Part shown: positions 1 through 64,000 of the stretch, in pieces
Layout: every line of letters starts with the position of its first letter
How positions within the stretch are numbered: the first letter of the stretch is position 1
Virus record (IMG/VR): IMGVR_UViG_3300009177_000028
Location: 1-64,000 of that record
Direction: 5' to 3' (one strand)
DNA length: 64,000 nucleotides
Notes under the pieces: generated by a model
The model's database searches: none
Told to the model about the DNA's origin: nothing
What the model saw: the letters and a program-made list of their open reading frames with translations, nothing else
Translations under genes and position numbers: made by a program

Positions 1-8
1 ATGGCGAA

Positions 9-992
9 ATGAACGCCTCATCCCTAAAGGATGCACTACAAACCCTTGTAAAGTATGCAGCAGTTCTTGAAGAGAACACTCCATCCAACATGGGTCTTGC
101 AGGTCAACCATCCCTAAGCGATGACAAGCGTGATGAGCTTATTTCTCGCGCTATTATGACCCAAGACGGAAAGATTGCTCTTGCTCAGGCAATGGCAAAC
201 CCAATTCGTCGTAACTTGGACTACCACGGTATTGCCCGTAGAGCCCTTGTTGTTGACCCTCTTCCACAAGGTGCAATGCCAACTTACGATAGAGATATCG
301 ATGTTGCCGCAGTTGTTATCTCCAGCAACGGTACTGGTCCAGAATCCCGCGTATTCGGTGACCGTGTAGTTGTTCCAGAATTCGAAATCTACGCTAACCC
401 AACGGTTCGTATCGCTGAAGTTAAGCGTCGTAGATTCAACGTAATTGACCGTGCAGTCCAAAAGGCTCGCCAGGAAATTATGGCACAAGAAGATGCAAAC
501 ATCTTCGCAGCTCTTGATGCAGCCGCATCTGTCGAGAACACCTTGACCGATATCGCTGATGCAGGTCTTCTAAAGAGAGACCTTGTTGAAATCAAGCAGA
601 ACATTGATCGTTGGGACTTAGTAACCACTAAGTACTTCATGAACATCAATGAGTTCACCGATATCCTAAAGTGGGGTTCAGGTGGTGGACAAGGCACTGG
701 TGGCGGAGATTTCGATCCTGTAACCATGCGTGAAGTTCTACAGACTGGTCTATACGCTCACATTTGGGGTACTGACATTATGGTTTCCAAGATTGTTCCA
801 CCAGGAACCATCTACGGTGCCGCAGACCCAGAGTTCGTTGGTGTAATGCCAATCCGTCAAGACATTGAAGTTCTTCCAGCAGACGAACCAAAGCAGTTGA
901 AGCTTGGTTGGGTAGTTTCCGAGATCATCGGTATCGCTATCGTCAACCCACGTGGTGTCGCAGCAGGTCGTAAGTCCGTAACTGTTGGTTAA
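9..992 (+). CDS. Major capsid protein (HK97-like fold)
   Basis: 327 aa with strong codon bias; segments such as LAQAMANPIRRNLDY, LVVDPLPQG and KLGWVVSEIIGIAIVNPRGV have the character of HK97-type capsid proteins; followed by a strong terminator and lies upstream of a full tail module. Confidence 0.85.
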   Translation: MNASSLKDALQTLVKYAAVLEENTPSNMGLAGQPSLSDDKRDELISRAIMTQDGKIALAQAMANPIRRNLDYHGIARRALVVDPLPQGAMPTYDRDIDVAAVVISSNGTGPESRVFGDRVVVPEFEIYANPTVRIAEVKRRRFNVIDRAVQKARQEIMAQEDANIFAALDAAASVENTLTDIADAGLLKRDLVEIKQNIDRWDLVTTKYFMNINEFTDILKWGSGGGQGTGGGDFDPVTMREVLQTGLYAHIWGTDIMVSKIVPPGTIYGAADPEFVGVMPIRQDIEVLPADEPKQLKLGWVVSEIIGIAIVNPRGVAAGRKSVTVG

Positions 993-1015
993 TTCGTTAA
1001 CTAATTAAAGTTTAG

Positions 1016-1048
1016 AAAAACCCTCTAGAGCAATCTAGAGGGTTTTTT
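1016..1048. terminator. Bidirectional intrinsic terminator between the capsid and cca genes
   Basis: AAAAACCCTCTAGA-GCAA-TCTAGAGGGTTTTT perfect hairpin with A-tract and T-tract flanks between convergent genes. Confidence 0.9.
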
Positions 1049-1052
1049 GTTT

Positions 1053-2294
1053 TTAGCACCCTGCCGCAAAATTAAGAAGGAAGCTCTTGGTGTTGTTTTC
1101 TGGATTCCGTAAAACTTCCAAATAACAAGCATCCAAAATGCTCTTAATTTGAGGTCCCGGCCTAATCCCAATGGTCAGTAAATCGTCTCCGTTTACCACC
1201 ATTTCTCTGCGGGTTAGGACCACAACACTCTCATACTTCTCGAATTGCTCCCTGGATAGGTATCCCAGGGCCTCAGTCAAATGTATAAATTGCTCTAAGG
1301 TATGGGTCCAAGGGTCAGGGCTATGGTTCTTGATAACCGCCATAAAGCTCTTATAGGCAAGATCCGTATCCTTAGATACAAAGTCTCGGTATCTTTCCAG
1401 TAATTGCAAAAGAAATGAAACTCTTTTAATTTCCCTATTGGAGAATTTTAAGGAAAATAGTTCTTGCTCAACCAAACCAAATGGGCAGTGTGAGTATAGA
1501 AACGCAAGGCGCGTTTCCAGATCGCCGGAACACCTATCAAGTAACGTAAGCTCATTCATATCATTTTCATGATTAAACAAAAGAGGACAAGCTACTTGAA
1601 GGGCACCAGATTGCTGTAAAAGTTGGAACCCAAAGGAGGCGTTTTCGCTCATGAGCGTCTTACAAAGCTCATCTTGAATTCGTTCCTTTGAGACCTTCTT
1701 TAGTGTTTCAATGTTTTCTTTCATCCCATTGAAAGTTTCGCCTTGGACATCATAACCAAATCGAGCAGCAAATCTTGCCACACGCATGATTCTGAGGCCG
1801 TCCTCTCGAAACCTTGCACCAGGACTTCCAACTGCACGAATGACTCCTTCATACAAATCTTGTTGACCGTTATAAGGGTCAACAATTCTTCCTGAAATAG
1901 GGTCATATGCAATTGCATTGATGGTTAAGTCTCGTCGGGCCAAGTCTTGATCAACATGAAGGACGAAGAAGACTTCTTCTGGCCTGCGCCCGTCCGTGTA
2001 CGCCCCCTCAATACGAAAGGTGGTAACTTCAAAATGATTTTCGATTCCTAGTCCCATCACCACTGTAACGGTTCCGTGCTGCAATCCAGTAGGAATCGTC
2101 TTTGGAAATAAAGCAATTACTTCCTCTGGAGAGGCATCAGTCGTGATGTCCCAGTCTTTTGGCGTGGCACCCATGAGCAGGTCTCGAACACACCCACCGA
2201 CAATGTAGGCTTGATAGCCATTGTTGCTAAGTATGCGACATATTTCTAATGCTTGCCGATTTACCCGTTGGGGTGAAAGGTTCGTGTTTTCCAT
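1053..2294 (-). CDS. cca: Class II CCA tRNA nucleotidyltransferase, without HD domain
   Basis: Motifs VGGCVRD, KDWDITT (DxD), flexible loop RIEGAYTDGRRP, RRDLTINA, EDGLR (EDxxR) and ERIQDEL; no HD segment; 413 aa. Confidence 0.93.
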   Translation of the reverse strand: MENTNLSPQRVNRQALEICRILSNNGYQAYIVGGCVRDLLMGATPKDWDITTDASPEEVIALFPKTIPTGLQHGTVTVVMGLGIENHFEVTTFRIEGAYTDGRRPEEVFFVLHVDQDLARRDLTINAIAYDPISGRIVDPYNGQQDLYEGVIRAVGSPGARFREDGLRIMRVARFAARFGYDVQGETFNGMKENIETLKKVSKERIQDELCKTLMSENASFGFQLLQQSGALQVACPLLFNHENDMNELTLLDRCSGDLETRLAFLYSHCPFGLVEQELFSLKFSNREIKRVSFLLQLLERYRDFVSKDTDLAYKSFMAVIKNHSPDPWTHTLEQFIHLTEALGYLSREQFEKYESVVVLTRREMVVNGDDLLTIGIRPGPQIKSILDACYLEVLRNPENNTKSFLLNFAAGC

Positions 2295-2301
2295 GGTGGG
2301 C

Positions 2302-2329
2302 AGTCTAAATCTTAAAAATTTGATGTCAA
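2302..2329 (-). promoter_or_regulatory. Sigma70-type promoter for cca, probably leaderless
   Basis: Minus strand TTGACA (2329-2324), 16 nt spacer, TAGACT (2307-2302); ATG follows 7 nt after the -10; no Shine-Dalgarno. Confidence 0.7.
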
Positions 2330-2375
2330 GGGAAGCGGATTAATATGCTGGGGATTGTAATAATACCACATAATA

Positions 2376-3110
2376 TTGACCCCTACCCGAAAGAAGCGTA
2401 TGAAAATAGACACAATTTCAGAGCTATATCAATTGATTTCCAGCGGAAGCAGTGATCTTCCAGCTAGGAAGCAGTCTATTCAGCTTAGAAAAGCTGGCCT
2501 TTCTGCCTATGCATCTGGCAGCGGTTTTACCAAAGTAGCTTTTGATACTCGTCGTATTGATCAGGAAACTGAATATAATCCTCGTAGAGGTTTACAGAAT
2601 TACAATCGTAGCGAAGCTTTTCTTTCAGAAGCAATGGGTCAAAAGCTTATTCATTTAGCTAAGCTTAAGGGCGTATTAGAAGATTTGAAAAAAGAATTTG
2701 GCAGAGAGCATGAGTGGCAGGATAGCAATGCACGTGTGCTTTTGTCAACACTTGATCAGGGCCTGCGCACTCTTCAAAAAGATGGCGACTATTCTGATGC
2801 TCAACCATCTCAAGGAAGCATTGACTACATTGAAGAACTCCTTCATGTTAGATATAGGCTTGCTTTTGATGATTTAACCAAACTTGGAAAAAGTGAATTA
2901 AAAAGAGTTATATTATCTAAGGATGAAGAGTTAACTCGTAAAGATGTTAACAAAGCTCTTGAAATTAGTAAGTCAGATGTAGCTTCACAAACTTATGATA
3001 CATTGATGGAAAAATTATTTGGTGGAGTTCGTGCTACGGCTGAAAACCCAGAAGTAGAAAGAACTGTTACTATTACTATTAAGGACAAGTTTGTTCCGGA
3101 GAAGAAATGA
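2376..3110 (+). CDS. Hypothetical protein (start may be ATG at 2400)
   Basis: 244-codon ORF, charged and helical; TGA overlaps the next ATG. Confidence 0.7.
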   Translation: MTPTRKKRMKIDTISELYQLISSGSSDLPARKQSIQLRKAGLSAYASGSGFTKVAFDTRRIDQETEYNPRRGLQNYNRSEAFLSEAMGQKLIHLAKLKGVLEDLKKEFGREHEWQDSNARVLLSTLDQGLRTLQKDGDYSDAQPSQGSIDYIEELLHVRYRLAFDDLTKLGKSELKRVILSKDEELTRKDVNKALEISKSDVASQTYDTLMEKLFGGVRATAENPEVERTVTITIKDKFVPEKK

Positions 3111-3799
3111 GCAGCGAGAGTGATTTCGCGTATTCTTTAAAGCATAACACACACTTCATAGTAAGAAATGTTACTTTAGATCGCAAGAAGACAATTAAGA
3201 TTTTCAACTATCCAATTCTTTATGGACAGACCCGTGATCTTTTGGCTATTCCGGGAATCCAAGAAGCGGACATTCGCGCCTCTTTATTGAAAGGTGTGCT
3301 GCGCCACAAGCTTTTATGTCATGACATTGAGTTAGTCTCCAGCAACGTTGATTTGCTTCAATTCAGTGATAAGCAGCGTAATTGGTTAAAGAGTTACGGA
3401 TTCTCTGAAGGTATTGAGGTTGGATGGGACGAACTAGATGGTTATGTTCAAAACGCTATTAATACTAGTGGTGGAGGAAGTTTGGAGCCAGCCCATAAGA
3501 CTTTGAGAGACCTTATTCATTTTATTGATGAAGGTCCAGGTGATGGATTCTTATCTGGTGCAGTTAAGGAAATTTTACCAACAGGATCCCCATTCCCAAC
3601 GAGCGTAACTTGGTATCTTGATTCGGGTAAGACTCTAAAGCTAGTAGAAAAATTTATCACTTATATTAATAATACTTTCCCATATATTATTCAATGGAAC
3701 ATGTATGATACGGATGGCGTATCTCTTATTCATACTGTCACCGACACAATTACATACAGTTCTGCATTCGAATCAACTAGAACGAGGATGATAAGCTAA
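3107..3799 (+). CDS. Probable virion structural protein
   Basis: 230 aa, translationally coupled on both sides; beta-rich C-terminal half; one DGY. Confidence 0.55.
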   Translation: MSSESDFAYSLKHNTHFIVRNVTLDRKKTIKIFNYPILYGQTRDLLAIPGIQEADIRASLLKGVLRHKLLCHDIELVSSNVDLLQFSDKQRNWLKSYGFSEGIEVGWDELDGYVQNAINTSGGGSLEPAHKTLRDLIHFIDEGPGDGFLSGAVKEILPTGSPFPTSVTWYLDSGKTLKLVEKFITYINNTFPYIIQWNMYDTDGVSLIHTVTDTITYSSAFESTRTRMIS

Positions 3800-4296
3800 T
3801 GTCCAATGAATCACCAGCATCGATTTTGTTTGACGAGTTGGGCAATCCAATTGGAGTAATGCTGGATGGTTACGTCTATCGTTTGCAAGTTCAAACCATA
3901 ATTGATGATGGTTATTTTCATGGTCCCGTAGCTGTTAAGGGGCCTAATCAAGCGGCGCTAGCAACTGACCCATCTCTTGTAGTTGCAATCTCCCCCAATA
4001 ATTCGTTTACGGTAACTGGGGCTAAGCCCTCTACTACCAATACCTCTAGTGTAGCCGCATCTACTACGAATGTGACTTTACTTTCTTCCAATTTAACAAG
4101 ATTGGGGGCGACAGTCTATAATGATTCAATGTCTTTATTGTACATAAAATTGGGACCGACCGCAACCTTATCAGATTTTACCATTAAGCTGTTTCCATTG
4201 TCTTATTATGAAGTTCCTTACGGATATACGGGCGAGATAGATGGGTTTTGGTCAAATTCTTCCGGATTTGCTAGAATAGGCGAATTAGTGCCTTAA
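3799..4296 (+). CDS. Putative head-appendage or decoration protein, paralog of 4387..5424
   Basis: C-terminal ~85 aa (VTLLSSNLTRLGATVYN...YEVPYGYTGEIDGFW...ELVP) aligns with the C-terminus of the next gene; 2 DGY. Confidence 0.55.
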   Translation: MSNESPASILFDELGNPIGVMLDGYVYRLQVQTIIDDGYFHGPVAVKGPNQAALATDPSLVVAISPNNSFTVTGAKPSTTNTSSVAASTTNVTLLSSNLTRLGATVYNDSMSLLYIKLGPTATLSDFTIKLFPLSYYEVPYGYTGEIDGFWSNSSGFARIGELVP

Positions 4297-4333
4297 ATTT
4301 CTATCATTAATTGAATATGAGTGTATAAGATAT

Positions 4334-4359
4334 AAAGAATTAAGTTAAAGAATTAAGTT
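4334..4359 (+). repeat. 13-bp perfect tandem duplication AAAGAATTAAGTT x2
   Basis: Directly visible in the intergenic spacer. Confidence 0.9.
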
Positions 4360-4386
4360 AATTTCTAACCTAAACGGGGATAAAAT

Positions 4387-5424
4387 ATGTCTGGAGTATC
4401 ACCTTCATCAGTTCTATTTAGCTCAGATGGCTATGAATTAGCCATCGTTGACGGTTCCAGCTTTATTGCCGGAACTCGTAGTATTCTAATTGCCGGTAAT
4501 GACGGTTCTAATACTCGTACAGTTTTGATCGACTCTACAGGAAGACAAGTAGTTGTCGGCGCAGGTACCGCAGGCTCACAAGCCGGTGGCGTCATCACCA
4601 TCCAAGGAGACCCGGCAGGTACACCTGTTCCAGTTTCTGGTACGGTTGCAGTTAGCTCTGTTTCCGGCACCGTAGCTGTAACTCAGTCTACTTCCCCATG
4701 GGTTGTAAGCGGAACAGTAACCTCTAACCAGGGTACTCCAAACAGCTTAGCTAACTCTTGGCCAATCACCATTACTGACGGTTATGGTAACATCCAAGGC
4801 TCTGCTGTTAACCCAGTTTATGTTCAGGGTAACATTACAGCTAACAACTCATCCGTAGGTGCAGATAACGCAGCTTTCCTATCCTTCGATACACAAGTTG
4901 GTGGCAAGGTTACTACAGCAGCTCCAACCTATACCAACGGTAACTTAAGCGCTCTATCTCTAACCACTCTTGGTGGTTTGCGTATTGACGGCGTCTATGC
5001 TGGAGCAACTGCAACCTCTACTGCTACTGATATGATGGTAAGTGGTGGTTATGTAACAACCGCAGCACCAAGCTATACAAACGCTACACTAAATGCTTTG
5101 TCCTTGGACACTTCTGGTAATTTGCGTGTCACTGGATTCGTAACAACTAACAAGGCTTCCTCCTCTGCTGTTACTTCCACTTCCGCATCAACAAGCAGCG
5201 TTACAATTTTGGCAAGCAATGCTACCAGAGTTGGCGCAACTGTCTTCAATACCAGCTCCAAGGTTATGTATGTCAAGCTTGGCGCCACTGCAAGCACTTC
5301 CAGCTTTACCACCCAATTGTTTGCTAACTCCTACTGGGAAGTTCCAAACGATTACACCGGCGTTATTGACGCTGTCTGGGCCGGTACTGGCGGAGCTGCA
5401 ATCGTAACTGAATTGACTCCATAA
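4387..5424 (+). CDS. Putative head-appendage or fibre protein
   Basis: Ser/Thr/Gly-rich 345 aa; shares N- and C-terminal modules with 3799..4296 and the GxDGxNxRxxxxDSxGR / PVSGTV repeats with 5540..8212. Confidence 0.6.
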   Translation: MSGVSPSSVLFSSDGYELAIVDGSSFIAGTRSILIAGNDGSNTRTVLIDSTGRQVVVGAGTAGSQAGGVITIQGDPAGTPVPVSGTVAVSSVSGTVAVTQSTSPWVVSGTVTSNQGTPNSLANSWPITITDGYGNIQGSAVNPVYVQGNITANNSSVGADNAAFLSFDTQVGGKVTTAAPTYTNGNLSALSLTTLGGLRIDGVYAGATATSTATDMMVSGGYVTTAAPSYTNATLNALSLDTSGNLRVTGFVTTNKASSSAVTSTSASTSSVTILASNATRVGATVFNTSSKVMYVKLGATASTSSFTTQLFANSYWEVPNDYTGVIDAVWAGTGGAAIVTELTP

Positions 5425-5455
5425 TTAATCTAATAGATTAAATAAAAATTCCGAG

Positions 5456-5484
5456 AAGCCTGCTATTTATTAGCAGGCTTTTCT
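5456..5484 (+). terminator. Intrinsic terminator
   Basis: AAGCCTGCTA-TTTAT-TAGCAGGCTT followed by TTCTATTTT. Confidence 0.8.
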
Positions 5485-5539
5485 ATTTTCTACATAATTT
5501 AGTATAACTAGCGTAGTCGTGTCTTTAAGAGGATAGAAT

Positions 5540-8212
5540 ATGGCAAGAGTTGAAGGTGGCGCTGTAACCATACTTACAGATTGGCCAGGATTAAAAAATC
5601 AGATAGACACCAGAAGTCTAAATTAGAGATTCGAAGAAACTGATGTTTCTTATGAAATTTTTGCAATTGATGGACAATATTTTTACACCGCACCTATCTA
5701 CAAGTCTGGAAAGGCCCCAGATAATCAAGCTACCTATGATACATATCGTGCTGATTTCGAAGCTAATTACAAAAATAGAATTACTGATTTTAACGCCACT
5801 GATCCAATTTTTCTTACTAATGTAGATGGTTACTCTGTTATTCTTAAGGACGGGGCCTCTCCAACTGCGAATGATGGATATGGTATTGCTGTAATTGGAA
5901 TCGATGGTTCCAACTATAGAATGCTTAAAATGGATTCGTCGGGTCGTCCAGTCATGGTCGGTGCTGGTACTGCCGGAAGTGCTGCTGGAGGAATTGTTAC
6001 TGTTCAAGGCGATCCTAGTGGAGTTCCAATTCCTATCTCAGGAAATATTACTGCTTCTAATGCTTCTGTAGGAACAAACGATGCCGCAATTCCTGGATTC
6101 TCTAATTTAATTGGTGGTTCCGATGGAACAAATCTTCGTTCGCTTAGAGTTTTTGACGTTGACTCTGGTGGCGGGCAGCAATGGGTTCTTGGCGTTGGTC
6201 TTCGCAAAGCTGCTGGTGGCGGTTCTGTTGAACTAGGCACATCTTCAGACCCGATTAGGACGGATCCAACTGGGACTACTACTCAGCCAGTTTCTGGTAC
6301 CGTTACCGCCAACCAAGGTGGAACTTGGACAGTTCAACCGGGTAATACAGCCAATACTACTCCGTGGTTAATTACTATTAGTCAAGGTGGAAATGCGGCC
6401 ACCGTAACTGGCGCCAATGCTTTGAAAGTAGATGGTAGTGCAGTTACACAACCAGTTTCTGGTACAGTAACTGTTACCCAATCAACCGCTGCAAATCTTA
6501 GGGCACAGTTAGCCTCTGAAACATCTACTGGCTCTTCTATTCCATCTACCGCATTGATGATTGGTGGCTCAGATGGTTCTCTTTTGAGAGCACTTTTTGT
6601 CGATTCATCTGGTCGTCCATTTGTAGTTGGAGCGGCAGCTAATGGCGCTGCTGTTGCTGGTAACCCAGTATTGGTGGCTGGCTCTGATGGCACTAATGCT
6701 CGTTCGATTAAAACAGCCAATGACGGAACTGTTAGAGTCGATCCAACCGGAACAACTACTCAACCAGTATCAGGAACTGTTGCTGCAACTCAGAGTGGTA
6801 CTTGGACGGTTCAGCCAGGTAATACGGCTAATACTACTCCATGGTTAATTACTATTAGTCAAGGTGGAAATTCAGCTACTGTTACTGCATCAAACGCTTT
6901 AAAGGTAGATGGATCTGCCGTTACACAACCGGTTTCTGGAACCGTGACGGTAACTCAAGCAACAGCATCAAATTTACGTTCTCAAACATCTTCAGAATCA
7001 AATACGGGCTCGGCTGTACCAACACAAGCCTCAATGGTTGGTGGAACAGATGGAACTAATTTAAGAGCAATATCTGTTGATTCTTCTGGCAGACAGATAG
7101 TTATCGGGGCCGCTGCCGATGGTTCTCCAATTACTGGTAATCCAGTATTGATGGCCGGTCAAGATGGAACCAACGTTCAAAGCATAGCTACTGATGGATA
7201 TGGTCGTGTACAGGTGTCCATTACTGGAACTTCTAGTACTCAAGTAGAAGGGCGAGCTGCTGACGGTTATACTCAGGTAGGAAATCCTGTATCTATAGCT
7301 GGCGTTGATGACGATGGTTATGTTCAAAATTTACATGTAGATAGTTCAGGTAATTTGCAAGTAGTTTCCGTATCCGCAGTTGGTACTTCCACCACCCGAA
7401 GGATTAGCCAAAATATTGCAACTAACGTTACTATTTATAATGATTATACGGTTCCGGTTGGGCAAACTCTTTCCGTATCATCTTATTATATGGGCGGTGG
7501 AAGTGCCGGAAGATCGACTCTAGCAAAACATACTTCCGCCAACGTTGCATTTATTACCAACGGAGATTTTGAAAACGGAACACAGGTTGCAGCTTGGGCC
7601 GCCGTTACCGGAAGTTTTACAGCCCCAACTCCAGATTCAAATTCAACACAATTCCAAACTGGTGCCGCTTCTATGAGGTGGACATATGCCAACAGCGCTA
7701 CTGCATTGGCAAGAAGACAAACTTTTACTCCGGTTATTGACTTGTCTGGGTATAGATATCTTCGTGTAAAATTCTTTAACGACGCAGCTACCGGTACAAC
7801 TAGAACTATTTCTATCATCGTTGCGTCAGGTACACCAACTAGAACATATTCGTTGTCTGGCACTCTTGGTTCGGCCCCATTTACTGCCAATACTTGGATC
7901 ACATTAACAGCAGATTTAGATAACCCAACCACTTCGACAGGAACGGGATTTGATTTAACGGCCGTAAGCACTATTACTTTACAGATGCAAGATGCCGCTA
8001 ACAAAACAGGTACCGTGTACTGGGATACCCTACGCCAAGAAGATCAATTAGATGTTAGACATCGTCTATATACCTCTACAGGAGATACTGTAAGTGCACC
8101 TTTGAATCCGGTTGAAACATTCAATGCAAGCGAATCAGTTTATTTAATTGCTAGAAATATAGGCAATACTACAAACGAATATACTGCAATATGGTCGGGG
8201 ACATTAGTTTAA
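5540..8212 (+). CDS. Large repeat-containing fibre or appendage protein (890 codons) with an in-frame TAG at 5624-5626
   Basis: ATG at 5540 with AAGAGGA RBS is in frame with the 5921 ORF; the extension aligns without gaps to the N-termini of 8225 and 9275; C-terminal carbohydrate-binding-like beta-sandwich; 5 DGY. Confidence 0.7.
6263..7216 (+). repeat. Two tandem ~477-nt (159-aa) coding repeats
   Basis: Units start DPTGTTTQPVSGTV at 6263 and 6740; protein nearly identical, third codon positions diverged. Confidence 0.85.
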
Positions 8213-8224
8213 AAGAGGGAAGAA

Positions 8225-9271
8225 ATGGCAATTAATTTTGGTGGAAATGTAGTAATATATGAGCAGTGGACAGCATTAAAAACAACCGCTGTTAATAATA
8301 CTTTATCTATTCAATATTTAGAGAGTAGTGATAGGTATTCAATATTTGTAATTGATGGTGGTGTTGTTAGAGCATGCACTATATATACCGGAACTATACC
8401 TAATTTCGTTGATCCTGATGTTGGTGATCCATCAGATCAATCAACTAATGATTCGTACAAATCAGACTTTGAAACTAACTATAAACCTACGGCTAATTCC
8501 CGTATTTCTAGAACCGATAGTTTCGGAGATCCAATTCATTTGGATTTCGTGGATGCCGTTGCATTTGGGTTAATACCAAACGCTACTAATGGAACAGCTA
8601 ATGGATATATTGGCACGGCTGCAATAACTACAGTTGCTGTTAGGGCTACAAGTTATATTGCTGATACAACCGCAGCTCAGAGAAGCGTCGTTTCTTCTAG
8701 TGCCAACGATACTTCTGCGGGTACTGGAGCACGAACTGTCAAGATTACCTATTACGATAATTCTGTTAATGGACCATTTACTGAAACAGTTACTATGAAT
8801 GGCACCACACCAGTTAATACCACCAATACTAATATTCGTTTTATAGAAAAAATGGAGGTAGTGACAGTCGGCTCAACGGGATCTAATGCAGGCACTATTT
8901 CACTAAAACAAAATACGGGTGGTGGAGGAAGTACCCTCGGATCTATTGCGATTAGCGACAATCAAACTTACTGGGCACATCATTATGTAGCTGCCGGGAA
9001 AACTGCACACATTTATGCTGTTAGGGCAGGCTCTTCAATCACTAATGGAATAGTAAACGTAATTGCTACAGGCGATCCAACTGCTACCAATTTACCATCC
9101 AAAAACATCTCTAATGGTATAAGAATGGGATCAGCCAATCAGGTAGTATCATTTTATGAATGGGTGGCCCCACTTTCAGTTGTTGGTCCCAATTTTGTGT
9201 TTATCAACACCAAGCCAGATGCAGTGACCGCCTCCACTATTTATGCTTCTTTTGACTATTCGGAGTTTTAA
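8225..9271 (+). CDS. Putative virion appendage protein, paralog of 9275..10288
   Basis: Shares the N-terminal module (W..LK...L.IQY...Y.IF.ID...DFETNYK) and the C-terminal module (AAQRSV.SSSA.D.SAGTG.RT..ITYYDNS.NGP...RFIEK...TYWAHHYV) with the next gene. Confidence 0.6.
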   Translation: MAINFGGNVVIYEQWTALKTTAVNNTLSIQYLESSDRYSIFVIDGGVVRACTIYTGTIPNFVDPDVGDPSDQSTNDSYKSDFETNYKPTANSRISRTDSFGDPIHLDFVDAVAFGLIPNATNGTANGYIGTAAITTVAVRATSYIADTTAAQRSVVSSSANDTSAGTGARTVKITYYDNSVNGPFTETVTMNGTTPVNTTNTNIRFIEKMEVVTVGSTGSNAGTISLKQNTGGGGSTLGSIAISDNQTYWAHHYVAAGKTAHIYAVRAGSSITNGIVNVIATGDPTATNLPSKNISNGIRMGSANQVVSFYEWVAPLSVVGPNFVFINTKPDAVTASTIYASFDYSEF

Positions 9272-9274
9272 CCT

Positions 9275-10288
9275 ATGTCAGTAAATTTTAACGCCAATGT
9301 CACAATTTCAAATACTTGGACCAACTTTAAATCAATTACTACGTCTAAGACATTGCCTATTCAATATGATGATGATGGTATAACATACACTATTTTTGCT
9401 ATTGATGACCCCATGATTTATATTTGTACTATTTGGAAAGGTACTGTACCGAGTGGTGTTATTGATGGTGGTTATTCTCAGGCCCAAAATGATACTGATG
9501 AGTCTGACTTTGAAACAAACTATAAGCCGTCAGCTAATAAGAACGTAAGTATTCTTTGGACGGCTGAAAGAGCTATAGCGGCCGGCATTATTTTGAACGG
9601 ATTGTCAGGAGCTATTGGTGGGTATGTAGGAACTGCATCTGCTTCTTTGGTGACAGTGCGCGCGACCGCTTATACAGAACCAAGCTCAGCAGCGCAACGT
9701 TCTGTAGCCTCATCCAGTGCCAGTGATTCATCTGCTGGAACCGGCACTAGAACCATTAGAATTACCTATTATGATAATTCGATGAATGGTCCATTAACTG
9801 AAGATATTACTATGAATGGAACTAGTAACGTAAATACAGTGGCAACTAACATTAGATTCATAGAAAAAATTGAATCACTAACTGTTGGATCTAACGGCGG
9901 AAATGTTGGAACTATTACTTTATTTGGATCAACTAACGGCGGTGGTGGTACAGTAGGAACAATTGCTGTTGGTGATGGTAGAACTTATTGGGCTCATCAT
10001 TATGTTAGGCCAAGCAGAACTATGTTTATTAGAAAGTTAATTCTTAGCACTGGAACTGGTGGTACTGCTGCTAATGCCTCCATTAGAACGGCCACTCCAT
10101 TAACCGCTAACGCATTTGAAAACCAAATTGGTACACAGTATAGAGTTGTAAATGGTACTACTGGTAATGTAATTGATTTTGATGCACTTGCTGCTGTAAA
10201 TGGACCTGCCAGAGTAACTATTTATGTAAAGCCTGATGCAACTACCGCGAGTACATTTTATGCTAACTTTTCATACTATGAGATTTGA
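9275..10288 (+). CDS. Putative virion appendage protein, paralog of 8225..9271
   Basis: Aligns along its length with the upstream gene. Confidence 0.6.
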   Translation: MSVNFNANVTISNTWTNFKSITTSKTLPIQYDDDGITYTIFAIDDPMIYICTIWKGTVPSGVIDGGYSQAQNDTDESDFETNYKPSANKNVSILWTAERAIAAGIILNGLSGAIGGYVGTASASLVTVRATAYTEPSSAAQRSVASSSASDSSAGTGTRTIRITYYDNSMNGPLTEDITMNGTSNVNTVATNIRFIEKIESLTVGSNGGNVGTITLFGSTNGGGGTVGTIAVGDGRTYWAHHYVRPSRTMFIRKLILSTGTGGTAANASIRTATPLTANAFENQIGTQYRVVNGTTGNVIDFDALAAVNGPARVTIYVKPDATTASTFYANFSYYEI

Positions 10289-10353
10289 TCGTCCGACATT
10301 TGCATAATTAGATATTGATCGTGAAAGATAATCTTTTACTTAGGGGAACAAAC

Positions 10354-11262
10354 ATGGTTGTTAATCCACTTTCTACTCCTCCTATTCCAGTTAATAGCAA
10401 TTTGGATAGAGGAATGTTCGTATGGGTCACATCTAGTGCATCTCAAGATCCATTAGATACTGATACCGATCAGACCGCACTTTTAAATTTCTGCGGAACC
10501 AATAAAGTTAACGTACTATTTCTTGACATGTGGGTCTATCTTGGTGGTGCTAATTGGACTGCTACCAAATTAAGCAGACTACGTCAGTTTCTAGATGTCG
10601 CTCATAAGTCTGGCATCAAAGTTTATGCTTTGACCGGAAATATTGATTGGGCAATTAATCACTCTTGGGTTATGAAGAACATTGTTCAGAACCTACAATG
10701 GTTTAACGAGCAAGCAACTAGCCCAACTCAGAAATTCGATGGTGTAATGCTTGATGTCGAATATTGGACCGATACAAACCAAACTTCGGCTGTTAGCTTG
10801 CCAGGTCTTTGTGATTTGATTAAGGCTTTCCAAAACAGACTTGGACTTCCAGTTGGAGTCTTCACTGGTTTTTATCTAAAAGATAATACCAGCACTTGGG
10901 CAACTGTTGATTACAATGGCAAAAATGCTCAGGATGGAGAACACTTGATGGATGTTGCTGATTTCTGTGTAGTTGGTACTTATAGAGATCATGCTAGTGA
11001 TAACGGTACCGATGGTCCTGGCCAAATTTCTTTGTTCCAGCCATGGTATGATTATGCCTCTCAATCCGGCAAGAATTTTGGATTGTTTGCAGGTTCCGAA
11101 ACCACGAATGTCAGCCCCGCTTATATTACATACTTTGGCGCAACCAAGGCTTCCATGGAAACCGAGCACACCTTGATTTCTAATGCATTCCAAACCACTT
11201 CTAACTCCGTATTTATGGGTCAAGCTGTCCATAGCTATGACGGCTGGAAGGCAATGTCTTAA
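10354..11262 (+). CDS. Glycoside hydrolase-like TIM-barrel protein
   Basis: Alternating beta/alpha pattern with AHKSGIKVYALTG and FDGVMLDVEYW, typical of GH-superfamily barrels; ATG at 10354 has a GGGG RBS (track start 10315 is TTG). Confidence 0.55.
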   Translation: MVVNPLSTPPIPVNSNLDRGMFVWVTSSASQDPLDTDTDQTALLNFCGTNKVNVLFLDMWVYLGGANWTATKLSRLRQFLDVAHKSGIKVYALTGNIDWAINHSWVMKNIVQNLQWFNEQATSPTQKFDGVMLDVEYWTDTNQTSAVSLPGLCDLIKAFQNRLGLPVGVFTGFYLKDNTSTWATVDYNGKNAQDGEHLMDVADFCVVGTYRDHASDNGTDGPGQISLFQPWYDYASQSGKNFGLFAGSETTNVSPAYITYFGATKASMETEHTLISNAFQTTSNSVFMGQAVHSYDGWKAMS

Positions 11263-11283
11263 TTTTAAGACTTTAAAATGATG

Positions 11284-11318
11284 AATGCCCGGTTGGAAAC
11301 AGCCGGGCATTTCTATTT
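11284..11318 (+). terminator. Intrinsic terminator
   Basis: AATGCCCGGTTG-GAAA-CAGCCGGGCATT followed by TCTATTT. Confidence 0.85.
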
Positions 11319-11370
11319 CTATCTGCTTAATCTGATATATTCTTTAGAGACCCGTACCGGTGAGGTTTAA

Positions 11371-12234
11371 TTGAGGGCTTTGGTGTTAAGTGGCGGCGGC
11401 AGCAAAGGTGCGTACCAAGTAGGTGCTCTCAAGCATATCTTGGGTGAGGTGGGGACTGTCTATGATGCTTTTTGTGGCGTTTCTGTTGGTGCAATTAATT
11501 GTGCCTCTTTGGCTATGTTCGGTTATGGAGAAGAGAAACAGTCTATCTCTATTCTTGCTGATATGTGGTCTACGTTAAATACGACCAAAATCTACAAGAG
11601 ATGGTTTCCTTTTGGACGATGGCACGCTCTTTGGAACAAAAGCTTTTATGATAGTTCACCTTTACATCAATTACTAAGGGACACTATTCATTTAGATAAG
11701 ATTAGAGCTAGTGGTAAAAAGGTTAGTGTTGGAACCGTTTCACTTAGTTCTGGAAAATATACTATTTTTGACCAAAATTCTGATCATTTTATCGATGCGG
11801 TTATTGCATCCTCATCTTTTCCAGGGATGTTAACCCCTGTAAAGTTCTTGGGGCAGCTTTGGACAGATGGCGGGGTCAAAGAAATCTCTCCTATTAAGAA
11901 AGCGGTCGAGTTAGGTGCCGATATTATTGATGTTATTATCACTTCTCCACATACTCGTGTGAAAAGATTCATCGAAGAGCCCACTACGGTTGAAATTTTA
12001 AAGCGTAGCATCGACTTATCTACTGATAAGATCATGGCAAATGACATTGAGAAGGTTGAAATGCATAATCGTCTGGCTCAGGCAGGGTTAGAGGACCGAA
12101 AATTCGTAAAAATTAACATTTTGCGCCCCGATTACAACCTAATCGAAGACCTGCTTGATTTCAGACCTGAAAAAATTAAAGAAATGATGGAAAAGGGTTA
12201 CGCTGACGCTAAATACAAGTATACAATGGAATAA
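11371..12234 (+). CDS. Patatin-like phospholipase
   Basis: GGGSKG glycine loop, GVSVG nucleophile elbow and DGG catalytic Asp motif all intact; TTG start with GAGGT RBS. Confidence 0.92.
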   Translation: MRALVLSGGGSKGAYQVGALKHILGEVGTVYDAFCGVSVGAINCASLAMFGYGEEKQSISILADMWSTLNTTKIYKRWFPFGRWHALWNKSFYDSSPLHQLLRDTIHLDKIRASGKKVSVGTVSLSSGKYTIFDQNSDHFIDAVIASSSFPGMLTPVKFLGQLWTDGGVKEISPIKKAVELGADIIDVIITSPHTRVKRFIEEPTTVEILKRSIDLSTDKIMANDIEKVEMHNRLAQAGLEDRKFVKINILRPDYNLIEDLLDFRPEKIKEMMEKGYADAKYKYTME

Positions 12235-12259
12235 TTGTACATATTAAGTGGAGAGATAA

Positions 12260-12616
12260 ATGGCTTTTAAACACGTCAGCAAAAAGACCCATGGTCCTAG
12301 CTATGATTATTATCAAACAGCTACTGTCAACTGGGCTCAATTTGGCGCATTAGATGGTTATACGTCTGATGGCTATGGTCCGGATATGATTATCCCATTT
12401 TCTACCTATGGTGTCATGTTTACCAATGAGACAAGCGGCCAAATCATAGAATATTCCTTCAACGGTGTCGATGTACATGGTGTTCTAGATGGAACAGCCA
12501 CCAGCACCACCAGAGTTGTTACTTTCCTCAATCGTGTGGTCTCATTAATTTGGTTTAGAGTGAAATCTGGATCAAGTTCAGCGGCTATCACGGTAACAGC
12601 GTGGGGAATACGTTAA
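12260..12616 (+). CDS. Small beta-sandwich protein, probably virion-associated
   Basis: 118 aa, beta-rich, contains DGYTSDGY. Confidence 0.5.
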   Translation: MAFKHVSKKTHGPSYDYYQTATVNWAQFGALDGYTSDGYGPDMIIPFSTYGVMFTNETSGQIIEYSFNGVDVHGVLDGTATSTTRVVTFLNRVVSLIWFRVKSGSSSAAITVTAWGIR

Positions 12617-12633
12617 CTTGATATAAAGTAAGT

Positions 12634-12963
12634 ATGAGAAAGAGTAAGCTAATCAAGAACAAGTGCGAGATTGAAACGTGCACGGTTACCGACCCTAATT
12701 TGCTTCAATTGCATCATATTATAGAAAGAACGGAAGTTAATACCAATAATAACAAATTTAACCTCGCAATTTTGTGTGCTAACTGTCATGGTTTGACACA
12801 TAGCGGGCGCCTTAAGATTATCGGAGTTTACCCATCTACTCAATTACCAAATGGTAGAACATTAGTTTATGAATTAGATGGTAAAAAGAACATTGAAGGA
12901 ATAGATACTCCTTATGTTGAATTTAAGAACAAGTCATTTAAATTGTATGGAGATGATAAATGA
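12634..12963 (+). CDS. HNH endonuclease
   Basis: CxxxxC...LHHII...N...NLAILCANCHGLTH zinc/HNH pattern. Confidence 0.85.
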   Translation: MRKSKLIKNKCEIETCTVTDPNLLQLHHIIERTEVNTNNNKFNLAILCANCHGLTHSGRLKIIGVYPSTQLPNGRTLVYELDGKKNIEGIDTPYVEFKNKSFKLYGDDK

Positions 12964-13283
12964 AGAAAGACATTGATAAGACATTTTTGAGAGACATCTC
13001 TGGTGATTTCACCGCAATTGATGCTACTGATCCAAATAACGTCAGCAAGAAAGTTCTTCCTGAGCAGGAAACACGCAAAAGACTGTTGACGCATGCACGC
13101 ATGCTTGGATTTGAGAAAGACATGCTACTACTTTTCGCCAAGATTGATAAATTGATGCGTAACTGCACCAATGACAAGGAACGAAGCGACATCGCCAAGT
13201 TAGGAGCTGTCGAAGTCTACAAGCTTCTCGGTGGTGGCGGCGAATTGTATGTAGACGGACAAATGGTTTGTAAAGACAAGTAA
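12960..13283 (+). CDS. Hypothetical protein
   Basis: 107 aa; ATGA overlap with the HNH stop. Confidence 0.7.
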   Translation: MKKDIDKTFLRDISGDFTAIDATDPNNVSKKVLPEQETRKRLLTHARMLGFEKDMLLLFAKIDKLMRNCTNDKERSDIAKLGAVEVYKLLGGGGELYVDGQMVCKDK

Positions 13284-13291
13284 GGAATATT

Positions 13292-13525
13292 ATGACTGAT
13301 AGTAAATTTGTGGGTGTAGTTTTGTGGTTCGATCCTAAGCGTGGTTTTGGCTTTATTGGATGGGAAAAAGATGGTGTCAAACAAAAAGATTTGTTTGTTC
13401 ACTTCTCTGATATCTCTTGCGAAGGTTTTAAGACATTGCTCAAAGATCAGAAGGTCTCTTTTTCAATAGGAAATAACTTCAATAATCAGCCTAAAGCGAC
13501 TGAAGTAGAAGTGCTTAAGCATTAA
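13292..13525 (+). CDS. Cold-shock domain protein (CspA family)
   Basis: GVVLWFDPKRGFGFI (RNP1), DLFVHFSDI (RNP2), GFKTL and QKVSF. Confidence 0.95.
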   Translation: MTDSKFVGVVLWFDPKRGFGFIGWEKDGVKQKDLFVHFSDISCEGFKTLLKDQKVSFSIGNNFNNQPKATEVEVLKH

Positions 13526-13816
13526 TTATTTCTTAAGAAAAATTTGTACAATTTGGATCACAAGAGAAAGTAATCCAGTAATAAATAGCACTTGAATCTT
13601 AAATAGATCTTTATTGGTCTCTTCAGTTTGATCGACTATTTTATCTATTTTCTTATCTTGTTCAGCTTGTGTCTTTTTAATGTCCGAAAGGGCCTCAATG
13701 ATTTCTTCATTTTGCTCAGCCACTTCGGTTTCAATTTCAATAGATTTCTTATTGACTTCTAGAATTAATTCCAGGTCCTGTTTTTTGACATGTTCGCTGT
13801 AGGTTTTCTCCGGCAT
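13526..13816 (-). CDS. Coiled-coil protein with a C-terminal transmembrane helix (XhlA or holin-like)
   Basis: Acidic coiled coil followed by IQVLFITGLLSLVIQIVQIFLKK; ATG at 13816 has a GAGGG RBS. Confidence 0.55.
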   Translation of the reverse strand: MPEKTYSEHVKKQDLELILEVNKKSIEIETEVAEQNEEIIEALSDIKKTQAEQDKKIDKIVDQTEETNKDLFKIQVLFITGLLSLVIQIVQIFLKK

Positions 13817-13840
13817 AGGACCCTCAAATAACAAAATTGG

Positions 13841-14020
13841 TTATTTCTTTATTTGTTTACGTTCTTTTCTTACCTTGATCTTGGACATGACTTTGTCCAC
13901 TTTCTCATTCAATTTTTTGTAATCTTCCACAGTAGTTTCTTGGAGATCCTCTAACGGTAGAGGCTCGGTAATAACAATAGCTTCACTGGCAACAGCGACT
14001 GAGGATCTTCTACGTGGCAT
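13841..14020 (-). CDS. Small hypothetical protein (59 aa), below the ORF-track cutoff
   Basis: MPRRRSSVAVASEAIVITEPLPLEDLQETTVEDYKKLNEKVDKVMSKIKVRKERKQIKK; fills the gap between two minus-strand genes; AAGGTG upstream. Confidence 0.7.
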   Translation of the reverse strand: MPRRRSSVAVASEAIVITEPLPLEDLQETTVEDYKKLNEKVDKVMSKIKVRKERKQIKK

Positions 14021-14021
14021 A

Positions 14022-14414
14022 TTACACCTTTTTATTTATGGGTTTGTTATCTAGCTCAACTATGTCAGCATTTTGTTTGGCGAACTCTTCATCAGAAACG
14101 TTAAGTTCGTCATATTGTTCTTCTTTAATGCTTAGCAGAGACCTCTCTCTAGATGGAATGAAGGTCTCCTGAGCTAGTGGAACATTGGCTTTTATAATCT
14201 CTGGTGCTACCTTGCGCACTACCAGTTTGTTTCGTTTTTTGAAAACGGAGCCGGAATCACATGATTTCCGAAGCTGGTCTCTTGTATATTGATAATGCTT
14301 TTTATCCAATAAATTCACTGATGAATAGGCTTTAATTGTTAAGTTTAGGTCAGCTAAACTAACATTCATCGGGGAAATATTGGTTATCCAGAAAGCATCA
14401 ACTTCTTTTTTCAT
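14022..14414 (-). CDS. Hypothetical protein
   Basis: 130 aa; N-terminus weakly resembles the N-terminus of 3107..3799. Confidence 0.7.
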   Translation of the reverse strand: MKKEVDAFWITNISPMNVSLADLNLTIKAYSSVNLLDKKHYQYTRDQLRKSCDSGSVFKKRNKLVVRKVAPEIIKANVPLAQETFIPSRERSLLSIKEEQYDELNVSDEEFAKQNADIVELDNKPINKKV

Positions 14415-14496
14415 TTCAGTATAATGTTGATTTATTCCTAAAAATAGCGCTACTACTATTTAAGTATTGTATTGCTGGCGTATTTTAGGAGAATTT

Positions 14497-14958
14497 ATGA
14501 GCAAAAGCAATACTTGGGAGAGCGATCTATTAAAATTAGTTTTTCAGAATGTAACTGCTGCTGGTATTGGCGATGGGACTGGGCTTGTAGGTTCTGGAAC
14601 TGCTGGAGTTCTTTATTTAAGTCTACATACTGCCGATCCAACTGAAGGCGGCAATCAACAAAGTTCAGAGGCAACTTATACAAATTACACAAGAATTTCA
14701 GTTGTCAGGGGCGTTGGTACTTGGACTGTAACTCAGGTTGATATCGGACCATCTACGGTTACAAATGCTGCACAAGTTACTTTTCCTCAGGCTGCAACAG
14801 CCTCGCCAACCAATATTATTACTCATGTTGGTGTAGGTACCGCTTTCACTGGTACTGGTAAATTATTATATTCTGGAGCTTTGGCCTCTTCTTTGACAGT
14901 ATCTCAAAATATTACTCCAAGCTTTGCGGCAGGAACTCTAGTCATTACCGAAGATTAA
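14497..14958 (+). CDS. Conserved phage tail or fibre-associated structural protein
   Basis: LYLSLHTADP...EATYTNYTRISV...TNAAQVTFP...ITHVGV...LLYSGAL...TPSFAAGTLVITED is a pattern common in small phage tail proteins; ATG at 14497 has an AGGAG RBS. Confidence 0.7.
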   Translation: MSKSNTWESDLLKLVFQNVTAAGIGDGTGLVGSGTAGVLYLSLHTADPTEGGNQQSSEATYTNYTRISVVRGVGTWTVTQVDIGPSTVTNAAQVTFPQAATASPTNIITHVGVGTAFTGTGKLLYSGALASSLTVSQNITPSFAAGTLVITED

Positions 14959-14969
14959 GGGGCGGCTAG

Positions 14970-17900
14970 ATGGTAGAGCAGTTTGCGAATAATGCATCGT
15001 CCAGTTTAAATGGTGCGATTAATAACTCTACAACTTCTATTGTTGTGGCTAACGGCTCTTCATTTCCCTCAGTTGGAAATTTTAGATTACTCATTGGAAG
15101 TAGCCCCCTTACCGCAGAAATTACTTTAGTTACTGCTCGTTCTGGAAATACGCTTACTGTTATTCGTGGTCAAGAAAGCACTACTGCCCAATCTTGGCCA
15201 GATGGTACCACTGTTACCCATATTCTTACTAAAGGCGCAGTAGAAACTCTTCGAGACACTCTTAAGGGAAAAACTCTTAATTCTTCATTAGAAACAATTG
15301 GGTCACCACAAGATGGTTACGCTCTTACTTGGCTGAATACAGATGGATATTGGGCCGCTCGTCCTGGTAGCCCATTTACTATTTCTGGTAATGAACTAAA
15401 TACAACCAGAACTTTATCAATTGATGGTTATGGAACTTACGCATCGGCTCATTATAATCAACAATTATATGTTAACGGAGGCGTTCTTTCAAGTTCTTCT
15501 TTTTCGGTTGGAGAAATACCATTAACAACACTTACGTATGATTACGTATCAGATGGTTATCAGTCTTTCATTGTTCCAACTGGAGTCACTCAACTTCAAG
15601 TGAAAATGTGGGGACCTGGTGGTGGAACCGGCAATTTTAACGGTGGTGCTGGCGGAGCCTCTGGAGGCTATTCAACGGGGTTTCTAACGGTTACTCCTGG
15701 AGAAACGCTTGTCTTGGCCGTTGGTAGTGGTGGAAAGAAATCCGTTTCATCCACTGGTAATGCTGGTGTAGGTGGTTGGCCTAATGGTGGTAACGGTGGT
15801 AGAGGTGACGCTTCAGCAGGCGGTGGTGGTGGCCTTTCTGGTGTTTTTACTACTTCATACTCACAAGCTAATGCTCTTATGATTGCTGGTGGTGGTGGTG
15901 GATCTAGCGGATGGTCCAGTGCAGGAACGGCAGGCGCTGGAGGTGGAAATACTGGTAATGATGGTTCGGATACTACTTCCGGAAAAGGTGGAACCCAAAC
16001 ATTTGGTGGATTCGGTGGAGGCCCAGCAGTCTATACCATTACACAAACTACTGGTGGAACTTATGAAGTCGGAACAACTGATATCGGCAACCACACCGAT
16101 GATAGTCCGATAACCACAATTTCACTTCCATTTACGTTTGTATTTTATGGAGTATCTTATTCAACCATTGGTTTATCTTCTAATGGCTTTGCTACATTTA
16201 GTACCGATACCACATATGCTTGGGACATTCCTGCTGCCCGCCCGCCCACTATTGCATTATGGAATAGAGATAATACAACTAGTGGCGGTGATAGAGGATG
16301 GTATACTAAGACAGTTGGCTCTGCTCCTAACAGAATTTTTGTTATGGAATATAGGGGCTATCAACTATCTACAACAAATACCATTAACGCAGAGCTAAAA
16401 ATATATGAAGGCTCTACTACTTTTGAGGTTTTATATTCTACATCTACTGCTACAGATAATACTGGAACTATAGGTATTCAGGATAATCTTGGAGCACATT
16501 ACACTGTATTTAATAATAACACCACTCCCCCTGCCGCTGGAACTAGATTAGTTTATACTGCGGACGCAAACATTACCGGAAAACCATTAGCTGGAGGTAA
16601 TGCTCATACTGATGTTACTACTTCACAAACAAATGATGCTGGTGGTGGTGGTTCTGGTTATTTTGGAGGTGGTGCGGGTCAAGGTGATGGAAGAATGGGT
16701 GGTGGTGGCTCTGGCTATCTTCATCCAACAAGAGTTACTAACGGATCAACTACTACTGGAACTAATGGTGTAACCGGCGTAATTGGAGCTGCCCCACCCA
16801 GCTCAACTGATACCGCCTATACTTCTGGAATAGGTGTGGGTGGAGCTGCAACTGGAACGGGTAGTGATGGTGGTGCTGGTCGTATTGTTATTAGCTATGG
16901 TAATAGCTCCAATCTAGCTACCAACTCACTAGTTTTAGGAAATAACTCATCTATTACTGCTCCAATTGGGTATTCGGATATGTATCTTAATACCTTTAAC
17001 GGTGGAAGCTTAATATTAAATCCAGCTTCCGGATTAATTACGTTACAAGGAACTTCTGCCCTTAATTCGACCACAGATTTAACTTTATCCTATGCTAATA
17101 GTTTAAAAGTAAGTTCTAGCTCTGCTAATAAATTTAGAGTTTGGTCTACCGGAGCTGTCAATATTGGTGAGGCAACTAATAATGATACTTCAACAGAAGC
17201 TCAGTCAGGATTAACTGGACCACTGATTAATATTTCTTCTGGTACTGGAACAATTTCAAGTGTTGCTAATCAGGCTACTATATTTAATCAGTCAGGCGCT
17301 TTAAATTTACAGGGAAATACTAGTGTTGCTTTTAGAACTGGTGCATCACTTAGAGGATATTTCGATAGTAACGGAACCTTTAGAATAGTACCAGGTACGG
17401 ATACTACCGTTTCTGTAACTGGTGCTACTGTCCCGGCCGCATCTTCTGATTTCTTTTATCAGTATAATTCTGCTGGAAGTTCTTGGATGTATACCATTGC
17501 AGGAACGACTGGCACCAGAAGTGCAATGCAAGTATACAACGCCGGTTCAGCTACCACTACTGGCGTTGGTATTCAGGCTGGTGGAATTGCTCATGCCACC
17601 GCTGAGTATGCGGGCAACGGCATTATTGAACAATATGGCGCATCTACTTCTGGTTTAATTTTTACAAAAATGGTTGGTAACGGTACTGGATTTGCTTCTA
17701 CTGGAGCCATTTGGCAATCAGGGGCCTGGACTATCGGTCGTTCAACTCAGAATGATACCTCTACAGAAGCTCAGGCAGGTTTAACTGGCCCACTTCTTAA
17801 CTTAACCCAAATTACTAGTGGTACTCTAACTTCTACAACCAATCAATCATTAGTATATAATAATGCGGGAACAATCACTTTACAAGGACATGTTGGACAT

Positions 17901-18251
17901 ACGTTAATTGCTAATACAACTACCGTTGCCTCAACCTCAACTAGTAAGTTCATTACCAACGTAGGTAGAAGAGTTACAACTAATGTTAAAACTGCTAATT
18001 ATACAATCACTACTTCAGATGAAATAATTCTTGTTGGCGCACTATCTGGCAGTATTACCATTACTCTTCCATCAGGGCCCACGGCAGGTGATATTTACGC
18101 AATCAAAGATCAAGGAGGAACCGCAGCCACTTTTAATATTGTTGTGTCAGGAAACGGTAATAATATTGATGGTTCGTCTTCTTATTCAATTAATACTAAT
18201 TATCAAAGTATAACCTTGGTATTTGGTAATGGTTCCTGGAGTATAATTTAA
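14970..18251 (+). CDS. Tail fibre or adhesin with a glycine-rich domain and inserted NIDO-like domain
   Basis: N-terminal anchor (LNGAINNSTTSIVV...LTVIRGQESTTA), glycine-rich domain (VPTGVTQLQVKMWGPGGG...), LPFTFVFYG...SSNGFATF insert, duplicated NDTSTEAQxGLTGPL repeat, C-terminal fibre module; 4 DGY. Confidence 0.7.
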   Translation: MVEQFANNASSSLNGAINNSTTSIVVANGSSFPSVGNFRLLIGSSPLTAEITLVTARSGNTLTVIRGQESTTAQSWPDGTTVTHILTKGAVETLRDTLKGKTLNSSLETIGSPQDGYALTWLNTDGYWAARPGSPFTISGNELNTTRTLSIDGYGTYASAHYNQQLYVNGGVLSSSSFSVGEIPLTTLTYDYVSDGYQSFIVPTGVTQLQVKMWGPGGGTGNFNGGAGGASGGYSTGFLTVTPGETLVLAVGSGGKKSVSSTGNAGVGGWPNGGNGGRGDASAGGGGGLSGVFTTSYSQANALMIAGGGGGSSGWSSAGTAGAGGGNTGNDGSDTTSGKGGTQTFGGFGGGPAVYTITQTTGGTYEVGTTDIGNHTDDSPITTISLPFTFVFYGVSYSTIGLSSNGFATFSTDTTYAWDIPAARPPTIALWNRDNTTSGGDRGWYTKTVGSAPNRIFVMEYRGYQLSTTNTINAELKIYEGSTTFEVLYSTSTATDNTGTIGIQDNLGAHYTVFNNNTTPPAAGTRLVYTADANITGKPLAGGNAHTDVTTSQTNDAGGGGSGYFGGGAGQGDGRMGGGGSGYLHPTRVTNGSTTTGTNGVTGVIGAAPPSSTDTAYTSGIGVGGAATGTGSDGGAGRIVISYGNSSNLATNSLVLGNNSSITAPIGYSDMYLNTFNGGSLILNPASGLITLQGTSALNSTTDLTLSYANSLKVSSSSANKFRVWSTGAVNIGEATNNDTSTEAQSGLTGPLINISSGTGTISSVANQATIFNQSGALNLQGNTSVAFRTGASLRGYFDSNGTFRIVPGTDTTVSVTGATVPAASSDFFYQYNSAGSSWMYTIAGTTGTRSAMQVYNAGSATTTGVGIQAGGIAHATAEYAGNGIIEQYGASTSGLIFTKMVGNGTGFASTGAIWQSGAWTIGRSTQNDTSTEAQAGLTGPLLNLTQITSGTLTSTTNQSLVYNNAGTITLQGHVGHTLIANTTTVASTSTSKFITNVGRRVTTNVKTANYTITTSDEIILVGALSGSITITLPSGPTAGDIYAIKDQGGTAATFNIVVSGNGNNIDGSSSYSINTNYQSITLVFGNGSWSII

Positions 18252-20971
18252 TGTCTCATCAAGCTCTTGCAAAATCTAGTGGTGGTGTTATACCGGATGG
18301 ATATGTTCTTAAATGGAGCAGTTCGGATGGTTATTGGAAGCCTAGTTTGCCATCTGGCGGATGGACTACTGCATATGATGTAGATTTTAGAACAGTGACT
18401 CCTCAAACAATTTCGGGAGATGGCCCATTTACTGTTTCTGGTAAATCTTGGAATATGGTTAACTATGCCGCAGTAGATTCTGTGATTATCAATTCTAGCG
18501 GGTTAACTATTGACTGCAATGCTACCAGTACCGATTTTGCCAGCGGCACCAGAAGTGCTGCAATGGTTACACTTAATCTTTCTAACGTAATTTCAAATTA
18601 CGATCCATCACGACATGTTGTTAGAGTTTGGGTATGGAATAGCGTTAATAATGCCGATCAAGATTTTGAAATGGCATTTTTATCATTAGATAGAACACAA
18701 GCGAGCGCTCCAATCAATCGAATGTTACATATGTATAAGAAAGGTAATGTTGGGTCGCTTGGTGGACTTATTCATTATGGTAATGGAGTTATTAATAGCT
18801 CTAGTCAAGGCGATATTGCTTCTACTACAAATTATTCTGATGATGTTTTAATTATTCAACAAAATTATCCAGGAGACAGATTTTTCCAATGTTTATCTGG
18901 AGTTTATGATACTGGCAACAATGCTTGGCCAGCTATTTCTAGTTTGACGTTCAGGTGGAACTATTTTATGAACTACGGAACGCCTGGTACTGTCTTAAAT
19001 ATGACAGAATCAGCTACTCCATTTAAAGTTTCATTGGGCGCCCAAACTGTTAACACAAATAATAATTTTGCGGTTACTTTTGCTAGAATTAAAATAGAGT
19101 ATCTAGATATCGGTACTGGACCGGGCGCAACCGGAAATGCCGGAGGCGATCTTACTGGAACTTATCCAAATCCAACAGTTGCTAAAATTCAAGGAAAATC
19201 TGTTTCTAGCTCAGCGCCTGTTGATGGGCAGTATTTAAAATATAATGGTGGAAATTTTGCTTGGGAACCTACAACTATTGGCACTACCTTGTCAAGAAGA
19301 ATTGCCCCTGACGGATATTCACAATTAGTTTGGAAATTTGACGATCTAGTTTCTCCATTTGCTAATAGCGGAGTAGCTGGAGCGTTAGATGCATCTACAG
19401 GTTATGGATCTCCAGTCACTGACAGCATTGGACTTTTTAATAGGTGTGTAGATTTTCAAAACTCAGGTTTGAAAACGGCGGACACTTCACTTGGTGAAAC
19501 CAATACTTTAACGGTATCTTGTTGGACTAATCTAAGAAGTTTTGGTACTAATCAAGATCTCTACGACAAGAAATACCAAACCGGCAATACTTGGACAGCC
19601 CCATTCGTAACTCATGGAATAGGAGTTGCTAATAGCTCAGGACAATGGTTCGTTACGGTAACAGTTGGTGGAACACAATATGTTACTACAATGAGTACTA
19701 GATATGCTTTGGCGACTAATCAGTGGCAGCATGTTGGATTTACTTATGATGCAAGCACTCATACACTAAAGACTTACATAAATGGACGCTTAGCAACAAC
19801 CGATACCTCTAGACCAGCCGGCAATATTGACTATGGTTCTCATGGATCATATCAAATCGGAGCGGTTACAACACAATCTACTCAGGGTATTGATGGTAGA
19901 TTAGATGATCTTAGAATTGAAAATACAATTAGAAGCGACTCTTATTTTGAAAGCATGTATAAGGCAGGAATAGCGGAATATGATACTTTAAATACGCAAT
20001 CTAACTCTGGAGCTTCCACTAGTAGACCAACTGCTACAGGCTCCGGCGCCTTATATTTGTGCGATGATATTAATGTTCTTTATATGGACAATCCAACGAC
20101 TAATGCTTGGAAATCATATCATACTATGGGGTATAGCGGTAGTACCCCTCCAACCGTAGCCTCTTTAACGGTAGTTGGAACTATGGGGCTATTACAAAAA
20201 GGAGATTCTATTTTAGCTTCTACCCAAGTTAATAATAAAGATCATCATGCTTTAGCTAGTCTTCCTGGTGGAGTTACGGCCGCTGGTCCATGGGTTCTAA
20301 CAATTTCTGGTTCCTGCTCATTTACTAGAGGGGCCACTTTTCCATCATTCGGATGCATGATTTCTAATGGTGTTACTGCCGCCAGCTCGACAGGTTTGTT
20401 TTTGGGATATTACCAGTTTTCATCAAATACTCTAGTGCCTGGTGTTTGGACAGTTACATTAAATACACAAAGTAGGCCCGCTGTTTATTATGGTGATAAT
20501 ACTAACACGGCTGATTCTGTAGTACCGGCCTACTTTAGAATAATAAATGATGGAACTAACTATATTTATCAGCAAGCTATTATTAAAGGGGCTTTTTGGC
20601 GCACTTTATTTACTCACACTACGGCGACAGTTGGTATAACACCAACCCATTATGGTTTTGGGTTAGGTTGTGTTAACGGATCTGCATTTGCAGCGGCTCA
20701 GGTTGATGGATTAAGTATTACTACTATAAGCCAACTAACAATTACTAACGTTACATCCAACGGTACAATATATACAGTTACTACTAGCGGAAACCATGGG
20801 CTAATAACAGGAGATTCCGTTTCCATTACATCCGTAACTGGTACAGGAACTTCTCCAAACGCTCGCTATGAGAATACAGTTATTTCAACTGGAACGAATA
20901 CTTTCACGGTGCCCGCAGGCGGCGCTTTTACCTACACTAGCGGTGGTCTAGTTACACTTACATCTAGATAA
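18251..20971 (+). CDS. Tail fibre or adhesin with LamG/concanavalin-like domain
   Basis: WKFDD...TVSCW...WQHVGFTYD...TYINGRL...IDGRLDDLRI LamG pattern; GDLTGTYPNPTV fibre motif; 3 DGY. Confidence 0.75.
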   Translation: MSHQALAKSSGGVIPDGYVLKWSSSDGYWKPSLPSGGWTTAYDVDFRTVTPQTISGDGPFTVSGKSWNMVNYAAVDSVIINSSGLTIDCNATSTDFASGTRSAAMVTLNLSNVISNYDPSRHVVRVWVWNSVNNADQDFEMAFLSLDRTQASAPINRMLHMYKKGNVGSLGGLIHYGNGVINSSSQGDIASTTNYSDDVLIIQQNYPGDRFFQCLSGVYDTGNNAWPAISSLTFRWNYFMNYGTPGTVLNMTESATPFKVSLGAQTVNTNNNFAVTFARIKIEYLDIGTGPGATGNAGGDLTGTYPNPTVAKIQGKSVSSSAPVDGQYLKYNGGNFAWEPTTIGTTLSRRIAPDGYSQLVWKFDDLVSPFANSGVAGALDASTGYGSPVTDSIGLFNRCVDFQNSGLKTADTSLGETNTLTVSCWTNLRSFGTNQDLYDKKYQTGNTWTAPFVTHGIGVANSSGQWFVTVTVGGTQYVTTMSTRYALATNQWQHVGFTYDASTHTLKTYINGRLATTDTSRPAGNIDYGSHGSYQIGAVTTQSTQGIDGRLDDLRIENTIRSDSYFESMYKAGIAEYDTLNTQSNSGASTSRPTATGSGALYLCDDINVLYMDNPTTNAWKSYHTMGYSGSTPPTVASLTVVGTMGLLQKGDSILASTQVNNKDHHALASLPGGVTAAGPWVLTISGSCSFTRGATFPSFGCMISNGVTAASSTGLFLGYYQFSSNTLVPGVWTVTLNTQSRPAVYYGDNTNTADSVVPAYFRIINDGTNYIYQQAIIKGAFWRTLFTHTTATVGITPTHYGFGLGCVNGSAFAAAQVDGLSITTISQLTITNVTSNGTIYTVTTSGNHGLITGDSVSITSVTGTGTSPNARYENTVISTGTNTFTVPAGGAFTYTSGGLVTLTSR

Positions 20972-20981
20972 GGAAACTGCT

Positions 20982-22070
20982 GTGTCTTTTGTTGGTCAAT
21001 TAGGATTAAAAGAAAGCCAGCCGGGTAATATTGAATTAGGTATTATTTCCTCTGTCTCCGAGATTAGTGCAACAATCGATTGTACCTCCACAGTTACAGC
21101 CTCCATGTTTGCTACTGGCGTTTTGACTGCACAAGTAGATGGATCTGCCTCCATCTCAGGTACATTGGTGGGCGAAGCAGCAGCTCAAGCAACTATTGAT
21201 AATTTTTCAACCGTCTTGCCTGCCATTTATGGCCTGGGTGATGTATCATCTACGATAGCGGGTTCATCCGAAACATCATTTACAGTATATGGTCAAGGTA
21301 ACATAGATGCTACATCAAATGGTATTGCTACTTTTGATTCAAATATTGAAGCAAATGGTAGTTTATCCTCTACCATTAATAATAATGCTACAGTTACGGG
21401 AACGGTTAGTGCTGAAGGCGCCATTATTTCTACTATTTCTAATATGTCTACAGTTAGTGCTATACTGAGAGCGCTAGGCAACGTTTCTAGTCAAGTAGAC
21501 GGACAATCTACTATGGCTGGCGCTATTAACGGAAATTATTCACTGGCAGCTTCTATTGCTGGCACCTCAGATGTATCAGCCAATCTGGCAGGGGTTGTCG
21601 ATTTAATTGCCACAATTAATGCTACATCTAGTTTTAGTGGAAATTTAGCCGGAATTGCTCCAATAGAAGCTATCATTAACGGGACATCTGAATTTCTTAT
21701 TGGATATTCATTTATTTCTGCGCAAATAGTTGGCACATCTACCATATTTGGCAGGTTGGTTAATTTTCTTCAAGATAAAGCAATTCTTGACCCAATATTG
21801 TTGCACGATGACAATGATGATTTCTTAAAAATATTGGAACCGGCCATTCGTTTAGAAAAAATCACGGCAACCCCATCTTTACCGCCTCCCCCAGACGTTC
21901 CTCCAACTGAGTCAATTGAATCGTCACATGTCCCAGTAGATGGCGTACCGCCAGAACCCGTTTTATTAAAAAAAGTAGTTATTCCGGCTCCTTCACCCAT
22001 AATAATCCCGCCACCACCGTTGCCGCCTGAAGATATTCCTCTTCATAAGTCATCTATAAAACTGCATTAA
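20982..22070 (+). CDS. Protein of 20-aa beta repeats with a Pro-rich tail
   Basis: About 11 tandem 20-residue units (e.g. SATIDCTSTVTASMFATGVL / TAQVDGSASISGTLVGEAAA), then PSLPPPPDVPP...PPPPLPP. Confidence 0.65.
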   Translation: MSFVGQLGLKESQPGNIELGIISSVSEISATIDCTSTVTASMFATGVLTAQVDGSASISGTLVGEAAAQATIDNFSTVLPAIYGLGDVSSTIAGSSETSFTVYGQGNIDATSNGIATFDSNIEANGSLSSTINNNATVTGTVSAEGAIISTISNMSTVSAILRALGNVSSQVDGQSTMAGAINGNYSLAASIAGTSDVSANLAGVVDLIATINATSSFSGNLAGIAPIEAIINGTSEFLIGYSFISAQIVGTSTIFGRLVNFLQDKAILDPILLHDDNDDFLKILEPAIRLEKITATPSLPPPPDVPPTESIESSHVPVDGVPPEPVLLKKVVIPAPSPIIIPPPPLPPEDIPLHKSSIKLH

Positions 22071-22094
22071 CTAGTATAATATGACAGGAAACCA

Positions 22095-22433
22095 ATGCTA
22101 ACGATACAAAATTACTTTCCAGGACAAAAGGCCACTATTTTTTTGGAGACGCTCGATGGCTATAGCCAACGTGCAGACGGCTATGCTTTGCCGGTTATTT
22201 TGCGAGTAATTTTCCCAGACCTTTCCTTGGCTGAGGATTTCCCACAACCTATGGTCAAATTGGATACCGAGCTTTATTTTTTCCAATTTACCTTGCCCTA
22301 CACTTCAAGTTCGGTAGGTAGTTATTTAGTTGATGGTTATTACTATGATCCAGATACAGATAATCCATTAACAACCTTATACCATATAGTTGTAAATGCT
22401 CCGTTTGGCAATTTTAGCGTAACCACAGGATAA
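22095..22433 (+). CDS. Small Ig-like virion protein
   Basis: 112 aa beta-sandwich pattern resembling the N-terminus of the next gene; 3 DGY. Confidence 0.5.
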   Translation: MLTIQNYFPGQKATIFLETLDGYSQRADGYALPVILRVIFPDLSLAEDFPQPMVKLDTELYFFQFTLPYTSSSVGSYLVDGYYYDPDTDNPLTTLYHIVVNAPFGNFSVTTG

Positions 22434-22435
22434 CA

Positions 22436-23335
22436 ATGGCAATCAAAGCACGTGGTGAATTAATTGATGTTACAGATCAAGTTAATTTAACCGTACAATT
22501 TAGAGATGTCTCGGGTAACCCGGTTGATACGGATTCCTTCCCGACAATTTCTATTGTTCAACCAAGCGGCTTGGTTGCACTGGCCCCTACCTCGGCCGGA
22601 GTTGCTAGAGTGGGCGCTGGCAAGTATTCCTTTATCTACACCATTCCTATCAATGGTCCATATGGCGTCTACAACGATGTCTGGGTCGGATATGTGAATG
22701 GATTTAGGGTACAAGTCCAATTCGACTTTGTTGTGTTGCATACTCAGGTCCCAGCCATCAACACAGATGGATATGCCCATTTGGGAGATGACCCCGGCTT
22801 TAATTATTCACAAGCCGCCATTAAGAATATCAACAAACTGCTTAAATCTTTAAAAGCCAGATTAAATAGCGCAGGAAAGGCCAAATCAGTTGATGGGTAC
22901 GGTAACGTAACTTACGTTGACTGCGATATCTTCTCTATTGATATGTTAGTAACCTTTTTAGCTACCGCTCTTTGGGATTTTAACCAAGTTCCATTCTTTA
23001 CTTTTTTTCAATTTGATGATGATAATTTCGTCGAACAATTTGGAGAGATTCTAGTAGAAGGTGCTACTTTGTACGCACTTGCTTCTAAGTCTTTGATTGA
23101 GCGTGGTCGTGAATTTCAGGTGACTGATAATGGTTTGAACTTCAACCCACCAACAGTTAGTGAATTGATGAACACTCAATACAGTACTCTTCTATCTCAC
23201 TACTGGGAAAAGCTTAAGTATATCAAGAACAGCTTACGTCCAGCCCCACGTGGATTGGGAGTCTTTAGCATGAATTCTGCCATTAACCCAGCATTTGCTA
23301 GATTGCGTCACTTGAGAGCAAGACGCCTTTATTGA
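22436..23335 (+). CDS. Probable head-tail adaptor (neck) protein with an N-terminal Ig-like domain
   Basis: Beta-rich N-terminus plus helical C-terminus (LATALWDFN...ILVEGATLYAL) in neck-gene position; 2 DGY. Confidence 0.55.
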   Translation: MAIKARGELIDVTDQVNLTVQFRDVSGNPVDTDSFPTISIVQPSGLVALAPTSAGVARVGAGKYSFIYTIPINGPYGVYNDVWVGYVNGFRVQVQFDFVVLHTQVPAINTDGYAHLGDDPGFNYSQAAIKNINKLLKSLKARLNSAGKAKSVDGYGNVTYVDCDIFSIDMLVTFLATALWDFNQVPFFTFFQFDDDNFVEQFGEILVEGATLYALASKSLIERGREFQVTDNGLNFNPPTVSELMNTQYSTLLSHYWEKLKYIKNSLRPAPRGLGVFSMNSAINPAFARLRHLRARRLY

Positions 23336-23341
23336 GGAATT

Positions 23342-23842
23342 ATGAAATATAATGATTTACTTAAAAGATGTTATTCTTTCTACAAATTGGCATTGAATGC
23401 ACAGGATCTTACTCTTCAAGCTATAACTGATCCCCAAGCATTTGCCGTTTTAACTGATCACTTATTGTCTAGTGGACAAATTTTATCACCAGAGGAATCT
23501 GGATATAATGAAGAAAACTTCCCCAGTAGAGAAACATTTCAGAGAATCGTTAGAAAAAGACTAAGAATGACTGTTGCTAAGTGGATTAAAGACCAATGTA
23601 TCACTACAGAAGTTAAAGACCTTAAGCCAGGTGATGCTGTAGTAGAAATTGATACCTCTCACGAGCCACCTCTAGTACTAAGATACATCTCTTCTGTTCG
23701 CTCACTAAGTACAAGCGAGCGCTCGCAAGATATCATGGACGATCCTATGAACGCTTCAGATAGTAAACAAAGAATTACGTTCAGTGAAGGCCCACATGAT
23801 GTGGTGTATCCTGACGATGTCTATTCTGTATTGCCAAAGTAA
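23342..23842 (+). CDS. Hypothetical protein
   Basis: 166 aa, GAGGA RBS; N-terminal LLKRCYSFYKLALN motif. Confidence 0.7.
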   Translation: MKYNDLLKRCYSFYKLALNAQDLTLQAITDPQAFAVLTDHLLSSGQILSPEESGYNEENFPSRETFQRIVRKRLRMTVAKWIKDQCITTEVKDLKPGDAVVEIDTSHEPPLVLRYISSVRSLSTSERSQDIMDDPMNASDSKQRITFSEGPHDVVYPDDVYSVLPK

Positions 23843-24454
23843 TTAACGCTCTATTTTGCGTCTTTCTTTAGATGGCGTTAGATAAGCTTGTGAATTATTA
23901 GCTAGCTTTTCGAAAACAGTTGCTTTTTGAAGTAGCCATGCATGCTTTTGCTTCTCTGGCCCTTTTAGAGGGAAAGTAACAAAGATGCGATCATCTCCAT
24001 GGTCCCCACCCCAGAGTACCAGCTCTGACACCGAAAATTCTACTGGATCAATATCAAAATCATCTATTTCTTTTTCGGCGTACGACAGTGTGATATGTGG
24101 CTTATAGTCTTTGAAGGTTTTAGAAAATTCTATTTCTTCATCATCAAATTTCTTAGCAATTTTCTCGCGTAGTTCATGTAGCTCGGCTGATTTGACTTGA
24201 GCCACGATAGCGCAGGTATCACCTCTTTTAGGGAAGCAGATTACCTTTTCAGTCATAGCAATGAATGGTTTAACTTTGGAAACCACATCATAAGTAATTT
24301 CTAAGGCTCTGGCTAGCTCAGAAATCGGCCAATTATCTTCAAAATGTAACATAGTGATGTGCATTTCGGAAGGTGCCGTGGTTGTGCCAGGCACTTCGAT
24401 GCCAGTTAATAAACGTCCAGTTTCGTGAGGGATTCTAATTCCTAAAAAAGCCAT
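23843..24454 (-). CDS. 2H phosphoesterase (ThpR/LigT or Acb1-like)
   Basis: Two HxT motifs, MHITM and KPHITLSY, at the usual spacing; C-terminal extension of ~35 aa. Confidence 0.9.
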   Translation of the reverse strand: MAFLGIRIPHETGRLLTGIEVPGTTTAPSEMHITMLHFEDNWPISELARALEITYDVVSKVKPFIAMTEKVICFPKRGDTCAIVAQVKSAELHELREKIAKKFDDEEIEFSKTFKDYKPHITLSYAEKEIDDFDIDPVEFSVSELVLWGGDHGDDRIFVTFPLKGPEKQKHAWLLQKATVFEKLANNSQAYLTPSKERRKIER

Positions 24455-24466
24455 GATTACACTGTC

Positions 24467-24495
24467 ATCCTATATCCGACTCTGCGTCTTGTCAA
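24467..24495 (-). promoter_or_regulatory. Sigma70-type promoter for the 2H gene
   Basis: Minus strand TTGACA (24495-24490), 17 nt spacer, TAGGAT (24472-24467); ATG 12 nt downstream. Confidence 0.75.
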
Positions 24496-24529
24496 GAATG
24501 TAAAAATATGACTATTTAAACATCATTGT

Positions 24530-25051
24530 ATGGCGTCCAAGAGCGAAAAAATCCCAATATCCGTAGTTAAGAAACTACCTTACAAGTCTTTGAATCGAAT
24601 GATCAAAAAGATGCGTGAGTATTTGAAAAACGATGGTGTTGTTCAAGAAATGTTCAAAGAATATGATGTCGATATCAGTGAAATCGATCTTATTCCTATG
24701 CGTTTTGGTAATTTAGATGTCTCCGCCAAGACTGATCATGGTGTTATTATTTTTAATTATAGGTTGTTGACTGATGGAGACTTCTTTAAAGATTTTTCTT
24801 ATGGCGTTCATGAAATGACCCATTGGCTACAGCAAACAACTGGCACTAAGCCTACCAAAAGTTCGGATGATGGCAGTTATCTAGACAATCCTTTTGAACA
24901 AGAGGGATTTCAGAATCAAGTTGAGTATATTGCTAACCAATTTGGCCCAGGTGAAGCGGAAAATTACGTTGATGATTTGCTAGAGCACCATGAGGTTGAA
25001 GAAGGAAAAGAATTCAAGGAAAAGAAAGAGACCTTGATGGCCAAAGTTTAA
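24530..25051 (+). CDS. Putative zinc metallopeptidase (HEXXH)
   Basis: HEMTH at 24809-24823 with a downstream YLDNPFEQE third-ligand-type segment. Confidence 0.7.
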   Translation: MASKSEKIPISVVKKLPYKSLNRMIKKMREYLKNDGVVQEMFKEYDVDISEIDLIPMRFGNLDVSAKTDHGVIIFNYRLLTDGDFFKDFSYGVHEMTHWLQQTTGTKPTKSSDDGSYLDNPFEQEGFQNQVEYIANQFGPGEAENYVDDLLEHHEVEEGKEFKEKKETLMAKV

Positions 25052-25079
25052 GAAAAGGCTAATAAATTAGAATAATGGT

Positions 25080-26648
25080 ATGGTCTTTTATCCTAATCCA
25101 GTCCGTGCTGGTACTGATGCTCTTTTCTCACTTGGCGATGGATATACCATTAATGTCAAGTGGTTTCAAGCCGCTGCAACCATACCGGGCAACAAGATAG
25201 CATATCATATTTATTACTCTACAGTTAAAGATGATGTCTTTGCTGAAGGGGTTAAGTATATTTCTATTGATGATTCTCTACAAACCAATCTAATTGGATT
25301 AGTTCCGGGTCAAGAGTATTTTATTGCAGTTAGACCCGTAGAATATAATGATTCTGTTTCTGACTTAACACTTTTGCCAATTGCATATGATAATTTAAGA
25401 TTTTATCCAAGCAGTTTGTTAAGGCAGGACATTAGCGATACCGACTCGATTATTCCATTGGTTGATGTAGATGGCTTCCCAGCTACCGGCATTATCAAAG
25501 TAGGCATTGAGCTTATTCAATACTCTTCAGTCGACCAATTGAACAATAATCTCATAGCTTTCCTTAGAGGGTATAATAATACCTCAGCCACAATTCACAC
25601 TGTAGATGGATACGACGGGTACTCATATTGGGATCCTATCGTTTCATTGTTTACAGTAGGCGAAGATAATCGTTGGGATCGTATTTTTGTTTGTCAATCC
25701 AGATTTGAATATCCCAACTACCAATACACCGTTGCCGATGGATATCACCAAGTCACTAAAGACCTATTATCTACTGATTTAAGTGCTGCCGATGCTGATA
25801 ACATAGATTTCCCATCATATGACTATGCGGGATATCATAGAACCGATCCTGTTCAACTGTTAAATGGAACATGTGTAGGAAGTTACATTGGTGGCGAGCA
25901 AGGCTGTATTGATAAATATGGAAATGTTCAGATTTTAAGAGGGTTTTCCTTACAAGATCAGAATACTCAGCGCCAGGATGTCTTACTGTCAATTGATGGT
26001 AAGCCCGCCGTCCTTATTCGTAGAGTTCAGACAGGAATTACCTGTGCTTGCTATCTTCCATCCAGCGAATATCCGGATGATAGATGCCCAATGTGCTACG
26101 GAACTAAGTTTGTCTTTGGATATGAGCAATATTTTAATCCAAGACGTTCGGATGGTAGAATTTTAGTTCGTCCAGGACCAACTGAAGAAAATCTAAAGAT
26201 GTACGAGGCTGGGTTGGAGTCCGAGTTCCCATTGGATTTATGGACTTTGACGGTACCAACTATTAAAACTAGAGATATCATCGTTATGTTTGACCAAGAT
26301 GATAATGAAGAGTTTAGATATGAGGTTGCTGGGGTAACCAGAAACAATACGGTAGTTGGATTACAGGGAGGCCAGCATTTCAAGGCTATCAGAATCAGAA
26401 AGTATGATCCGGCTTACCAAATCAGAATTTTTAGAAATACTTCTGATTTCCCAAGCAAACTTAATACCAGCATTGGTTTCGTTCCAGGAATACCTCCTCA
26501 CACACACGAAATCGTGGTAAATGAAAAGATTTTGTCAGTCAATCAAATCAATCAGACGACCGCTGTTTCTCAAGGACATAACCATCCAATTGTAAATGGT
26601 CAAGTAATGGAAGTTCTGGGGCACACCCACACGATCATTTTACCTTAA
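25080..26648 (+). CDS. Multidomain neck or head-closure protein with CxC...CxxC and His-rich C-terminus
   Basis: FN3-like N-terminus; TCAC...RCPMC; stopper-like TRDIIV...RYEVAGV; C-terminal HTH/HNH/HTH repeats; 4 DGY. Confidence 0.55.
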   Translation: MVFYPNPVRAGTDALFSLGDGYTINVKWFQAAATIPGNKIAYHIYYSTVKDDVFAEGVKYISIDDSLQTNLIGLVPGQEYFIAVRPVEYNDSVSDLTLLPIAYDNLRFYPSSLLRQDISDTDSIIPLVDVDGFPATGIIKVGIELIQYSSVDQLNNNLIAFLRGYNNTSATIHTVDGYDGYSYWDPIVSLFTVGEDNRWDRIFVCQSRFEYPNYQYTVADGYHQVTKDLLSTDLSAADADNIDFPSYDYAGYHRTDPVQLLNGTCVGSYIGGEQGCIDKYGNVQILRGFSLQDQNTQRQDVLLSIDGKPAVLIRRVQTGITCACYLPSSEYPDDRCPMCYGTKFVFGYEQYFNPRRSDGRILVRPGPTEENLKMYEAGLESEFPLDLWTLTVPTIKTRDIIVMFDQDDNEEFRYEVAGVTRNNTVVGLQGGQHFKAIRIRKYDPAYQIRIFRNTSDFPSKLNTSIGFVPGIPPHTHEIVVNEKILSVNQINQTTAVSQGHNHPIVNGQVMEVLGHTHTIILP

Positions 26649-26691
26649 ATATCAATAAAATAACATAATACCGTCAATTGAGGCTAAATCC

Positions 26692-28419
26692 ATGAGTGAT
26701 CCAATCGTTCCAAATTTTAATCCAGGTTCCGGTGCTAGACTAGCCACTGATAGGATAGATTTCCAAAAGCACGTGGATGGATACAGCTTTAAGCACATTG
26801 CTGAGTCTGTAACTCTTTCTCCAAATGTTACGATTAGTAGCACTGCATATACCAATGTTCAAGACGCCATTGAAGCTCTTTCTACCATTGTTGCTCCAAG
26901 CTTTACGGTTCCAGATGCTACCACAACCTCTAAAGGTATTGTCCAGTTAACCACTACTGGAGACGTTGGCGGTACAGCCACTTTATTGAGAGTCACCAGA
27001 CTTCAAGGTTCTTCCGTCAGTACCTTGCCGCCAACTTCTGGCCAAGTATTGACCTGGAGCGGTGTAGCATGGACCCCAACTACTCCATCAACCTCTTTTA
27101 CAGCAGCTAATGACCTTTCTGGTAACAACGTTTCTCAAGTAGTTATCGGAATTCAAAGCAGACAAGTGGCTAACATTTCCCCAAATAACGGAAATGTTTT
27201 AACTTGGGTGGCCGCCAATAATAGGTGGGAACCAGTTTCTAGTTCACCTACTGGAACCGGATTCGCAACGATTACTTCTGGTCTTTTTGATTCCGCTGCT
27301 ACTGCCAACATTAGATATACTGGTGGTAAACTTCAAACTGATACAAATATTCAGTTTAAAAATACTTCTAACTCTATCCTTGGTGATTTAACTTGGTCTC
27401 CAACTACCAGCAATAAAACTATCACGTTACCAGACGCAAATGATACCTTAGTTGGATTAGCAACCACCGATACATTAACTAATAAGACGATTAACGTAAA
27501 TAATAATACGTTAACCGCGAGCAGCACGGCCAACGGAGACCTTCTTGTTTCAAACGGTACTAAGTTTCTCCGTTTGGCTCAAGGAAGCAACGGAAGCTTC
27601 TTGGGTGTTTCCGGTGGCGTTCTTGGTTTTTATACACCATCTAATAGCACTCCTTCTGGAACTGGATTTGCCACCATTACGGCCGGAGTTTATGACTCTA
27701 CTGCCACTACGAATATTCGTTATACTGGTGGAAAATTTCAGACTGATGCCAGCATTCAATATAAATCTGGATCTATTTTTGGAGATTTGACTTGGGCCCC
27801 AACTACTACAAATAAGACGTTAACCCTTCCGGATGCCACCGATACCTTAGTAGGCCAGGCTACTACCGATACATTGACTAATAAGACAGTGAACGTAGCT
27901 AATAACTCTGTTACCTCTACTTCTCAAGCAACAGGTGACTTACTTAAAAATAACGGTACTAAGTTTGTTCGTTTTGGTATGGGCTCGGCTTTACAGGTAT
28001 TACGTACCAACTCTGGAGCTACCGACTTGGAATGGGCAACGGTTACATTGCCAGCCACTCAGGTTTCTCTTGATCAAGTAGGAGCAGGTCAGCTTAACAA
28101 CGTAGTTACAACTAGCGGAAGCAATGAAGTAGTTATGATTAGGTTTACTGGTGACGGTGCCGCTACGGATATCACTTTAAGCGGTCTGGCCAGCGGATCT
28201 GGAGTTAGAAGAATTGCTCTTATGCCAACGAGTACTTCTAAATTGATCATTTCTCACCAAGATGTTAATAGTTCTTCCAGCAATAGAATTATAACTCCAA
28301 GAGGCGTAAATTACATTGTAGGAACGGACGGTTATGGCGTAGACGTTATTTGGGACGGCACAACAAGCAGGTGGAGAGTTATCGCTAACGTAGCGCAACT
28401 ATCAACAACTACTACCTAA
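26692..28419 (+). CDS. Tail or neck fibre protein
   Basis: DATTTSKGIVQL, GQVLTW and TDTLTNKT fibre motifs; 135-aa tandem duplication; 2 DGY. Confidence 0.75.
   Translation: MSDPIVPNFNPGSGARLATDRIDFQKHVDGYSFKHIAESVTLSPNVTISSTAYTNVQDAIEALSTIVAPSFTVPDATTTSKGIVQLTTTGDVGGTATLLRVTRLQGSSVSTLPPTSGQVLTWSGVAWTPTTPSTSFTAANDLSGNNVSQVVIGIQSRQVANISPNNGNVLTWVAANNRWEPVSSSPTGTGFATITSGLFDSAATANIRYTGGKLQTDTNIQFKNTSNSILGDLTWSPTTSNKTITLPDANDTLVGLATTDTLTNKTINVNNNTLTASSTANGDLLVSNGTKFLRLAQGSNGSFLGVSGGVLGFYTPSNSTPSGTGFATITAGVYDSTATTNIRYTGGKFQTDASIQYKSGSIFGDLTWAPTTTNKTLTLPDATDTLVGQATTDTLTNKTVNVANNSVTSTSQATGDLLKNNGTKFVRFGMGSALQVLRTNSGATDLEWATVTLPATQVSLDQVGAGQLNNVVTTSGSNEVVMIRFTGDGAATDITLSGLASGSGVRRIALMPTSTSKLIISHQDVNSSSSNRIITPRGVNYIVGTDGYGVDVIWDGTTSRWRVIANVAQLSTTTT
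27247..28030 (+). repeat. Two tandem ~405-nt (135-aa) coding repeats
   Basis: Units start PTGTGFATIT (27247) and PSGTGFATIT (27652). Confidence 0.85.
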
Positions 28420-28468
28420 GTTTGCGGTTTGCATACCAATTCTTTTGCATGTCTTCAAGGAGTTTTTT

Positions 28469-28930
28469 ATGGATACAATGTTTCAGGCCCTTTTTAGCTG
28501 GCAATTCTTATTATTCTGCTTATCAATTGCGGCAGTTCTCTTCGTTATTAGAAGAGTTTTCGAATACGCTATGGTTAATTGGAAAATGGAAGCCCATAAC
28601 TCCAAACTATGGAAAGAGCTTATCCTACCAATTTTCCCAGTCTTTTTGGGACCAACGGCTGCCTTTTTAGCAAAGCAATACCCATTTCCTAACGGATTAA
28701 CATCCGCTAGCGCCAGGATAGCTTTTGGATTAGTAGCTGGGCTTCTTTCTGGTCTAGTCTATAGAGTTCTTAAATCAGCTTTAGGGTACAAGATTAAGAA
28801 TCCAGGTAATGAATATGCTGGCGGTTATTATGGTGGCAATTACAATGGAAATCCAGCTATCGGAACTCCAGATGCACCAGTTTCGGATGAATTTGAAGCA
28901 AGCGTAAGAGAATCAATTAAAAAAGACTAA
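28469..28930 (+). CDS. Membrane protein, holin-like (about 3 TM helices)
   Basis: Hydrophobic segments WQFLLFCLSIAAVLFVI, LILPIFPVFLGPTAAFL and IAFGLVAGLLSGLVY; AAGGAG RBS before ATG 28469. Confidence 0.5.
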   Translation: MDTMFQALFSWQFLLFCLSIAAVLFVIRRVFEYAMVNWKMEAHNSKLWKELILPIFPVFLGPTAAFLAKQYPFPNGLTSASARIAFGLVAGLLSGLVYRVLKSALGYKIKNPGNEYAGGYYGGNYNGNPAIGTPDAPVSDEFEASVRESIKKD

Positions 28931-28973
28931 TAAGTAGCTTTAAAGTTATATATTATTAGGATAATGGGGATAG

Positions 28974-31900
28974 ATGAGTAACTTTCCAAACAACTTTGAT
29001 GACGATACGACTTTGCCGTTTGTGAATGATAACATTACGGAGATTGGTGGCGAAGCTATCAATGCACTTCGTGATGCTGTTTTTGCAATTGAGCAAAATA
29101 TCGGCTTAGGGGCACAGGGCACAACTCCGTCCATTGCAGATAGGTTTGGAATCTCCTTCTTCCCAGATGGAACTCTAAAACCATCCGCTATCACTAGTTT
29201 AGGATTAGTTACACTACCTATTACGCAAGATCAAATTGCTGTTAATGCTCAAATTCCAGAATCTAAGCTACGTTTAGACCACAGAACTCAAGATTTGTTT
29301 AACTACATCCGTGATTTATCAGGAGATGTTAATTTAGCACTAGGCTGGATCTCTAGTACTGGTATCAAGTTAGAGCCACATCTTATTGGTGCGATTTATC
29401 GTCACAATATGGATCAGGTTGATGTTAGCAACAATGAAGCTGACTTCTTATTTAGCAATAAACGAATTCTAAGAGATAATAGTCAGTCTTACAGCTTAGT
29501 AGCTGATATGAATGCTGAGCTATTGGCTCACCAGTGGGCAGATGGTTCTGTATTCGGATCGCCATATACTATTACCACCAACAATGGTTCCGTATTCTCT
29601 TCAAATTACGCCCATCTTGCTAGCGCCGTCTTTATTAACACCACAAGATTCAACAATATTCCACAAGCAAAAGATGACCTTCAGTTGTTTGCTGAGTATA
29701 TGGATGACCAAAGTATCTTCTTGTTAGGTACCAGAATTCAGAACTTGTATACCAGTGGTATCTCAAGAATTTCTCGTTCTTCCAACTTAACAACAGATGG
29801 ATACGGTCAATTCATCGTCCCAGTTACGCCAGCCGTTGCTTTCTTAAAGAACATTGGTAATAGCAGTAGCCCATATGACAATATCGATACGGGCGATGAT
29901 ATTATTGAGTTTAAGCCATCTGCTGCTGATAAGACAAACAATGTTTTCGATACTAAGTTTGCTTTAGTTAAAGTTGGAGATATTGTTAGAATTAACTATG
30001 GTACTATTGAAGTTCCATTTGTTATTAAAGAAAAAAAATACGACGGTACGACCGGAGCCAAAAAATACATTGTAAGAATTGCTGGCAAGAATCAATTCTA
30101 TGCGCCAAATGCCGTGGCTAGAATTGATCGCCCACTATTCAATAGCAATAAGTATGCTGAACTTTCCCTTTCTCCGGTTAACAATCAATTTAATGAAACG
30201 CCAAGTCTAGTTGTTAACAACCCACGTGGCGCCCAAGCATTGGGTCTTGGATTTAACCCAAAGCAATTAAATGAGAAGCATTATCTTCTATACATTGCTC
30301 TTTATCCAACCGGATTTGCTCAAGATGGGTATACCATTCTGCCAGCCATTGACGTAACTGGAAATCAAGGTAGAACACCAGGTCAATACACACTAGAGTC
30401 GGTTGTTCAAGCTACCAACAATGCTTTTAGAGCACTTGGATACAACTATAGGTTCACCGCTTTCTCTTATCAAGGAGAATTTGGCGTTTGCCTAGCTGAT
30501 TCGTACAGTAACAGTGCGTTTTCTATCTTAAGCGTAGCTTTGAAATCTGATGGCACAATTGATTCATTAGCAACTCAGATTGCTTTACCAAATAACGTAG
30601 TTGACTTGCAGCCAATCGACGGAAACAACGTGGCGCCCGATCCTCTTGGACTTGGCCCATCTGGTTCTGGTGTAGCAAGCCCACCCTTCTACACCGTATA
30701 CGGATCTGCTGCCGCTTCTCAAAATCCAACTAAGCTATTCATTCCATTAAGAAGAAACAGCTTTTATGTCAACGGTACTGAAAAAGAAAGATTGGCAAGA
30801 GAAGACTCTCAAGCTTTGGATGGATACGGAGATGGTTACTGGGTAGCAACTATCCAAGATGTACAGACTCCATCGGGAAGAGTTCAAACAACCTATCGTG
30901 TACCACTTGATTTATCAACCACTGGCCTTAAAGCCGGTAAAACTATCGTTGTTCAATCTTTGGGGGCTGGAGGTTTAGTTGATTTTGGTAGATTCATTAT
31001 CTACTCCGTAGTGTTTGGATGTTCGCCAGATGTCTTTACCGATATTACGGTCTATGACTCAGTACACGCCACTGGATTTTCTCCAACAGCCACTTTACAA
31101 CCATTTAATCAAGTAGCCTTGTATTTCGGCGCAGACTCTGTTTCATTCAACGCAGAATCTGCTACAGATTATAGTGCATTTGGAAATTTCAAGAGACACT
31201 TTGAAGTTTATGTTGATCAAGATGGTAAAACATTTACTCACGAACGTGGAAGAATTAGTACGAATGATACTGGAGTCCCAAGTGTCAATGGAACTATTTT
31301 ACGCGGCTCTTCTCAGCTTAAGCAGCTAGACATCGTTAAAATTTCTCCAAAACTACGCGGTTATCAATTTGGATCCGTTAACAAAATAACTTTAAAGGTA
31401 TTTAGTTACTCAAGCACTACTGGAGTATACGATGGATATTTGGCATCCTATGATGGTACGTATCTAACTCATATTGGTCCACGTACCACGGGACGTAAAG
31501 GACAGACTGCTCGTTTCTTTGATGAAACAAATACCGACTATATTGATATTATCTTCGATGTCGGAACCACTATTACCACTTTCAGTAATGAAATAATTGA
31601 TTTCCAACTTTTCCCATCATTGGCGTCAGATGATGAAATCATGATGCTTGGAACCTGCCAAGTAAATGATAGCACTCATACCGTTAGCAAAATTGTAGAT
31701 GGTAGACAGTTTGGAAATATCAGCGAGAAGGATTTAAGTACATCAGTATTTGATTACCTATCGGTTCCAGAGAAATACCTGCACTCTAATGGAGTTGTAA
31801 GAGGATTTGATATTTTCCAGAAATTTAATGGAAATGTCGGAACCATTGATTTAAGTGGTGGTGTTGTTCTTGTTAATGGAAAATTGTATAACATTAATAA

Positions 31901-33515
31901 TGATACGGTAAATATTCCAGCCATTAGAGAGACCTACTTATCATTTAGTTATGATGTTAACTGGGCCCTTTGTGTTAATGATATCGGAGAGTATGACCTA
32001 ATTCCATTGTTGAATGCATTTGGATCAACCCCGTCAACTACTGGAAGATTATTTACAGCACTTGATGTGGTAAGTAATACGACTTATACGTTACCCGCAC
32101 TTACTTTCTCTGATTTAATTAATACTAGACCAGATTTAACAATACTTTATATTGTTACTTCATCAGTGGCTGGTACCACTAGTCCTGTTGTAACTATTAC
32201 GACAAAAGATGTTCGTAAGTTTGTTTATAAAAAGGATTGGGGTGAGCGCCCAACTTTGGTACTGGATACTGCTAATGGTGAATTTAGAAGTTTTGAAGCA
32301 TTAGAACAGTGGTTTAATTTAAATTCGGGTTATACGAGTAATATTACTGTTAAGGGTGCATTTAGTTCTGTACCCACAACACTACAGTATAATTTCCCAG
32401 TAGCATTTATGTCTGATGGTGTAACTACGTTTACCCTTCCATCAGCATTTACTGTTGGCTCAGCTATTACGTTCCGTAATATTACGTTTACCTACAGTGC
32501 AGGCGCTGGCTTTGGTACGACTACTTTTGATACATGTACGGTTACCGGATCTGGTACCACCGCTACATTATTTTCAATTTGTACGGGAAGCAATAGCTCC
32601 TTCAGTTTTAGCGGAGCATCTTCAGTAACTTTCTCTTCATCAACATTTAATAACTGTATATTTACATTTAGTGCAGCTAATATCGTCACATTTACTTCTT
32701 GTACCTTTAATAATTGTACGTTTAATTTTAATGGAGCGGGTACCACTATAAGCACTAACAGCACAACGGTATTTAATAAAAATATTTTCAACATAAATGC
32801 ATCTCTTACTACAGCCAACTTTAGCGGAGTTGTCTCTGGTAACACATTTAACTGGAACAATCCAACTATTGGATTGACCATGCAAAACAACTTTACTGTT
32901 GTTGAAAATATCTTTAATACAATTGGATCGTTCACTAGTTCTTTTATTAACACAGTAACTGGAACTAACGGCACCATTTCTGAGAATTATTTCTATAGAA
33001 ACAATAACACCATTACTAGCTATATAGCTGCCCCAGTTACGTGGTCAAGTGGTGTTGTTTCTGTAGTAAATAACTTTTTCGATAAAACAACCGTAGATGG
33101 AACCAATCAAAACTTGGTAAGTAACTTACCATTAGTTTGGATCTATACCAATAACCTTAATGCGCCATTTACTCTTCATGCAAAGAGAACAAGTGCAGGT
33201 GGAACTTATACAGTTGCCTTGGAAGATCAAGTTCTTGAATTTAAATTAACTTCAGCATTGGTTGTAGTATTACCAAGCATTGCACTATCTCCACCAGGTA
33301 GAGTTATAACTATTAAAGATGCTAATGGTCTATGTGATTCTTTCCCAATTACAATTCGTGCTGGAAACACGGTAACAGATGCTATTGAAAATGCATATGG
33401 TGACTTTATTTACAAAAATCCTTATGGGTCAGTTACATTGGTTGCAACTATAGATCCAAACGGCGGTGGTGCTGGATCGGGTTTAACGCCCAAGTACATG
33501 TGGTGTATAGTATAA
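28974..33515 (+). CDS. Very large tail fibre or spike protein with a beta-helix region
   Basis: N-terminal INALRDAVFAIEQNIG anchor; Asn/Thr/Phe/Cys-periodic beta-helix at about 32340-33150; C-terminal fibre module like that of 14970; 5 DGY. Confidence 0.65.
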   Translation: MSNFPNNFDDDTTLPFVNDNITEIGGEAINALRDAVFAIEQNIGLGAQGTTPSIADRFGISFFPDGTLKPSAITSLGLVTLPITQDQIAVNAQIPESKLRLDHRTQDLFNYIRDLSGDVNLALGWISSTGIKLEPHLIGAIYRHNMDQVDVSNNEADFLFSNKRILRDNSQSYSLVADMNAELLAHQWADGSVFGSPYTITTNNGSVFSSNYAHLASAVFINTTRFNNIPQAKDDLQLFAEYMDDQSIFLLGTRIQNLYTSGISRISRSSNLTTDGYGQFIVPVTPAVAFLKNIGNSSSPYDNIDTGDDIIEFKPSAADKTNNVFDTKFALVKVGDIVRINYGTIEVPFVIKEKKYDGTTGAKKYIVRIAGKNQFYAPNAVARIDRPLFNSNKYAELSLSPVNNQFNETPSLVVNNPRGAQALGLGFNPKQLNEKHYLLYIALYPTGFAQDGYTILPAIDVTGNQGRTPGQYTLESVVQATNNAFRALGYNYRFTAFSYQGEFGVCLADSYSNSAFSILSVALKSDGTIDSLATQIALPNNVVDLQPIDGNNVAPDPLGLGPSGSGVASPPFYTVYGSAAASQNPTKLFIPLRRNSFYVNGTEKERLAREDSQALDGYGDGYWVATIQDVQTPSGRVQTTYRVPLDLSTTGLKAGKTIVVQSLGAGGLVDFGRFIIYSVVFGCSPDVFTDITVYDSVHATGFSPTATLQPFNQVALYFGADSVSFNAESATDYSAFGNFKRHFEVYVDQDGKTFTHERGRISTNDTGVPSVNGTILRGSSQLKQLDIVKISPKLRGYQFGSVNKITLKVFSYSSTTGVYDGYLASYDGTYLTHIGPRTTGRKGQTARFFDETNTDYIDIIFDVGTTITTFSNEIIDFQLFPSLASDDEIMMLGTCQVNDSTHTVSKIVDGRQFGNISEKDLSTSVFDYLSVPEKYLHSNGVVRGFDIFQKFNGNVGTIDLSGGVVLVNGKLYNINNDTVNIPAIRETYLSFSYDVNWALCVNDIGEYDLIPLLNAFGSTPSTTGRLFTALDVVSNTTYTLPALTFSDLINTRPDLTILYIVTSSVAGTTSPVVTITTKDVRKFVYKKDWGERPTLVLDTANGEFRSFEALEQWFNLNSGYTSNITVKGAFSSVPTTLQYNFPVAFMSDGVTTFTLPSAFTVGSAITFRNITFTYSAGAGFGTTTFDTCTVTGSGTTATLFSICTGSNSSFSFSGASSVTFSSSTFNNCIFTFSAANIVTFTSCTFNNCTFNFNGAGTTISTNSTTVFNKNIFNINASLTTANFSGVVSGNTFNWNNPTIGLTMQNNFTVVENIFNTIGSFTSSFINTVTGTNGTISENYFYRNNNTITSYIAAPVTWSSGVVSVVNNFFDKTTVDGTNQNLVSNLPLVWIYTNNLNAPFTLHAKRTSAGGTYTVALEDQVLEFKLTSALVVVLPSIALSPPGRVITIKDANGLCDSFPITIRAGNTVTDAIENAYGDFIYKNPYGSVTLVATIDPNGGGAGSGLTPKYMWCIV

Positions 33516-33524
33516 GGTAAAACT

Positions 33525-34268
33525 ATGTCAAGTCCTAGATTATTTAAACAACAATTTTTTTCAAGCACTACCTGGACTGCACCCATAGGTGTTCGATTTA
33601 TTATCGTTACCGGATGCGGAGGTGGCGGTGGTGGAGGCGGAGGAGCAGCCGTTAGTGGTAGCGCCAATCTTGATTACTATGCAACCGGAGGTGGTGGTGG
33701 TCAACCAGCACCAACTATGACTCAAGTTGTAGAAGTTGCTCCGGGCGTAACTTACACTATTACAATTGGTGCGGGTGGATCAGGTGGCGGATTCGTTAGC
33801 GTACCAAACTATAACGATGGTGGTGGTAAAACAGCCGGAAATGCCGGGTTAGATGGAGCTGCCAGTGTTTTTGGTAGCGTAGTTTTTCCTGGTGGTAGAG
33901 GCGGTAGACGTGGAGAGATTATTTATATTGCCGGATCTAACTCCTTTGCTCTTGCATCTCAATTAGTAGGGTTGGTTTCCTATACACCTTTCCATGGTGC
34001 TGACGGACCAAGCCGCGTTAGTAAAGGTGGTGGTGGAGGAACCGCAGGAGGCTGCTCTAACAACATCTACTCTTCTGGCGGTGGCGGTGGTCAAGGAGCT
34101 TTTGGTTTCGACGGTTATCCATTCTCTGGTGGTGGAGGTGGTGGATCAGTTGGAGGCGGTGGCGGCGGTGGTGGTGGCGGAGAAGGTCACGACTATAATA
34201 ATACTCACGACGGCTCTGCTGGCGGACCTGGTGGTAGTGGATTTGTTGAAATTTCATGGGTGGCATAA
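33525..34268 (+). CDS. Glycine-rich domain tail fibre protein
   Basis: TWTAPIGV...VTGCGGGGGGGG...VAPGVTYTITIGAGG...GGSGFVEISW. Confidence 0.75.
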   Translation: MSSPRLFKQQFFSSTTWTAPIGVRFIIVTGCGGGGGGGGGAAVSGSANLDYYATGGGGGQPAPTMTQVVEVAPGVTYTITIGAGGSGGGFVSVPNYNDGGGKTAGNAGLDGAASVFGSVVFPGGRGGRRGEIIYIAGSNSFALASQLVGLVSYTPFHGADGPSRVSKGGGGGTAGGCSNNIYSSGGGGGQGAFGFDGYPFSGGGGGGSVGGGGGGGGGGEGHDYNNTHDGSAGGPGGSGFVEISWVA

Positions 34269-34646
34269 ATGAACAATATAGCATATAAAGTAGCTAAAAA
34301 TATCTCTAATCTACCTGATGGATTTATCATAGAACATTTTGAAACAGATGCTGATGCTGAAGAAGGATATTTAGTTACTTCTAAAGACAATTTTAGTAAG
34401 TTAATGGAAAATAATGCGATGCTATTTAAAGCATGGCAAGAGGTTAATGGAAAACCGGTCGGTTCTGTTGTATCAGATGATCCTTCTGTTGTTCCAGACC
34501 CCCAACCTCTGCCGGCCCCAATTAGTAAGCAGGTAGAAGGTTTGTCGGCAGCCTCTAAAGCTGAACAAGATGCAATTAAGTCAAAAAAAGAAACAGATGA
34601 AGCTCTTTTCCAGCAATTTATTGCTTGGAAAAACTCCAACCAATAA
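34269..34646 (+). CDS. Hypothetical protein, possibly a fibre assembly factor
   Basis: 125 aa, directly abuts the glycine-rich gene. Confidence 0.55.
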   Translation: MNNIAYKVAKNISNLPDGFIIEHFETDADAEEGYLVTSKDNFSKLMENNAMLFKAWQEVNGKPVGSVVSDDPSVVPDPQPLPAPISKQVEGLSAASKAEQDAIKSKKETDEALFQQFIAWKNSNQ

Positions 34647-34654
34647 TCCAATAA

Positions 34655-35476
34655 ATGTCAACTAATAATTTCTCTAAATCTAATCTAATGAATCTGCACC
34701 ATTTTGTGCAGGCATCAATGTTGGTTTATCCAAAAGAGATTATTATTGCAACTTTAAGAGATTTCTTTTCTAAAAGCGATTATTATCACTATTCCAAAGA
34801 TCAATGGGGTTTTGCTAATACAACAGATCATACTGATCTGCCTCCAGGTGCTGATATTCCTACGCAATTTAATAAAAATGGCGCAAATCAAGAAGGTCTA
34901 AGCACTAGAATCTATATTGGAGAAAATTATCGTTATGACGGTATTTTTTATCCAGCCATTCTAGTTAAAAGCGGTGGAGCCAAATACGTTCCAATTTCTA
35001 TTAATAGAGAGCAGGAGGGTGTTCAATATGAAGATATTGTTTTTGAAGATGGATATGGAAATCAAACATTAGTTCATCGCCCAGTTTCTTTTATTACGGC
35101 AGGAGTTTGGGAAGGATCAATTATTATTGATGTTTTAGCTAGAAGTTTAAGGGCCAGGGACGATATTGCTGAGGCTGTAGCCATGTGCTTTACAGAAGTA
35201 ACCTTTGATACAATCTATGATGTGGGTATTATTATTAAACCATTGAGTATTGGGGCTGCAAGTGAGTCAGATGACAGAAACGATAAGCTATTTAGGCAAA
35301 GTCTCACATTAGATATAAGAACTGAGTGGAGAAGAGAAATACCAGTCGGTAACGTCATTGACGCTATCTTCTTCACCGCAACTTTTGAAGATTTGAACAG
35401 ACCTGGAAGTCCCGTACCCGCCAATATGACGGTTAATACCGAAGTTAGCTTAGCGGATATGCTACTAAACATGTAA
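34655..35476 (+). CDS. Tail terminator or completion protein
   Basis: Immediately upstream of the sheath; YPAILV and GSIIIDVLARSLRARDDIAE pattern; one DGY. Confidence 0.6.
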   Translation: MSTNNFSKSNLMNLHHFVQASMLVYPKEIIIATLRDFFSKSDYYHYSKDQWGFANTTDHTDLPPGADIPTQFNKNGANQEGLSTRIYIGENYRYDGIFYPAILVKSGGAKYVPISINREQEGVQYEDIVFEDGYGNQTLVHRPVSFITAGVWEGSIIIDVLARSLRARDDIAEAVAMCFTEVTFDTIYDVGIIIKPLSIGAASESDDRNDKLFRQSLTLDIRTEWRREIPVGNVIDAIFFTATFEDLNRPGSPVPANMTVNTEVSLADMLLNM

Positions 35477-35615
35477 AATATAGAGATTTCGAATGCTCTA
35501 AATTCGAAAAGTTTCAATGGGTAAGACAATAAAATGTGCTAATATATCGCCAAGAATAGGAATATTAATACATTTTAATGATACAATCTACAAAACCGAG
35601 TGATAAGGATTCAAT

Positions 35616-38438
35616 ATGGCTAACATACCAGGCGCAACAAATGTCCTACCAGGAGTTTTTACTGACGTAATTACTCAATCACGTGGAGTATCGGTTCCTG
35701 GTGGTTCCCGTACAGCCGCAATGATTGGTGAAGGTTCAACGGATGAAACCATCGTTTCTCAAGCCTTGGGTGGTGGTCAAGACGGTCTGAACCCAAGTTA
35801 TACGGGTACTACTGGCCGAGACGGCAGACACTTCCAACTTCTTAGTTTCCCACTAGTTTCTAACAGAACTACTTTATTTAAGAATGGCATTCCTCTTCGT
35901 GGTTATGAGTCAATTATTGACGCAAACCCATTCAGCAACAAATTTGATTACAGAATTGACATTACAACCGGTAAGGTCGAACTTCAGAGTGCTCACTTAG
36001 TTGATCAAGGTGGAGCTTACTTCACCGCTTTATCAAGCAATGTCGGTCAAGGCTCACTTGCCAACCTAACTCTTGTGGATGCAAACGCCCCACCTGAGAC
36101 TTGGACTATTCGTTGTGTCAGTGTTCAAAGAGACCCTCTTAACGTCCCAATTGCTGCAACTGCCTCCTTCTTAGCTTTCGGATCTGTTTCTGGTGCTAAA
36201 TTAGATGCTAACGGCAATCCAATTATTTGGCTTGCAGGTGGCGCAGTAGTAAGCAACGGAGTTCTTAGCTTCTCTATCGTAGAAACTACTCCAGCATTTA
36301 GAGAAGGCGACGCTTTCACTGTTGTTGTTGATAGTGGTGTCTTAATTAGAAATGATTCTTTGACCGCCAACTATATTCCAGTTGCTAATCTTAATGACCC
36401 ACTTGTTCTACAAGGAATGGGCGACGTTGTTAAGCGTCACGGTCTACCAAGCCTTACCAACAACTTGGCTTTGGGTGCTCAACTAGCTTTCGCTAACAAT
36501 GCCCCATCCCTATTAACCCTTCAGGCAGCTCCTCCGCTTCCAAGAAGAACATCCTACATTCTTGATCAAGAAGTAGATGCTCTTTCCTTGAACAATGATG
36601 AGTTTATTTTCCCACTACCTGTTGGAGTTACCCCAGACTTTAACTCAAATATTCACTTCTTTGTGAAGAACAATGCTACTAACGTAGAAACTCAGATTCT
36701 TCCAAACAAGCTTGAGTACTACACTCTTGATACTGCCGGTTTCCCAACCACCACCCAATTTATCACTAGCAACGCAGTTGCTCCTGCCGGTTGGTCTTAC
36801 TTCTATACTGTTAAAGAATCTCTTGAGACAATTAACTTTGGAGAAGACGGTTACATTGGTAGAAATCTTGCTTTCAATAATCAAGGTGTATTTAGCTCTG
36901 ATTCTGTTACCTTCGACTCTACTTATGTAGGCAAGGCACTAAAGATCATTGAGGCTACCAACTCTGCTAACTTCGGAGTATTCCATGTTACCGCAGTAAG
37001 TGGTGGAAAGCTATACGTAGTAGCTGATGCTTCTACTTTCCCTCCATCTACCTTAACTGCTAACCCAGCTTACCTATCTGATTTCATCAATGAAACTCCA
37101 GTTTCGTTCGAAGTAATTAACCCAGTTACTGGATTGCCAGTTGCCGGTGGAGACGGAACTGATGGCGTATTGGTAACCGCAGGTGCAAGTACCGGACAAG
37201 CTACTCTAAAGAGTTCTACTGATTTCACTCTTCTTACTGGTCTTACCTCTAAGAGACTACAAATCAACGGATCTACTGTTGCAACCGCTAATCAGCCAGT
37301 TGGAAATGATGGTCTATATGATATCGTTTCTTCTGACGGTTACATTGTTGACGGTTATCAGATTACTATCAAGAAGGCTCTTGTCAATGAAAGCAATCTT
37401 GAGTTCGAGGTTCTTGATCCAACTCTAGCTAGCAATTATGTTGTTGTTAACCACAACGTAGTTCCAAATGGATACGGATTAAGAGTAACTATCGTAGACG
37501 AAAGAGATGCAGACTTCTATGATGCAGGATGGATCAATGCTCTTGAGGCACTACAAACTGTCGAATGTGACATTTTGGTTCCGCTTCCAAAGCAGACTAT
37601 CTCAATCATCTTCCAGAATGCTTTAAGCCACTGCTTATCCATGAGCAACATTAGAAACAAGAAAGAAAGAGTCTTGTTCTGTGGAGCTATCAGTGGATTA
37701 ACTCCAGACAACATTACTGGTGTCAAGCCAGCCGCTGTTGAAGACATTGGAGTTCTTGAGGGTATCCAAGGAGAAACCATTACTGACATTCTTGCCGGTA
37801 ACGTTGAAGACTTGGCTAATTACTCAGTGCCAGATGCATTCGGTAACACCTTTAGATGTGTTTACTTCTATCCTGATCAGATTGTTGTTCAGGCTGGAAC
37901 CGAAAATGTTCTTATCGATGGATTCTACCTTGCAGCCGCAGCCGCAGGTTATGAAGCTGCCGATGTTAGAATCGAGAATCCATTAACCAACAAGGTTCTA
38001 AGCGGATTCACCATCCTAAGAAACAAGCAATTCTCTCCACAAACCCTAGAAAACTTGGCCGCAGCCGGTGTAACAACCTTGCAGCCAGTCGCAGGTGGCG
38101 GAAGAATCGTATGGGGTATCACTACTACCCAAAGTGGATTCCCAGAAGAGCAAGAAATTTCTATCGTGTTTATCCGCGACAGAGTAGCCAAGACTTTGAG
38201 AGCTGGATTCCAAGGCTTTATTGGAAACCCAGAATCTCCAATCACTGGAGCTATCTTGAATACTCGTGGAGTTATTTTGTTGAACTCCTTAGTTTCTCAA
38301 GGACTAATCACTCAGTACAAAGACTTAGCAGTTGTCAGAGACGATGTAGATCCAAGACAATGGAACGTATCAGTTAGGGTACAGCCAACCTATCCAGTTA
38401 ACTTCATCTACATCAAGGTAAGTTTGGGTCAACTATAA
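35616..38438 (+). CDS. Contractile tail sheath protein
   Basis: N-terminal LPGVFT; C-terminal sheath domain (AAGVTTL...IVWGITT...RDRVAKTLR...VSVRVQPTYPVNFIYIKV); 940 aa with insertions; 3 DGY. Confidence 0.92.
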   Translation: MANIPGATNVLPGVFTDVITQSRGVSVPGGSRTAAMIGEGSTDETIVSQALGGGQDGLNPSYTGTTGRDGRHFQLLSFPLVSNRTTLFKNGIPLRGYESIIDANPFSNKFDYRIDITTGKVELQSAHLVDQGGAYFTALSSNVGQGSLANLTLVDANAPPETWTIRCVSVQRDPLNVPIAATASFLAFGSVSGAKLDANGNPIIWLAGGAVVSNGVLSFSIVETTPAFREGDAFTVVVDSGVLIRNDSLTANYIPVANLNDPLVLQGMGDVVKRHGLPSLTNNLALGAQLAFANNAPSLLTLQAAPPLPRRTSYILDQEVDALSLNNDEFIFPLPVGVTPDFNSNIHFFVKNNATNVETQILPNKLEYYTLDTAGFPTTTQFITSNAVAPAGWSYFYTVKESLETINFGEDGYIGRNLAFNNQGVFSSDSVTFDSTYVGKALKIIEATNSANFGVFHVTAVSGGKLYVVADASTFPPSTLTANPAYLSDFINETPVSFEVINPVTGLPVAGGDGTDGVLVTAGASTGQATLKSSTDFTLLTGLTSKRLQINGSTVATANQPVGNDGLYDIVSSDGYIVDGYQITIKKALVNESNLEFEVLDPTLASNYVVVNHNVVPNGYGLRVTIVDERDADFYDAGWINALEALQTVECDILVPLPKQTISIIFQNALSHCLSMSNIRNKKERVLFCGAISGLTPDNITGVKPAAVEDIGVLEGIQGETITDILAGNVEDLANYSVPDAFGNTFRCVYFYPDQIVVQAGTENVLIDGFYLAAAAAGYEAADVRIENPLTNKVLSGFTILRNKQFSPQTLENLAAAGVTTLQPVAGGGRIVWGITTTQSGFPEEQEISIVFIRDRVAKTLRAGFQGFIGNPESPITGAILNTRGVILLNSLVSQGLITQYKDLAVVRDDVDPRQWNVSVRVQPTYPVNFIYIKVSLGQL

Positions 38439-38455
38439 TTAGGGAGAATACATAA

Positions 38456-39139
38456 ATGGCTAACGCACCAAACACAGGCTCTACACTATCAGTAAACGGT
38501 ACAGTTAATAAGACTAGTACTGCTATCTCTACCAATATCATCATTATGGTTGGTAACACCGCTGTCGGCGCTATTCAATCCATGGCCATCTCTGAAAAGA
38601 GAGGTATCAAGATGATTGATGAGGTAGGAACTGACGGCCATATCGATTCCGTACCAAACGTTTCTACTAACATCAGTGGAAACTGCCAAAGAGTTAGATT
38701 CGACAGATTAAGAATCACCGAAGCATTCAGCAGAGGTTTCGTTCATGTAGCTTCTCAGGTATACCCTTTTGATATTGTCATCCTAGACAAGCAGAAGAGA
38801 GATCAAGGTAGCCAAATTTCTACAGTTATTAAAAATGTGTGGATTGATGGTCTTGACTATACCTACCAAACCAGCGACTGGGTCATCACTGATACCATGA
38901 GCTGGCAGGCTGAGACAATTTATAGCGTTCTTAACAACGGTAGCTCTCAACCTGTTGCAGTGGGTGGCGAAAGAGGCATCCAGCACATGGGCTCTGGTCC
39001 TAATGGCACTGTCAATATCGTTAGCGGAGACGGAGTTGTTAATATTGAGCAACTTGTTGATACCGGAGCTAACGGTAGAAGAGGTTCTCTTGATGCAGCC
39101 GGTCTAATTGACATTGGCTCTTCTGGCGACTTATTCTAA
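38456..39139 (+). CDS. Tail tube protein
   Basis: Directly after the sheath; IMVGNTAVGAIQSM...IDEVG...DIVILDK...VIKNVWI. Confidence 0.85.
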   Translation: MANAPNTGSTLSVNGTVNKTSTAISTNIIIMVGNTAVGAIQSMAISEKRGIKMIDEVGTDGHIDSVPNVSTNISGNCQRVRFDRLRITEAFSRGFVHVASQVYPFDIVILDKQKRDQGSQISTVIKNVWIDGLDYTYQTSDWVITDTMSWQAETIYSVLNNGSSQPVAVGGERGIQHMGSGPNGTVNIVSGDGVVNIEQLVDTGANGRRGSLDAAGLIDIGSSGDLF

Positions 39140-39175
39140 TCAATATCAATTAGCATAACTCCCTAATAAGATAAA

Positions 39176-39219
39176 AATAACCTGCAAATGATATATAATC
39201 ATTGCAGGTTATTGTTTTT
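39176..39219 (+). terminator. Intrinsic terminator hairpin after the tube gene
   Basis: AATAACCTGCA...ATGAT-ATATA-ATCAT...TGCAGGTTATT followed by GTTTTT. Confidence 0.75.
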
Positions 39220-39230
39220 GTGGAGTAAAA

Positions 39231-39929
39231 ATGCCTAATTTTGATAGTCCCCTTGGTAGTAAAAAGTTTGCCGGTCAACCAATGAGAGAATTTGATGTAC
39301 CGGATGAAACAGGACATGAATACCAAACAGAAGAACATGCTGGAATGAATCCAGTAATGAGGCGTAGAGGGCCAGCCCTTCATGGGCCTCAGCCACCTGT
39401 TGATATTAATGAGGCTGTTGCTTTTCAACAAAGGGTACAAGCATCATCTCAAGATGATTCTATTGAAATTGAAAGACAAATTAGAGAAGCTAGAGAAATG
39501 AGAAGGTCTGGTAAGACTCGTCTTAATGATGGGGCTAAGCGCCGTATTGAGATGCTAGTTGGTATGACTCGCTCCACTCGTGAGGTTATGCTGGGGGAGA
39601 ATGCCTTTGTTTTGCAGACTCTACGCTCTAAAGAGATGAGAGAAGCTATTATGATTGCCTCTGAATATGATGGAACTGTACAGTCTCCATTTGAAATTAG
39701 AAGACAATTACTAGGACGCTCGCTAATTCAAATAGCTGGGGTAGATGTTGCTCAGTTCGTGGGCACTGATAGTTTAGAGGCTAAATTACAATTAATTGAC
39801 GATCTTGATGAGGCATTATTAAATAGATTATACGATGAATATCTAGAGTTAGTTAAGGAATCTAGGGCAAAATATGCTGTAAAGTCTTCAGAAGAAGCCC
39901 AGGAGGTGGTTGAAGACTTAAAAAAATAA
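39231..39929 (+). CDS. Tail assembly chaperone (gpG-like)
   Basis: Between tube and tape measure genes; ends in the slippery sequence TTA AAA AAA TAA. Confidence 0.8.
   Translation: MPNFDSPLGSKKFAGQPMREFDVPDETGHEYQTEEHAGMNPVMRRRGPALHGPQPPVDINEAVAFQQRVQASSQDDSIEIERQIREAREMRRSGKTRLNDGAKRRIEMLVGMTRSTREVMLGENAFVLQTLRSKEMREAIMIASEYDGTVQSPFEIRRQLLGRSLIQIAGVDVAQFVGTDSLEAKLQLIDDLDEALLNRLYDEYLELVKESRAKYAVKSSEEAQEVVEDLKK
39920..39926 (+). other. -1 programmed ribosomal frameshift site A AAA AAA
   Basis: X XXY YYZ heptamer just before the stop; the -1 frame is open to 40303. Confidence 0.8.
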
Positions 39930-40303
39930 TAAATGAACCGGAACATCGTTTTCACGCTTATTTATGCAAAACATATGGGCGTTTACCCGATGATCCAATG
40001 TTAGTAGATATGGACCCGGTTCAAAAATTGTGGCTTTACAATAACTGGATAGCCGATCAAAATGAGCAGGCCGAACTAGCTAAAAATCACGCATACTTAT
40101 TAGCATCATTCTGGGATCCAGAGGCCGTTCAGAAGATTCTAGGCGAAGGCAATGTCCATGAATCCACAGATGATGAATATGAAGAGTCTTTGCGTATGGT
40201 AAGAGAGCAAAGCGTAAAGTTAACGCAAGACAAGAAGTCCGAGCAACCCCTCAAAAGAAGACGTAGGCACGCTCAAGCAACCTCAGCACCAACACAGAGA
40301 TAA
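39926..40303 (+). CDS. -1 frame extension of the tail chaperone (gpGT-like fusion, ~357 aa)
   Basis: Open frame IINEPEHRFHAYLCKTYGRLPDDP continues into the track ORF at 39998, which has no RBS. Confidence 0.75.
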   Translation: MINEPEHRFHAYLCKTYGRLPDDPMLVDMDPVQKLWLYNNWIADQNEQAELAKNHAYLLASFWDPEAVQKILGEGNVHESTDDEYEESLRMVREQSVKLTQDKKSEQPLKRRRRHAQATSAPTQR

Positions 40304-40306
40304 TCT

Positions 40307-42646
40307 ATGGCAGACCCACCAGTAACACCAGAACAAGTTGCTCTTACAGAACAGGCAACAAATGCTAATGAAAAGTATACTACTTCTCTTATTGGTATGG
40401 GAGCAGAGGCTGAAACTGCACGTCAACAATTAGATAATTTTTCTGGTGTTATGAAAATGGCCAGAAATGTGTTTGAAGGCTTTGAATCTAAGCTAAATAA
40501 TTTTGGATTGTCCATTAGACAAACCGGCGCCCTTACGGAGCAACAAACTGAACAATTTGGTTTATTGACAACTGCTGTATTTGGTACTAGAAAAGCTTTT
40601 GATAGTTTGCAAGGCGTTGATTCCTCCAAGACACTAGCTACTTTTGGAGATCAAGTTGGTTATCTTGTTAATACTTTAAAAAATTCTGGAGGAGGCATAT
40701 CTGAAATAGCCAAACTAGCTGAAAGTGCCTTTGGTGTTGTTATGCCGGACGCAGCTAAAAAGAGCGTTCAAGCCGCTACCAACTTTCTTGGTAGCTTAGC
40801 CACCAGTGCCGATAATGCACTTAGATTACAAAATGCTGTAGTTCAACTTGCCGCCCGAACTGGTATGCTAGATGAAATTTACAAAAAAGCTGGTCCTAAT
40901 TTAGAAAACATCAATTCTATATTGGCAAGTCAACAAAATGCTATGGCTCAATCTATGAAAGCTACTGGATTGAATGAAAAGCAAATAGAAGACTGGTATA
41001 GTGCTTTAGGTACTATTCCTGGGGCCCTTAATGCTACAGTTACTGCCGGTTCCGGTGTAGACAAATCAATGAGCATGTTAACGGCTACTATTAAAGCCGC
41101 CACTGGAACGGGCCGTCAACAAGCAGATGTCATTAAGGATATGCATGACTCTTATAAGAGTTTAGGTCTTACCGGAGAGAATGCTCTTAAATTTACCTTA
41201 AGATTTTCTGAAATTTCTAATGCCTTTAATATTGATTTGGAAGATGTTCAAAGTAATCTTAAAGGAGTGGTAGGTGAACTTAGCCACTTTGCAGATGCTG
41301 GTGATAAAGCCGCCAAGATGTCTGAAGGTCTCGCCAGAGTAATGAAATCCTATATTGGCGGGTTAATGGACGCCGGTATGACTGGAAGAGATGCTGCCGA
41401 AGCTGCTGGACTACTTGAAAAATCAGTTGGCAAATTAACGATAGCTCAAAAGGGATTTATCTCTGCACAAACTGGTGGTCCTGGTGGATTACTAGGAGGT
41501 ATGCAGATTGATAAGATGTTAAGGTCTGGTGATTTTGAAGGTGTCATGAAGAAGCAGATGGAAACCATGAAGAAACTCATGGGCGGTCCCATCATGACTC
41601 TAGATGAAGTAAAAACTGAAGCAGATGCTTCAAGAATGCAAAAGCAAGTTCAGATGATGCAACAGGGACCATTAGGTTCAATGATTAAATCACCCCAAGA
41701 TGCTTATAAGATGTTTGACATGATGAGGGGCACTCGCGCTGGTGAAAAAACGGCTGCTGGACAAGAATTTAAAGAAAACATCATTAAAGACTCTATTGAT
41801 AAGGGAACTAAGTGGGAAGAAAAATCTTATACTCAGTTTACTGTTATGAGAAACCACTTAGAGGCCATTCGTAGGTCCGCAGAAACTTCTAATTTAAGCT
41901 TCTTACAAAAAGCCGGCACTGCTAGCGCTGGAGTTAATACGGCCGGCAAATTAACACCGGAACAACGTGCTGCTGCTCAAGGTCTTCAGACAACTATGAC
42001 AGAGGGTGCCGAGAAGGGCGGAAATTTTGCTAGAGATCATGCCAAGCAAATGAGAACTGCTGGCGCCTATATTGATGATAGTGGGCGTTATGCCGCTACA
42101 GCCATTAAAGATATTGGAACTTGGTTTGAAAGATTACCAAGTGCATTAAAGGCTCCGCTTCATGCATTAAAGAGTGCAATTTCTAGTGGCGATGAAAAAG
42201 CAGTTAATACCGAATTGCAAGCAGTTGAAGCCGAAGTAAAGAATGCTCGTGCCAAGGCTAAAACTATGACAGGTGCCGAACGAGATAGAATTCTAAGAGA
42301 AGCTCAGCAAAAAGAAGATGCTGCGCGCCAAGCTCACGCTTTTTATTCTCAAGGTTTGCAAGATCAAACTGGCCGTACAGGTTTGGCGCCAATTCCAAGA
42401 GGAGCTTTCGGCCCATCCAATTATGAAGGTGGAGTCACTCCAGGAGCTGCCGTAGGTGCCGCTCCACGCCCAACAGCCGCTCCTGCCCCCAAAGGCGGTG
42501 GAACTGGTGGAGGCGGAGGAGCCGTCCCAACAGATGTCAATTTCTCACAAGTGGGAGATACGGGAAGATTCAAAGTTAATGTTGTAGTTAAGGTGCAAGA
42601 AGATAGTACCAACAGTCGCTCTGTGACTCCAGCCCCAAAAATATAA
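40307..42646 (+). CDS. Tape measure protein
   Basis: 779 aa, Ala/Gly/Met-rich and helical; canonical position after the chaperones. Confidence 0.8.
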   Translation: MADPPVTPEQVALTEQATNANEKYTTSLIGMGAEAETARQQLDNFSGVMKMARNVFEGFESKLNNFGLSIRQTGALTEQQTEQFGLLTTAVFGTRKAFDSLQGVDSSKTLATFGDQVGYLVNTLKNSGGGISEIAKLAESAFGVVMPDAAKKSVQAATNFLGSLATSADNALRLQNAVVQLAARTGMLDEIYKKAGPNLENINSILASQQNAMAQSMKATGLNEKQIEDWYSALGTIPGALNATVTAGSGVDKSMSMLTATIKAATGTGRQQADVIKDMHDSYKSLGLTGENALKFTLRFSEISNAFNIDLEDVQSNLKGVVGELSHFADAGDKAAKMSEGLARVMKSYIGGLMDAGMTGRDAAEAAGLLEKSVGKLTIAQKGFISAQTGGPGGLLGGMQIDKMLRSGDFEGVMKKQMETMKKLMGGPIMTLDEVKTEADASRMQKQVQMMQQGPLGSMIKSPQDAYKMFDMMRGTRAGEKTAAGQEFKENIIKDSIDKGTKWEEKSYTQFTVMRNHLEAIRRSAETSNLSFLQKAGTASAGVNTAGKLTPEQRAAAQGLQTTMTEGAEKGGNFARDHAKQMRTAGAYIDDSGRYAATAIKDIGTWFERLPSALKAPLHALKSAISSGDEKAVNTELQAVEAEVKNARAKAKTMTGAERDRILREAQQKEDAARQAHAFYSQGLQDQTGRTGLAPIPRGAFGPSNYEGGVTPGAAVGAAPRPTAAPAPKGGGTGGGGGAVPTDVNFSQVGDTGRFKVNVVVKVQEDSTNSRSVTPAPKI

Positions 42647-42658
42647 TAGGAATACATA

Positions 42659-43507
42659 ATGAGTTTCTTAGATGATATTAATTCAGCGCAAGACTTTTTG
42701 AATCAAAATAATCCTTTAACCCAAGGTCAAAAGGATAAATTTAAGTCAGATGGATTCCTATTGCCTGCTACCTATAATGCTGATGGCAATGGCTTGCCAT
42801 ATAACAAGGTACCAAGTGATAAGCCAGGACAATTAAAAAGAAACATTGTCACTTGGTTTGTTCCACAATTTGGAATAGTAAGAATGTTTGTTAATCCTTC
42901 TTCTATTAGTTATCAACATAAGAAGTTAATTACTAAGGATAGAACCAAGGGAGGATATACTCTACAATATTGGGGAGAAGATTTAACTACCATTAACATT
43001 AGCGGCACGACTGGTAGCTCTGGTATTGAAGGAATTAACGTTCTATATGAAATGTATAGGGCAGAACAATATGCTTTTGATGCTACTGGTTTAACTTTAG
43101 CTGCCAATAATTTTAACAATGATTTGAGTCATAATATACTTAATGGTGCTGCTTCCCTATTTGGTGGAAGCGCAACTACGCAGGCGGGTGTAAGTGGATT
43201 ATTAGGTGGTATATTAGGAGTAGACTCTCCAAACAATACCCTATCTGCTAAAAACATTCCTTCTTTGGCACAGCTAGCATTTACTGTTGAAATGTATTAT
43301 GGTGGTTGGGTTTATAGAGGATTTTTTGAGAATATGACCATTAATGAAAGAGCAGATAACTTTTTGATTGAATATCAAATGACGTTTATGGCCACTCAGA
43401 GAAGAGGCTACAGAAGCAACTACTTCCCATGGACTCGTAGTGCTAAAGATGGTCCAAGTCAATATACTACTGCAAATTCATTCTCGGGGAACGTAACAGG
43501 TAAGTAA
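42659..43507 (+). CDS. Baseplate tube-initiator protein (gp48/gp54-like)
   Basis: MFVNPSSISY...RTKGGYTLQYWGEDLTTINISGTTG. Confidence 0.7.
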   Translation: MSFLDDINSAQDFLNQNNPLTQGQKDKFKSDGFLLPATYNADGNGLPYNKVPSDKPGQLKRNIVTWFVPQFGIVRMFVNPSSISYQHKKLITKDRTKGGYTLQYWGEDLTTINISGTTGSSGIEGINVLYEMYRAEQYAFDATGLTLAANNFNNDLSHNILNGAASLFGGSATTQAGVSGLLGGILGVDSPNNTLSAKNIPSLAQLAFTVEMYYGGWVYRGFFENMTINERADNFLIEYQMTFMATQRRGYRSNYFPWTRSAKDGPSQYTTANSFSGNVTGK

Positions 43508-43510
43508 AGT

Positions 43511-46500
43511 ATGAGTTTTTTAGGCGCATTAGCAGATCAAATTAGTAGTCAATTTTCCCTAGGTGAAAATACTAATCATACACTAGACTCTATCGATCCA
43601 GACACTGGTAAAGTAGAGAAGTATGGTTCTTTGGGGGATTTTGCCAAGCATTTTGATCAATCTTCTGAAAGAAGATATGTTGAAGAAGGGTACTTAAGAA
43701 AGGATCCTTACAATACAGATCCGAAGCAGTTCGAAGTATTAATGCAGGAGCCTAACGCCACTGTACTACTTAAGAAAAGAATGTTCTCATCTGTAGGGGA
43801 TAATTTTAGACCTGATTTTATGGATAAAGACGAAAAGCTTTATTATAGAGCCATGAAGATTCTTTTCCAGAATAAATGCAAACAAATTGCAGCTCTAGAA
43901 AAATTATCTAAGATTCAAAAGATAACATCTGCTGTAGGAAGTGTTCCTGATCAGTTGATGCCTATTATTTTCACACTAACTGATAGCTTTAATAGTGGTC
44001 TAGATTCTGGTTCTAATTTATTTGGTGCTTTAGGTGGTCCCGGACCATTAGCTTCTGAGCCTAGCAATTTCACTAAGGTAATTGACCGTCTTCGCAGGGT
44101 TTACGCTTTTAACACTGCCAACACCACTACTAATTGGATTACTGACTCTACCAATCTTTTCCAAGCACAATTTGGACAAGGAACTGGTGTAATAGAGCTT
44201 ACTAATTTTAGCAGCTTTAGTACCTCTACTAGTACAAGTATCGATACTCCTGGTTCATTTAGAATATCAATCGAAGACCCATATGAGTGCATGCTTATTA
44301 CAGAATATGATATCGAGAAAGCTATTAGCGATGCGACCAACATGTTCTATAATAAGAAGTTGTTTCAATTTGCTAAGGAAAATTCTGATAAGTTAATTAA
44401 TGATTTACAGTCTCGTCTTAATAAAATTAGAGCAAGTAGAAATGCTAGCCCAATCTCTATTAAGGTTGATCCTGATACCCTATTGGGTAGACGTGTAATT
44501 GCTATTCTAGATAGAAGAGGAATTGAATTGCCGTTTACGTATGATAGTTCTTCTGCGGCAGCTATTTTCTCGGGCGGTGCCTTTGGCAGTGGAACTGAGG
44601 TTCCCGATGAATACCTAAGGGGCGGTTCAGTTGCAGGAGAAGATGGTCTCGATACTCATAAGCAAGTATTTAGCAACATTCAATTTAGTTCACTAGTTAC
44701 TCCCAGCAAACATCATGGGCCCGATTCAGAATTCTCAATTTTTAATCGTCTTATTAGCACCATTTATAGCAAATTAAGTCAAGATGCAAATTCTCGAAAT
44801 GCATTTCAGACAACGAATCAAAATACCAATTATACACGTAGAAAGCTGCGTTTTAATTTTTCTGGAAAGCTAATAGTGCAGCCAATGGATACGGCTCACA
44901 TTTATATCAATTCCAAGAGTAGATGGGACGAGAAGCTATTGTCTGGTTTACAAAATATGTTTACTGGACTAGGAATGCTACAAAACATTAACAACACTCT
45001 AACTAATTTAGCCAACGCAGTAGGCGCTTTGAATCCTAGTGGCAACGTTCCATTAGAGATTGAAAAATCAGCTTTTGTTGGAAAAGATTTTCCTAATTTT
45101 TTGTGGAGTATGGTTCGTGGACAATTCGTTTCGGAGAATGAGGGTACGCACGTATTCGCCGGTATCGTTCAAAATGCTTCAGATAATTGGTCGAACGGAA
45201 AATTTACCATAGACATTAATGGTGGAGATAACAGCCTTTATTTTGATATGGGTAAGATTAACTTCAAGCCAGGAGTGGATGTCTATAACGGATCTATATT
45301 TGATCCATTAACTCCATTTAAGAGTAATTTTGATTCAATCAACAGTAACATTAATGGTTCTGAGATTCCAGAATTATTAAATGAGAATAAGTTCCTTTTA
45401 GGCACTCAACAGGGTAATACTGTTATTGACAAGTCTCTAGTTAAATTTAAACTAGGCCGCTACGCTGGGCAATTAGTTAACGAAAACTCTGTTGTTCAAG
45501 ATAGAAATTTTGATCCAGTAACAGGGCGTAGTACTAAGGTTTTCTATGCTCCTGATGGATTGGTTTATAAATGGAAAGAGGGTATTGGAGTCTTTACCCA
45601 ATTTGGAACTAACTTAACTGTTAATGATGCTGATAAGGTAGGCGCCCCTAGTATTTCAAAAGAACCATTTGCTGGTCAGAATGTAATGAACGTTTTATCT
45701 CTATTGATTGCTGGCGTTCCTTATAATTTTGCTACGTATTATAAAGCGGCTGTTGAATTTGATGGTGCTGGAGCAGATCCACAAAGCAAGCAGAGCATGG
45801 CCCATTCATTCTACCAATCTCTTAGAACAGATTTGGTTAAGTCTAATACTTTGTGGGGGAATTTCGTTCCATTTAAAAACTTAGTTGTTGATGAAGAATC
45901 ATATGTAAAACATTTACAAAAGGTAACTACTGTTATTCAAAAGAATAAAGATTTGGACGCCAAGATTAGAGAGCTACAAGATCTAAATCAAGCCGCCATC
46001 ATAGCCAGTGCTGCCAATGCTTTTTCAGAAAAGGCAAAATACGGAGATGGCTCTAGATTCTTACCTATTAAAGCTAAGGTAGATGAACTATCTAAACAAG
46101 TAGATAGCATCATTAAAGAAATTAAGAAATCTGATGATGATTCTATTCAACAGGTTGGGGATGATACTTCTTTTGATTATAGTGAATTCGTAGATTCTGG
46201 AAAAACTGGAAAGACATTAGCGGCCGATCGTAGATTGCTAAGACGACAGCTTAATTTTCTTACTAGAAGAATGTCTTACAATGTTCGTGCTAACGAGGAT
46301 AAAAATCTATTCATCGTAGATGATTTTTACGATAAAGATTTTGATATTCTAGCTTATGAAAAGACGCTTACTAATGGAATTTCGCTTTACAATAATCAAT
46401 TCACATCAGTAAGAGATAAGATTCAGCACGTGGCTAATCTACTTAACCTTGAAGTATTTTGCGACTCTCAGGGTCATATCAGATGCCGTCCGCCTCAATA

Positions 46501-48589
46501 CAATCGCATGCCAAGTTCCGTCTTTTATAAGATGATGTATTTGAAGCAAAGCCTAGGAATTCAAATTTTCCCTAAGTTTTTGGATGATATTTTCAAAGAC
46601 AAATTAAGTACATTAAGAAGTAGGCTAGAAGTTTTAGAAGATCAAATCCGTTTGGATTGTGCCGTCTTAAATTATAATGACGACTCTTCTGCTATGGCAT
46701 TCATTTTAGGCAGTGGAGCTACTAGTGGTACAGGAGACTCATTCGCCTTCCTATCTGATGACGCTAATAAGGGTCAAATTTCAGACTTTGCTAATTTGAT
46801 TATTCAAGCTAACCCAGACGACCGTGATTCTAAATTACCTCAAGATCTAGAAATTTTTGACAATGTCAAGAATAAGACTATCAAAATATCAAACAAAGAT
46901 GTATTCTCTAATTCAACTAAGTACTCGGCTATAGTTCAATCATTAAAGAGCCAAGAATTAAATGCAGATGGTATTGCAACTATTACTGATGTAAACTTTT
47001 TAAGCAATACAAGGGCTGATGATTTAATCAATAGAATATTTACTAAATCGGGGCAACGTGTAGATAAAAGAGATTATTTTGTTAAGACAGATGAAAAAGT
47101 ATACGGGGTTCAATCACCTATTAATACAACAATTGATGTCTTTAAAGTTATTCAAGACCTATCTGATAAAATTAAGGAAAGACAGAAGGCACTTAAGCTA
47201 TTTTACGATACACTAAAGGGATCTAGAGAATTTAATTCCCTAGATGATGACAAGAGTACTGCCAACGCACTTATCACTCCTGGTGTTTATGGTAACTCTC
47301 ATATTCCAGAAGTGTTTGAGCACATGATTGAAGACGAGACCTACGATGATTATGGCCTTAATTCTGGAAAACGATACATCATTAAGAGAGCCCAGATAAG
47401 AAGTCTTAATATTTCAGAGAATCCTCCAGACTATACAGCTATAGAGGTACAGGGACAACTTAATCCTGCCCTTGATAATAGTGATCTTCCCTCTGGATTG
47501 ACGGGCATTTTCCCTTCCAATGGTAATGGGTTAACAACTGCCATGGCAGTTGATTATGACCTTTGGAGAATGTATGGGTATAAGCAGGGCTCGGCCATTA
47601 ACGTACCATTCTTAAGTGATCCTGTATCCCAGTGCAGTCCATATGCGACTATGTTGCTTAGTAGAAATAGAAAAAACATTCTGCGTGGCTCAGTTACAAT
47701 TTCTGGCAACGAATTTATGCAGCCAGGAGAAGTAGTCTTTTTGGAAGATAGACAACTATTGTTTTACGTAAGTTCAGTAAAGCATAATTTTACTTTCCCT
47801 AGTTCTTTTACCACAACACTTGATTTAACTTACGGACATCCACCTGGAGAGTACATTCCAACCGTCAGTGATATGATTGGAAAGATGATCTATAATAATA
47901 AGGATGTTGCCGACCTAGTTGTTCATAGACAGGAAACTTCCGCTAATGAAATAAATATGGGAGTAATAATTAGAGGGACCGACAGCACTACTGGACAGGC
48001 TAATAATACAGTTGTAAATCAAGCTACTCCAGATGGATTTACAACTACTTTTTCTGCTCACAACGCTCAAGTTATCAATAATATTTTGTATACTACTCAA
48101 TATATGATAAATGCAAATAGCAATAAGGGCAACAATATAACGGCCAGAGTTGAACTAAGAACTTATTATGATGATAAAAATTCATCAGATATTGATCTAC
48201 AACAATTTGCCGAAGGTATTAGACAGTTGTTAGTTGGCTCAGATTCTGGATTAAGTGCTTTCACTACTGTTAAGCAAGGTAATCCTCCTAAATCATTAGA
48301 TCCTAAATTTGTTAAATCGGTCAGCGAGTCCACTGTTGATCTAAGTGATGAAAATGATAGAAGGAGCCCATCTCAAAAAGCTATTGACGCTGCACGTAAT
48401 CATAAAGCTGCAATTTCTAAGAATGGTGGGGGCGCATCATCCCCTGGCAATAACTCCGATGGTGGTGATCCAACTGTTTCTGCAATAAAAAATGAAAAAG
48501 CGGATATAAAAACAGCACTCTTGAAATATGTAGTAGACTGCTGGGTCTCTTTTGATCCGGTATCACCACAAGAATCTAATGGGTCCTAA
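43511..48589 (+). CDS. Large baseplate hub protein (gp27/gpD-like)
   Basis: LEVFCDSQGHIRCRPP and VTISGNEFMQPGEVV...YVSSVKHNF...TTTLDLTYG hub motifs; 1692 aa. Confidence 0.75.
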   Translation: MSFLGALADQISSQFSLGENTNHTLDSIDPDTGKVEKYGSLGDFAKHFDQSSERRYVEEGYLRKDPYNTDPKQFEVLMQEPNATVLLKKRMFSSVGDNFRPDFMDKDEKLYYRAMKILFQNKCKQIAALEKLSKIQKITSAVGSVPDQLMPIIFTLTDSFNSGLDSGSNLFGALGGPGPLASEPSNFTKVIDRLRRVYAFNTANTTTNWITDSTNLFQAQFGQGTGVIELTNFSSFSTSTSTSIDTPGSFRISIEDPYECMLITEYDIEKAISDATNMFYNKKLFQFAKENSDKLINDLQSRLNKIRASRNASPISIKVDPDTLLGRRVIAILDRRGIELPFTYDSSSAAAIFSGGAFGSGTEVPDEYLRGGSVAGEDGLDTHKQVFSNIQFSSLVTPSKHHGPDSEFSIFNRLISTIYSKLSQDANSRNAFQTTNQNTNYTRRKLRFNFSGKLIVQPMDTAHIYINSKSRWDEKLLSGLQNMFTGLGMLQNINNTLTNLANAVGALNPSGNVPLEIEKSAFVGKDFPNFLWSMVRGQFVSENEGTHVFAGIVQNASDNWSNGKFTIDINGGDNSLYFDMGKINFKPGVDVYNGSIFDPLTPFKSNFDSINSNINGSEIPELLNENKFLLGTQQGNTVIDKSLVKFKLGRYAGQLVNENSVVQDRNFDPVTGRSTKVFYAPDGLVYKWKEGIGVFTQFGTNLTVNDADKVGAPSISKEPFAGQNVMNVLSLLIAGVPYNFATYYKAAVEFDGAGADPQSKQSMAHSFYQSLRTDLVKSNTLWGNFVPFKNLVVDEESYVKHLQKVTTVIQKNKDLDAKIRELQDLNQAAIIASAANAFSEKAKYGDGSRFLPIKAKVDELSKQVDSIIKEIKKSDDDSIQQVGDDTSFDYSEFVDSGKTGKTLAADRRLLRRQLNFLTRRMSYNVRANEDKNLFIVDDFYDKDFDILAYEKTLTNGISLYNNQFTSVRDKIQHVANLLNLEVFCDSQGHIRCRPPQYNRMPSSVFYKMMYLKQSLGIQIFPKFLDDIFKDKLSTLRSRLEVLEDQIRLDCAVLNYNDDSSAMAFILGSGATSGTGDSFAFLSDDANKGQISDFANLIIQANPDDRDSKLPQDLEIFDNVKNKTIKISNKDVFSNSTKYSAIVQSLKSQELNADGIATITDVNFLSNTRADDLINRIFTKSGQRVDKRDYFVKTDEKVYGVQSPINTTIDVFKVIQDLSDKIKERQKALKLFYDTLKGSREFNSLDDDKSTANALITPGVYGNSHIPEVFEHMIEDETYDDYGLNSGKRYIIKRAQIRSLNISENPPDYTAIEVQGQLNPALDNSDLPSGLTGIFPSNGNGLTTAMAVDYDLWRMYGYKQGSAINVPFLSDPVSQCSPYATMLLSRNRKNILRGSVTISGNEFMQPGEVVFLEDRQLLFYVSSVKHNFTFPSSFTTTLDLTYGHPPGEYIPTVSDMIGKMIYNNKDVADLVVHRQETSANEINMGVIIRGTDSTTGQANNTVVNQATPDGFTTTFSAHNAQVINNILYTTQYMINANSNKGNNITARVELRTYYDDKNSSDIDLQQFAEGIRQLLVGSDSGLSAFTTVKQGNPPKSLDPKFVKSVSESTVDLSDENDRRSPSQKAIDAARNHKAAISKNGGGASSPGNNSDGGDPTVSAIKNEKADIKTALLKYVVDCWVSFDPVSPQESNGS

Positions 48590-48591
48590 AC

Positions 48592-50643
48592 ATGGTAGGT
48601 AGTATTAATCAACATGACGAAGCGGTTGGTTTGCTTAGAAGAGCGACCATCATTAAGTGCTTCCCTAATAATGGAGTAATGAAAGTAAGACTGGCTAATA
48701 AACAGTCTTTACAAGGCCAAAGTGCGACTAGCGATATCGAAATTCCTTTACCACATTCTATGTTTTATAATAATGGAATGTATATAGGATCATATCCGGC
48801 AGAAGGTACACCAATTATTGTTGGGCAAGGAAGTGGTAATCAGTATTACTTCGTATCTTTCTTTGCTGATGTTAATTATAAAAACGTTCCTAATCTTAAA
48901 TTAGGCGAGCTATTACTTCAAAGTAATCAAGATACCAAAATAACTTTAGGTCAAGGTAGTGCTGATAAAGATGATAACTTTAATATCAACATTGGATCTG
49001 ATATTAATAAGATACACATCAATACTCGTTCAAGCTTAATTACTACTACGTTTAATAATCAAAATCATTTTACTCATGCTAGTCGTAAAGTTGAGGGAGT
49101 AGTTAAAAGAGATTTGATTAGAAACACTAAGATTACTCAAGACAATAAACTAGAGAGTGATGATTACGACTCTAAGTTTAAAGTCGTTGGCATGGACCCA
49201 AGCTCCACGGCTAACTCTTTTATTACGGGGTCCAATAAGAATCCGCCATTTGTAGAGAGTAGAGAGATTGTCTATGAATTTCAGTATGCTTCTGATGTAG
49301 ATAATGATCCTAAGGAAGCCACCCGCTATGGAACTGAGAAACCAACTCCACTGGATTTGTCCTTCCCCAATAGAAGGAAAAGCAGAGCTGATACCTTAAG
49401 CTTATCTTTAGTAGCTCCTAATTTTCTAATAGAGACAATTAAGGGTACCGTTGTAGATATCTTTGGTAACATTCTTGATATCAACAGATTTCCACTACCC
49501 ATTGGCAAGACACATGGCCAAAATACAATCAATAAAGATCAAAGCACGGACAAAGTAGCCTCTTTCTTAACTATTAAAGAAATTGAAAGAAAGAGTTTGG
49601 CTTATCATTTTGAGATAAACGCTAGAAAGAATTTAATATCTCCTGCTGGCTTGTCCTTACCCGATATCAAATCAAATGCTGACTGGGCCCGCAACCGAAG
49701 CCGTTTCTTTGTGGACATCGATAAAGAAGGTCAGTTTAAATTGAATGTACCAGCCTCTAGCGAAGTTGGAAATATTCCATTATTGACTAGATATGAAAAC
49801 TACTCTACATTTGGAGATGATAATAACAATCCAAATAAGTTAGTTTATAGATCTGACAATATAGATATTTATCAAGATTCCTTTGCATCCACTTCTTATA
49901 CTTCAACTACTGCTGGATTTATTCCGGCTACTGATGGCAGTAAGGGATCTATTGAGTTGAAGACTGGTGGTGGGGCGTCTCCTGCTCCACAGGACAGAAT
50001 TACTGGGCAAGTCATTAAGCACGGTACTGCTTATCATGACATCTTACAGACTTGTTTCATTCATCAAAACAATGATTTCTTAAATTACCAAGCTGGTGAA
50101 GTTGATCCGCTCACTGTAAATTTGAGCACTATTCCTGCGCTTAAAAATATTGTTTCCAAAACCATCATCGTTTCTGGAGATAATGCAAATGCGGGCGGTC
50201 GTAGCGGTTCATTAAATTTTGATGGATCTTTAGAAATGAATATTGGTGCTAATACGGTGGATAGACAATCATTATGGTTGGATACTGCTGGCGGATTAGT
50301 GGCCAACATTGGTCGAGATATTAATGGTAGAAGTATCATGATGGCAACTGGTGGAGATTTTTATCTTCAAGTTGGTGGCTTTGGTGTAACAGGCGATAGC
50401 CGATTTATTACTCAAAACAACGGCATTAAAGCTGGTGTTCTTGATTTAAGAATTGTTGGAGCTGGCGGCTACTGCCACATGATCCGATGTGATGATTTTG
50501 GTATTACTATTATGACACCTGGTTCTTTTAAGGCTCATTCTAAGGGAGAAATGATTTTAACCTCAGATACATCAATTAAAATTGAAAGCCCTCAGTTAGT
50601 TATTCAAGAAAGACCAGTTCTAAGGGGACTTCCATCTATTTAA
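48592..50643 (+). CDS. Baseplate central spike (gp5/gpV-like)
   Basis: N-terminal OB-fold pattern (RATIIK...VMKVRL...YPAEGTPIIVG) and C-terminal beta-helix strands; follows the hub gene. Confidence 0.65.
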   Translation: MVGSINQHDEAVGLLRRATIIKCFPNNGVMKVRLANKQSLQGQSATSDIEIPLPHSMFYNNGMYIGSYPAEGTPIIVGQGSGNQYYFVSFFADVNYKNVPNLKLGELLLQSNQDTKITLGQGSADKDDNFNINIGSDINKIHINTRSSLITTTFNNQNHFTHASRKVEGVVKRDLIRNTKITQDNKLESDDYDSKFKVVGMDPSSTANSFITGSNKNPPFVESREIVYEFQYASDVDNDPKEATRYGTEKPTPLDLSFPNRRKSRADTLSLSLVAPNFLIETIKGTVVDIFGNILDINRFPLPIGKTHGQNTINKDQSTDKVASFLTIKEIERKSLAYHFEINARKNLISPAGLSLPDIKSNADWARNRSRFFVDIDKEGQFKLNVPASSEVGNIPLLTRYENYSTFGDDNNNPNKLVYRSDNIDIYQDSFASTSYTSTTAGFIPATDGSKGSIELKTGGGASPAPQDRITGQVIKHGTAYHDILQTCFIHQNNDFLNYQAGEVDPLTVNLSTIPALKNIVSKTIIVSGDNANAGGRSGSLNFDGSLEMNIGANTVDRQSLWLDTAGGLVANIGRDINGRSIMMATGGDFYLQVGGFGVTGDSRFITQNNGIKAGVLDLRIVGAGGYCHMIRCDDFGITIMTPGSFKAHSKGEMILTSDTSIKIESPQLVIQERPVLRGLPSI

Positions 50644-50651
50644 GGAGATTT

Positions 50652-51008
50652 ATGACTAAATTAAATTCTGTTATCCACCGTAAACTATTGGCACAGGCTG
50701 AAGAAGCTAGAGAAAAGAAAATGACCAAATTAGCCGAATGCATCGAAAGCTCTATTGGTCAAGAGGCAGCAGAAGAATTAGGAGAGTACCCATACACTCA
50801 ACTCCGAGAAGATATTCATTTGGATTTGTGGAAGTCTGCGGCTCGTTTGATGGCCTACTATGATATGGAAAGTGCTGATGCCGAAAAAGTAAATGAGGCA
50901 ATTGTCCATTTAGCCTCCAAAGTACTAGATGAATTGGAAAGCACATTGGGTGTAGACTCTATTGTTATAGGGCCTCTAGAACCTAAAGTTCCCGGCGAAA
51001 ACAAATAA
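50652..51008 (+). CDS. Hypothetical helical protein
   Basis: 118 aa; AAGGAG RBS. Confidence 0.75.
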   Translation: MTKLNSVIHRKLLAQAEEAREKKMTKLAECIESSIGQEAAEELGEYPYTQLREDIHLDLWKSAARLMAYYDMESADAEKVNEAIVHLASKVLDELESTLGVDSIVIGPLEPKVPGENK

Positions 51009-51028
51009 GTTGATATATACAAGGTATA

Positions 51029-53230
51029 ATGAGTCCTTGCTCGCCGAATGATGTATCTGTAAATATCCCTGATGGTCCTAGCGGTCCCGCTATTCCACCA
51101 TTTGGAACTCCCTTTTCTCTTAGTCTACCCAGTTTAAATCCATTTCCAGATGGATTCCCTGAAGATTTATTAGATCTTTTAGATAGGTTACAGCTTCTCA
51201 TTCCTCCGGGTGCTTTGAAGCCCCAATTAAATCCCAATTTTGGTAAGGATGTGTTCGACGCTATTATGAAGCTGTTGGACCAGTTCATGCCATTTTTGAT
51301 GCTGTATAAGTTCTTCCTTCCTATTCTAGAACTTATTATTTGTATTATTGAAGTTCTATGCGCTTTAATGAATCCATTCAAACTAATCAGAGCTTTGAAT
51401 AGGTTGTTCACTCGTTGTATTCCAGCATTCCTTAATTTATTTCCAATCTTTGCATTAATAATTATGATTATTTCATTGTTGCTATTAATTTTAGCACTGA
51501 TTGAATACATCATTGCTCAGATCTTAAAATTTATTAAGATGATTTTAAGAAACATTATAGCTCTTGAGAAAGCTTTCTCTGATGGCGACCAGAACAGTGT
51601 TTTGGCCATCGCCAAGAAGCTTGGATCCTTGCTATGTATTTTCCAGAACTTGTTTGTTCTTTTCGCTATCTTTAATATTATCATTCAAATCATCAAGGAT
51701 ATTCTTTCTTTGATCTTCTCCATCCCCCCATGTGACGATGGCGACCCATCTGATGAAGATGGTTGCTGTACTCCTGATGTATGCCCAGCGATTGTCAAAT
51801 CTGATTACCAGAGATTTACTGGAACCTTTAAGTATTTGCCAGCAGCTTCCGTCCAAACCTCTTTGACGTTGCCTGCCATCTTTGGAAGTACTTTTAACTT
51901 TGATGTTAGACCAGAAAGTTGGCAGTTTTACGATTTGGGACAAGAGCAGGCTCAGCAGTTCAGAAACATTTTTGATGCGTATGATGTAACAATTGTACCA
52001 AAGCCAATTTTCTTCCCAACTGATTCTACCTACAGCGCTTCAACTGATCCAAAGCAGGCCCCGTACTTGCTGGCCGTTAGAGTATTTTATGACCCAGCTC
52101 AATGGGGAAGATTTGATCCAAACATTCATGGTGTCCCAAGATACGTCAAATTCTTTAACATCATCATGACGCAAGTTCCAACTACTACTTTGACAGAGGG
52201 CGACTTAACTACTCAGACAGTTAATAATGCCGTAGCGATCTTAGCTGGTGGATATGGTTACGAAGATGATGGGACAACTCCTTTGAAGGGGTTTGCTTCC
52301 GATGGAGTTACTCAAATTGGTGACCAGGCTCGATTTGAGAATTTCTTCCACATGCCAAGTCAGACCTCAACTAATCCGGACTTGTCTATTAATGATGGCT
52401 ACACATTCTTCAATGTAGACTATACGTTCCATCCAAATGTTGCTCCATTGCTTACTAAGAATTTGGTAACTTTAGGATGCATTCCTTCGATTGCTCTAAA
52501 TAGAGCCTTCGTAAATAACATTTTTGCTGGTGATATTTCTCTAAAGACTCAATTGTTAGGCAGTTTGGTTAACGGTGCCGGATTCCCAAATCCAGGAGCA
52601 GCTCAAGAGTGCTTGACCAACGCTCTAACTAACTTGCGTTCCAACATGACCGCTGCCGGAGTCGCACAGTTCCAGACAACTGCTAACTTGTGTTTGCAGA
52701 AACTAAAGGATGATACTAACGGCGCCCTTGGGCAATTAGTAGGCATTGGTTTTGATCCTTGCAAGAGTGTATTTACAGCAGAACCAAAGTCACAATTTAC
52801 TAGTGAACCAATTCTAGTTACAGTTGACATCAATGAGAGAAATGGTTTGTCCTTAACTAAGGGAATTTCCGCCGATGTAGCTAGCAATCTAGCCGCCAGA
52901 ATTACGGCCCACGCTACCTTTGGTGTTGTCTCTAATTTTACTTACGATGGATATCAATCATTCACGGCTCACCTTACCAGCAAAACACCCGGTAGTGGAA
53001 CCATCATGATTTCTTTTGATAACAATACTTTCTGTACCAACGTATTACCAACTACTGGTGACGGAACTCCAACTCATACTCTACAATCAGTTGACTATCA
53101 ATTCGTCTACACTCCAGCCAATGCAATTGCTCCTCTTGCTCCAACTGGCGATGGCGATACGGATGGCGCTCAGCCAAGAAGAGGTCCAGAGGACATTTCT
53201 GGTGATGCAGGCGGAAAGGACGGTAGTTAA
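51029..53230 (+). CDS. Hydrophobic, Cys-rich baseplate-region protein with a C-terminal Ig-like domain
   Basis: Three long apolar helices in residues ~85-230; 14 Cys; invasin-like beta-sandwich near the C-terminus; 2 DGY. Confidence 0.55.
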   Translation: MSPCSPNDVSVNIPDGPSGPAIPPFGTPFSLSLPSLNPFPDGFPEDLLDLLDRLQLLIPPGALKPQLNPNFGKDVFDAIMKLLDQFMPFLMLYKFFLPILELIICIIEVLCALMNPFKLIRALNRLFTRCIPAFLNLFPIFALIIMIISLLLLILALIEYIIAQILKFIKMILRNIIALEKAFSDGDQNSVLAIAKKLGSLLCIFQNLFVLFAIFNIIIQIIKDILSLIFSIPPCDDGDPSDEDGCCTPDVCPAIVKSDYQRFTGTFKYLPAASVQTSLTLPAIFGSTFNFDVRPESWQFYDLGQEQAQQFRNIFDAYDVTIVPKPIFFPTDSTYSASTDPKQAPYLLAVRVFYDPAQWGRFDPNIHGVPRYVKFFNIIMTQVPTTTLTEGDLTTQTVNNAVAILAGGYGYEDDGTTPLKGFASDGVTQIGDQARFENFFHMPSQTSTNPDLSINDGYTFFNVDYTFHPNVAPLLTKNLVTLGCIPSIALNRAFVNNIFAGDISLKTQLLGSLVNGAGFPNPGAAQECLTNALTNLRSNMTAAGVAQFQTTANLCLQKLKDDTNGALGQLVGIGFDPCKSVFTAEPKSQFTSEPILVTVDINERNGLSLTKGISADVASNLAARITAHATFGVVSNFTYDGYQSFTAHLTSKTPGSGTIMISFDNNTFCTNVLPTTGDGTPTHTLQSVDYQFVYTPANAIAPLAPTGDGDTDGAQPRRGPEDISGDAGGKDGS

Positions 53231-54900
53231 TGGGTACTCCTACCAGTGCGGATACGCCTAACCAAGCCAATTATGAGGACAGTCAAAATTTTGATGTCAA
53301 TATTGGTAAGCTTGTTAAGGATTGGATTGTCCCAATTGATGAAATAAGAAGCTATGCTAGTATTGTTTCACAAACTCAAAATACTAATACTACAGACATC
53401 ACGGCGGTTGTTCAGTCCGTTAAAACTGAACAAACTGTTCAGGAAAGCCGCTGTCATGCTTTCTATAGATGGATTGGTTTTCCAGTTGTTGACGCTAGTT
53501 TAAGTAACATCTACAATCCTGGATTTGACATAGTTAAAACTGCTGACAGAAAAATTACTGTAAAAATAAAGGTTGAGAGGGCCAAGAATCCCATTACAAG
53601 TCCTAAAAAATTTAATGACCTTTCCATTTTACGAGAAAAGGTTGCTCAGACTTATTTGAAAATATTTTCTAATAACACAAGTATTGATGCTGCCGTTCTG
53701 GCGCTATCCAATGGCGGTACCAAGAGTATTAGAAAGTTTGTACTTCCATTAGAGCAAAGCTCGTCTCCATTTGATATGGACTCAGAAAATCAATCCTTTC
53801 AAATAAACATAGAATCATTAGTTGGCGAAAATGAAACTCCATTAAGTTTGTATCAGGATTCAAGCGGTAAATTTCCTTCTCAGTTGGCCAGAAAAAGATA
53901 TCATCTTATTAGGCCGTTTATTGTAGATCCTAGAATTGATTTTACTGTTTCTCCACAAAATAAACTTGTGGCAGTTCCATTTGTTTCTGATAACAGCTTT
54001 CTTAAAGTTGATTCCACGCATTCCGTGCGCCGCCCATTGATTGAAAAGATTATTAGAGATCGATTTGCTGTTAAAGATGTAGCTGCTGAATCTGGCACTT
54101 CAGCTAACACTATTCTAAAAATTATTGCTGACTATCCAGATATTAAAGATAATAATTTGGTTAGCTTAGCAACTAATCCTGGAAACTTACTTAAACAATC
54201 GGAGCAGATTCAGTTAAACGAATCAATTAACGTAATTAAGTCGCTGATGGGTAAGCTGGTAGAAGCTCAAAATACTATTAGAGAAGTCCAGGGAGAATAT
54301 TATTGGGTACCAATTCCATCGGCTAGCGGACCAGAGGGTGGTGTTACCTCAGCAAGCGTTTTCTTTCCAACCATTATCAATCCAGCGTTGGTAACTGAAA
54401 AAGATGCTGCTATTTTTCTTTCGGCCGCCTCTATTCTTACAGACAGTATTAATACTCAAGGAAATGCAGCAAAAGCTACTCCGGATCCGGGAAGTTTTGG
54501 ATTGCCTTCTTATACCACAACCTTCGGAACAGATACTACCAATGCTCTAGGTGACAACTCTAGTAGCAACTTAGAAACTTTGTCACAAAGACGCGCCCGA
54601 AGATTGTCGGATGCCGCTACTGCCCTGCAAACTATTGAAATTATTACAGGAGATTTCAGTGGCTTGGGCTTATGCGATATTGTTGCGATTATCAGTGCCT
54701 TAAATGTTATTCCAAAAGAAAATTTGCTGGGATTTTTAGATGCCGACGCTCAAACGCGAGCAAAAGCCTCTGTTCCTGAGTTGGCCGGGGTATCTCCAAT
54801 TGCGTATGGGACTGCCATGCAGAAGTTTTGTGAGACCGTCAAGGATTTTTACAATCTAATGGATAAGATTTACTTAGATCGTTTGAATAATGGCTCATAA
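53230..54900 (+). CDS. Hypothetical baseplate-region protein
   Basis: 556 aa; TAATG coupling to the upstream gene. Confidence 0.65.
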   Translation: MGTPTSADTPNQANYEDSQNFDVNIGKLVKDWIVPIDEIRSYASIVSQTQNTNTTDITAVVQSVKTEQTVQESRCHAFYRWIGFPVVDASLSNIYNPGFDIVKTADRKITVKIKVERAKNPITSPKKFNDLSILREKVAQTYLKIFSNNTSIDAAVLALSNGGTKSIRKFVLPLEQSSSPFDMDSENQSFQINIESLVGENETPLSLYQDSSGKFPSQLARKRYHLIRPFIVDPRIDFTVSPQNKLVAVPFVSDNSFLKVDSTHSVRRPLIEKIIRDRFAVKDVAAESGTSANTILKIIADYPDIKDNNLVSLATNPGNLLKQSEQIQLNESINVIKSLMGKLVEAQNTIREVQGEYYWVPIPSASGPEGGVTSASVFFPTIINPALVTEKDAAIFLSAASILTDSINTQGNAAKATPDPGSFGLPSYTTTFGTDTTNALGDNSSSNLETLSQRRARRLSDAATALQTIEIITGDFSGLGLCDIVAIISALNVIPKENLLGFLDADAQTRAKASVPELAGVSPIAYGTAMQKFCETVKDFYNLMDKIYLDRLNNGS

Positions 54901-54950
54901 ACCCTCGGGATTATCTAATAATTCAGCATTAGGGGGTAGGAGAGCCGGAA

Positions 54951-55382
54951 ATGTCGTTTGATCTCAAGATAAGCAAGGGAGACCTTGTAATTAAACAAGG
55001 CAGTTTACTTACTGTTGTAGACAGTGAAAAACTAATCCAAGATATTTTAAAAATGGTATTAACTACGGCTGGAAGCAACCCAATCCACCCGTGGTATGGC
55101 TCTTTCATATCCAGAACTTTAGTTGGCAATCCCAATTACAGCTCTATGTTGGTGCAAATTGCTAAATCACAATTAAATACTGCTCTGCAAAATCTTAAAG
55201 ATTTACAGGATCTTCAGGTCAAATCATATCAAAGGGTTAGTGCTGACGAGCAAATTGCAACTATTTCAGATATATCTATAGTACAAAGTCAAATTGATCC
55301 AAGATTATTTGATGTTGTTATTAAGGCTTTTACTAAAGGCATGAAACCTATAACTACCGCTTTCAAGGTTTCTACAATATAA
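54951..55382 (+). CDS. Baseplate wedge subunit, gp25-like
   Basis: FDLKISKGDLVI...EKLIQDILKMVLT..GS...HPWYGS. Confidence 0.85.
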   Translation: MSFDLKISKGDLVIKQGSLLTVVDSEKLIQDILKMVLTTAGSNPIHPWYGSFISRTLVGNPNYSSMLVQIAKSQLNTALQNLKDLQDLQVKSYQRVSADEQIATISDISIVQSQIDPRLFDVVIKAFTKGMKPITTAFKVSTI

Positions 55383-55405
55383 GTCTACCTCCTTAAGGAT
55401 GAAAT

Positions 55406-58400
55406 ATGGTTACAATACGTTCTGTAAATGAAATTATCTTAAGCTTGATAGACTTCTTTAAGTTGGCGCAGCCCGACTTAGATACGAAGCCTGGTACGGT
55501 AGCCAGAGATTTATTCGTGGATGCTCCTGCAAGCCAATTAGCCCTGCTATATGATGAAATATCTGGCGTTGCTAACAAGCAGTCTTTGAGATTAGTGGTA
55601 GGCTCTGACTTGGATAAATTGGCTAAAAACTTTGGTGTTGTTAGAAGGCAAGCCTCTCCGTCTTCCGGATCTGCCATTTTAACTTTTTCCTCCATTAATG
55701 CTCCAGTTAGCATTAATCGTGGTTCCATTATAACCGCCAACAATGGATTTTCCTTCTCTGTAACTGCTGGTACCTCAGTTACCCCATCTGCTATCAATTT
55801 TTATCGCGCAGTTGCTGCCAAATATAGAGATCAATTAGACTTTGCTGGTATTAGTGATACCTTGGCCGTTCAGGTGACCGTTACTGCTACCTCTCCAGGT
55901 ACAACAGGAAACATCGGAACCTACTCACTTGCCAAGACCAGTATTGCTGGCGTTAGCAATGTAACCAACGTAAATCCTTTCACTGGCGGTACTGACCAGG
56001 AAACAGACGCAGTCTTCCGTAATCGTGTTTTAGCTTCGTTTAGCGGCTCTAGCGTGGGTACGGCCCTAGGTTATCTAAACGTGGCTCTAGGAACCACTGG
56101 AGTGGGTGACGCGGAAGTTATTGAGCCAGGTGACGCCCTAATGACCAGAGATGGTACTGTTGTTAGTATCGCATCTGATGGAACAAGAACTATTGTTTCC
56201 GAAGGTTCTGGCGGTAAGGTAGATGTTGTTGTTTTGGGTTCAAACTTAATCGAAAGTTCAGACAGCTTTATCTATCAGGATAAAAGCAATAATAACGATC
56301 CAACCAATGTTAAAAACGATGTGGTATTGGGCCAAATTGCGGCTGATGTTAATAAGACCATTAATAGAAAGAGAATTGATGATATTGCTTCTGGTACTTT
56401 ACCATCCCAGCCAGTAGATAGTATCGTTTCAGTTACCGGCTCTTTAAGTGGATCCAACTTTGCTCCTAAAACCACAGACACCTATGGTAGAGTATCTGGC
56501 AATTTTGAATTAGCAAAAGACACTGGGGTTTATGGTGGAAGCCCATTCGGTTTCGATACGTTCCACTGGGTATCAAACAAGGTTTCTTTGTTCTCTGAAG
56601 ATAAAATTAGAGGACAGTTTAACGGACAAGATGCTACTACTTTTAAAGACGTATTAGAGATTCCTCAGGCCCAGCAAACTCTTTCTATCACCAATGAAAA
56701 CAGTACGGTTACTTCTGACCGCTCCATCATTCAGTTGTTGCATACCCCAGCTACCAACGTAACCAGAGTATTCAATGTTAAGACTGGTGAGAGATACATT
56801 ATCACTAGTCAGAATTTAGATGGTACCGGAACGTTTAATACAACTGGTAGAATTCAAATTTCAGGAAACACTCTTCCTTCCACCAGTGACCAGTTGCAGG
56901 TAGACTACAACTGGATTGTTAATTTTGATCAATACGCCGATTATGATGGTCTAACTTATACTAGTAACCCACGTAGCGTTACGGACAGTATTGATTGGGG
57001 TCTAGCATCAGTTGTTAAAGAGGAAAAGATTACTTTTACTCAGGCTACTGGAAACAACTTCTTTACTGGAACGGCTAATCATCCAATTAGTACCGTTTTA
57101 ACTGCTAAGTCATTTTTGGAAGTAGATAGCACCGTTCAACAAGTTACCTCTGGAACTTTTATCAATAGACTGTCCGTTGTGGTTAGTCATTTAGCCGCAT
57201 CCACTACTAGTGTAGACTCTGTCACTTTAAAAAATTCAAGTGTAGAGTTGTATAATACTGCACAAGCAGACGGAACATATACAGTTGCAGCCGAGGTAGT
57301 TGGTATCAATATTTTATATGTTACCACCATTATCCTTCCAACAGATACAGTCGCAACCAGTGGTGAAAAAGTTACAGTTATCCTAGATAGTACTGACGTA
57401 TTCCACTCCGATGCAACAGCAGGTAGCAGCAGCGGAACTCAGATCACTATTCCAACCACCCTAATAGATACAACCGCTACTACCATAAATTTACTAGTAA
57501 CTTATATTGCTAACGTTACTGACTTGTTCTCTTCATCAATAACCACTTTACCAGCTAGCCGTGCCGGTAATGGATTTACAGTATCTAATAATGCTGGTTT
57601 TACTAATTTTAGTTCAACTAATATTTCTCGTAGAGAAAATCAAATTGTACAGCAGAATTTAAGTAGCCAATTTTATGTAGAGTTAACTGTCCCAAGTGCC
57701 GACTTTAGTTTGGTTGCATCACAAGTAGTCTCGGTCATTAGATTGTCTGATGGCTATGAGCTATGGTCCAGTAATCACCCAGGAACAATTGATGTTGGTA
57801 CCTCTGGAAATTATCAGTTGATTTTCTCGGGATTTAATAACCCAACCATTGGTGACAGAGTCTTGATAGTATATTACTCCACTGATGCTAGAAGATTTCA
57901 GCCATTTAGTTTTAGTAACGATTTAATTAAGACTAGAGTTGATACATTAACACTGGCTCCAATTGCTGGCAAACTAAGAGTCTTACTTAACAAGTTTATC
58001 AATAAATCTAGCCTTACATTTAATGTAATAGAGCCAAACACGGATATCGTTCTTTTCACGGGATCAGATGGATATCTTACAGATAATGGTAATGGAACGG
58101 CAACCTTTGGTAGTTTGACAGTAGATTTTTCTACACTACCAGATTTGACTAACAAAAAATTAAATGTTCAAGTTCCAGTTTCTGGATTCACTGATGTTAA
58201 TGACGATGGGTATTATGATATTACCGCCTATACGTTATCAACGAATACAATGACTATTACAGAAACTCTAGATAACATAACCGCAGATCAAATTTCTATC
58301 ATTAGAGTGTTAGATGGTCAAGAAATTTGGAATTCGAAGGGAACAATTGATGTTCTAAACAACAGACTATTGATTTCCTCTTCGACTGCCGCTAGTGCTG

Positions 58401-59515
58401 GTGATCTTGTTTATGTTATGTTTTTCAATCTTAAGAATTTGCGAAAAGCAGCTACACGTGTCGTAGGAACAACCGCTGACCAAGTAGTTAACTCAGGTAT
58501 TTTAACTGTCAGCGGAACTACTCTAACCAAAGCAGACAGTTATATTTTCACCTCCACTAATACTGGTCTGAAACTAAATTTGTCGGAGGCCCTTAGAAAA
58601 GCCTTAGGATTAGCTTCCACTGCCTCCATTCCATCTAATGTAAGAATTGCCAAGATAGTAAAGGTGGAAAAAGTTGAAACAGCTAGTCAGACAGATGATA
58701 CTGTTTTAAGTGTGTTAACCACTTATGACATTAAAAACACCACTATTCAAAATAACTTGTTTTACATGGATGAGATGTTAGCCGATCCAACCCTTCAGGC
58801 ACTGGACTTCATTCTACCAAATACTCAGAACAACTCGCTAAACACTTCTCCAGTCAACCTACCAACCCTAGGTGACAAAATTAGAGTTACTTTCTACTAC
58901 GCTACTGATGGAGATACCGAAAACCTATCATACACCAGAAACGGAACGTTATATACCAATAAGAAATTTGCTTTAATTGATAAGATGTTTATCGCTTCCG
59001 GTTTTAAAGCATCACAAGCTACCAGGTTTACAGCTTCTTCTTTCACACAACCAAGTCTAGGTTCTAGATACAAAGTATATTACGATTATCTTGCACCAAA
59101 ACAGAATGAAAGAATTGTAGTTACCTACAGCTACAATAAGATCATCTCAGACGTAACGTTTGCCATTGAAAATACTAGACCAATCAATGCTGACGTTTTA
59201 GTTAGGGCAGCTAAGGAAATATTACTAGACCTAACTATTAACGTAGTAATTGATTCAACAATGACAAGCTCCACTAGTACCATTCTACAAAACTTACGCG
59301 ACCAATTGGTTAGCACACTCTCTACTACTACCCTAGGGGAAATAATCGATCAACCAACTATTATCAACGTAGCGCAAGCAGTAAGCGGAATTGCCAGAGC
59401 CAGAATTCTTTACTTTAATAAAACTGGAGAAGATGGTCAGGTACTTAAGATACAGGCACAGAAGGATGAATTCTTTGCGCCTAATAACATAGTAATTAAT
59501 ACTGAAACCAGATAA
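55406..59515 (+). CDS. Baseplate J-like wedge protein with a large insertion
   Basis: KPGTVARDLF, GSDLDKLAKNFGVVR, GGTDQETDAVFRNR at the N-terminus; gpJ-like C-terminus; 1369 aa; 3 DGY. Confidence 0.85.
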   Translation: MVTIRSVNEIILSLIDFFKLAQPDLDTKPGTVARDLFVDAPASQLALLYDEISGVANKQSLRLVVGSDLDKLAKNFGVVRRQASPSSGSAILTFSSINAPVSINRGSIITANNGFSFSVTAGTSVTPSAINFYRAVAAKYRDQLDFAGISDTLAVQVTVTATSPGTTGNIGTYSLAKTSIAGVSNVTNVNPFTGGTDQETDAVFRNRVLASFSGSSVGTALGYLNVALGTTGVGDAEVIEPGDALMTRDGTVVSIASDGTRTIVSEGSGGKVDVVVLGSNLIESSDSFIYQDKSNNNDPTNVKNDVVLGQIAADVNKTINRKRIDDIASGTLPSQPVDSIVSVTGSLSGSNFAPKTTDTYGRVSGNFELAKDTGVYGGSPFGFDTFHWVSNKVSLFSEDKIRGQFNGQDATTFKDVLEIPQAQQTLSITNENSTVTSDRSIIQLLHTPATNVTRVFNVKTGERYIITSQNLDGTGTFNTTGRIQISGNTLPSTSDQLQVDYNWIVNFDQYADYDGLTYTSNPRSVTDSIDWGLASVVKEEKITFTQATGNNFFTGTANHPISTVLTAKSFLEVDSTVQQVTSGTFINRLSVVVSHLAASTTSVDSVTLKNSSVELYNTAQADGTYTVAAEVVGINILYVTTIILPTDTVATSGEKVTVILDSTDVFHSDATAGSSSGTQITIPTTLIDTTATTINLLVTYIANVTDLFSSSITTLPASRAGNGFTVSNNAGFTNFSSTNISRRENQIVQQNLSSQFYVELTVPSADFSLVASQVVSVIRLSDGYELWSSNHPGTIDVGTSGNYQLIFSGFNNPTIGDRVLIVYYSTDARRFQPFSFSNDLIKTRVDTLTLAPIAGKLRVLLNKFINKSSLTFNVIEPNTDIVLFTGSDGYLTDNGNGTATFGSLTVDFSTLPDLTNKKLNVQVPVSGFTDVNDDGYYDITAYTLSTNTMTITETLDNITADQISIIRVLDGQEIWNSKGTIDVLNNRLLISSSTAASAGDLVYVMFFNLKNLRKAATRVVGTTADQVVNSGILTVSGTTLTKADSYIFTSTNTGLKLNLSEALRKALGLASTASIPSNVRIAKIVKVEKVETASQTDDTVLSVLTTYDIKNTTIQNNLFYMDEMLADPTLQALDFILPNTQNNSLNTSPVNLPTLGDKIRVTFYYATDGDTENLSYTRNGTLYTNKKFALIDKMFIASGFKASQATRFTASSFTQPSLGSRYKVYYDYLAPKQNERIVVTYSYNKIISDVTFAIENTRPINADVLVRAAKEILLDLTINVVIDSTMTSSTSTILQNLRDQLVSTLSTTTLGEIIDQPTIINVAQAVSGIARARILYFNKTGEDGQVLKIQAQKDEFFAPNNIVINTETR

Positions 59516-59517
59516 TT

Positions 59518-62500
59518 ATGGATACACTTAGAATACTCAACGTACAGGTTAACGACAGTTCAAGCATCGATGTTACTTTCACCGAAGCTTTAACTCCTAA
59601 CCTTATTACGTCAAATGTTTCTATAATTTCCGAAATCTCTGGTATTCCAGACTCAGACGTACTTACGATTAGTATCTCTGACGCCACTTTGTCTATTACC
59701 TGCCAGCCACTTACGCCGCTAGCTTCCTACTTTTTAGAATTTAAGTCGGTTATGTTTCATCCCTTTGAGTCACTCAATGGGAACGCCATTATCGTAGAAG
59801 ATACAGTTTCTAATAGATATTTTATTACTGCTCCACTTGAGCCAGACAATCCAGTTAAAAACTATTTAGATTCATTTCTTTATGGGAACATCTATAATAA
59901 TACTGATGATAATACGGTAATTGCAAAATACATTAAGTCACTAGCGGTTACTGTATCTAAAGCTTTGTATGATATTAGGCAGCTTAACAATGAAAACTAT
60001 TTAAGTTTTAATGTTATTGATGAGCATAAGGTTCGTGGTGCTGGCCCCTTCGATAGACTAAATGAAGAGGGAGCGTATGAAGTTTTGAGAGTTGGTAGAA
60101 CTCCTGCTGATGCAACTGCTAACAATACTTTTCCATTTGAATTTTTTCCAACCTACCCAGTTACTTTACAAAAGCAGAGTAATGTAGAAGTCTTAACCCC
60201 CAATTCCTTGGATGAAGCTGGATTTTTTAACATCAATTCCTTGACGCTCAATCTAAGTAATTCGCCGGTTACTAGGGTCACTAGCATCGTCTTTACTTTA
60301 AACACTATTAATCCAGTGTTTACCTATGACATAGAGGCTCTTGGATACCAAATACTAGACTCTAGATACGATCAAGATTTTGGATTTACCTATCTACAAT
60401 TGGCTGATAATCAAATTAGAATAAGCGATCAAATTTTAGCTGATGCTAATTTTTCTTTAGAAGACATTATTAGAGTTGATGTTCAATATGAATCTAAAAA
60501 TTTAGGTGTTGTTGTTGATCCATCTACAGTTAATGTATATACTACACAAACTTCTACTAGAGAAGTGCTCCCACCTATTATCAATATTTTTAATTTGAAA
60601 CATGCTCCTATTACGGATGTATCGAATAACATCCCAACATTAGGCGGAGTTACTTTTATTGATCCTAATACGAATACGGGAACGGCTCACCCTGCTTTTA
60701 AATATGAAATTCCGTTCAGGTTCAATGCCCTACCATCTACTCCCGGACAGTATGCAGTTGATTATGCTACCGGAACAGTTTACGTATATGGTAATGATCT
60801 AAATAATGATGGAACGGGACCATACCCACCGTTGGCTACCTATAAATATAGGCTTACTTATCAGTCTGAGATTGATTATGTCTATGATCCTGATCTTCAG
60901 GATATCGTAGCTCTACCAAATGGAAGCTTGGTTGGATATGCTGGCAATGTCAATTTTCAATATGAAGAAGTGCTAATTCCAGGTACTGATTATAAGGCCG
61001 AGTTACATAACGAACAGTTGAATGAGCGCATTCAAAATAGGCTCGTTGCCCTTAACGTACTAAAAACTAAGTACACCCCCATCACCAATGTGTTCAGAAT
61101 CTTCAATGAAACCTCTGGGGAAATTTATACGCTCAATAGATGGAGTGATGATAAGATCTATTTTAGATACAATACTCCACCACGTTTAGTCGCGCAGTCT
61201 GCTGAAAGAGCTACCTTTAATACCGTTTCTAATGAAGTTCTGTTTGTTAATAATACTTTAACGAATGGGGACGGTTACAGCATCTTCAAGATTTTCCTAA
61301 ACAATAACACAATCGTTGATTCGACTGAAGACGGCCTAGCCTCTTCATTCAACACCAGCCTAGTGTTTTCTAATGGTAATCTTTTTATAGTTGAAAAATG
61401 GTTTAATAGAAACGAAACTATAAGCTCCAATATAAATAGACTAACAGAATATGGTCAATATATGATTGACTATGTTAATGGGGTTACTTATGTTGCAGTT
61501 TCTAATATTTCAAATTTTAATTTAGGAACTGTTAGCTATAAAAATAACGCTATCACTCCTTTATTCCCACATGTTATCACTACAGATGATATCTACTATC
61601 GTATTAGTCCATTAAATCCAAAGAACAAACAATTTGGTTACACTTCATTTGAAGATGGATTTATTTATCCTGAAACTTTAGATCCATCAGACGAGATGTT
61701 CTTGAACAGTAGTGTTGCGGCCCCTTATCAATTGTATAACGGTAACGTTGGAATTTTCATGGGAAGCACCTTTGTGCCAGGAGTTACCAATCAGGTTAAG
61801 TTCGTTAGAGCCATTTATGAGTTTAATGATCTAAACAACAGTGTAAGTCCTTACAATTTTGCTCAAGCAAGCCTTTCAACCGGCTTCAATATTACAGTTG
61901 GAACAGTCTCGAAACAAGTATTTGATACGGTTCAATTTGATGGTTCCAATTATTACGTTCTTATTAACGAAAATATTTCGTACCTATCACCAAACATTAC
62001 GTATAATTTTGCCGTCACAAGACTGTCTGACTCGGCAGCCCTTTGGAGCGGCAGCTTATCCAATGTGGTTACTGGCGATCAAGTTAAGCTACTATTGACT
62101 ACTGGATCTCCATCAGTCGGAGACCAGGTTGTTATTGACTATACACTTACAATTAATAACTTCTCACAAATTGTCATCGACTACAATAAGGGTGATTACT
62201 TTATTGATTATACTTACTTGGCCGATGAAATCATTGTTAGTTATGAGTACGGCGATAACGTATTAGATTTCAGACACAATAGAAATCTACCAGCCAATTC
62301 AGAATACTATGTTTCATATAAGGCCGGGGCTTTAAGAGACGCTTTGTTAAAGAATTTTGGTACCTTGGTAAACGTTCCAGAGCTAGCAACATTTGATGTT
62401 GACTTTAACCGTGAACGTTATCGCGATGCATTAACGGCCGCCCTTACATCATTCATTCAGGGGCCAACCGTTACGGCTATCAAAAATATCGGTAAAACCA

Positions 62501-64000
62501 TTTCTCATATTGAGCCAGAAGTAATTGAATCGGCCTTCTTGAATTGGTCTTTGGGAAGTAGCTTGCTTTACCCAGAATCAGTTACTACTACAGGCGCCTA
62601 TCAGCTACTACCGGGCAAGTTTGGTAACGGCGCACTTGTTAACTCTTCAGATCAAAGTATTAAGTTTCCAGTTAACTCTAACCTAAGACTAGAAGAAGGA
62701 ACTTTTGAAACATGGATTGTTCCACAATGGGATGGTTTAGATAACGATACTAGATTGACCTTCACAGTTCTTAAAGACGGATATGCTATTGCCCCAAACA
62801 ATATCTTTATTGGAGCCGCTGAGTATCACCCAGATAGTAATGTTTTCTCTATAGACAAAAGAGGTAACGTAGGTGGCACCCCAAATACCAATAAAGATGG
62901 TGTCTTTATTTATTACGATAAGGATATCTCTGGAAGCTTCTTCCGTTGGTATGTTGAAGTCATAGACGGATACGTTAGCCCAGGTAGTTCAACCTATCAA
63001 TTCACAATCTCATCAACTGGTAGCTTCTACGACAGTAAGAGTATGGTTCTACCAAAGCCATCTAACCTAAGCATCTTTACGGGCGCTAGTAGCCTTAGAT
63101 TCACTATTACTGGAGGTTCTGGCGGTATTGATGAGGGAGTTACCTTCGTTTCAGATACCGAACATTATCTATTGGATTTTGGAGAGACTCCATCTAAAAA
63201 TAGATTATCCATTTACAAAGATGTAAGTGGATACATGAACTTCCGTGTATTTGACCGTGAAAAGGCCGCCTCTGTTGTTAGCGCCGATGTCTCTGCCTGG
63301 CATGCTGGAGAGGCTCACCACGTAGCCGCTTCTTGGAAACTAAATACTATTAACGGACGAGATGAAATGCATCTCTTCATCGATGGATTTGAAGTTCCAA
63401 ATATTATTAAGTATGGGCAAAAGCTTCAACCATATCTTCATGAGAAATTTAGAACTGTCAACCCAGAAGAAATTGTAGGTTTGGTTGATCGTGACATTGT
63501 AGCTTCTGTCGATCTTCAGACAATTGCGGGCAACAATACAGTTACCTCTAGCCTTAATTTCAATACATATCAAATTTTCCCAGGAGATACAATCTTTATT
63601 GATGAGGTTGGTTTCTCTTTAACTGGCTATACAATTACTGGAGTTAGCGGGCAAACGTTAACTCTAAGCGCAAGTATGCCGGTTACTATGTCAAGCGGTC
63701 ACTTCTCAATTAATAGAACATCATTTACTGTTACTTCAGATATCGATGTCGCTCCAAATATTGCCGTTACTACCATCCATGCTTTGGTAGATGGATATTT
63801 GAATGGCACTGATATGTCAGGAAGTCTTGGCGGTAATACCGTTACCTCAGCCGGCTCCAATTTCGTAGCTGCTGGCGTTCTACCAGGTTACTTAGTTAGA
63901 ATTGATAATAACTCTTTGGACACTGCATATACCATTTTGTCGGTTGCAGCAAATACATTGACTATTAACACTACACTACCTATCAATTTCACGGGACAGA
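59518..64000 (+). CDS. Giant baseplate wedge or fibre-attachment protein, 3'-truncated by the window edge
   Basis: ATG 2 nt after the gpJ stop; no stop in the ORF track for this frame; contains a gpI-like segment (LLKNFGTLV...ERYRDAL...QGPTVTAIK, ~62341-62500) and a LamG-like region (~62610-63400); 4 DGY. Confidence 0.75.
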   Translation, partial: MDTLRILNVQVNDSSSIDVTFTEALTPNLITSNVSIISEISGIPDSDVLTISISDATLSITCQPLTPLASYFLEFKSVMFHPFESLNGNAIIVEDTVSNRYFITAPLEPDNPVKNYLDSFLYGNIYNNTDDNTVIAKYIKSLAVTVSKALYDIRQLNNENYLSFNVIDEHKVRGAGPFDRLNEEGAYEVLRVGRTPADATANNTFPFEFFPTYPVTLQKQSNVEVLTPNSLDEAGFFNINSLTLNLSNSPVTRVTSIVFTLNTINPVFTYDIEALGYQILDSRYDQDFGFTYLQLADNQIRISDQILADANFSLEDIIRVDVQYESKNLGVVVDPSTVNVYTTQTSTREVLPPIINIFNLKHAPITDVSNNIPTLGGVTFIDPNTNTGTAHPAFKYEIPFRFNALPSTPGQYAVDYATGTVYVYGNDLNNDGTGPYPPLATYKYRLTYQSEIDYVYDPDLQDIVALPNGSLVGYAGNVNFQYEEVLIPGTDYKAELHNEQLNERIQNRLVALNVLKTKYTPITNVFRIFNETSGEIYTLNRWSDDKIYFRYNTPPRLVAQSAERATFNTVSNEVLFVNNTLTNGDGYSIFKIFLNNNTIVDSTEDGLASSFNTSLVFSNGNLFIVEKWFNRNETISSNINRLTEYGQYMIDYVNGVTYVAVSNISNFNLGTVSYKNNAITPLFPHVITTDDIYYRISPLNPKNKQFGYTSFEDGFIYPETLDPSDEMFLNSSVAAPYQLYNGNVGIFMGSTFVPGVTNQVKFVRAIYEFNDLNNSVSPYNFAQASLSTGFNITVGTVSKQVFDTVQFDGSNYYVLINENISYLSPNITYNFAVTRLSDSAALWSGSLSNVVTGDQVKLLLTTGSPSVGDQVVIDYTLTINNFSQIVIDYNKGDYFIDYTYLADEIIVSYEYGDNVLDFRHNRNLPANSEYYVSYKAGALRDALLKNFGTLVNVPELATFDVDFNRERYRDALTAALTSFIQGPTVTAIKNIGKTISHIEPEVIESAFLNWSLGSSLLYPESVTTTGAYQLLPGKFGNGALVNSSDQSIKFPVNSNLRLEEGTFETWIVPQWDGLDNDTRLTFTVLKDGYAIAPNNIFIGAAEYHPDSNVFSIDKRGNVGGTPNTNKDGVFIYYDKDISGSFFRWYVEVIDGYVSPGSSTYQFTISSTGSFYDSKSMVLPKPSNLSIFTGASSLRFTITGGSGGIDEGVTFVSDTEHYLLDFGETPSKNRLSIYKDVSGYMNFRVFDREKAASVVSADVSAWHAGEAHHVAASWKLNTINGRDEMHLFIDGFEVPNIIKYGQKLQPYLHEKFRTVNPEEIVGLVDRDIVASVDLQTIAGNNTVTSSLNFNTYQIFPGDTIFIDEVGFSLTGYTITGVSGQTLTLSASMPVTMSSGHFSINRTSFTVTSDIDVAPNIAVTTIHALVDGYLNGTDMSGSLGGNTVTSAGSNFVAAGVLPGYLVRIDNNSLDTAYTILSVAANTLTINTTLPINFTGQ

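Follow-up and report, generated by a model that had tools for sequence, protein, structure and literature searches.

The tripeptide Asp-Gly-Tyr (DGY) is strongly over-represented in the predicted outer virion proteins of an uncultured soil jumbo phage and throughout its clade, at about ten times the frequency expected by chance. In the 64,000-nucleotide stretch that was analyzed (positions 1 to 64,000 of IMG/VR record IMGVR_UViG_3300009177_000028, hereafter the window), six-frame translation identified 49 copies on the plus strand, all within the coding frames of 18 ORFs, and only 1 copy in the three minus frames. These counts agree exactly, gene by gene, with those of an earlier note made from the sequence alone, and its observation is therefore confirmed. 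The expected number is 3.8 based on independent residue frequencies and 3.6 based on per-protein composition (3000 shuffles: mean 3.6, sd 1.9, maximum 14; z = 24), while a first-order Markov model, in which the DG and GY counts are themselves inflated by DGY, predicts 9.4. DGY ranks first of all tripeptides under both models (p about 7e-37 and 1e-19). In control myoviruses, the observed/expected ratio is only 1.4-3.6 (compared to 13 here) and DGY is nowhere near the top of the ranking; the value of about 3.6 for T4 derives in part from the Seg endonucleases.

The signal is specific to both the residues and their order. Near-variants are at or close to background (observed/expected: NGY 3/4.1, EGY 2/2.3, DGW 1/0.9, DAY 2/3.3), DGF (10/5.0), DGT (24/10) and DGS are enriched only about 2x, and the permutations YGD, GDY, GYD and DYG occur 2-6 times each. 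Codon usage within DGY matches the genome-wide usage for D, G and Y, and as there are no out-of-frame copies on the coding strand, the signal is at the peptide level. Flanking residues are almost unconstrained, with preferences of at most about 2x over 96 independent sites. The copies cluster within proteins: 10 pairs are found within 20 residues of each other, against 3.4 expected (P = 0.0004), with examples including DGYDGY and DGYFVDGYSVNPDGY.

The DGY-containing ORFs are all on the plus strand. A 230-aa ORF of unknown function (3107-3799; no Pfam hit) has one copy (nt 3437) that is kept in 15 of 19 homologues. It is followed by a 165-aa ORF (3799-4296) with two copies (nt 3865 and 3907) kept in 10/11 and 5/11 homologues (family total 18 observed, 0.4 expected) and a 345-aa ORF (4387-5424) with two copies (nt 4426 and 4777; family total 15 observed, 0.8 expected). 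The gene starting at 5540 carries an in-frame TAG at 5624-5626, and all five of its copies (nt 5825, 5873, 7193, 7262 and 7313) lie in the 861-aa piece downstream (5627-8212); the homologue in the relative L104 is uninterrupted at the TAG position. A 118-aa ORF (12260-12616) has two copies as DGYTSDGY. Two fibre-like proteins follow: one of 1093 aa (14970-18251) with a glycine-rich domain (Pfam ALK_LTK_GRD) and four copies, including the collar motif QDGYALTWLNTDGYW, and one of 906 aa (18251-20971) with a Laminin_G_3/ConA-like lectin domain and three copies, including PDGYVLKWSSSDGYW. A 112-aa ORF (22095-22433) has three copies (DGYSQRADGY and one more), a 299-aa ORF (22436-23335) has two, and a 522-aa ORF (25080-26648) has four, including the tandem DGYDGY at nt 25605-25622; three of the sites in the latter are kept in 4/4 homologues. 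A 575-aa ORF (26692-28419) has two copies (family total 16 observed, 1.1 expected). A 1513-aa virion protein (28974-33515) has five, including DGYGDGY; its family total is 157 observed against 10 expected, and DGY occupies 31 distinct alignment columns, of which 5 are kept in 18-28 of 29 sequences and about 20 occur in a single sequence.

A 247-aa glycine-rich protein (33525-34268; Pfam Gly_rich_2) has one DGY embedded in poly-Gly, and a 273-aa ORF just upstream of the sheath gene (34655-35476) has one at aa 132 that is kept in 45 of 46 homologues (family total 44 observed, 2.6 expected). The 940-aa tail sheath (35616-38438) was identified from Pfam sheath domains at aa 746-937 and an AF2 model that matches the T4 gp18, KP1 and phi812 sheaths. 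Its three copies (aa 411, 574 and 579) are all in the insertion domains; aa 411 is kept in 55 of 58 sequences, and a further 17 sporadic DGY columns in relatives all fall within aa 59-620. The remaining copies are found in a 733-aa baseplate-region ORF (51029-53230; two copies), a 1369-aa Baseplate_J-like protein (55406-59515) in which three copies (aa 782, 888 and 934) are all in the C-terminal extension beyond the J domain (aa 67-266), and a 2386-aa fibre protein that ends at contig position 66678, the first 1494 aa of which lie in the window (59518-64000; four copies in the window and seven in the whole protein).

In contrast, no DGY was found in the CCA enzyme, patatin, HNH, the 2H phosphoesterase, region 8225-12234 or the block from 38456 to 51008. 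This plus-strand block (4114 aa) contains tube-region ORFs, the 779-aa tape-measure candidate, the tube initiator, the 1692-aa hub, and 683-aa and 118-aa ORFs. Across homologues of its first six ORFs (tube to hub; the loci contained no homologue of the 683-aa and 118-aa ORFs), 0 copies were observed against about 15 expected. The earlier note had also listed a capsid protein as lacking DGY; as a correction to this, the major head protein identified by PHROG is the plus-strand ORF at 3-992 (partial at the contig start), based on its homologue L081:11309-12364 from a related locus (phrog_2522, 1.3e-77), and it too lacks DGY (family total 0 observed, 0.9 expected). Together, the capsid, tube, tape-measure and hub families have 0 copies against about 17 expected.

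This pattern extends beyond the window. There are 99 DGY against 9.2 expected over 162 kb of this genome (34 kb remain unread), located in 33 ORFs with none in 134 other ORFs, and 443 against 54 expected in 78 related loci. DGY occupies 68 independent alignment columns in 9 families, compared to 10-17 for NGY, DGF, SGY and GGY, and its ratio of columns to expectation is 2.74, compared to 0.99 or less for every other tripeptide. Some sites are near-invariant, such as sheath aa 411, aa 132 of the ORF at 34655 and D52-G53-Y54 of a 216-aa protein encoded upstream of the capsid gene (19/19). Others are recurrent gains where relatives have xGx loops (G is present in 40% of the other sequences, but Y in only 3%), including the hypervariable loops of the sheath and of the 216-aa protein. 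Replication genes are at background: non-structural proteins are not clearly depleted (O/E 0.63, rank 1757 of 5305), and so there is no avoidance signature of a promiscuous modifying enzyme.

The earlier note had suggested a search for glycosyltransferases elsewhere in the genome, and such genes were found. Directly downstream of the fibre genes, outside of the window at contig 70.7-76.5 kb, is a conserved cluster encoding three predicted soluble glycosyltransferases (GTs) and a dTDP-glucose 4,6-dehydratase. Based on PHROG, Pfam and NCBIfam assignments, these are a 374-aa GT-B enzyme (phrog_2170), two GT2 enzymes of 244 and 276 aa (PF00535) and an RmlB-like protein (TIGR01181, 356.6 bits, below the cutoff of 365.1), encoded at contig 71.4-76.5 kb. 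None of the GTs has a transmembrane segment. The order fibre genes, GT cluster, TubZ holds in all 23 GT2-anchored loci, and at least GT-B, RmlB and u325 (a membrane-anchored protein encoded inside the cluster) are present in 51 of 52 TubZ-anchored loci. The fibre ORFs next to the cluster are DGY-rich in nearly every locus with enough upstream sequence, including the most distant relatives at 44-48% identity.

The note's interpretation, that DGY is either a sequon for a phage-encoded modification or a docking peptide coating the whole particle, is partly supported. Selection on the peptide rather than on the DNA, the sharing of a bare tripeptide by unrelated outer virion proteins, and its absence from interior proteins and from the non-structural proteins named above are upheld, but "virion-wide" is an overstatement, as the major capsid protein, tube, tape measure, hub and several baseplate ORFs have no copies. 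Our tentatively favored explanation, although it is less likely than not, is that DGY is a short functional motif that selection keeps and repeatedly re-creates on Gly-containing turns and loops in the peripheral domains of outward-facing proteins (the sheath insertion domains, fibres, peripheral baseplate proteins, a protein at the head-decoration gene position and several small ORFs), where it would serve as a recognition tripeptide for covalent modification of the Tyr hydroxyl. The prime candidate is O-glycosylation in the cytoplasm by the enzymes encoded downstream of the fibre genes, with the RmlB-like dehydratase supplying a 6-deoxyhexose donor; the result would be a glycan coat on the outside of the tail, the fibres and the head accessories. 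The enrichment and its specificity, the conservation together with recurrent gain, the clustering, the restricted distribution across proteins and the existence and synteny of the GT cluster are demonstrated by this analysis. That DGY is modified at all, that Tyr is the acceptor, that these GTs are the responsible enzymes and that the DGY-bearing proteins are all surface-exposed are inferences.

Several lines of evidence favor this explanation. First, a requirement for all three residues with nearly free flanks is typical of a sequon or short linear motif and not of a fold element. Second, a single turn geometry cannot explain the clustered copies. Third, in the sheath and the gpJ-like protein, the sites lie outside of the conserved cores. 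The number of independent alignment columns, the recurrent gains at Gly loops, the near-invariant sites, the restricted distribution, the conserved GT cluster and the precedents described below also favor it. However, the link between the GTs and DGY rests only on position and on co-occurrence within a single monophyletic clade, with no informative loss cases. Such clusters can also modify DNA or cell-envelope glycans, and both u325 and, in many genomes, an Fpg DNA glycosylase are encoded within this one. The major capsid protein lacks DGY despite being exposed, non-structural proteins are not clearly depleted, and in the sheath model DGY sits in mixed contexts (strand starts, strand ends, within strands and coil). 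In literature searches, no described glycosyltransferase was found that reads a D-G-Y sequon. As for an enzyme that might read the motif, the three predicted soluble GTs are present, while no PglB, PglL or Wzy_C-type oligosaccharyltransferase was identified in the Pfam assignments over contig 45-170 kb or in Pfam scans of 46 window ORFs. In its broadest form, which we consider somewhat less likely still, this hypothesis would have a large clade of soil jumbo phages using a dedicated tyrosine sequon to direct cytoplasmic O-glycosylation (or another Tyr adduct) onto essentially every outward-facing virion protein, with sites continually gained and lost in surface loops, giving a programmable, virion-wide coat with no described counterpart in phages.

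If DGY is a modification sequon, it would be the first sequence-defined acceptor motif for phage virion modification and the first that is tyrosine-directed. Virion glycosites could then be predicted from sequence in a widespread group of uncultured 120-480 kb phages, a compact three-residue tag and small enzyme set would be available for engineering protein or particle surfaces, and the role of phage surface glycans in stability, adsorption or evasion in soil could be tested. Even if DGY is purely structural, a tripeptide gained convergently at dozens of positions in unrelated proteins is an unusual case of motif-level selection that so far lacks an explanation.

Partial precedents exist for several of these features. 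In mycobacteriophages, phage-encoded GTs whose genes are located next to the structural genes glycosylate virion proteins, but these glycans are reported at the C-termini of capsid and tail-tube subunits (Freeman et al. 2023, Cell Host Microbe, as cited in PMC12619734). The outcome proposed here is the same, a glycan coat on virion surfaces, but the capsid and tube proteins have no DGY and the candidate acceptor is a Tyr inside an internal tripeptide scattered over at least 33 ORFs. The general O-glycosylation sequon of Bacteroidota, D-(S/T)-(A/I/L/V/M/T), is likewise a bare three-residue motif starting with Asp that marks many unrelated surface proteins for one machinery (the system is discussed in PMC8698959), but its acceptor is Ser or Thr and transfer occurs outside of the cytoplasm from a lipid-linked glycan, whereas the phage enzymes are predicted to be soluble and no oligosaccharyltransferase was seen in 170 kb. 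Tyrosine O-glycosylation of Gram-positive S-layer proteins (Paenibacillus alvei SpaA and Thermoanaerobacter; PMC2943079) shows that Tyr can be a stable acceptor on a bacterial surface lattice; the glycans contain rhamnose and a dTDP-sugar pathway is involved, as the RmlB-like gene suggests here. Those proteins have two to four sites each with no reported DGY consensus, transfer is by a membrane O-oligosaccharyltransferase during secretion and no phage is involved. Chlorovirus PBCV-1 uses virus-encoded cytoplasmic GTs and an atypical short acceptor motif, although that system is N-linked to Asn of the major capsid protein of a eukaryotic virus and its enzymes are unrelated. DGY does not correspond to the Asp-box/BNR repeat (S-x-D-x-G-x-T-W), as it is contiguous and lacks the D-x-G spacing and conserved Ser and Trp.

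The strongest alternative, possible but less likely, is that DGY is an unmodified, lineage-specific structural element: an Asp-Gly turn followed by a Tyr that packs or hydrogen-bonds across a beta-hairpin, favored in the beta-rich peripheral domains and fibres of this clade and spread by convergent substitution. Consistent with this, sites arise at pre-existing Gly loops such as DGT, NGN and NGQ, several are invariant as expected of structural residues, DGT, DGS and DGF are modestly enriched, T4 shows about 3.6x for DGY, DGY replaces GG or DGQ in recognizable fibre repeats such as DGYGNSVSG and DGYxLxW, and cytoplasmic proteins do not clearly avoid it. In the sheath, the only protein for which a usable model was obtained (a second model reached a pLDDT of only 37), many sites lie at strand starts or ends, but others are within strands or in coil. 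Generic Asx-Gly turns (type I' or G1-bulge) accept Asn for Asp and any beta-former after Gly, and NG is the classic type I' turn, yet NGY and DGW are not enriched and DGF is only about 2x. Furthermore, tandem DGYDGY and closely spaced triplets cannot each be a hairpin turn, the beta-rich tube and hub families have no copies against about 9.4 expected, and the enrichment is 13x here against 1.4-3.6x in other myoviruses.

It is unlikely, though not excluded, that DGY is a non-covalent docking or adhesion motif providing multivalent contacts for a phage decoration, cement or chaperone protein, or for an environmental or host ligand such as a polysaccharide or a cation. The restriction to outer virion proteins, the clustering (suggestive of multivalency), the Asp-plus-aromatic pair (typical of carbohydrate-contact sites) and the lectin-like Laminin_G_3 domains of several DGY proteins are in keeping with this. 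However, three residues with free flanks are too little for specific protein-protein docking, no candidate partner was identified in 170 kb, and invariant sites inside ordered beta-domains do not resemble exposed linear peptides.

More doubtful is a different chemistry at DGY, either another enzymatic tyrosine modification (phosphorylation, nucleotidylation, sulfation, oxidation or cross-linking) by an unrecognized phage enzyme or spontaneous Asp-Gly succinimide/isoaspartate chemistry used for cross-linking. The evidence for motif-level selection applies equally here, most ORFs have no assigned function, and the genome encodes other protein-modifying candidates: a SET-domain protein, an FGE-sulfatase-like protein 1.3 kb downstream of a small ORF with three DGY, a histidine kinase and proteases. 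None of these enzymes is known to target Tyr or Asp-Gly, none is positioned next to the structural genes as the GT cluster is, and Asp-Gly isomerization would be a liability for a long-lived particle. Finally, although DG and GY are individually over-represented and some sites belong to recognizable repeats, an artefact of composition, dipeptide bias or a repeated domain shared by paralogous fibre genes is effectively refuted, as DGY remains 5x over the inflated Markov expectation, far exceeds the per-protein shuffles, has nearly unconstrained flanks and occurs in unrelated protein families.

Searches of the annotated phage collection with the DNA of the window, which is the first 64 kb of the 204,387-bp metagenomic contig IMGVR_UViG_3300009177_000028 (also recorded as JGI Ga0105248_10000031), returned no match, and protein searches identified only a distant match of the sheath C-terminus to Bacillus phage G and Eggerthella phage LE2-3. 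Most ORFs have no Pfam or PHROG family. The recognizable ones include an HNH endonuclease, a Gp80-like fibre protein, glycine-rich and Laminin_G_3 fibre proteins, the sheath, a tube initiator, a sheath-initiator-like ORF and a Baseplate_J protein. The major head protein (phrog_2522) is the partial ORF at the very start of the contig (3-992), and the head module continues beyond the contig start. A CCA-adding enzyme (1053-2294, with the PolyA_pol, PolyA_pol_RNAbd and tRNA_NucTran2_2 architecture) and a patatin-like phospholipase (11371-12234, 5e-29) lie beside or among head and tail genes. A 2H/Acb1-like phosphoesterase is found inside the structural module on the opposite strand (23843-24454, minus strand); as its Pfam hits include the anti-CBASS protein Acb1 (7.8e-8) and the 2'-5' RNA ligase superfamily (3.4e-12), it may be an anti-defence gene.

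The observation made in the earlier note, that DGY is repeated about 49 times in 18 proteins, was confirmed: following six-frame translation, 49 copies were identified on the + strand, all in the frames of 18 ORFs with per-gene counts equal to those in the note, while one copy was identified on the minus strand. The gene that the note starts at 5540 contains an in-frame TAG at 5624-5626, so its two pieces were treated separately, and all five of its DGY copies lie in the downstream piece. This TAG interrupts the gene (5540-8212) 28 codons after its ATG, and no start codon follows until 5921. As a relative (L104) has an uninterrupted ORF with near-identical flanking residues, this is a nonsense mutation, an assembly error or a read-through site. 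The same genome encodes a class-I peptide chain release factor (PCRF/RF-1, 365 aa, contig about 147 kb), and no tRNA genes were found in the roughly 154 kb scanned (contig 1-133 kb and 132-162 kb).

The expected number of DGY copies is 3.8 from residue frequencies, 3.6 from per-protein shuffles (sd 1.9, z = 24) and 9.4 from a first-order Markov model that is itself inflated by DGY. DGY is the top tripeptide under both the residue-frequency and Markov models, far ahead of GGG (second, 65 vs 12.7 expected), which comes from the glycine-rich domains (Gly_rich_2, ALK_LTK_GRD) of fibre-like proteins at 33525-34268 and 14970-18251; one DGY sits in the middle of a poly-Gly tract. NGY, EGY, DGW, DAY and the permutations of DGY are at background, while DGF, DGT and DGS are enriched about 2x. 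Flanking positions -6 to +6 over 96 independent sites show at most about 2x preferences. Copies cluster, with 10 pairs within 20 residues against 3.4 expected (P = 0.0004). Based on these results, an artefact of composition, dipeptide bias or a shared repeat can be rejected. A signal at the nucleotide level can also be rejected, as codons within DGY mirror genome usage and there are no out-of-frame copies on the coding strand; the signal is on the peptide. Similarly, the enrichment is not a general property of myovirus structural proteins: four control myoviruses (phage G, LE2-3, T4 and phiKZ) give observed/expected ratios of only 1.4-3.6, with DGY never among the leading tripeptides, and three of the ten T4 copies come from the Seg endonucleases.

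The enrichment is a property of a clade and of particular protein families. The sheath retrieves 78 related loci at 52-100% identity (most 55-82%) on contigs up to 480 kb, and together these hold 443 DGY against 54 expected. The families rich in DGY (observed vs expected) are the sheath (100/7.8), the ORF 28974 family (157/10), the ORF 34655 family (44/2.6) and the ORF 3107, 3799, 4387, 25080 and 26692 families (14-20 vs 0.4-1.3). In contrast, the capsid, ORF 2376, tube, tape measure, tube initiator and hub families have none, with about 17 expected in all and 7.5 for the hub alone. When the contig was followed to 170 kb, 99 DGY were identified over the first 162 kb against 9.2 expected; these sit in 33 ORFs, while 134 other ORFs have none. 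The additional carriers are two more blocks of fibre-like genes at 107-131.6 kb, including a 909-aa beta-helix-like protein with 10 copies and a 132-aa ORF with five, plus two small ORFs.

In nine DGY-bearing families, the motif occupies 68 distinct alignment columns, while NGY, DGF, SGY and GGY occupy 10-17 despite higher expected frequencies. The ratio of columns to expected occurrences is 2.74 for DGY, and no other tripeptide exceeds 0.99. Some sites are nearly invariant, such as sheath aa 411 (55/58 sequences), aa 132 of ORF 34655 (45/46) and D52-G53-Y54 of the 216-aa protein encoded upstream of the capsid gene (19/19). Many other sites occur in one or a few sequences, within hypervariable loops. 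At these sporadic columns, the other sequences have Gly in the middle position 40% of the time but Tyr in only 3%, so new DGY sites are built on existing Gly loops with Tyr as the novelty. This combination of purifying selection and recurrent convergent gain is the strongest evidence that the tripeptide itself is selected.

An AF2 model of the sheath has a pLDDT of 80-90 over aa 33-640 and matches the sheaths of T4 (gp18), KP1 and phi812. All 18 DGY columns of the sheath family fall in the insertion domains (aa 59-620) and none falls in the conserved C-terminal core (Pfam hits at aa 746-937). In gp18 the insertion domains face outward, and it is inferred by analogy that they do so here. Local contexts in the model are mixed, with DGY at strand starts, at strand ends, within strands and in coil. 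In the gpJ-like protein, the three sites lie beyond the Baseplate_J domain. The capsid protein has no DGY, but the 216-aa protein with the invariant site is encoded at the position of the lambda gpD (decoration) gene: in the near-identical contig L079 (2129-5297), a charged helical 418-aa scaffold-like ORF is followed by the 216-aa DGY protein and then by the capsid gene, as in lambda Nu3-D-E. AF2 modelling of this protein was unsuccessful (pLDDT 37) and a profile search against PDB found nothing, so its predicted role in head decoration rests on gene order only.

A conserved gene cluster that is a candidate glycosylation locus lies immediately after the last fibre gene, just outside the window (contig 70.7-76.9 kb, corresponding to 5628-11778 of locus L118). 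In order, the contig encodes a 229-aa ORF, a 374-aa GT-B glycosyltransferase (phrog_2170), a 244-aa GT2, an Fpg DNA glycosylase, a 325-aa protein with one N-terminal transmembrane helix (u325), a 276-aa GT2, an RmlB-like dTDP-glucose 4,6-dehydratase (TIGR01181, 356.6 bits, just under its cutoff) and then a TubZ-like tubulin and the replication genes. The three glycosyltransferases (GTs) have no membrane segment. The set GT-B, GT2, u325, GT2 and RmlB is syntenic in all 23 loci retrieved with the 276-aa GT2, down to 44% identity, always behind DGY-rich fibre ORFs, while the Fpg gene comes and goes. An independent scan anchored on TubZ gave 52 loci with enough upstream sequence: 41 have the full set, 8 have GT-B, u325 and RmlB, 1 has all but the 244-aa GT2, 1 lacks only u325, and 1 has a different sugar-nucleotide cluster with no fibre gene upstream. 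The one locus with the cluster but a DGY-free large neighbour, in a divergent relative (L296), appeared to be a counter-example, as its cluster sits next to a 1206-aa ORF without DGY (462-4079). However, this ORF is made of Ig-like repeats with a recurring '...H.ITA.YSGD' motif and is an inserted gene between the fibre gene and the GT cluster, not a fibre homologue. A promoter and terminator scan for co-transcription of the GT cluster with the fibre genes did not exceed shuffled controls. A search of genome contigs with the RmlB-like gene was uninformative with respect to the host, as the best hits were 45% identity or less across scattered phyla. No hydroxymethylase-type DNA-modification gene was seen, and the thymidylate synthase is ThyX.

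We tentatively favour the explanation that DGY is a recognition tripeptide for a covalent modification of outward-facing virion proteins, most plausibly Tyr O-glycosylation by the enzymes of this cluster. The sequon-like features argue for this reading: the motif is bare, it is gained convergently in loops, its copies cluster and it is restricted to peripheral virion proteins. The conserved soluble GT set beside the fibre genes adds to this, and precedents exist for virion glycosylation in mycobacteriophages (cited in PMC12619734) and for Tyr-linked glycans on S-layers (PMC2943079). While the enrichment, its pattern of conservation and gain and the synteny of the GT cluster are demonstrated here, it is inferred that DGY is modified at all, that Tyr is the acceptor, that these GTs act on it and that the DGY-bearing proteins are exposed. 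The link between the cluster and DGY is positional only and comes from one clade, the capsid protein lacks DGY, and the cluster could serve DNA or envelope glycans. The interpretation in the earlier note, that DGY is a sequon for a phage-encoded modification or a docking peptide for a protein coating the whole particle, is only partly supported.

Avoidance of DGY by cytoplasmic proteins was also considered as an argument for a modifying enzyme. A set of proteins chosen post hoc as DGY-free gave 2 copies vs 26.3 expected, but an unbiased TubZ-anchored sample of 182,111 aa of replication-module proteins gave 15 vs 23.7 expected, an ordinary rank (1757 of 5305) that shows no real avoidance and corrects the stronger-looking estimate. 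Depletion was thus dropped as an argument, except for the tail-interior families.

The main rival, which we regard as somewhat less likely still, is that DGY is an unmodified, lineage-specific hairpin element. The origin of sites in Gly loops and the invariant sites fit this reading, while the lack of NGY, DGF and DGW enrichment (DGF being only about 2x), the tandem copies and the DGY-free, beta-rich tube and hub count against it. A docking or adhesion motif is unlikely but not excluded, and the same is true, with even less support, of other Tyr or Asp-Gly chemistry. Other possible protein-modifying genes elsewhere in the genome are those for a SET-domain protein, an FGE-sulfatase-like protein, a histidine kinase and proteases.

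Literature searches identified no DGY motif of this kind. Both phage virion glycosylation and three-residue glycosylation sequons have been described, but a tyrosine tripeptide spread over dozens of virion proteins with rapid site turnover would be new and, if the mechanism is confirmed, would be close to a separate category. The enrichment is real and unusual, while its function remains a hypothesis.

Further along the contig (132-162 kb, loci L197 and L198), accessory genes that are unusual for a phage were identified: these encode the SET-domain protein (164 aa), the FGE-sulfatase-like protein (294 aa), the histidine kinase with a response regulator, trypsin-like and C39 peptidases, ThyX, dUTPase, an IMPDH-family protein and an IF-1-like protein. 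A small ORF among early-type genes in this region (L197 8324-8926, contig 140498-141100) carries DGYFVDGYSVNPDGY near its N-terminus and lies 1.3 kb upstream of the FGE-sulfatase-like gene, while its neighbouring 185-aa ORF, of the same length, has no DGY. In one relative (L284, 1-9969), the GT cluster upstream of TubZ is replaced by about a dozen ORFs of 180-410 aa, including three RmlB/epimerase paralogues, which may represent a larger sugar-nucleotide pathway.

Follow-up and report, generated by a model that had tools for sequence, protein, structure and literature searches.

An in-frame amber codon in a fibre gene of a huge soil phage probably comes from faulty assembly or from a sporadic nonsense mutation

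In one metagenome contig of a huge soil phage, a gene that appears to encode a modular receptor-binding fibre is interrupted by a TAG at codon 29. In our view, this TAG is very likely (a probability of roughly 0.85) to have arisen through faulty assembly or as a recent or sporadic nonsense mutation, and not as an evolved signal. The gene would then be an ordinary, intact fibre gene of 890 codons, with TTT (Phe) as its normal codon 29, in which two adjacent bases would have been changed from TTT to TAG in a single contig, either as an artefact of the contig consensus or assembly, or as a nonsense allele of recent origin that the assembly happened to pick up. It would follow that the amber codon has no regulatory role, that the public annotation of the locus (763 aa from position 5921) is too short for a gene that normally yields 890 residues, and that Phe is the residue to assume at codon 29 when the contig is used.

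The stretch of DNA analysed here (the window, 64,000 nucleotides) is the first 64 kb of a single contig of 204,387 bp, whose IMG/VR record is classed as linear and has a CheckV completeness estimate of 48%.

The fibre gene and its amber codon

Read in frame from the ATG at 5540-5542, the fibre gene comprises 890 codons and a TAA terminator, with one internal stop at codon 29; apart from this codon, there is no other stop and no frameshift anywhere between 5540 and 8212 (Table 1). The first-pass annotation had described a single amber codon in an otherwise intact gene, with a start at ATG 5540 that is preceded by a ribosome-binding site and continues in frame into the 763-codon ORF at 5921, and the sequence agrees on each count, since AAGAGGA lies just upstream of the start and the two ATG codons are 381 nt, that is 127 codons, apart. 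A terminator-like hairpin ends the upstream gene, which makes ATG 5540 a credible gene start. Moreover, the N-terminal domain is matched in dozens of homologues by jackhmmer (E 1e-30 to 1e-40), so that the segment from 5540 to 5921 is coding and not a frame left open by chance. On a literal reading under the standard code, translation ends after 28 residues. The JGI contig as it stands in public (Ga0105248_10000031, sample 3300009177) itself has the TAG, and the public gene call at the locus, P0124, is the 763-aa ORF from 5921; the TAG was therefore already there at deposition.

Table 1. Features of the fibre gene and its surroundings, in window coordinates
Feature	Position	Strand	Basis or remark
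Capsid-like gene	9-992		structural block
Terminator-like hairpin with 3' T-run; end of the upstream gene 4387-5424	5453-5483	+	13-pair stem with 6 G-C pairs
Shine-Dalgarno-like AAGAGGA, 6 nt 5' of the ATG	5527-5533	+	read from the sequence
Full fibre gene, 890 codons and TAA; intact form is P0003 in other assemblies	5540-8212	+	translation, protein matches
Conserved N-terminal alpha/beta domain (predicted fold), residues 1-80	5540-5779	+	alignment, jackhmmer, AF2 pLDDT 86-92 over residues ~11-80
In-frame TAG, codon 29; AG at 5625-5626 against TT in all other assemblies (TTT, Phe)	5624-5626	+	contig comparison
ORF of the public record, 763 aa, P0124	5921-8212	+	gene call; no Shine-Dalgarno-like site
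Internal duplication of ~238 nt, copy 1, Gly/Thr-rich shaft	6263-6500	+	79% identical to 6740-6976
Internal duplication, copy 2, Gly/Thr-rich shaft	6740-6976	+	79% identical to 6263-6500
Predicted C-terminal beta-sandwich, residues 640-890, CBM-like fold	7457-8209	+	AF2 pLDDT 81, Foldseek
Paralogue 1, 348 aa, same N-terminal domain, different C-terminal domain	8225-9271	+	alignment, jackhmmer
Paralogue 2, 337 aa, same N-terminal domain	9275-10288	+	alignment, jackhmmer

The gene sits in a structural block that includes the capsid-like gene and, downstream, sheath and tube-initiator-like genes, and it is one of three fibre-like paralogues in tandem (5540, 8225 and 9275). Its residues 1-80 are 29-36% identical to the N-termini of the other two. 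Using an alignment of 27 N-termini, AlphaFold2 predicted a confident alpha/beta fold for most of this domain, for which a Foldseek search of the PDB gave no solved match. The middle of the gene is Gly/Thr-rich and holds an internal duplication, and TRF found no tandem repeat. For the C-terminal 250 residues the predicted beta-sandwich matched, in Foldseek, a haloarchaeal virus turret protein (8qpg_TA, 8e-8), CBM11, CBM27, CBM28 and CBA120 TSP4. Among curated families the fibre protein had no PHROG match and just a sub-threshold Pfam match (MG4); Megablast against phage GenBank records gave no match, and the sole tblastn match (12%) was to one uncultured phage of 595 kb.

Modules are shuffled among the relatives of this gene: P0004 joins the N-terminal domain to a C-terminal domain of the 8225/9275 type, while P0008 (882 aa) and a 794-aa orthologue in L001 keep the shaft and tip without the N-terminal domain. 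From this architecture we infer that the N-terminal domain is a virion-attachment or docking module and that the modelled C-terminal beta-sandwich is a glycan- or receptor-binding tip, which would make the whole a modular receptor-binding fibre composed of docking module, shaft and glycan-binding tip.

Codon 29 in other assemblies and among homologues

When the read-through product was used in a word search with X at the break, it proved to be identical to P0003, a protein of 890 aa, except that P0003 has Phe at residue 29. The gene for P0003 occurs on three further contigs, ENA ERZ27252350 (129,716 bp), JGI 3300025941 Ga0207711_10000216 (61,776 bp) and Logan SRR6056557 (13,524 bp), the ENA contig reaching past the capsid gene on its upstream side. 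The JGI contig (L079, hereafter the sibling contig) may stem from a second assembly of a sample that was taken in the project behind 3300009177. Aligned over window positions 8-14212, it shows three differences in 14,205 bases, one of them 12 nt from the contig end and the other two at 5625 and 5626, where it has TT and the window AG. Logan contigs of four runs (X1, X2, X3 and X7) were then aligned to window positions 3501-8500. In X1, a possible source run, a contig of 13,524 nt extends across all 5,000 bases and differs only by 5625 A>T and 5626 G>T. Run X2, from another rhizosphere study, and run X3, a groundwater strain that is ~1% divergent, both have T,T at these two positions, which the contigs of X7 do not cover. 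Five further contigs from the same phage, and one strain of 1% divergence, accordingly have TTT or an encoded Phe at codon 29, and over 5-14 kb the other assemblies depart from the window at essentially just these two bases.

As all other assemblies have the sense codon TTT, the TAG corresponds to two adjacent changes, T5625A and T5626G. The first-pass annotation had suggested a recent TTG>TAG nonsense change or a sequencing error; a nonsense change or an error does fit, but the original codon is TTT and two bases have changed, not one. Since the gene is otherwise undamaged and X1 and the sibling contig show so few differences from the window, the event would be recent. These are comparisons between assembled contigs, which drop minority variants, and there may therefore be a real TAG subpopulation.

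Background divergence among the assemblies amounts to ~1 difference per 10 kb. A second cluster of changes came to light when the sibling contig was compared with window positions 18974-43515: three of the five differences, at 36780, 36790 and 36794, are G>A substitutions that all fall within 15 nt, and the last of these turns TGG into TGA, splitting the sheath gene into 392 and 434 aa. The sheath gene is intact (940 aa) in the window, in the ENA contig and in the Logan contig. Each of the two JGI assemblies has, then, its own private, clustered and stop-making change in a structural gene, contradicted by the others. The private TGA cluster of the sibling contig implies that clustered stop-creating changes arise as noise among these assemblies, and the pair of private clusters fits minority or erroneous assembler paths, or low-frequency defective genotypes, and not a designed signal.

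Two observations count against an artefact, namely that an adjacent two-base substitution is an unusual error for an assembler or sequencer and that the public contig and the gene call based on it both have the TAG. All three short-read assemblies start within 17 nt of window position 1. A look-up of window positions 51014-53227 and of the capsid protein returned nothing on record. We also considered a diversity-generating retroelement as the cause and rejected it, since the contig has no reverse transcriptase and the changes are at T, not A, of the coding strand.

Homologues tell the same story at the protein level as regards residue 29, which is a conserved Phe or other hydrophobic position. 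Across 38 distinct N-terminal domains, this column holds Phe in 16, Ile in 8, Leu in 5, Tyr and His in 3 each, Pro in 2 and Met in 1. A 98% variant (P0123) and a 78% orthologue (P0004) have Phe there, and in the AlphaFold2 model from the alignment of 27 N-termini the residue opens a predicted strand (29-33). It had been proposed that the TAG sits at a conserved Ile; it does stand opposite the Ile of the paralogues at 8225 and 9275, but the true orthologues have Phe. Comparison with orthologues had also been put forward as a test of whether a suppressor gates read-through of the amber codon, making the appendage conditional, and it goes against this idea: Phe occupies the site in 16 of 16 members of the orthologous clade, and a stop is found in none of the 38 homologues. 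A sense codon in reads or relatives had been named from the outset as the observation that would speak against read-through, and sense codons are what the other contigs and the relatives have; nor is in-frame TAG in general use across the genome.

Suppressor tRNAs, restart and the genetic code

By synteny, the contig corresponds to ~256-480 kb of a complete relative of 481 kb (G005), with which it shares the order of capsid, structural genes, RF2 and a GC-rich arm. No tRNA was found in the 204-kb contig by ARAGORN or with Rfam RF00005, the contig being 48% complete and the tRNA(CUA) genes of the relatives lying in the half that is absent from it; in G005, all but one of 56 tRNA matches fall in the half without a counterpart here. 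Because the contig represents about half a genome and the tRNA region belongs to the other half, the absence of tRNAs from it says nothing. The relatives are more informative: seven of them (G001, G003, G005, L165, L167, L168 and L170), which is every relative where the region was available, have 1-2 conserved tRNA(CUA) genes in a conserved, syntenic translation island that also comprises four tRNA-Thr, an M23 peptidase, PTH2, IF3 and tRNA-Arg(CCU), together with a tmRNA in the four metagenome loci that were scanned for one with ARAGORN. The point made in the first-pass annotation, that suppressor tRNAs are known in large phages, is thus borne out within this lineage. The search that it had suggested for a tRNA with a CUA anticodon or a release factor gene gave a divided answer, with no tRNA in the incomplete contig but an RF2 gene at 147016-148113 of the same genome (400 bits with the prfB model TIGR00020, whose cut-off is 370; it has both the SPF and the GGQ motif). 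RF2 is also encoded in G002 and G005. A search for island neighbours belonging to this phage matched P0150, P0148, P0126 and P0130, all from other samples, and an exact search of IMG/VR for the type-B tRNA(CUA) returned just two relatives that were already known. Similarity to the other tRNAs of these phages gave no clear assignment of the tRNA(CUA) isotype. The habitats of the lineage, one of huge phages, are soil, rhizosphere and groundwater.

TAG is also rare as a terminator. An initial count of 43 TAA, 4 TGA and no TAG in 47 genes is close to our own call of 40 TAA, 5 TGA and 0 TAG among 45 ORFs of the window, but the absence of TAG does not extend to the rest of the genome, where three ORFs out of 144 in the 41%-GC part have it as their terminator, a ~10-fold depletion. 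Among ORFs of at least 100 aa in four genomes of the lineage, 3/144, 5/193, 7/254 and 7/397 (2-3%) end in TAG, though TAG accounts for 25-29% of all occurrences of the three stop trinucleotides. The clade presents a standard code and yet a conserved tRNA(CUA), RF2, tmRNA, IF3 and PTH2, with TAG ends very rare. Borges et al. proposed an order of events that leads from stop depletion through a suppressor tRNA to in-frame stops in structural genes, and reported RF2 in TAG-recoded phages (bioRxiv 10.1101/2021.08.26.457843). Our lineage looks like the standard-code, stop-depleted and suppressor-bearing precursor state in their proposal; its phages are candidate precursors of recoding, in which nonsense alleles would be buffered.

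This setting gives some substance to the idea that the TAG allele is real, with a suppressor tRNA of the phage's own, encoded in the unsampled half, reading UAG late in infection and leaving the fibre reduced or conditional as an early step of recoding. The tRNA(CUA) genes and RF2 of the lineage make TAG read-through mechanistically plausible, the island being placed by synteny in the very part that is missing here, and the order of events described by Borges et al. is in keeping with it. The same three features, tRNA(CUA) in relatives, RF2 and the avoidance of TAG, would make a TAG allele tolerable, which counts against our preferred view, and a real allele, if the phage has the tRNA(CUA), would probably be leaky and not null. 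Nevertheless, we regard a suppressed allele as unlikely. TTT or an encoded Phe is what all the other contigs have wherever they cover the site, the Logan contig from the possible source run among them, and the relatives examined that bear tRNA(CUA) have no in-frame TAG in any conserved long gene. Furthermore, conservation at the site favours hydrophobic or aromatic residues, at the opening of a predicted strand, the tRNA(CUA) genes gave no clear isotype by similarity, and no tRNA was found in this phage's 48%-complete contig. The bolder form of the idea, in which a first in-frame TAG segregates in a late fibre gene, is tolerated through late UAG suppression and offers a snapshot of the first step of recoding as set out by Borges et al., is similarly doubtful.

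A second possibility is that translation restarts at ATG 5921 and yields a functional 763-residue fibre that lacks the N-terminal domain. Homologues that naturally do without this domain exist (P0008 and the 794-aa gene of L001), with the same shaft and C-terminal domain. However, they begin ~35-50 residues upstream of the equivalent of M128, and the intact 890-aa form is the norm for the phage. ATG 5921 is the first in-frame ATG, GTG or TTG 3' of the TAG, and it lies 295 nt beyond the stop; in the letters of the window, no Shine-Dalgarno-like sequence was found upstream of it. With no ribosome-binding site and a start so far past the stop, the 763-aa product is unlikely to be made, and a truncated form of the fibre would be neither made nor assembled. 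We consider such a restart very improbable; the 763-aa annotation is the longest frame that remains, without a ribosome-binding site and without the conserved N-terminal domain.

The genetic code is standard. When TAG was read as sense, greedy ORF coverage went from 0.914 to 0.925, with the fibre as the only long gene to gain in the 41%-GC part of the genome, and there was no gain in coding density in the four genomes of the lineage. Frames interrupted by TAG showed no excess over TGA and TAA controls, here or in G001, G003 and G005, and a homology screen of the conserved long genes of the four genomes found no in-frame TAG. In G001, same-frame open segments were enriched after TAG, but these were antisense frames of real genes and were set aside. 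With no density gain and no excess of interrupted genes, genome-wide reassignment of TAG, TGA or TAA was rejected. That TAG is sense throughout, in the manner of code 15, might be suggested by the first 90 kb, which lack TAG terminators, and by the presence of RF2; this reading has scarcely any probability left, however, when there is one in-frame TAG among ~144 long ORFs, when interrupted frames do not exceed the controls, and when the TAG at 92464 is a true terminator, ending a gene at a C-terminus that is conserved in two relatives, G003 and G005. Programmed read-through or recoding at codon 29 deserves hardly any credence at all.

Comparison with known systems

In its setting within a structural block, its shared N-terminal module, its repetitive shaft and its predicted beta-sandwich tip, the gene resembles modular receptor-binding fibres and tailspikes with CBM-like tips, from which it differs in having no Pfam or PHROG family match and an N-terminal domain without a match among solved structures.

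The lineage shares part of its kit with phages that read TAG as Gln under code 15 (Lak, crAss-like, Agate and other phages; bioRxiv 10.1101/2021.08.26.457843), namely conserved tRNA(CUA) in relatives, RF2 and strong depletion of TAG terminators, and as in those phages, whose structural genes have recoded stops, the TAG here falls in a late structural gene. In contrast to them, the four genomes of this lineage show no build-up of in-frame TAG, coding density under code 11 is normal and TAG still terminates genes, and the in-frame TAG is missing even from assemblies that are 99.98% identical.

The notion of a low-copy structural protein made through occasional read-through recalls the A1 minor coat protein of phage Q-beta. 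There, the stop is conserved and stands at the end of a complete, functional protein, whereas here it is not conserved and interrupts a folded domain, with 28 residues before it.

A further parallel is with the classical amber (am) alleles of structural genes in phages such as T4 and lambda, and with point-mutation pseudogenes and consensus errors in metagenome assemblies. In these, as in the fibre gene, a late gene is broken by a single UAG where close relatives have a sense codon, and it shows no other lesion. While the am mutants of T4 and lambda were selected on a suppressor host, the allele described here comes from an environmental assembly, as contig sequence only, and differs from TTT by two adjacent changes.

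TAG terminators, release factor and translation genes

Throughout the lineage, when whole genomes or contigs were considered (G000, the 204,387-bp contig that holds the window, together with the relatives G001, G003 and G005), TAG terminators were depleted approximately 10-fold, ending only 2-3% of ORFs. None was found in G000 from 1 to 90 kb, or in G005, a complete genome of 481 kb, from 200 to 400 kb, although the TAG trinucleotide itself is not rare in the lineage. A full-length gene for release factor 2 (RF2) lies in the part of the contig beyond the window; its product matches TIGR00020 with 400 bits and possesses both the SPF and GGQ motifs, and no frameshift site is needed. RF2 homologues are also present in the relatives G002 and G005.

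In addition, we observed a conserved translation island common to G001, G003, G005 and the metagenome loci L165, L167, L168 and L170. It comprises four tRNA-Thr genes, an M23 peptidase, PTH2, one or two tRNA(CUA) genes, which fall into two conserved types, IF3 and tRNA-Arg(CCU). Some relatives have Thg1 near the island, and L165-L168 and L170 also carry a tmRNA. The position of the island corresponds to the half of the genome absent from the window's contig.

Features of the window, its contig and relatives
Feature	Location	Strand	Matches or setting
CCA-adding enzyme / poly(A) polymerase family protein, 413 aa	window 1053-2294	-	PolyA_pol, PolyA_pol_RNAbd, tRNA_NucTran2_2
Patatin-like phospholipase	window 11371-12234	+	amid fibre genes
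Cold-shock-domain protein	window 13292-13525	+	amid fibre genes
203-aa protein	window 23843-24454	-	precomputed: Acb1 (PF23474), 2'-5' RNA ligase families
Sheath gene	window 35616-38438
RF2 gene	G000:C1:147016-148113		= L083:829-1926
Histidine kinase, bacterial-type	G000 154629-155846
Translation island	G001:144.8-151.9 kb
Translation island	G003:70.6-77.5 kb
Translation island	G005:169-175.5 kb

Fibre modules and other window genes

Fibre modules are reshuffled among relatives (window 5540-10288; L001, a locus with a fibre orthologue, 5974-9603; P0004, a 78% orthologue; P0008, a homologue), which differ in how they combine the N-domain, the repeats of the shaft and C-terminal domains of two kinds; some orthologues have no N-domain at all. 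Elsewhere, the Acb1 and 2'-5' RNA ligase matches make the 203-aa protein a possible anti-CBASS phosphodiesterase.

Assembly differences and contig ends

In the sibling assembly Ga0207711_10000216, the sheath gene carries three clustered G>A changes (window 36780, 36790 and 36794), one of which converts TGG to TGA and splits the gene; the window and the ENA and Logan contigs keep it intact. The window contig, Ga0207711_10000216 and the Logan contig of SRR6056557, which are independent short-read assemblies, all begin no more than 17 nt apart (window 1-17), within a capsid-like gene that adjoins the CCA-adding enzyme / poly(A) polymerase family gene. The ENA contig extends further upstream, and the shared start may reflect a repeat, a coverage break or shared reads.

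At its other end, outside the window, G000 has a terminal arm (~160,000-204,387) whose GC content of ~54% contrasts with 41% in the rest; ORFs cover little of it (~0.75), and TGA and TAG stops are numerous. An island at 154-156 kb belongs with this observation, and the histidine kinase lies in that interval. G005, classed as a provirus by IMG/VR, has a similar arm at 400-480 kb with weak homology, and the GC-rich arm is therefore a feature of the lineage rather than an obvious chimera.
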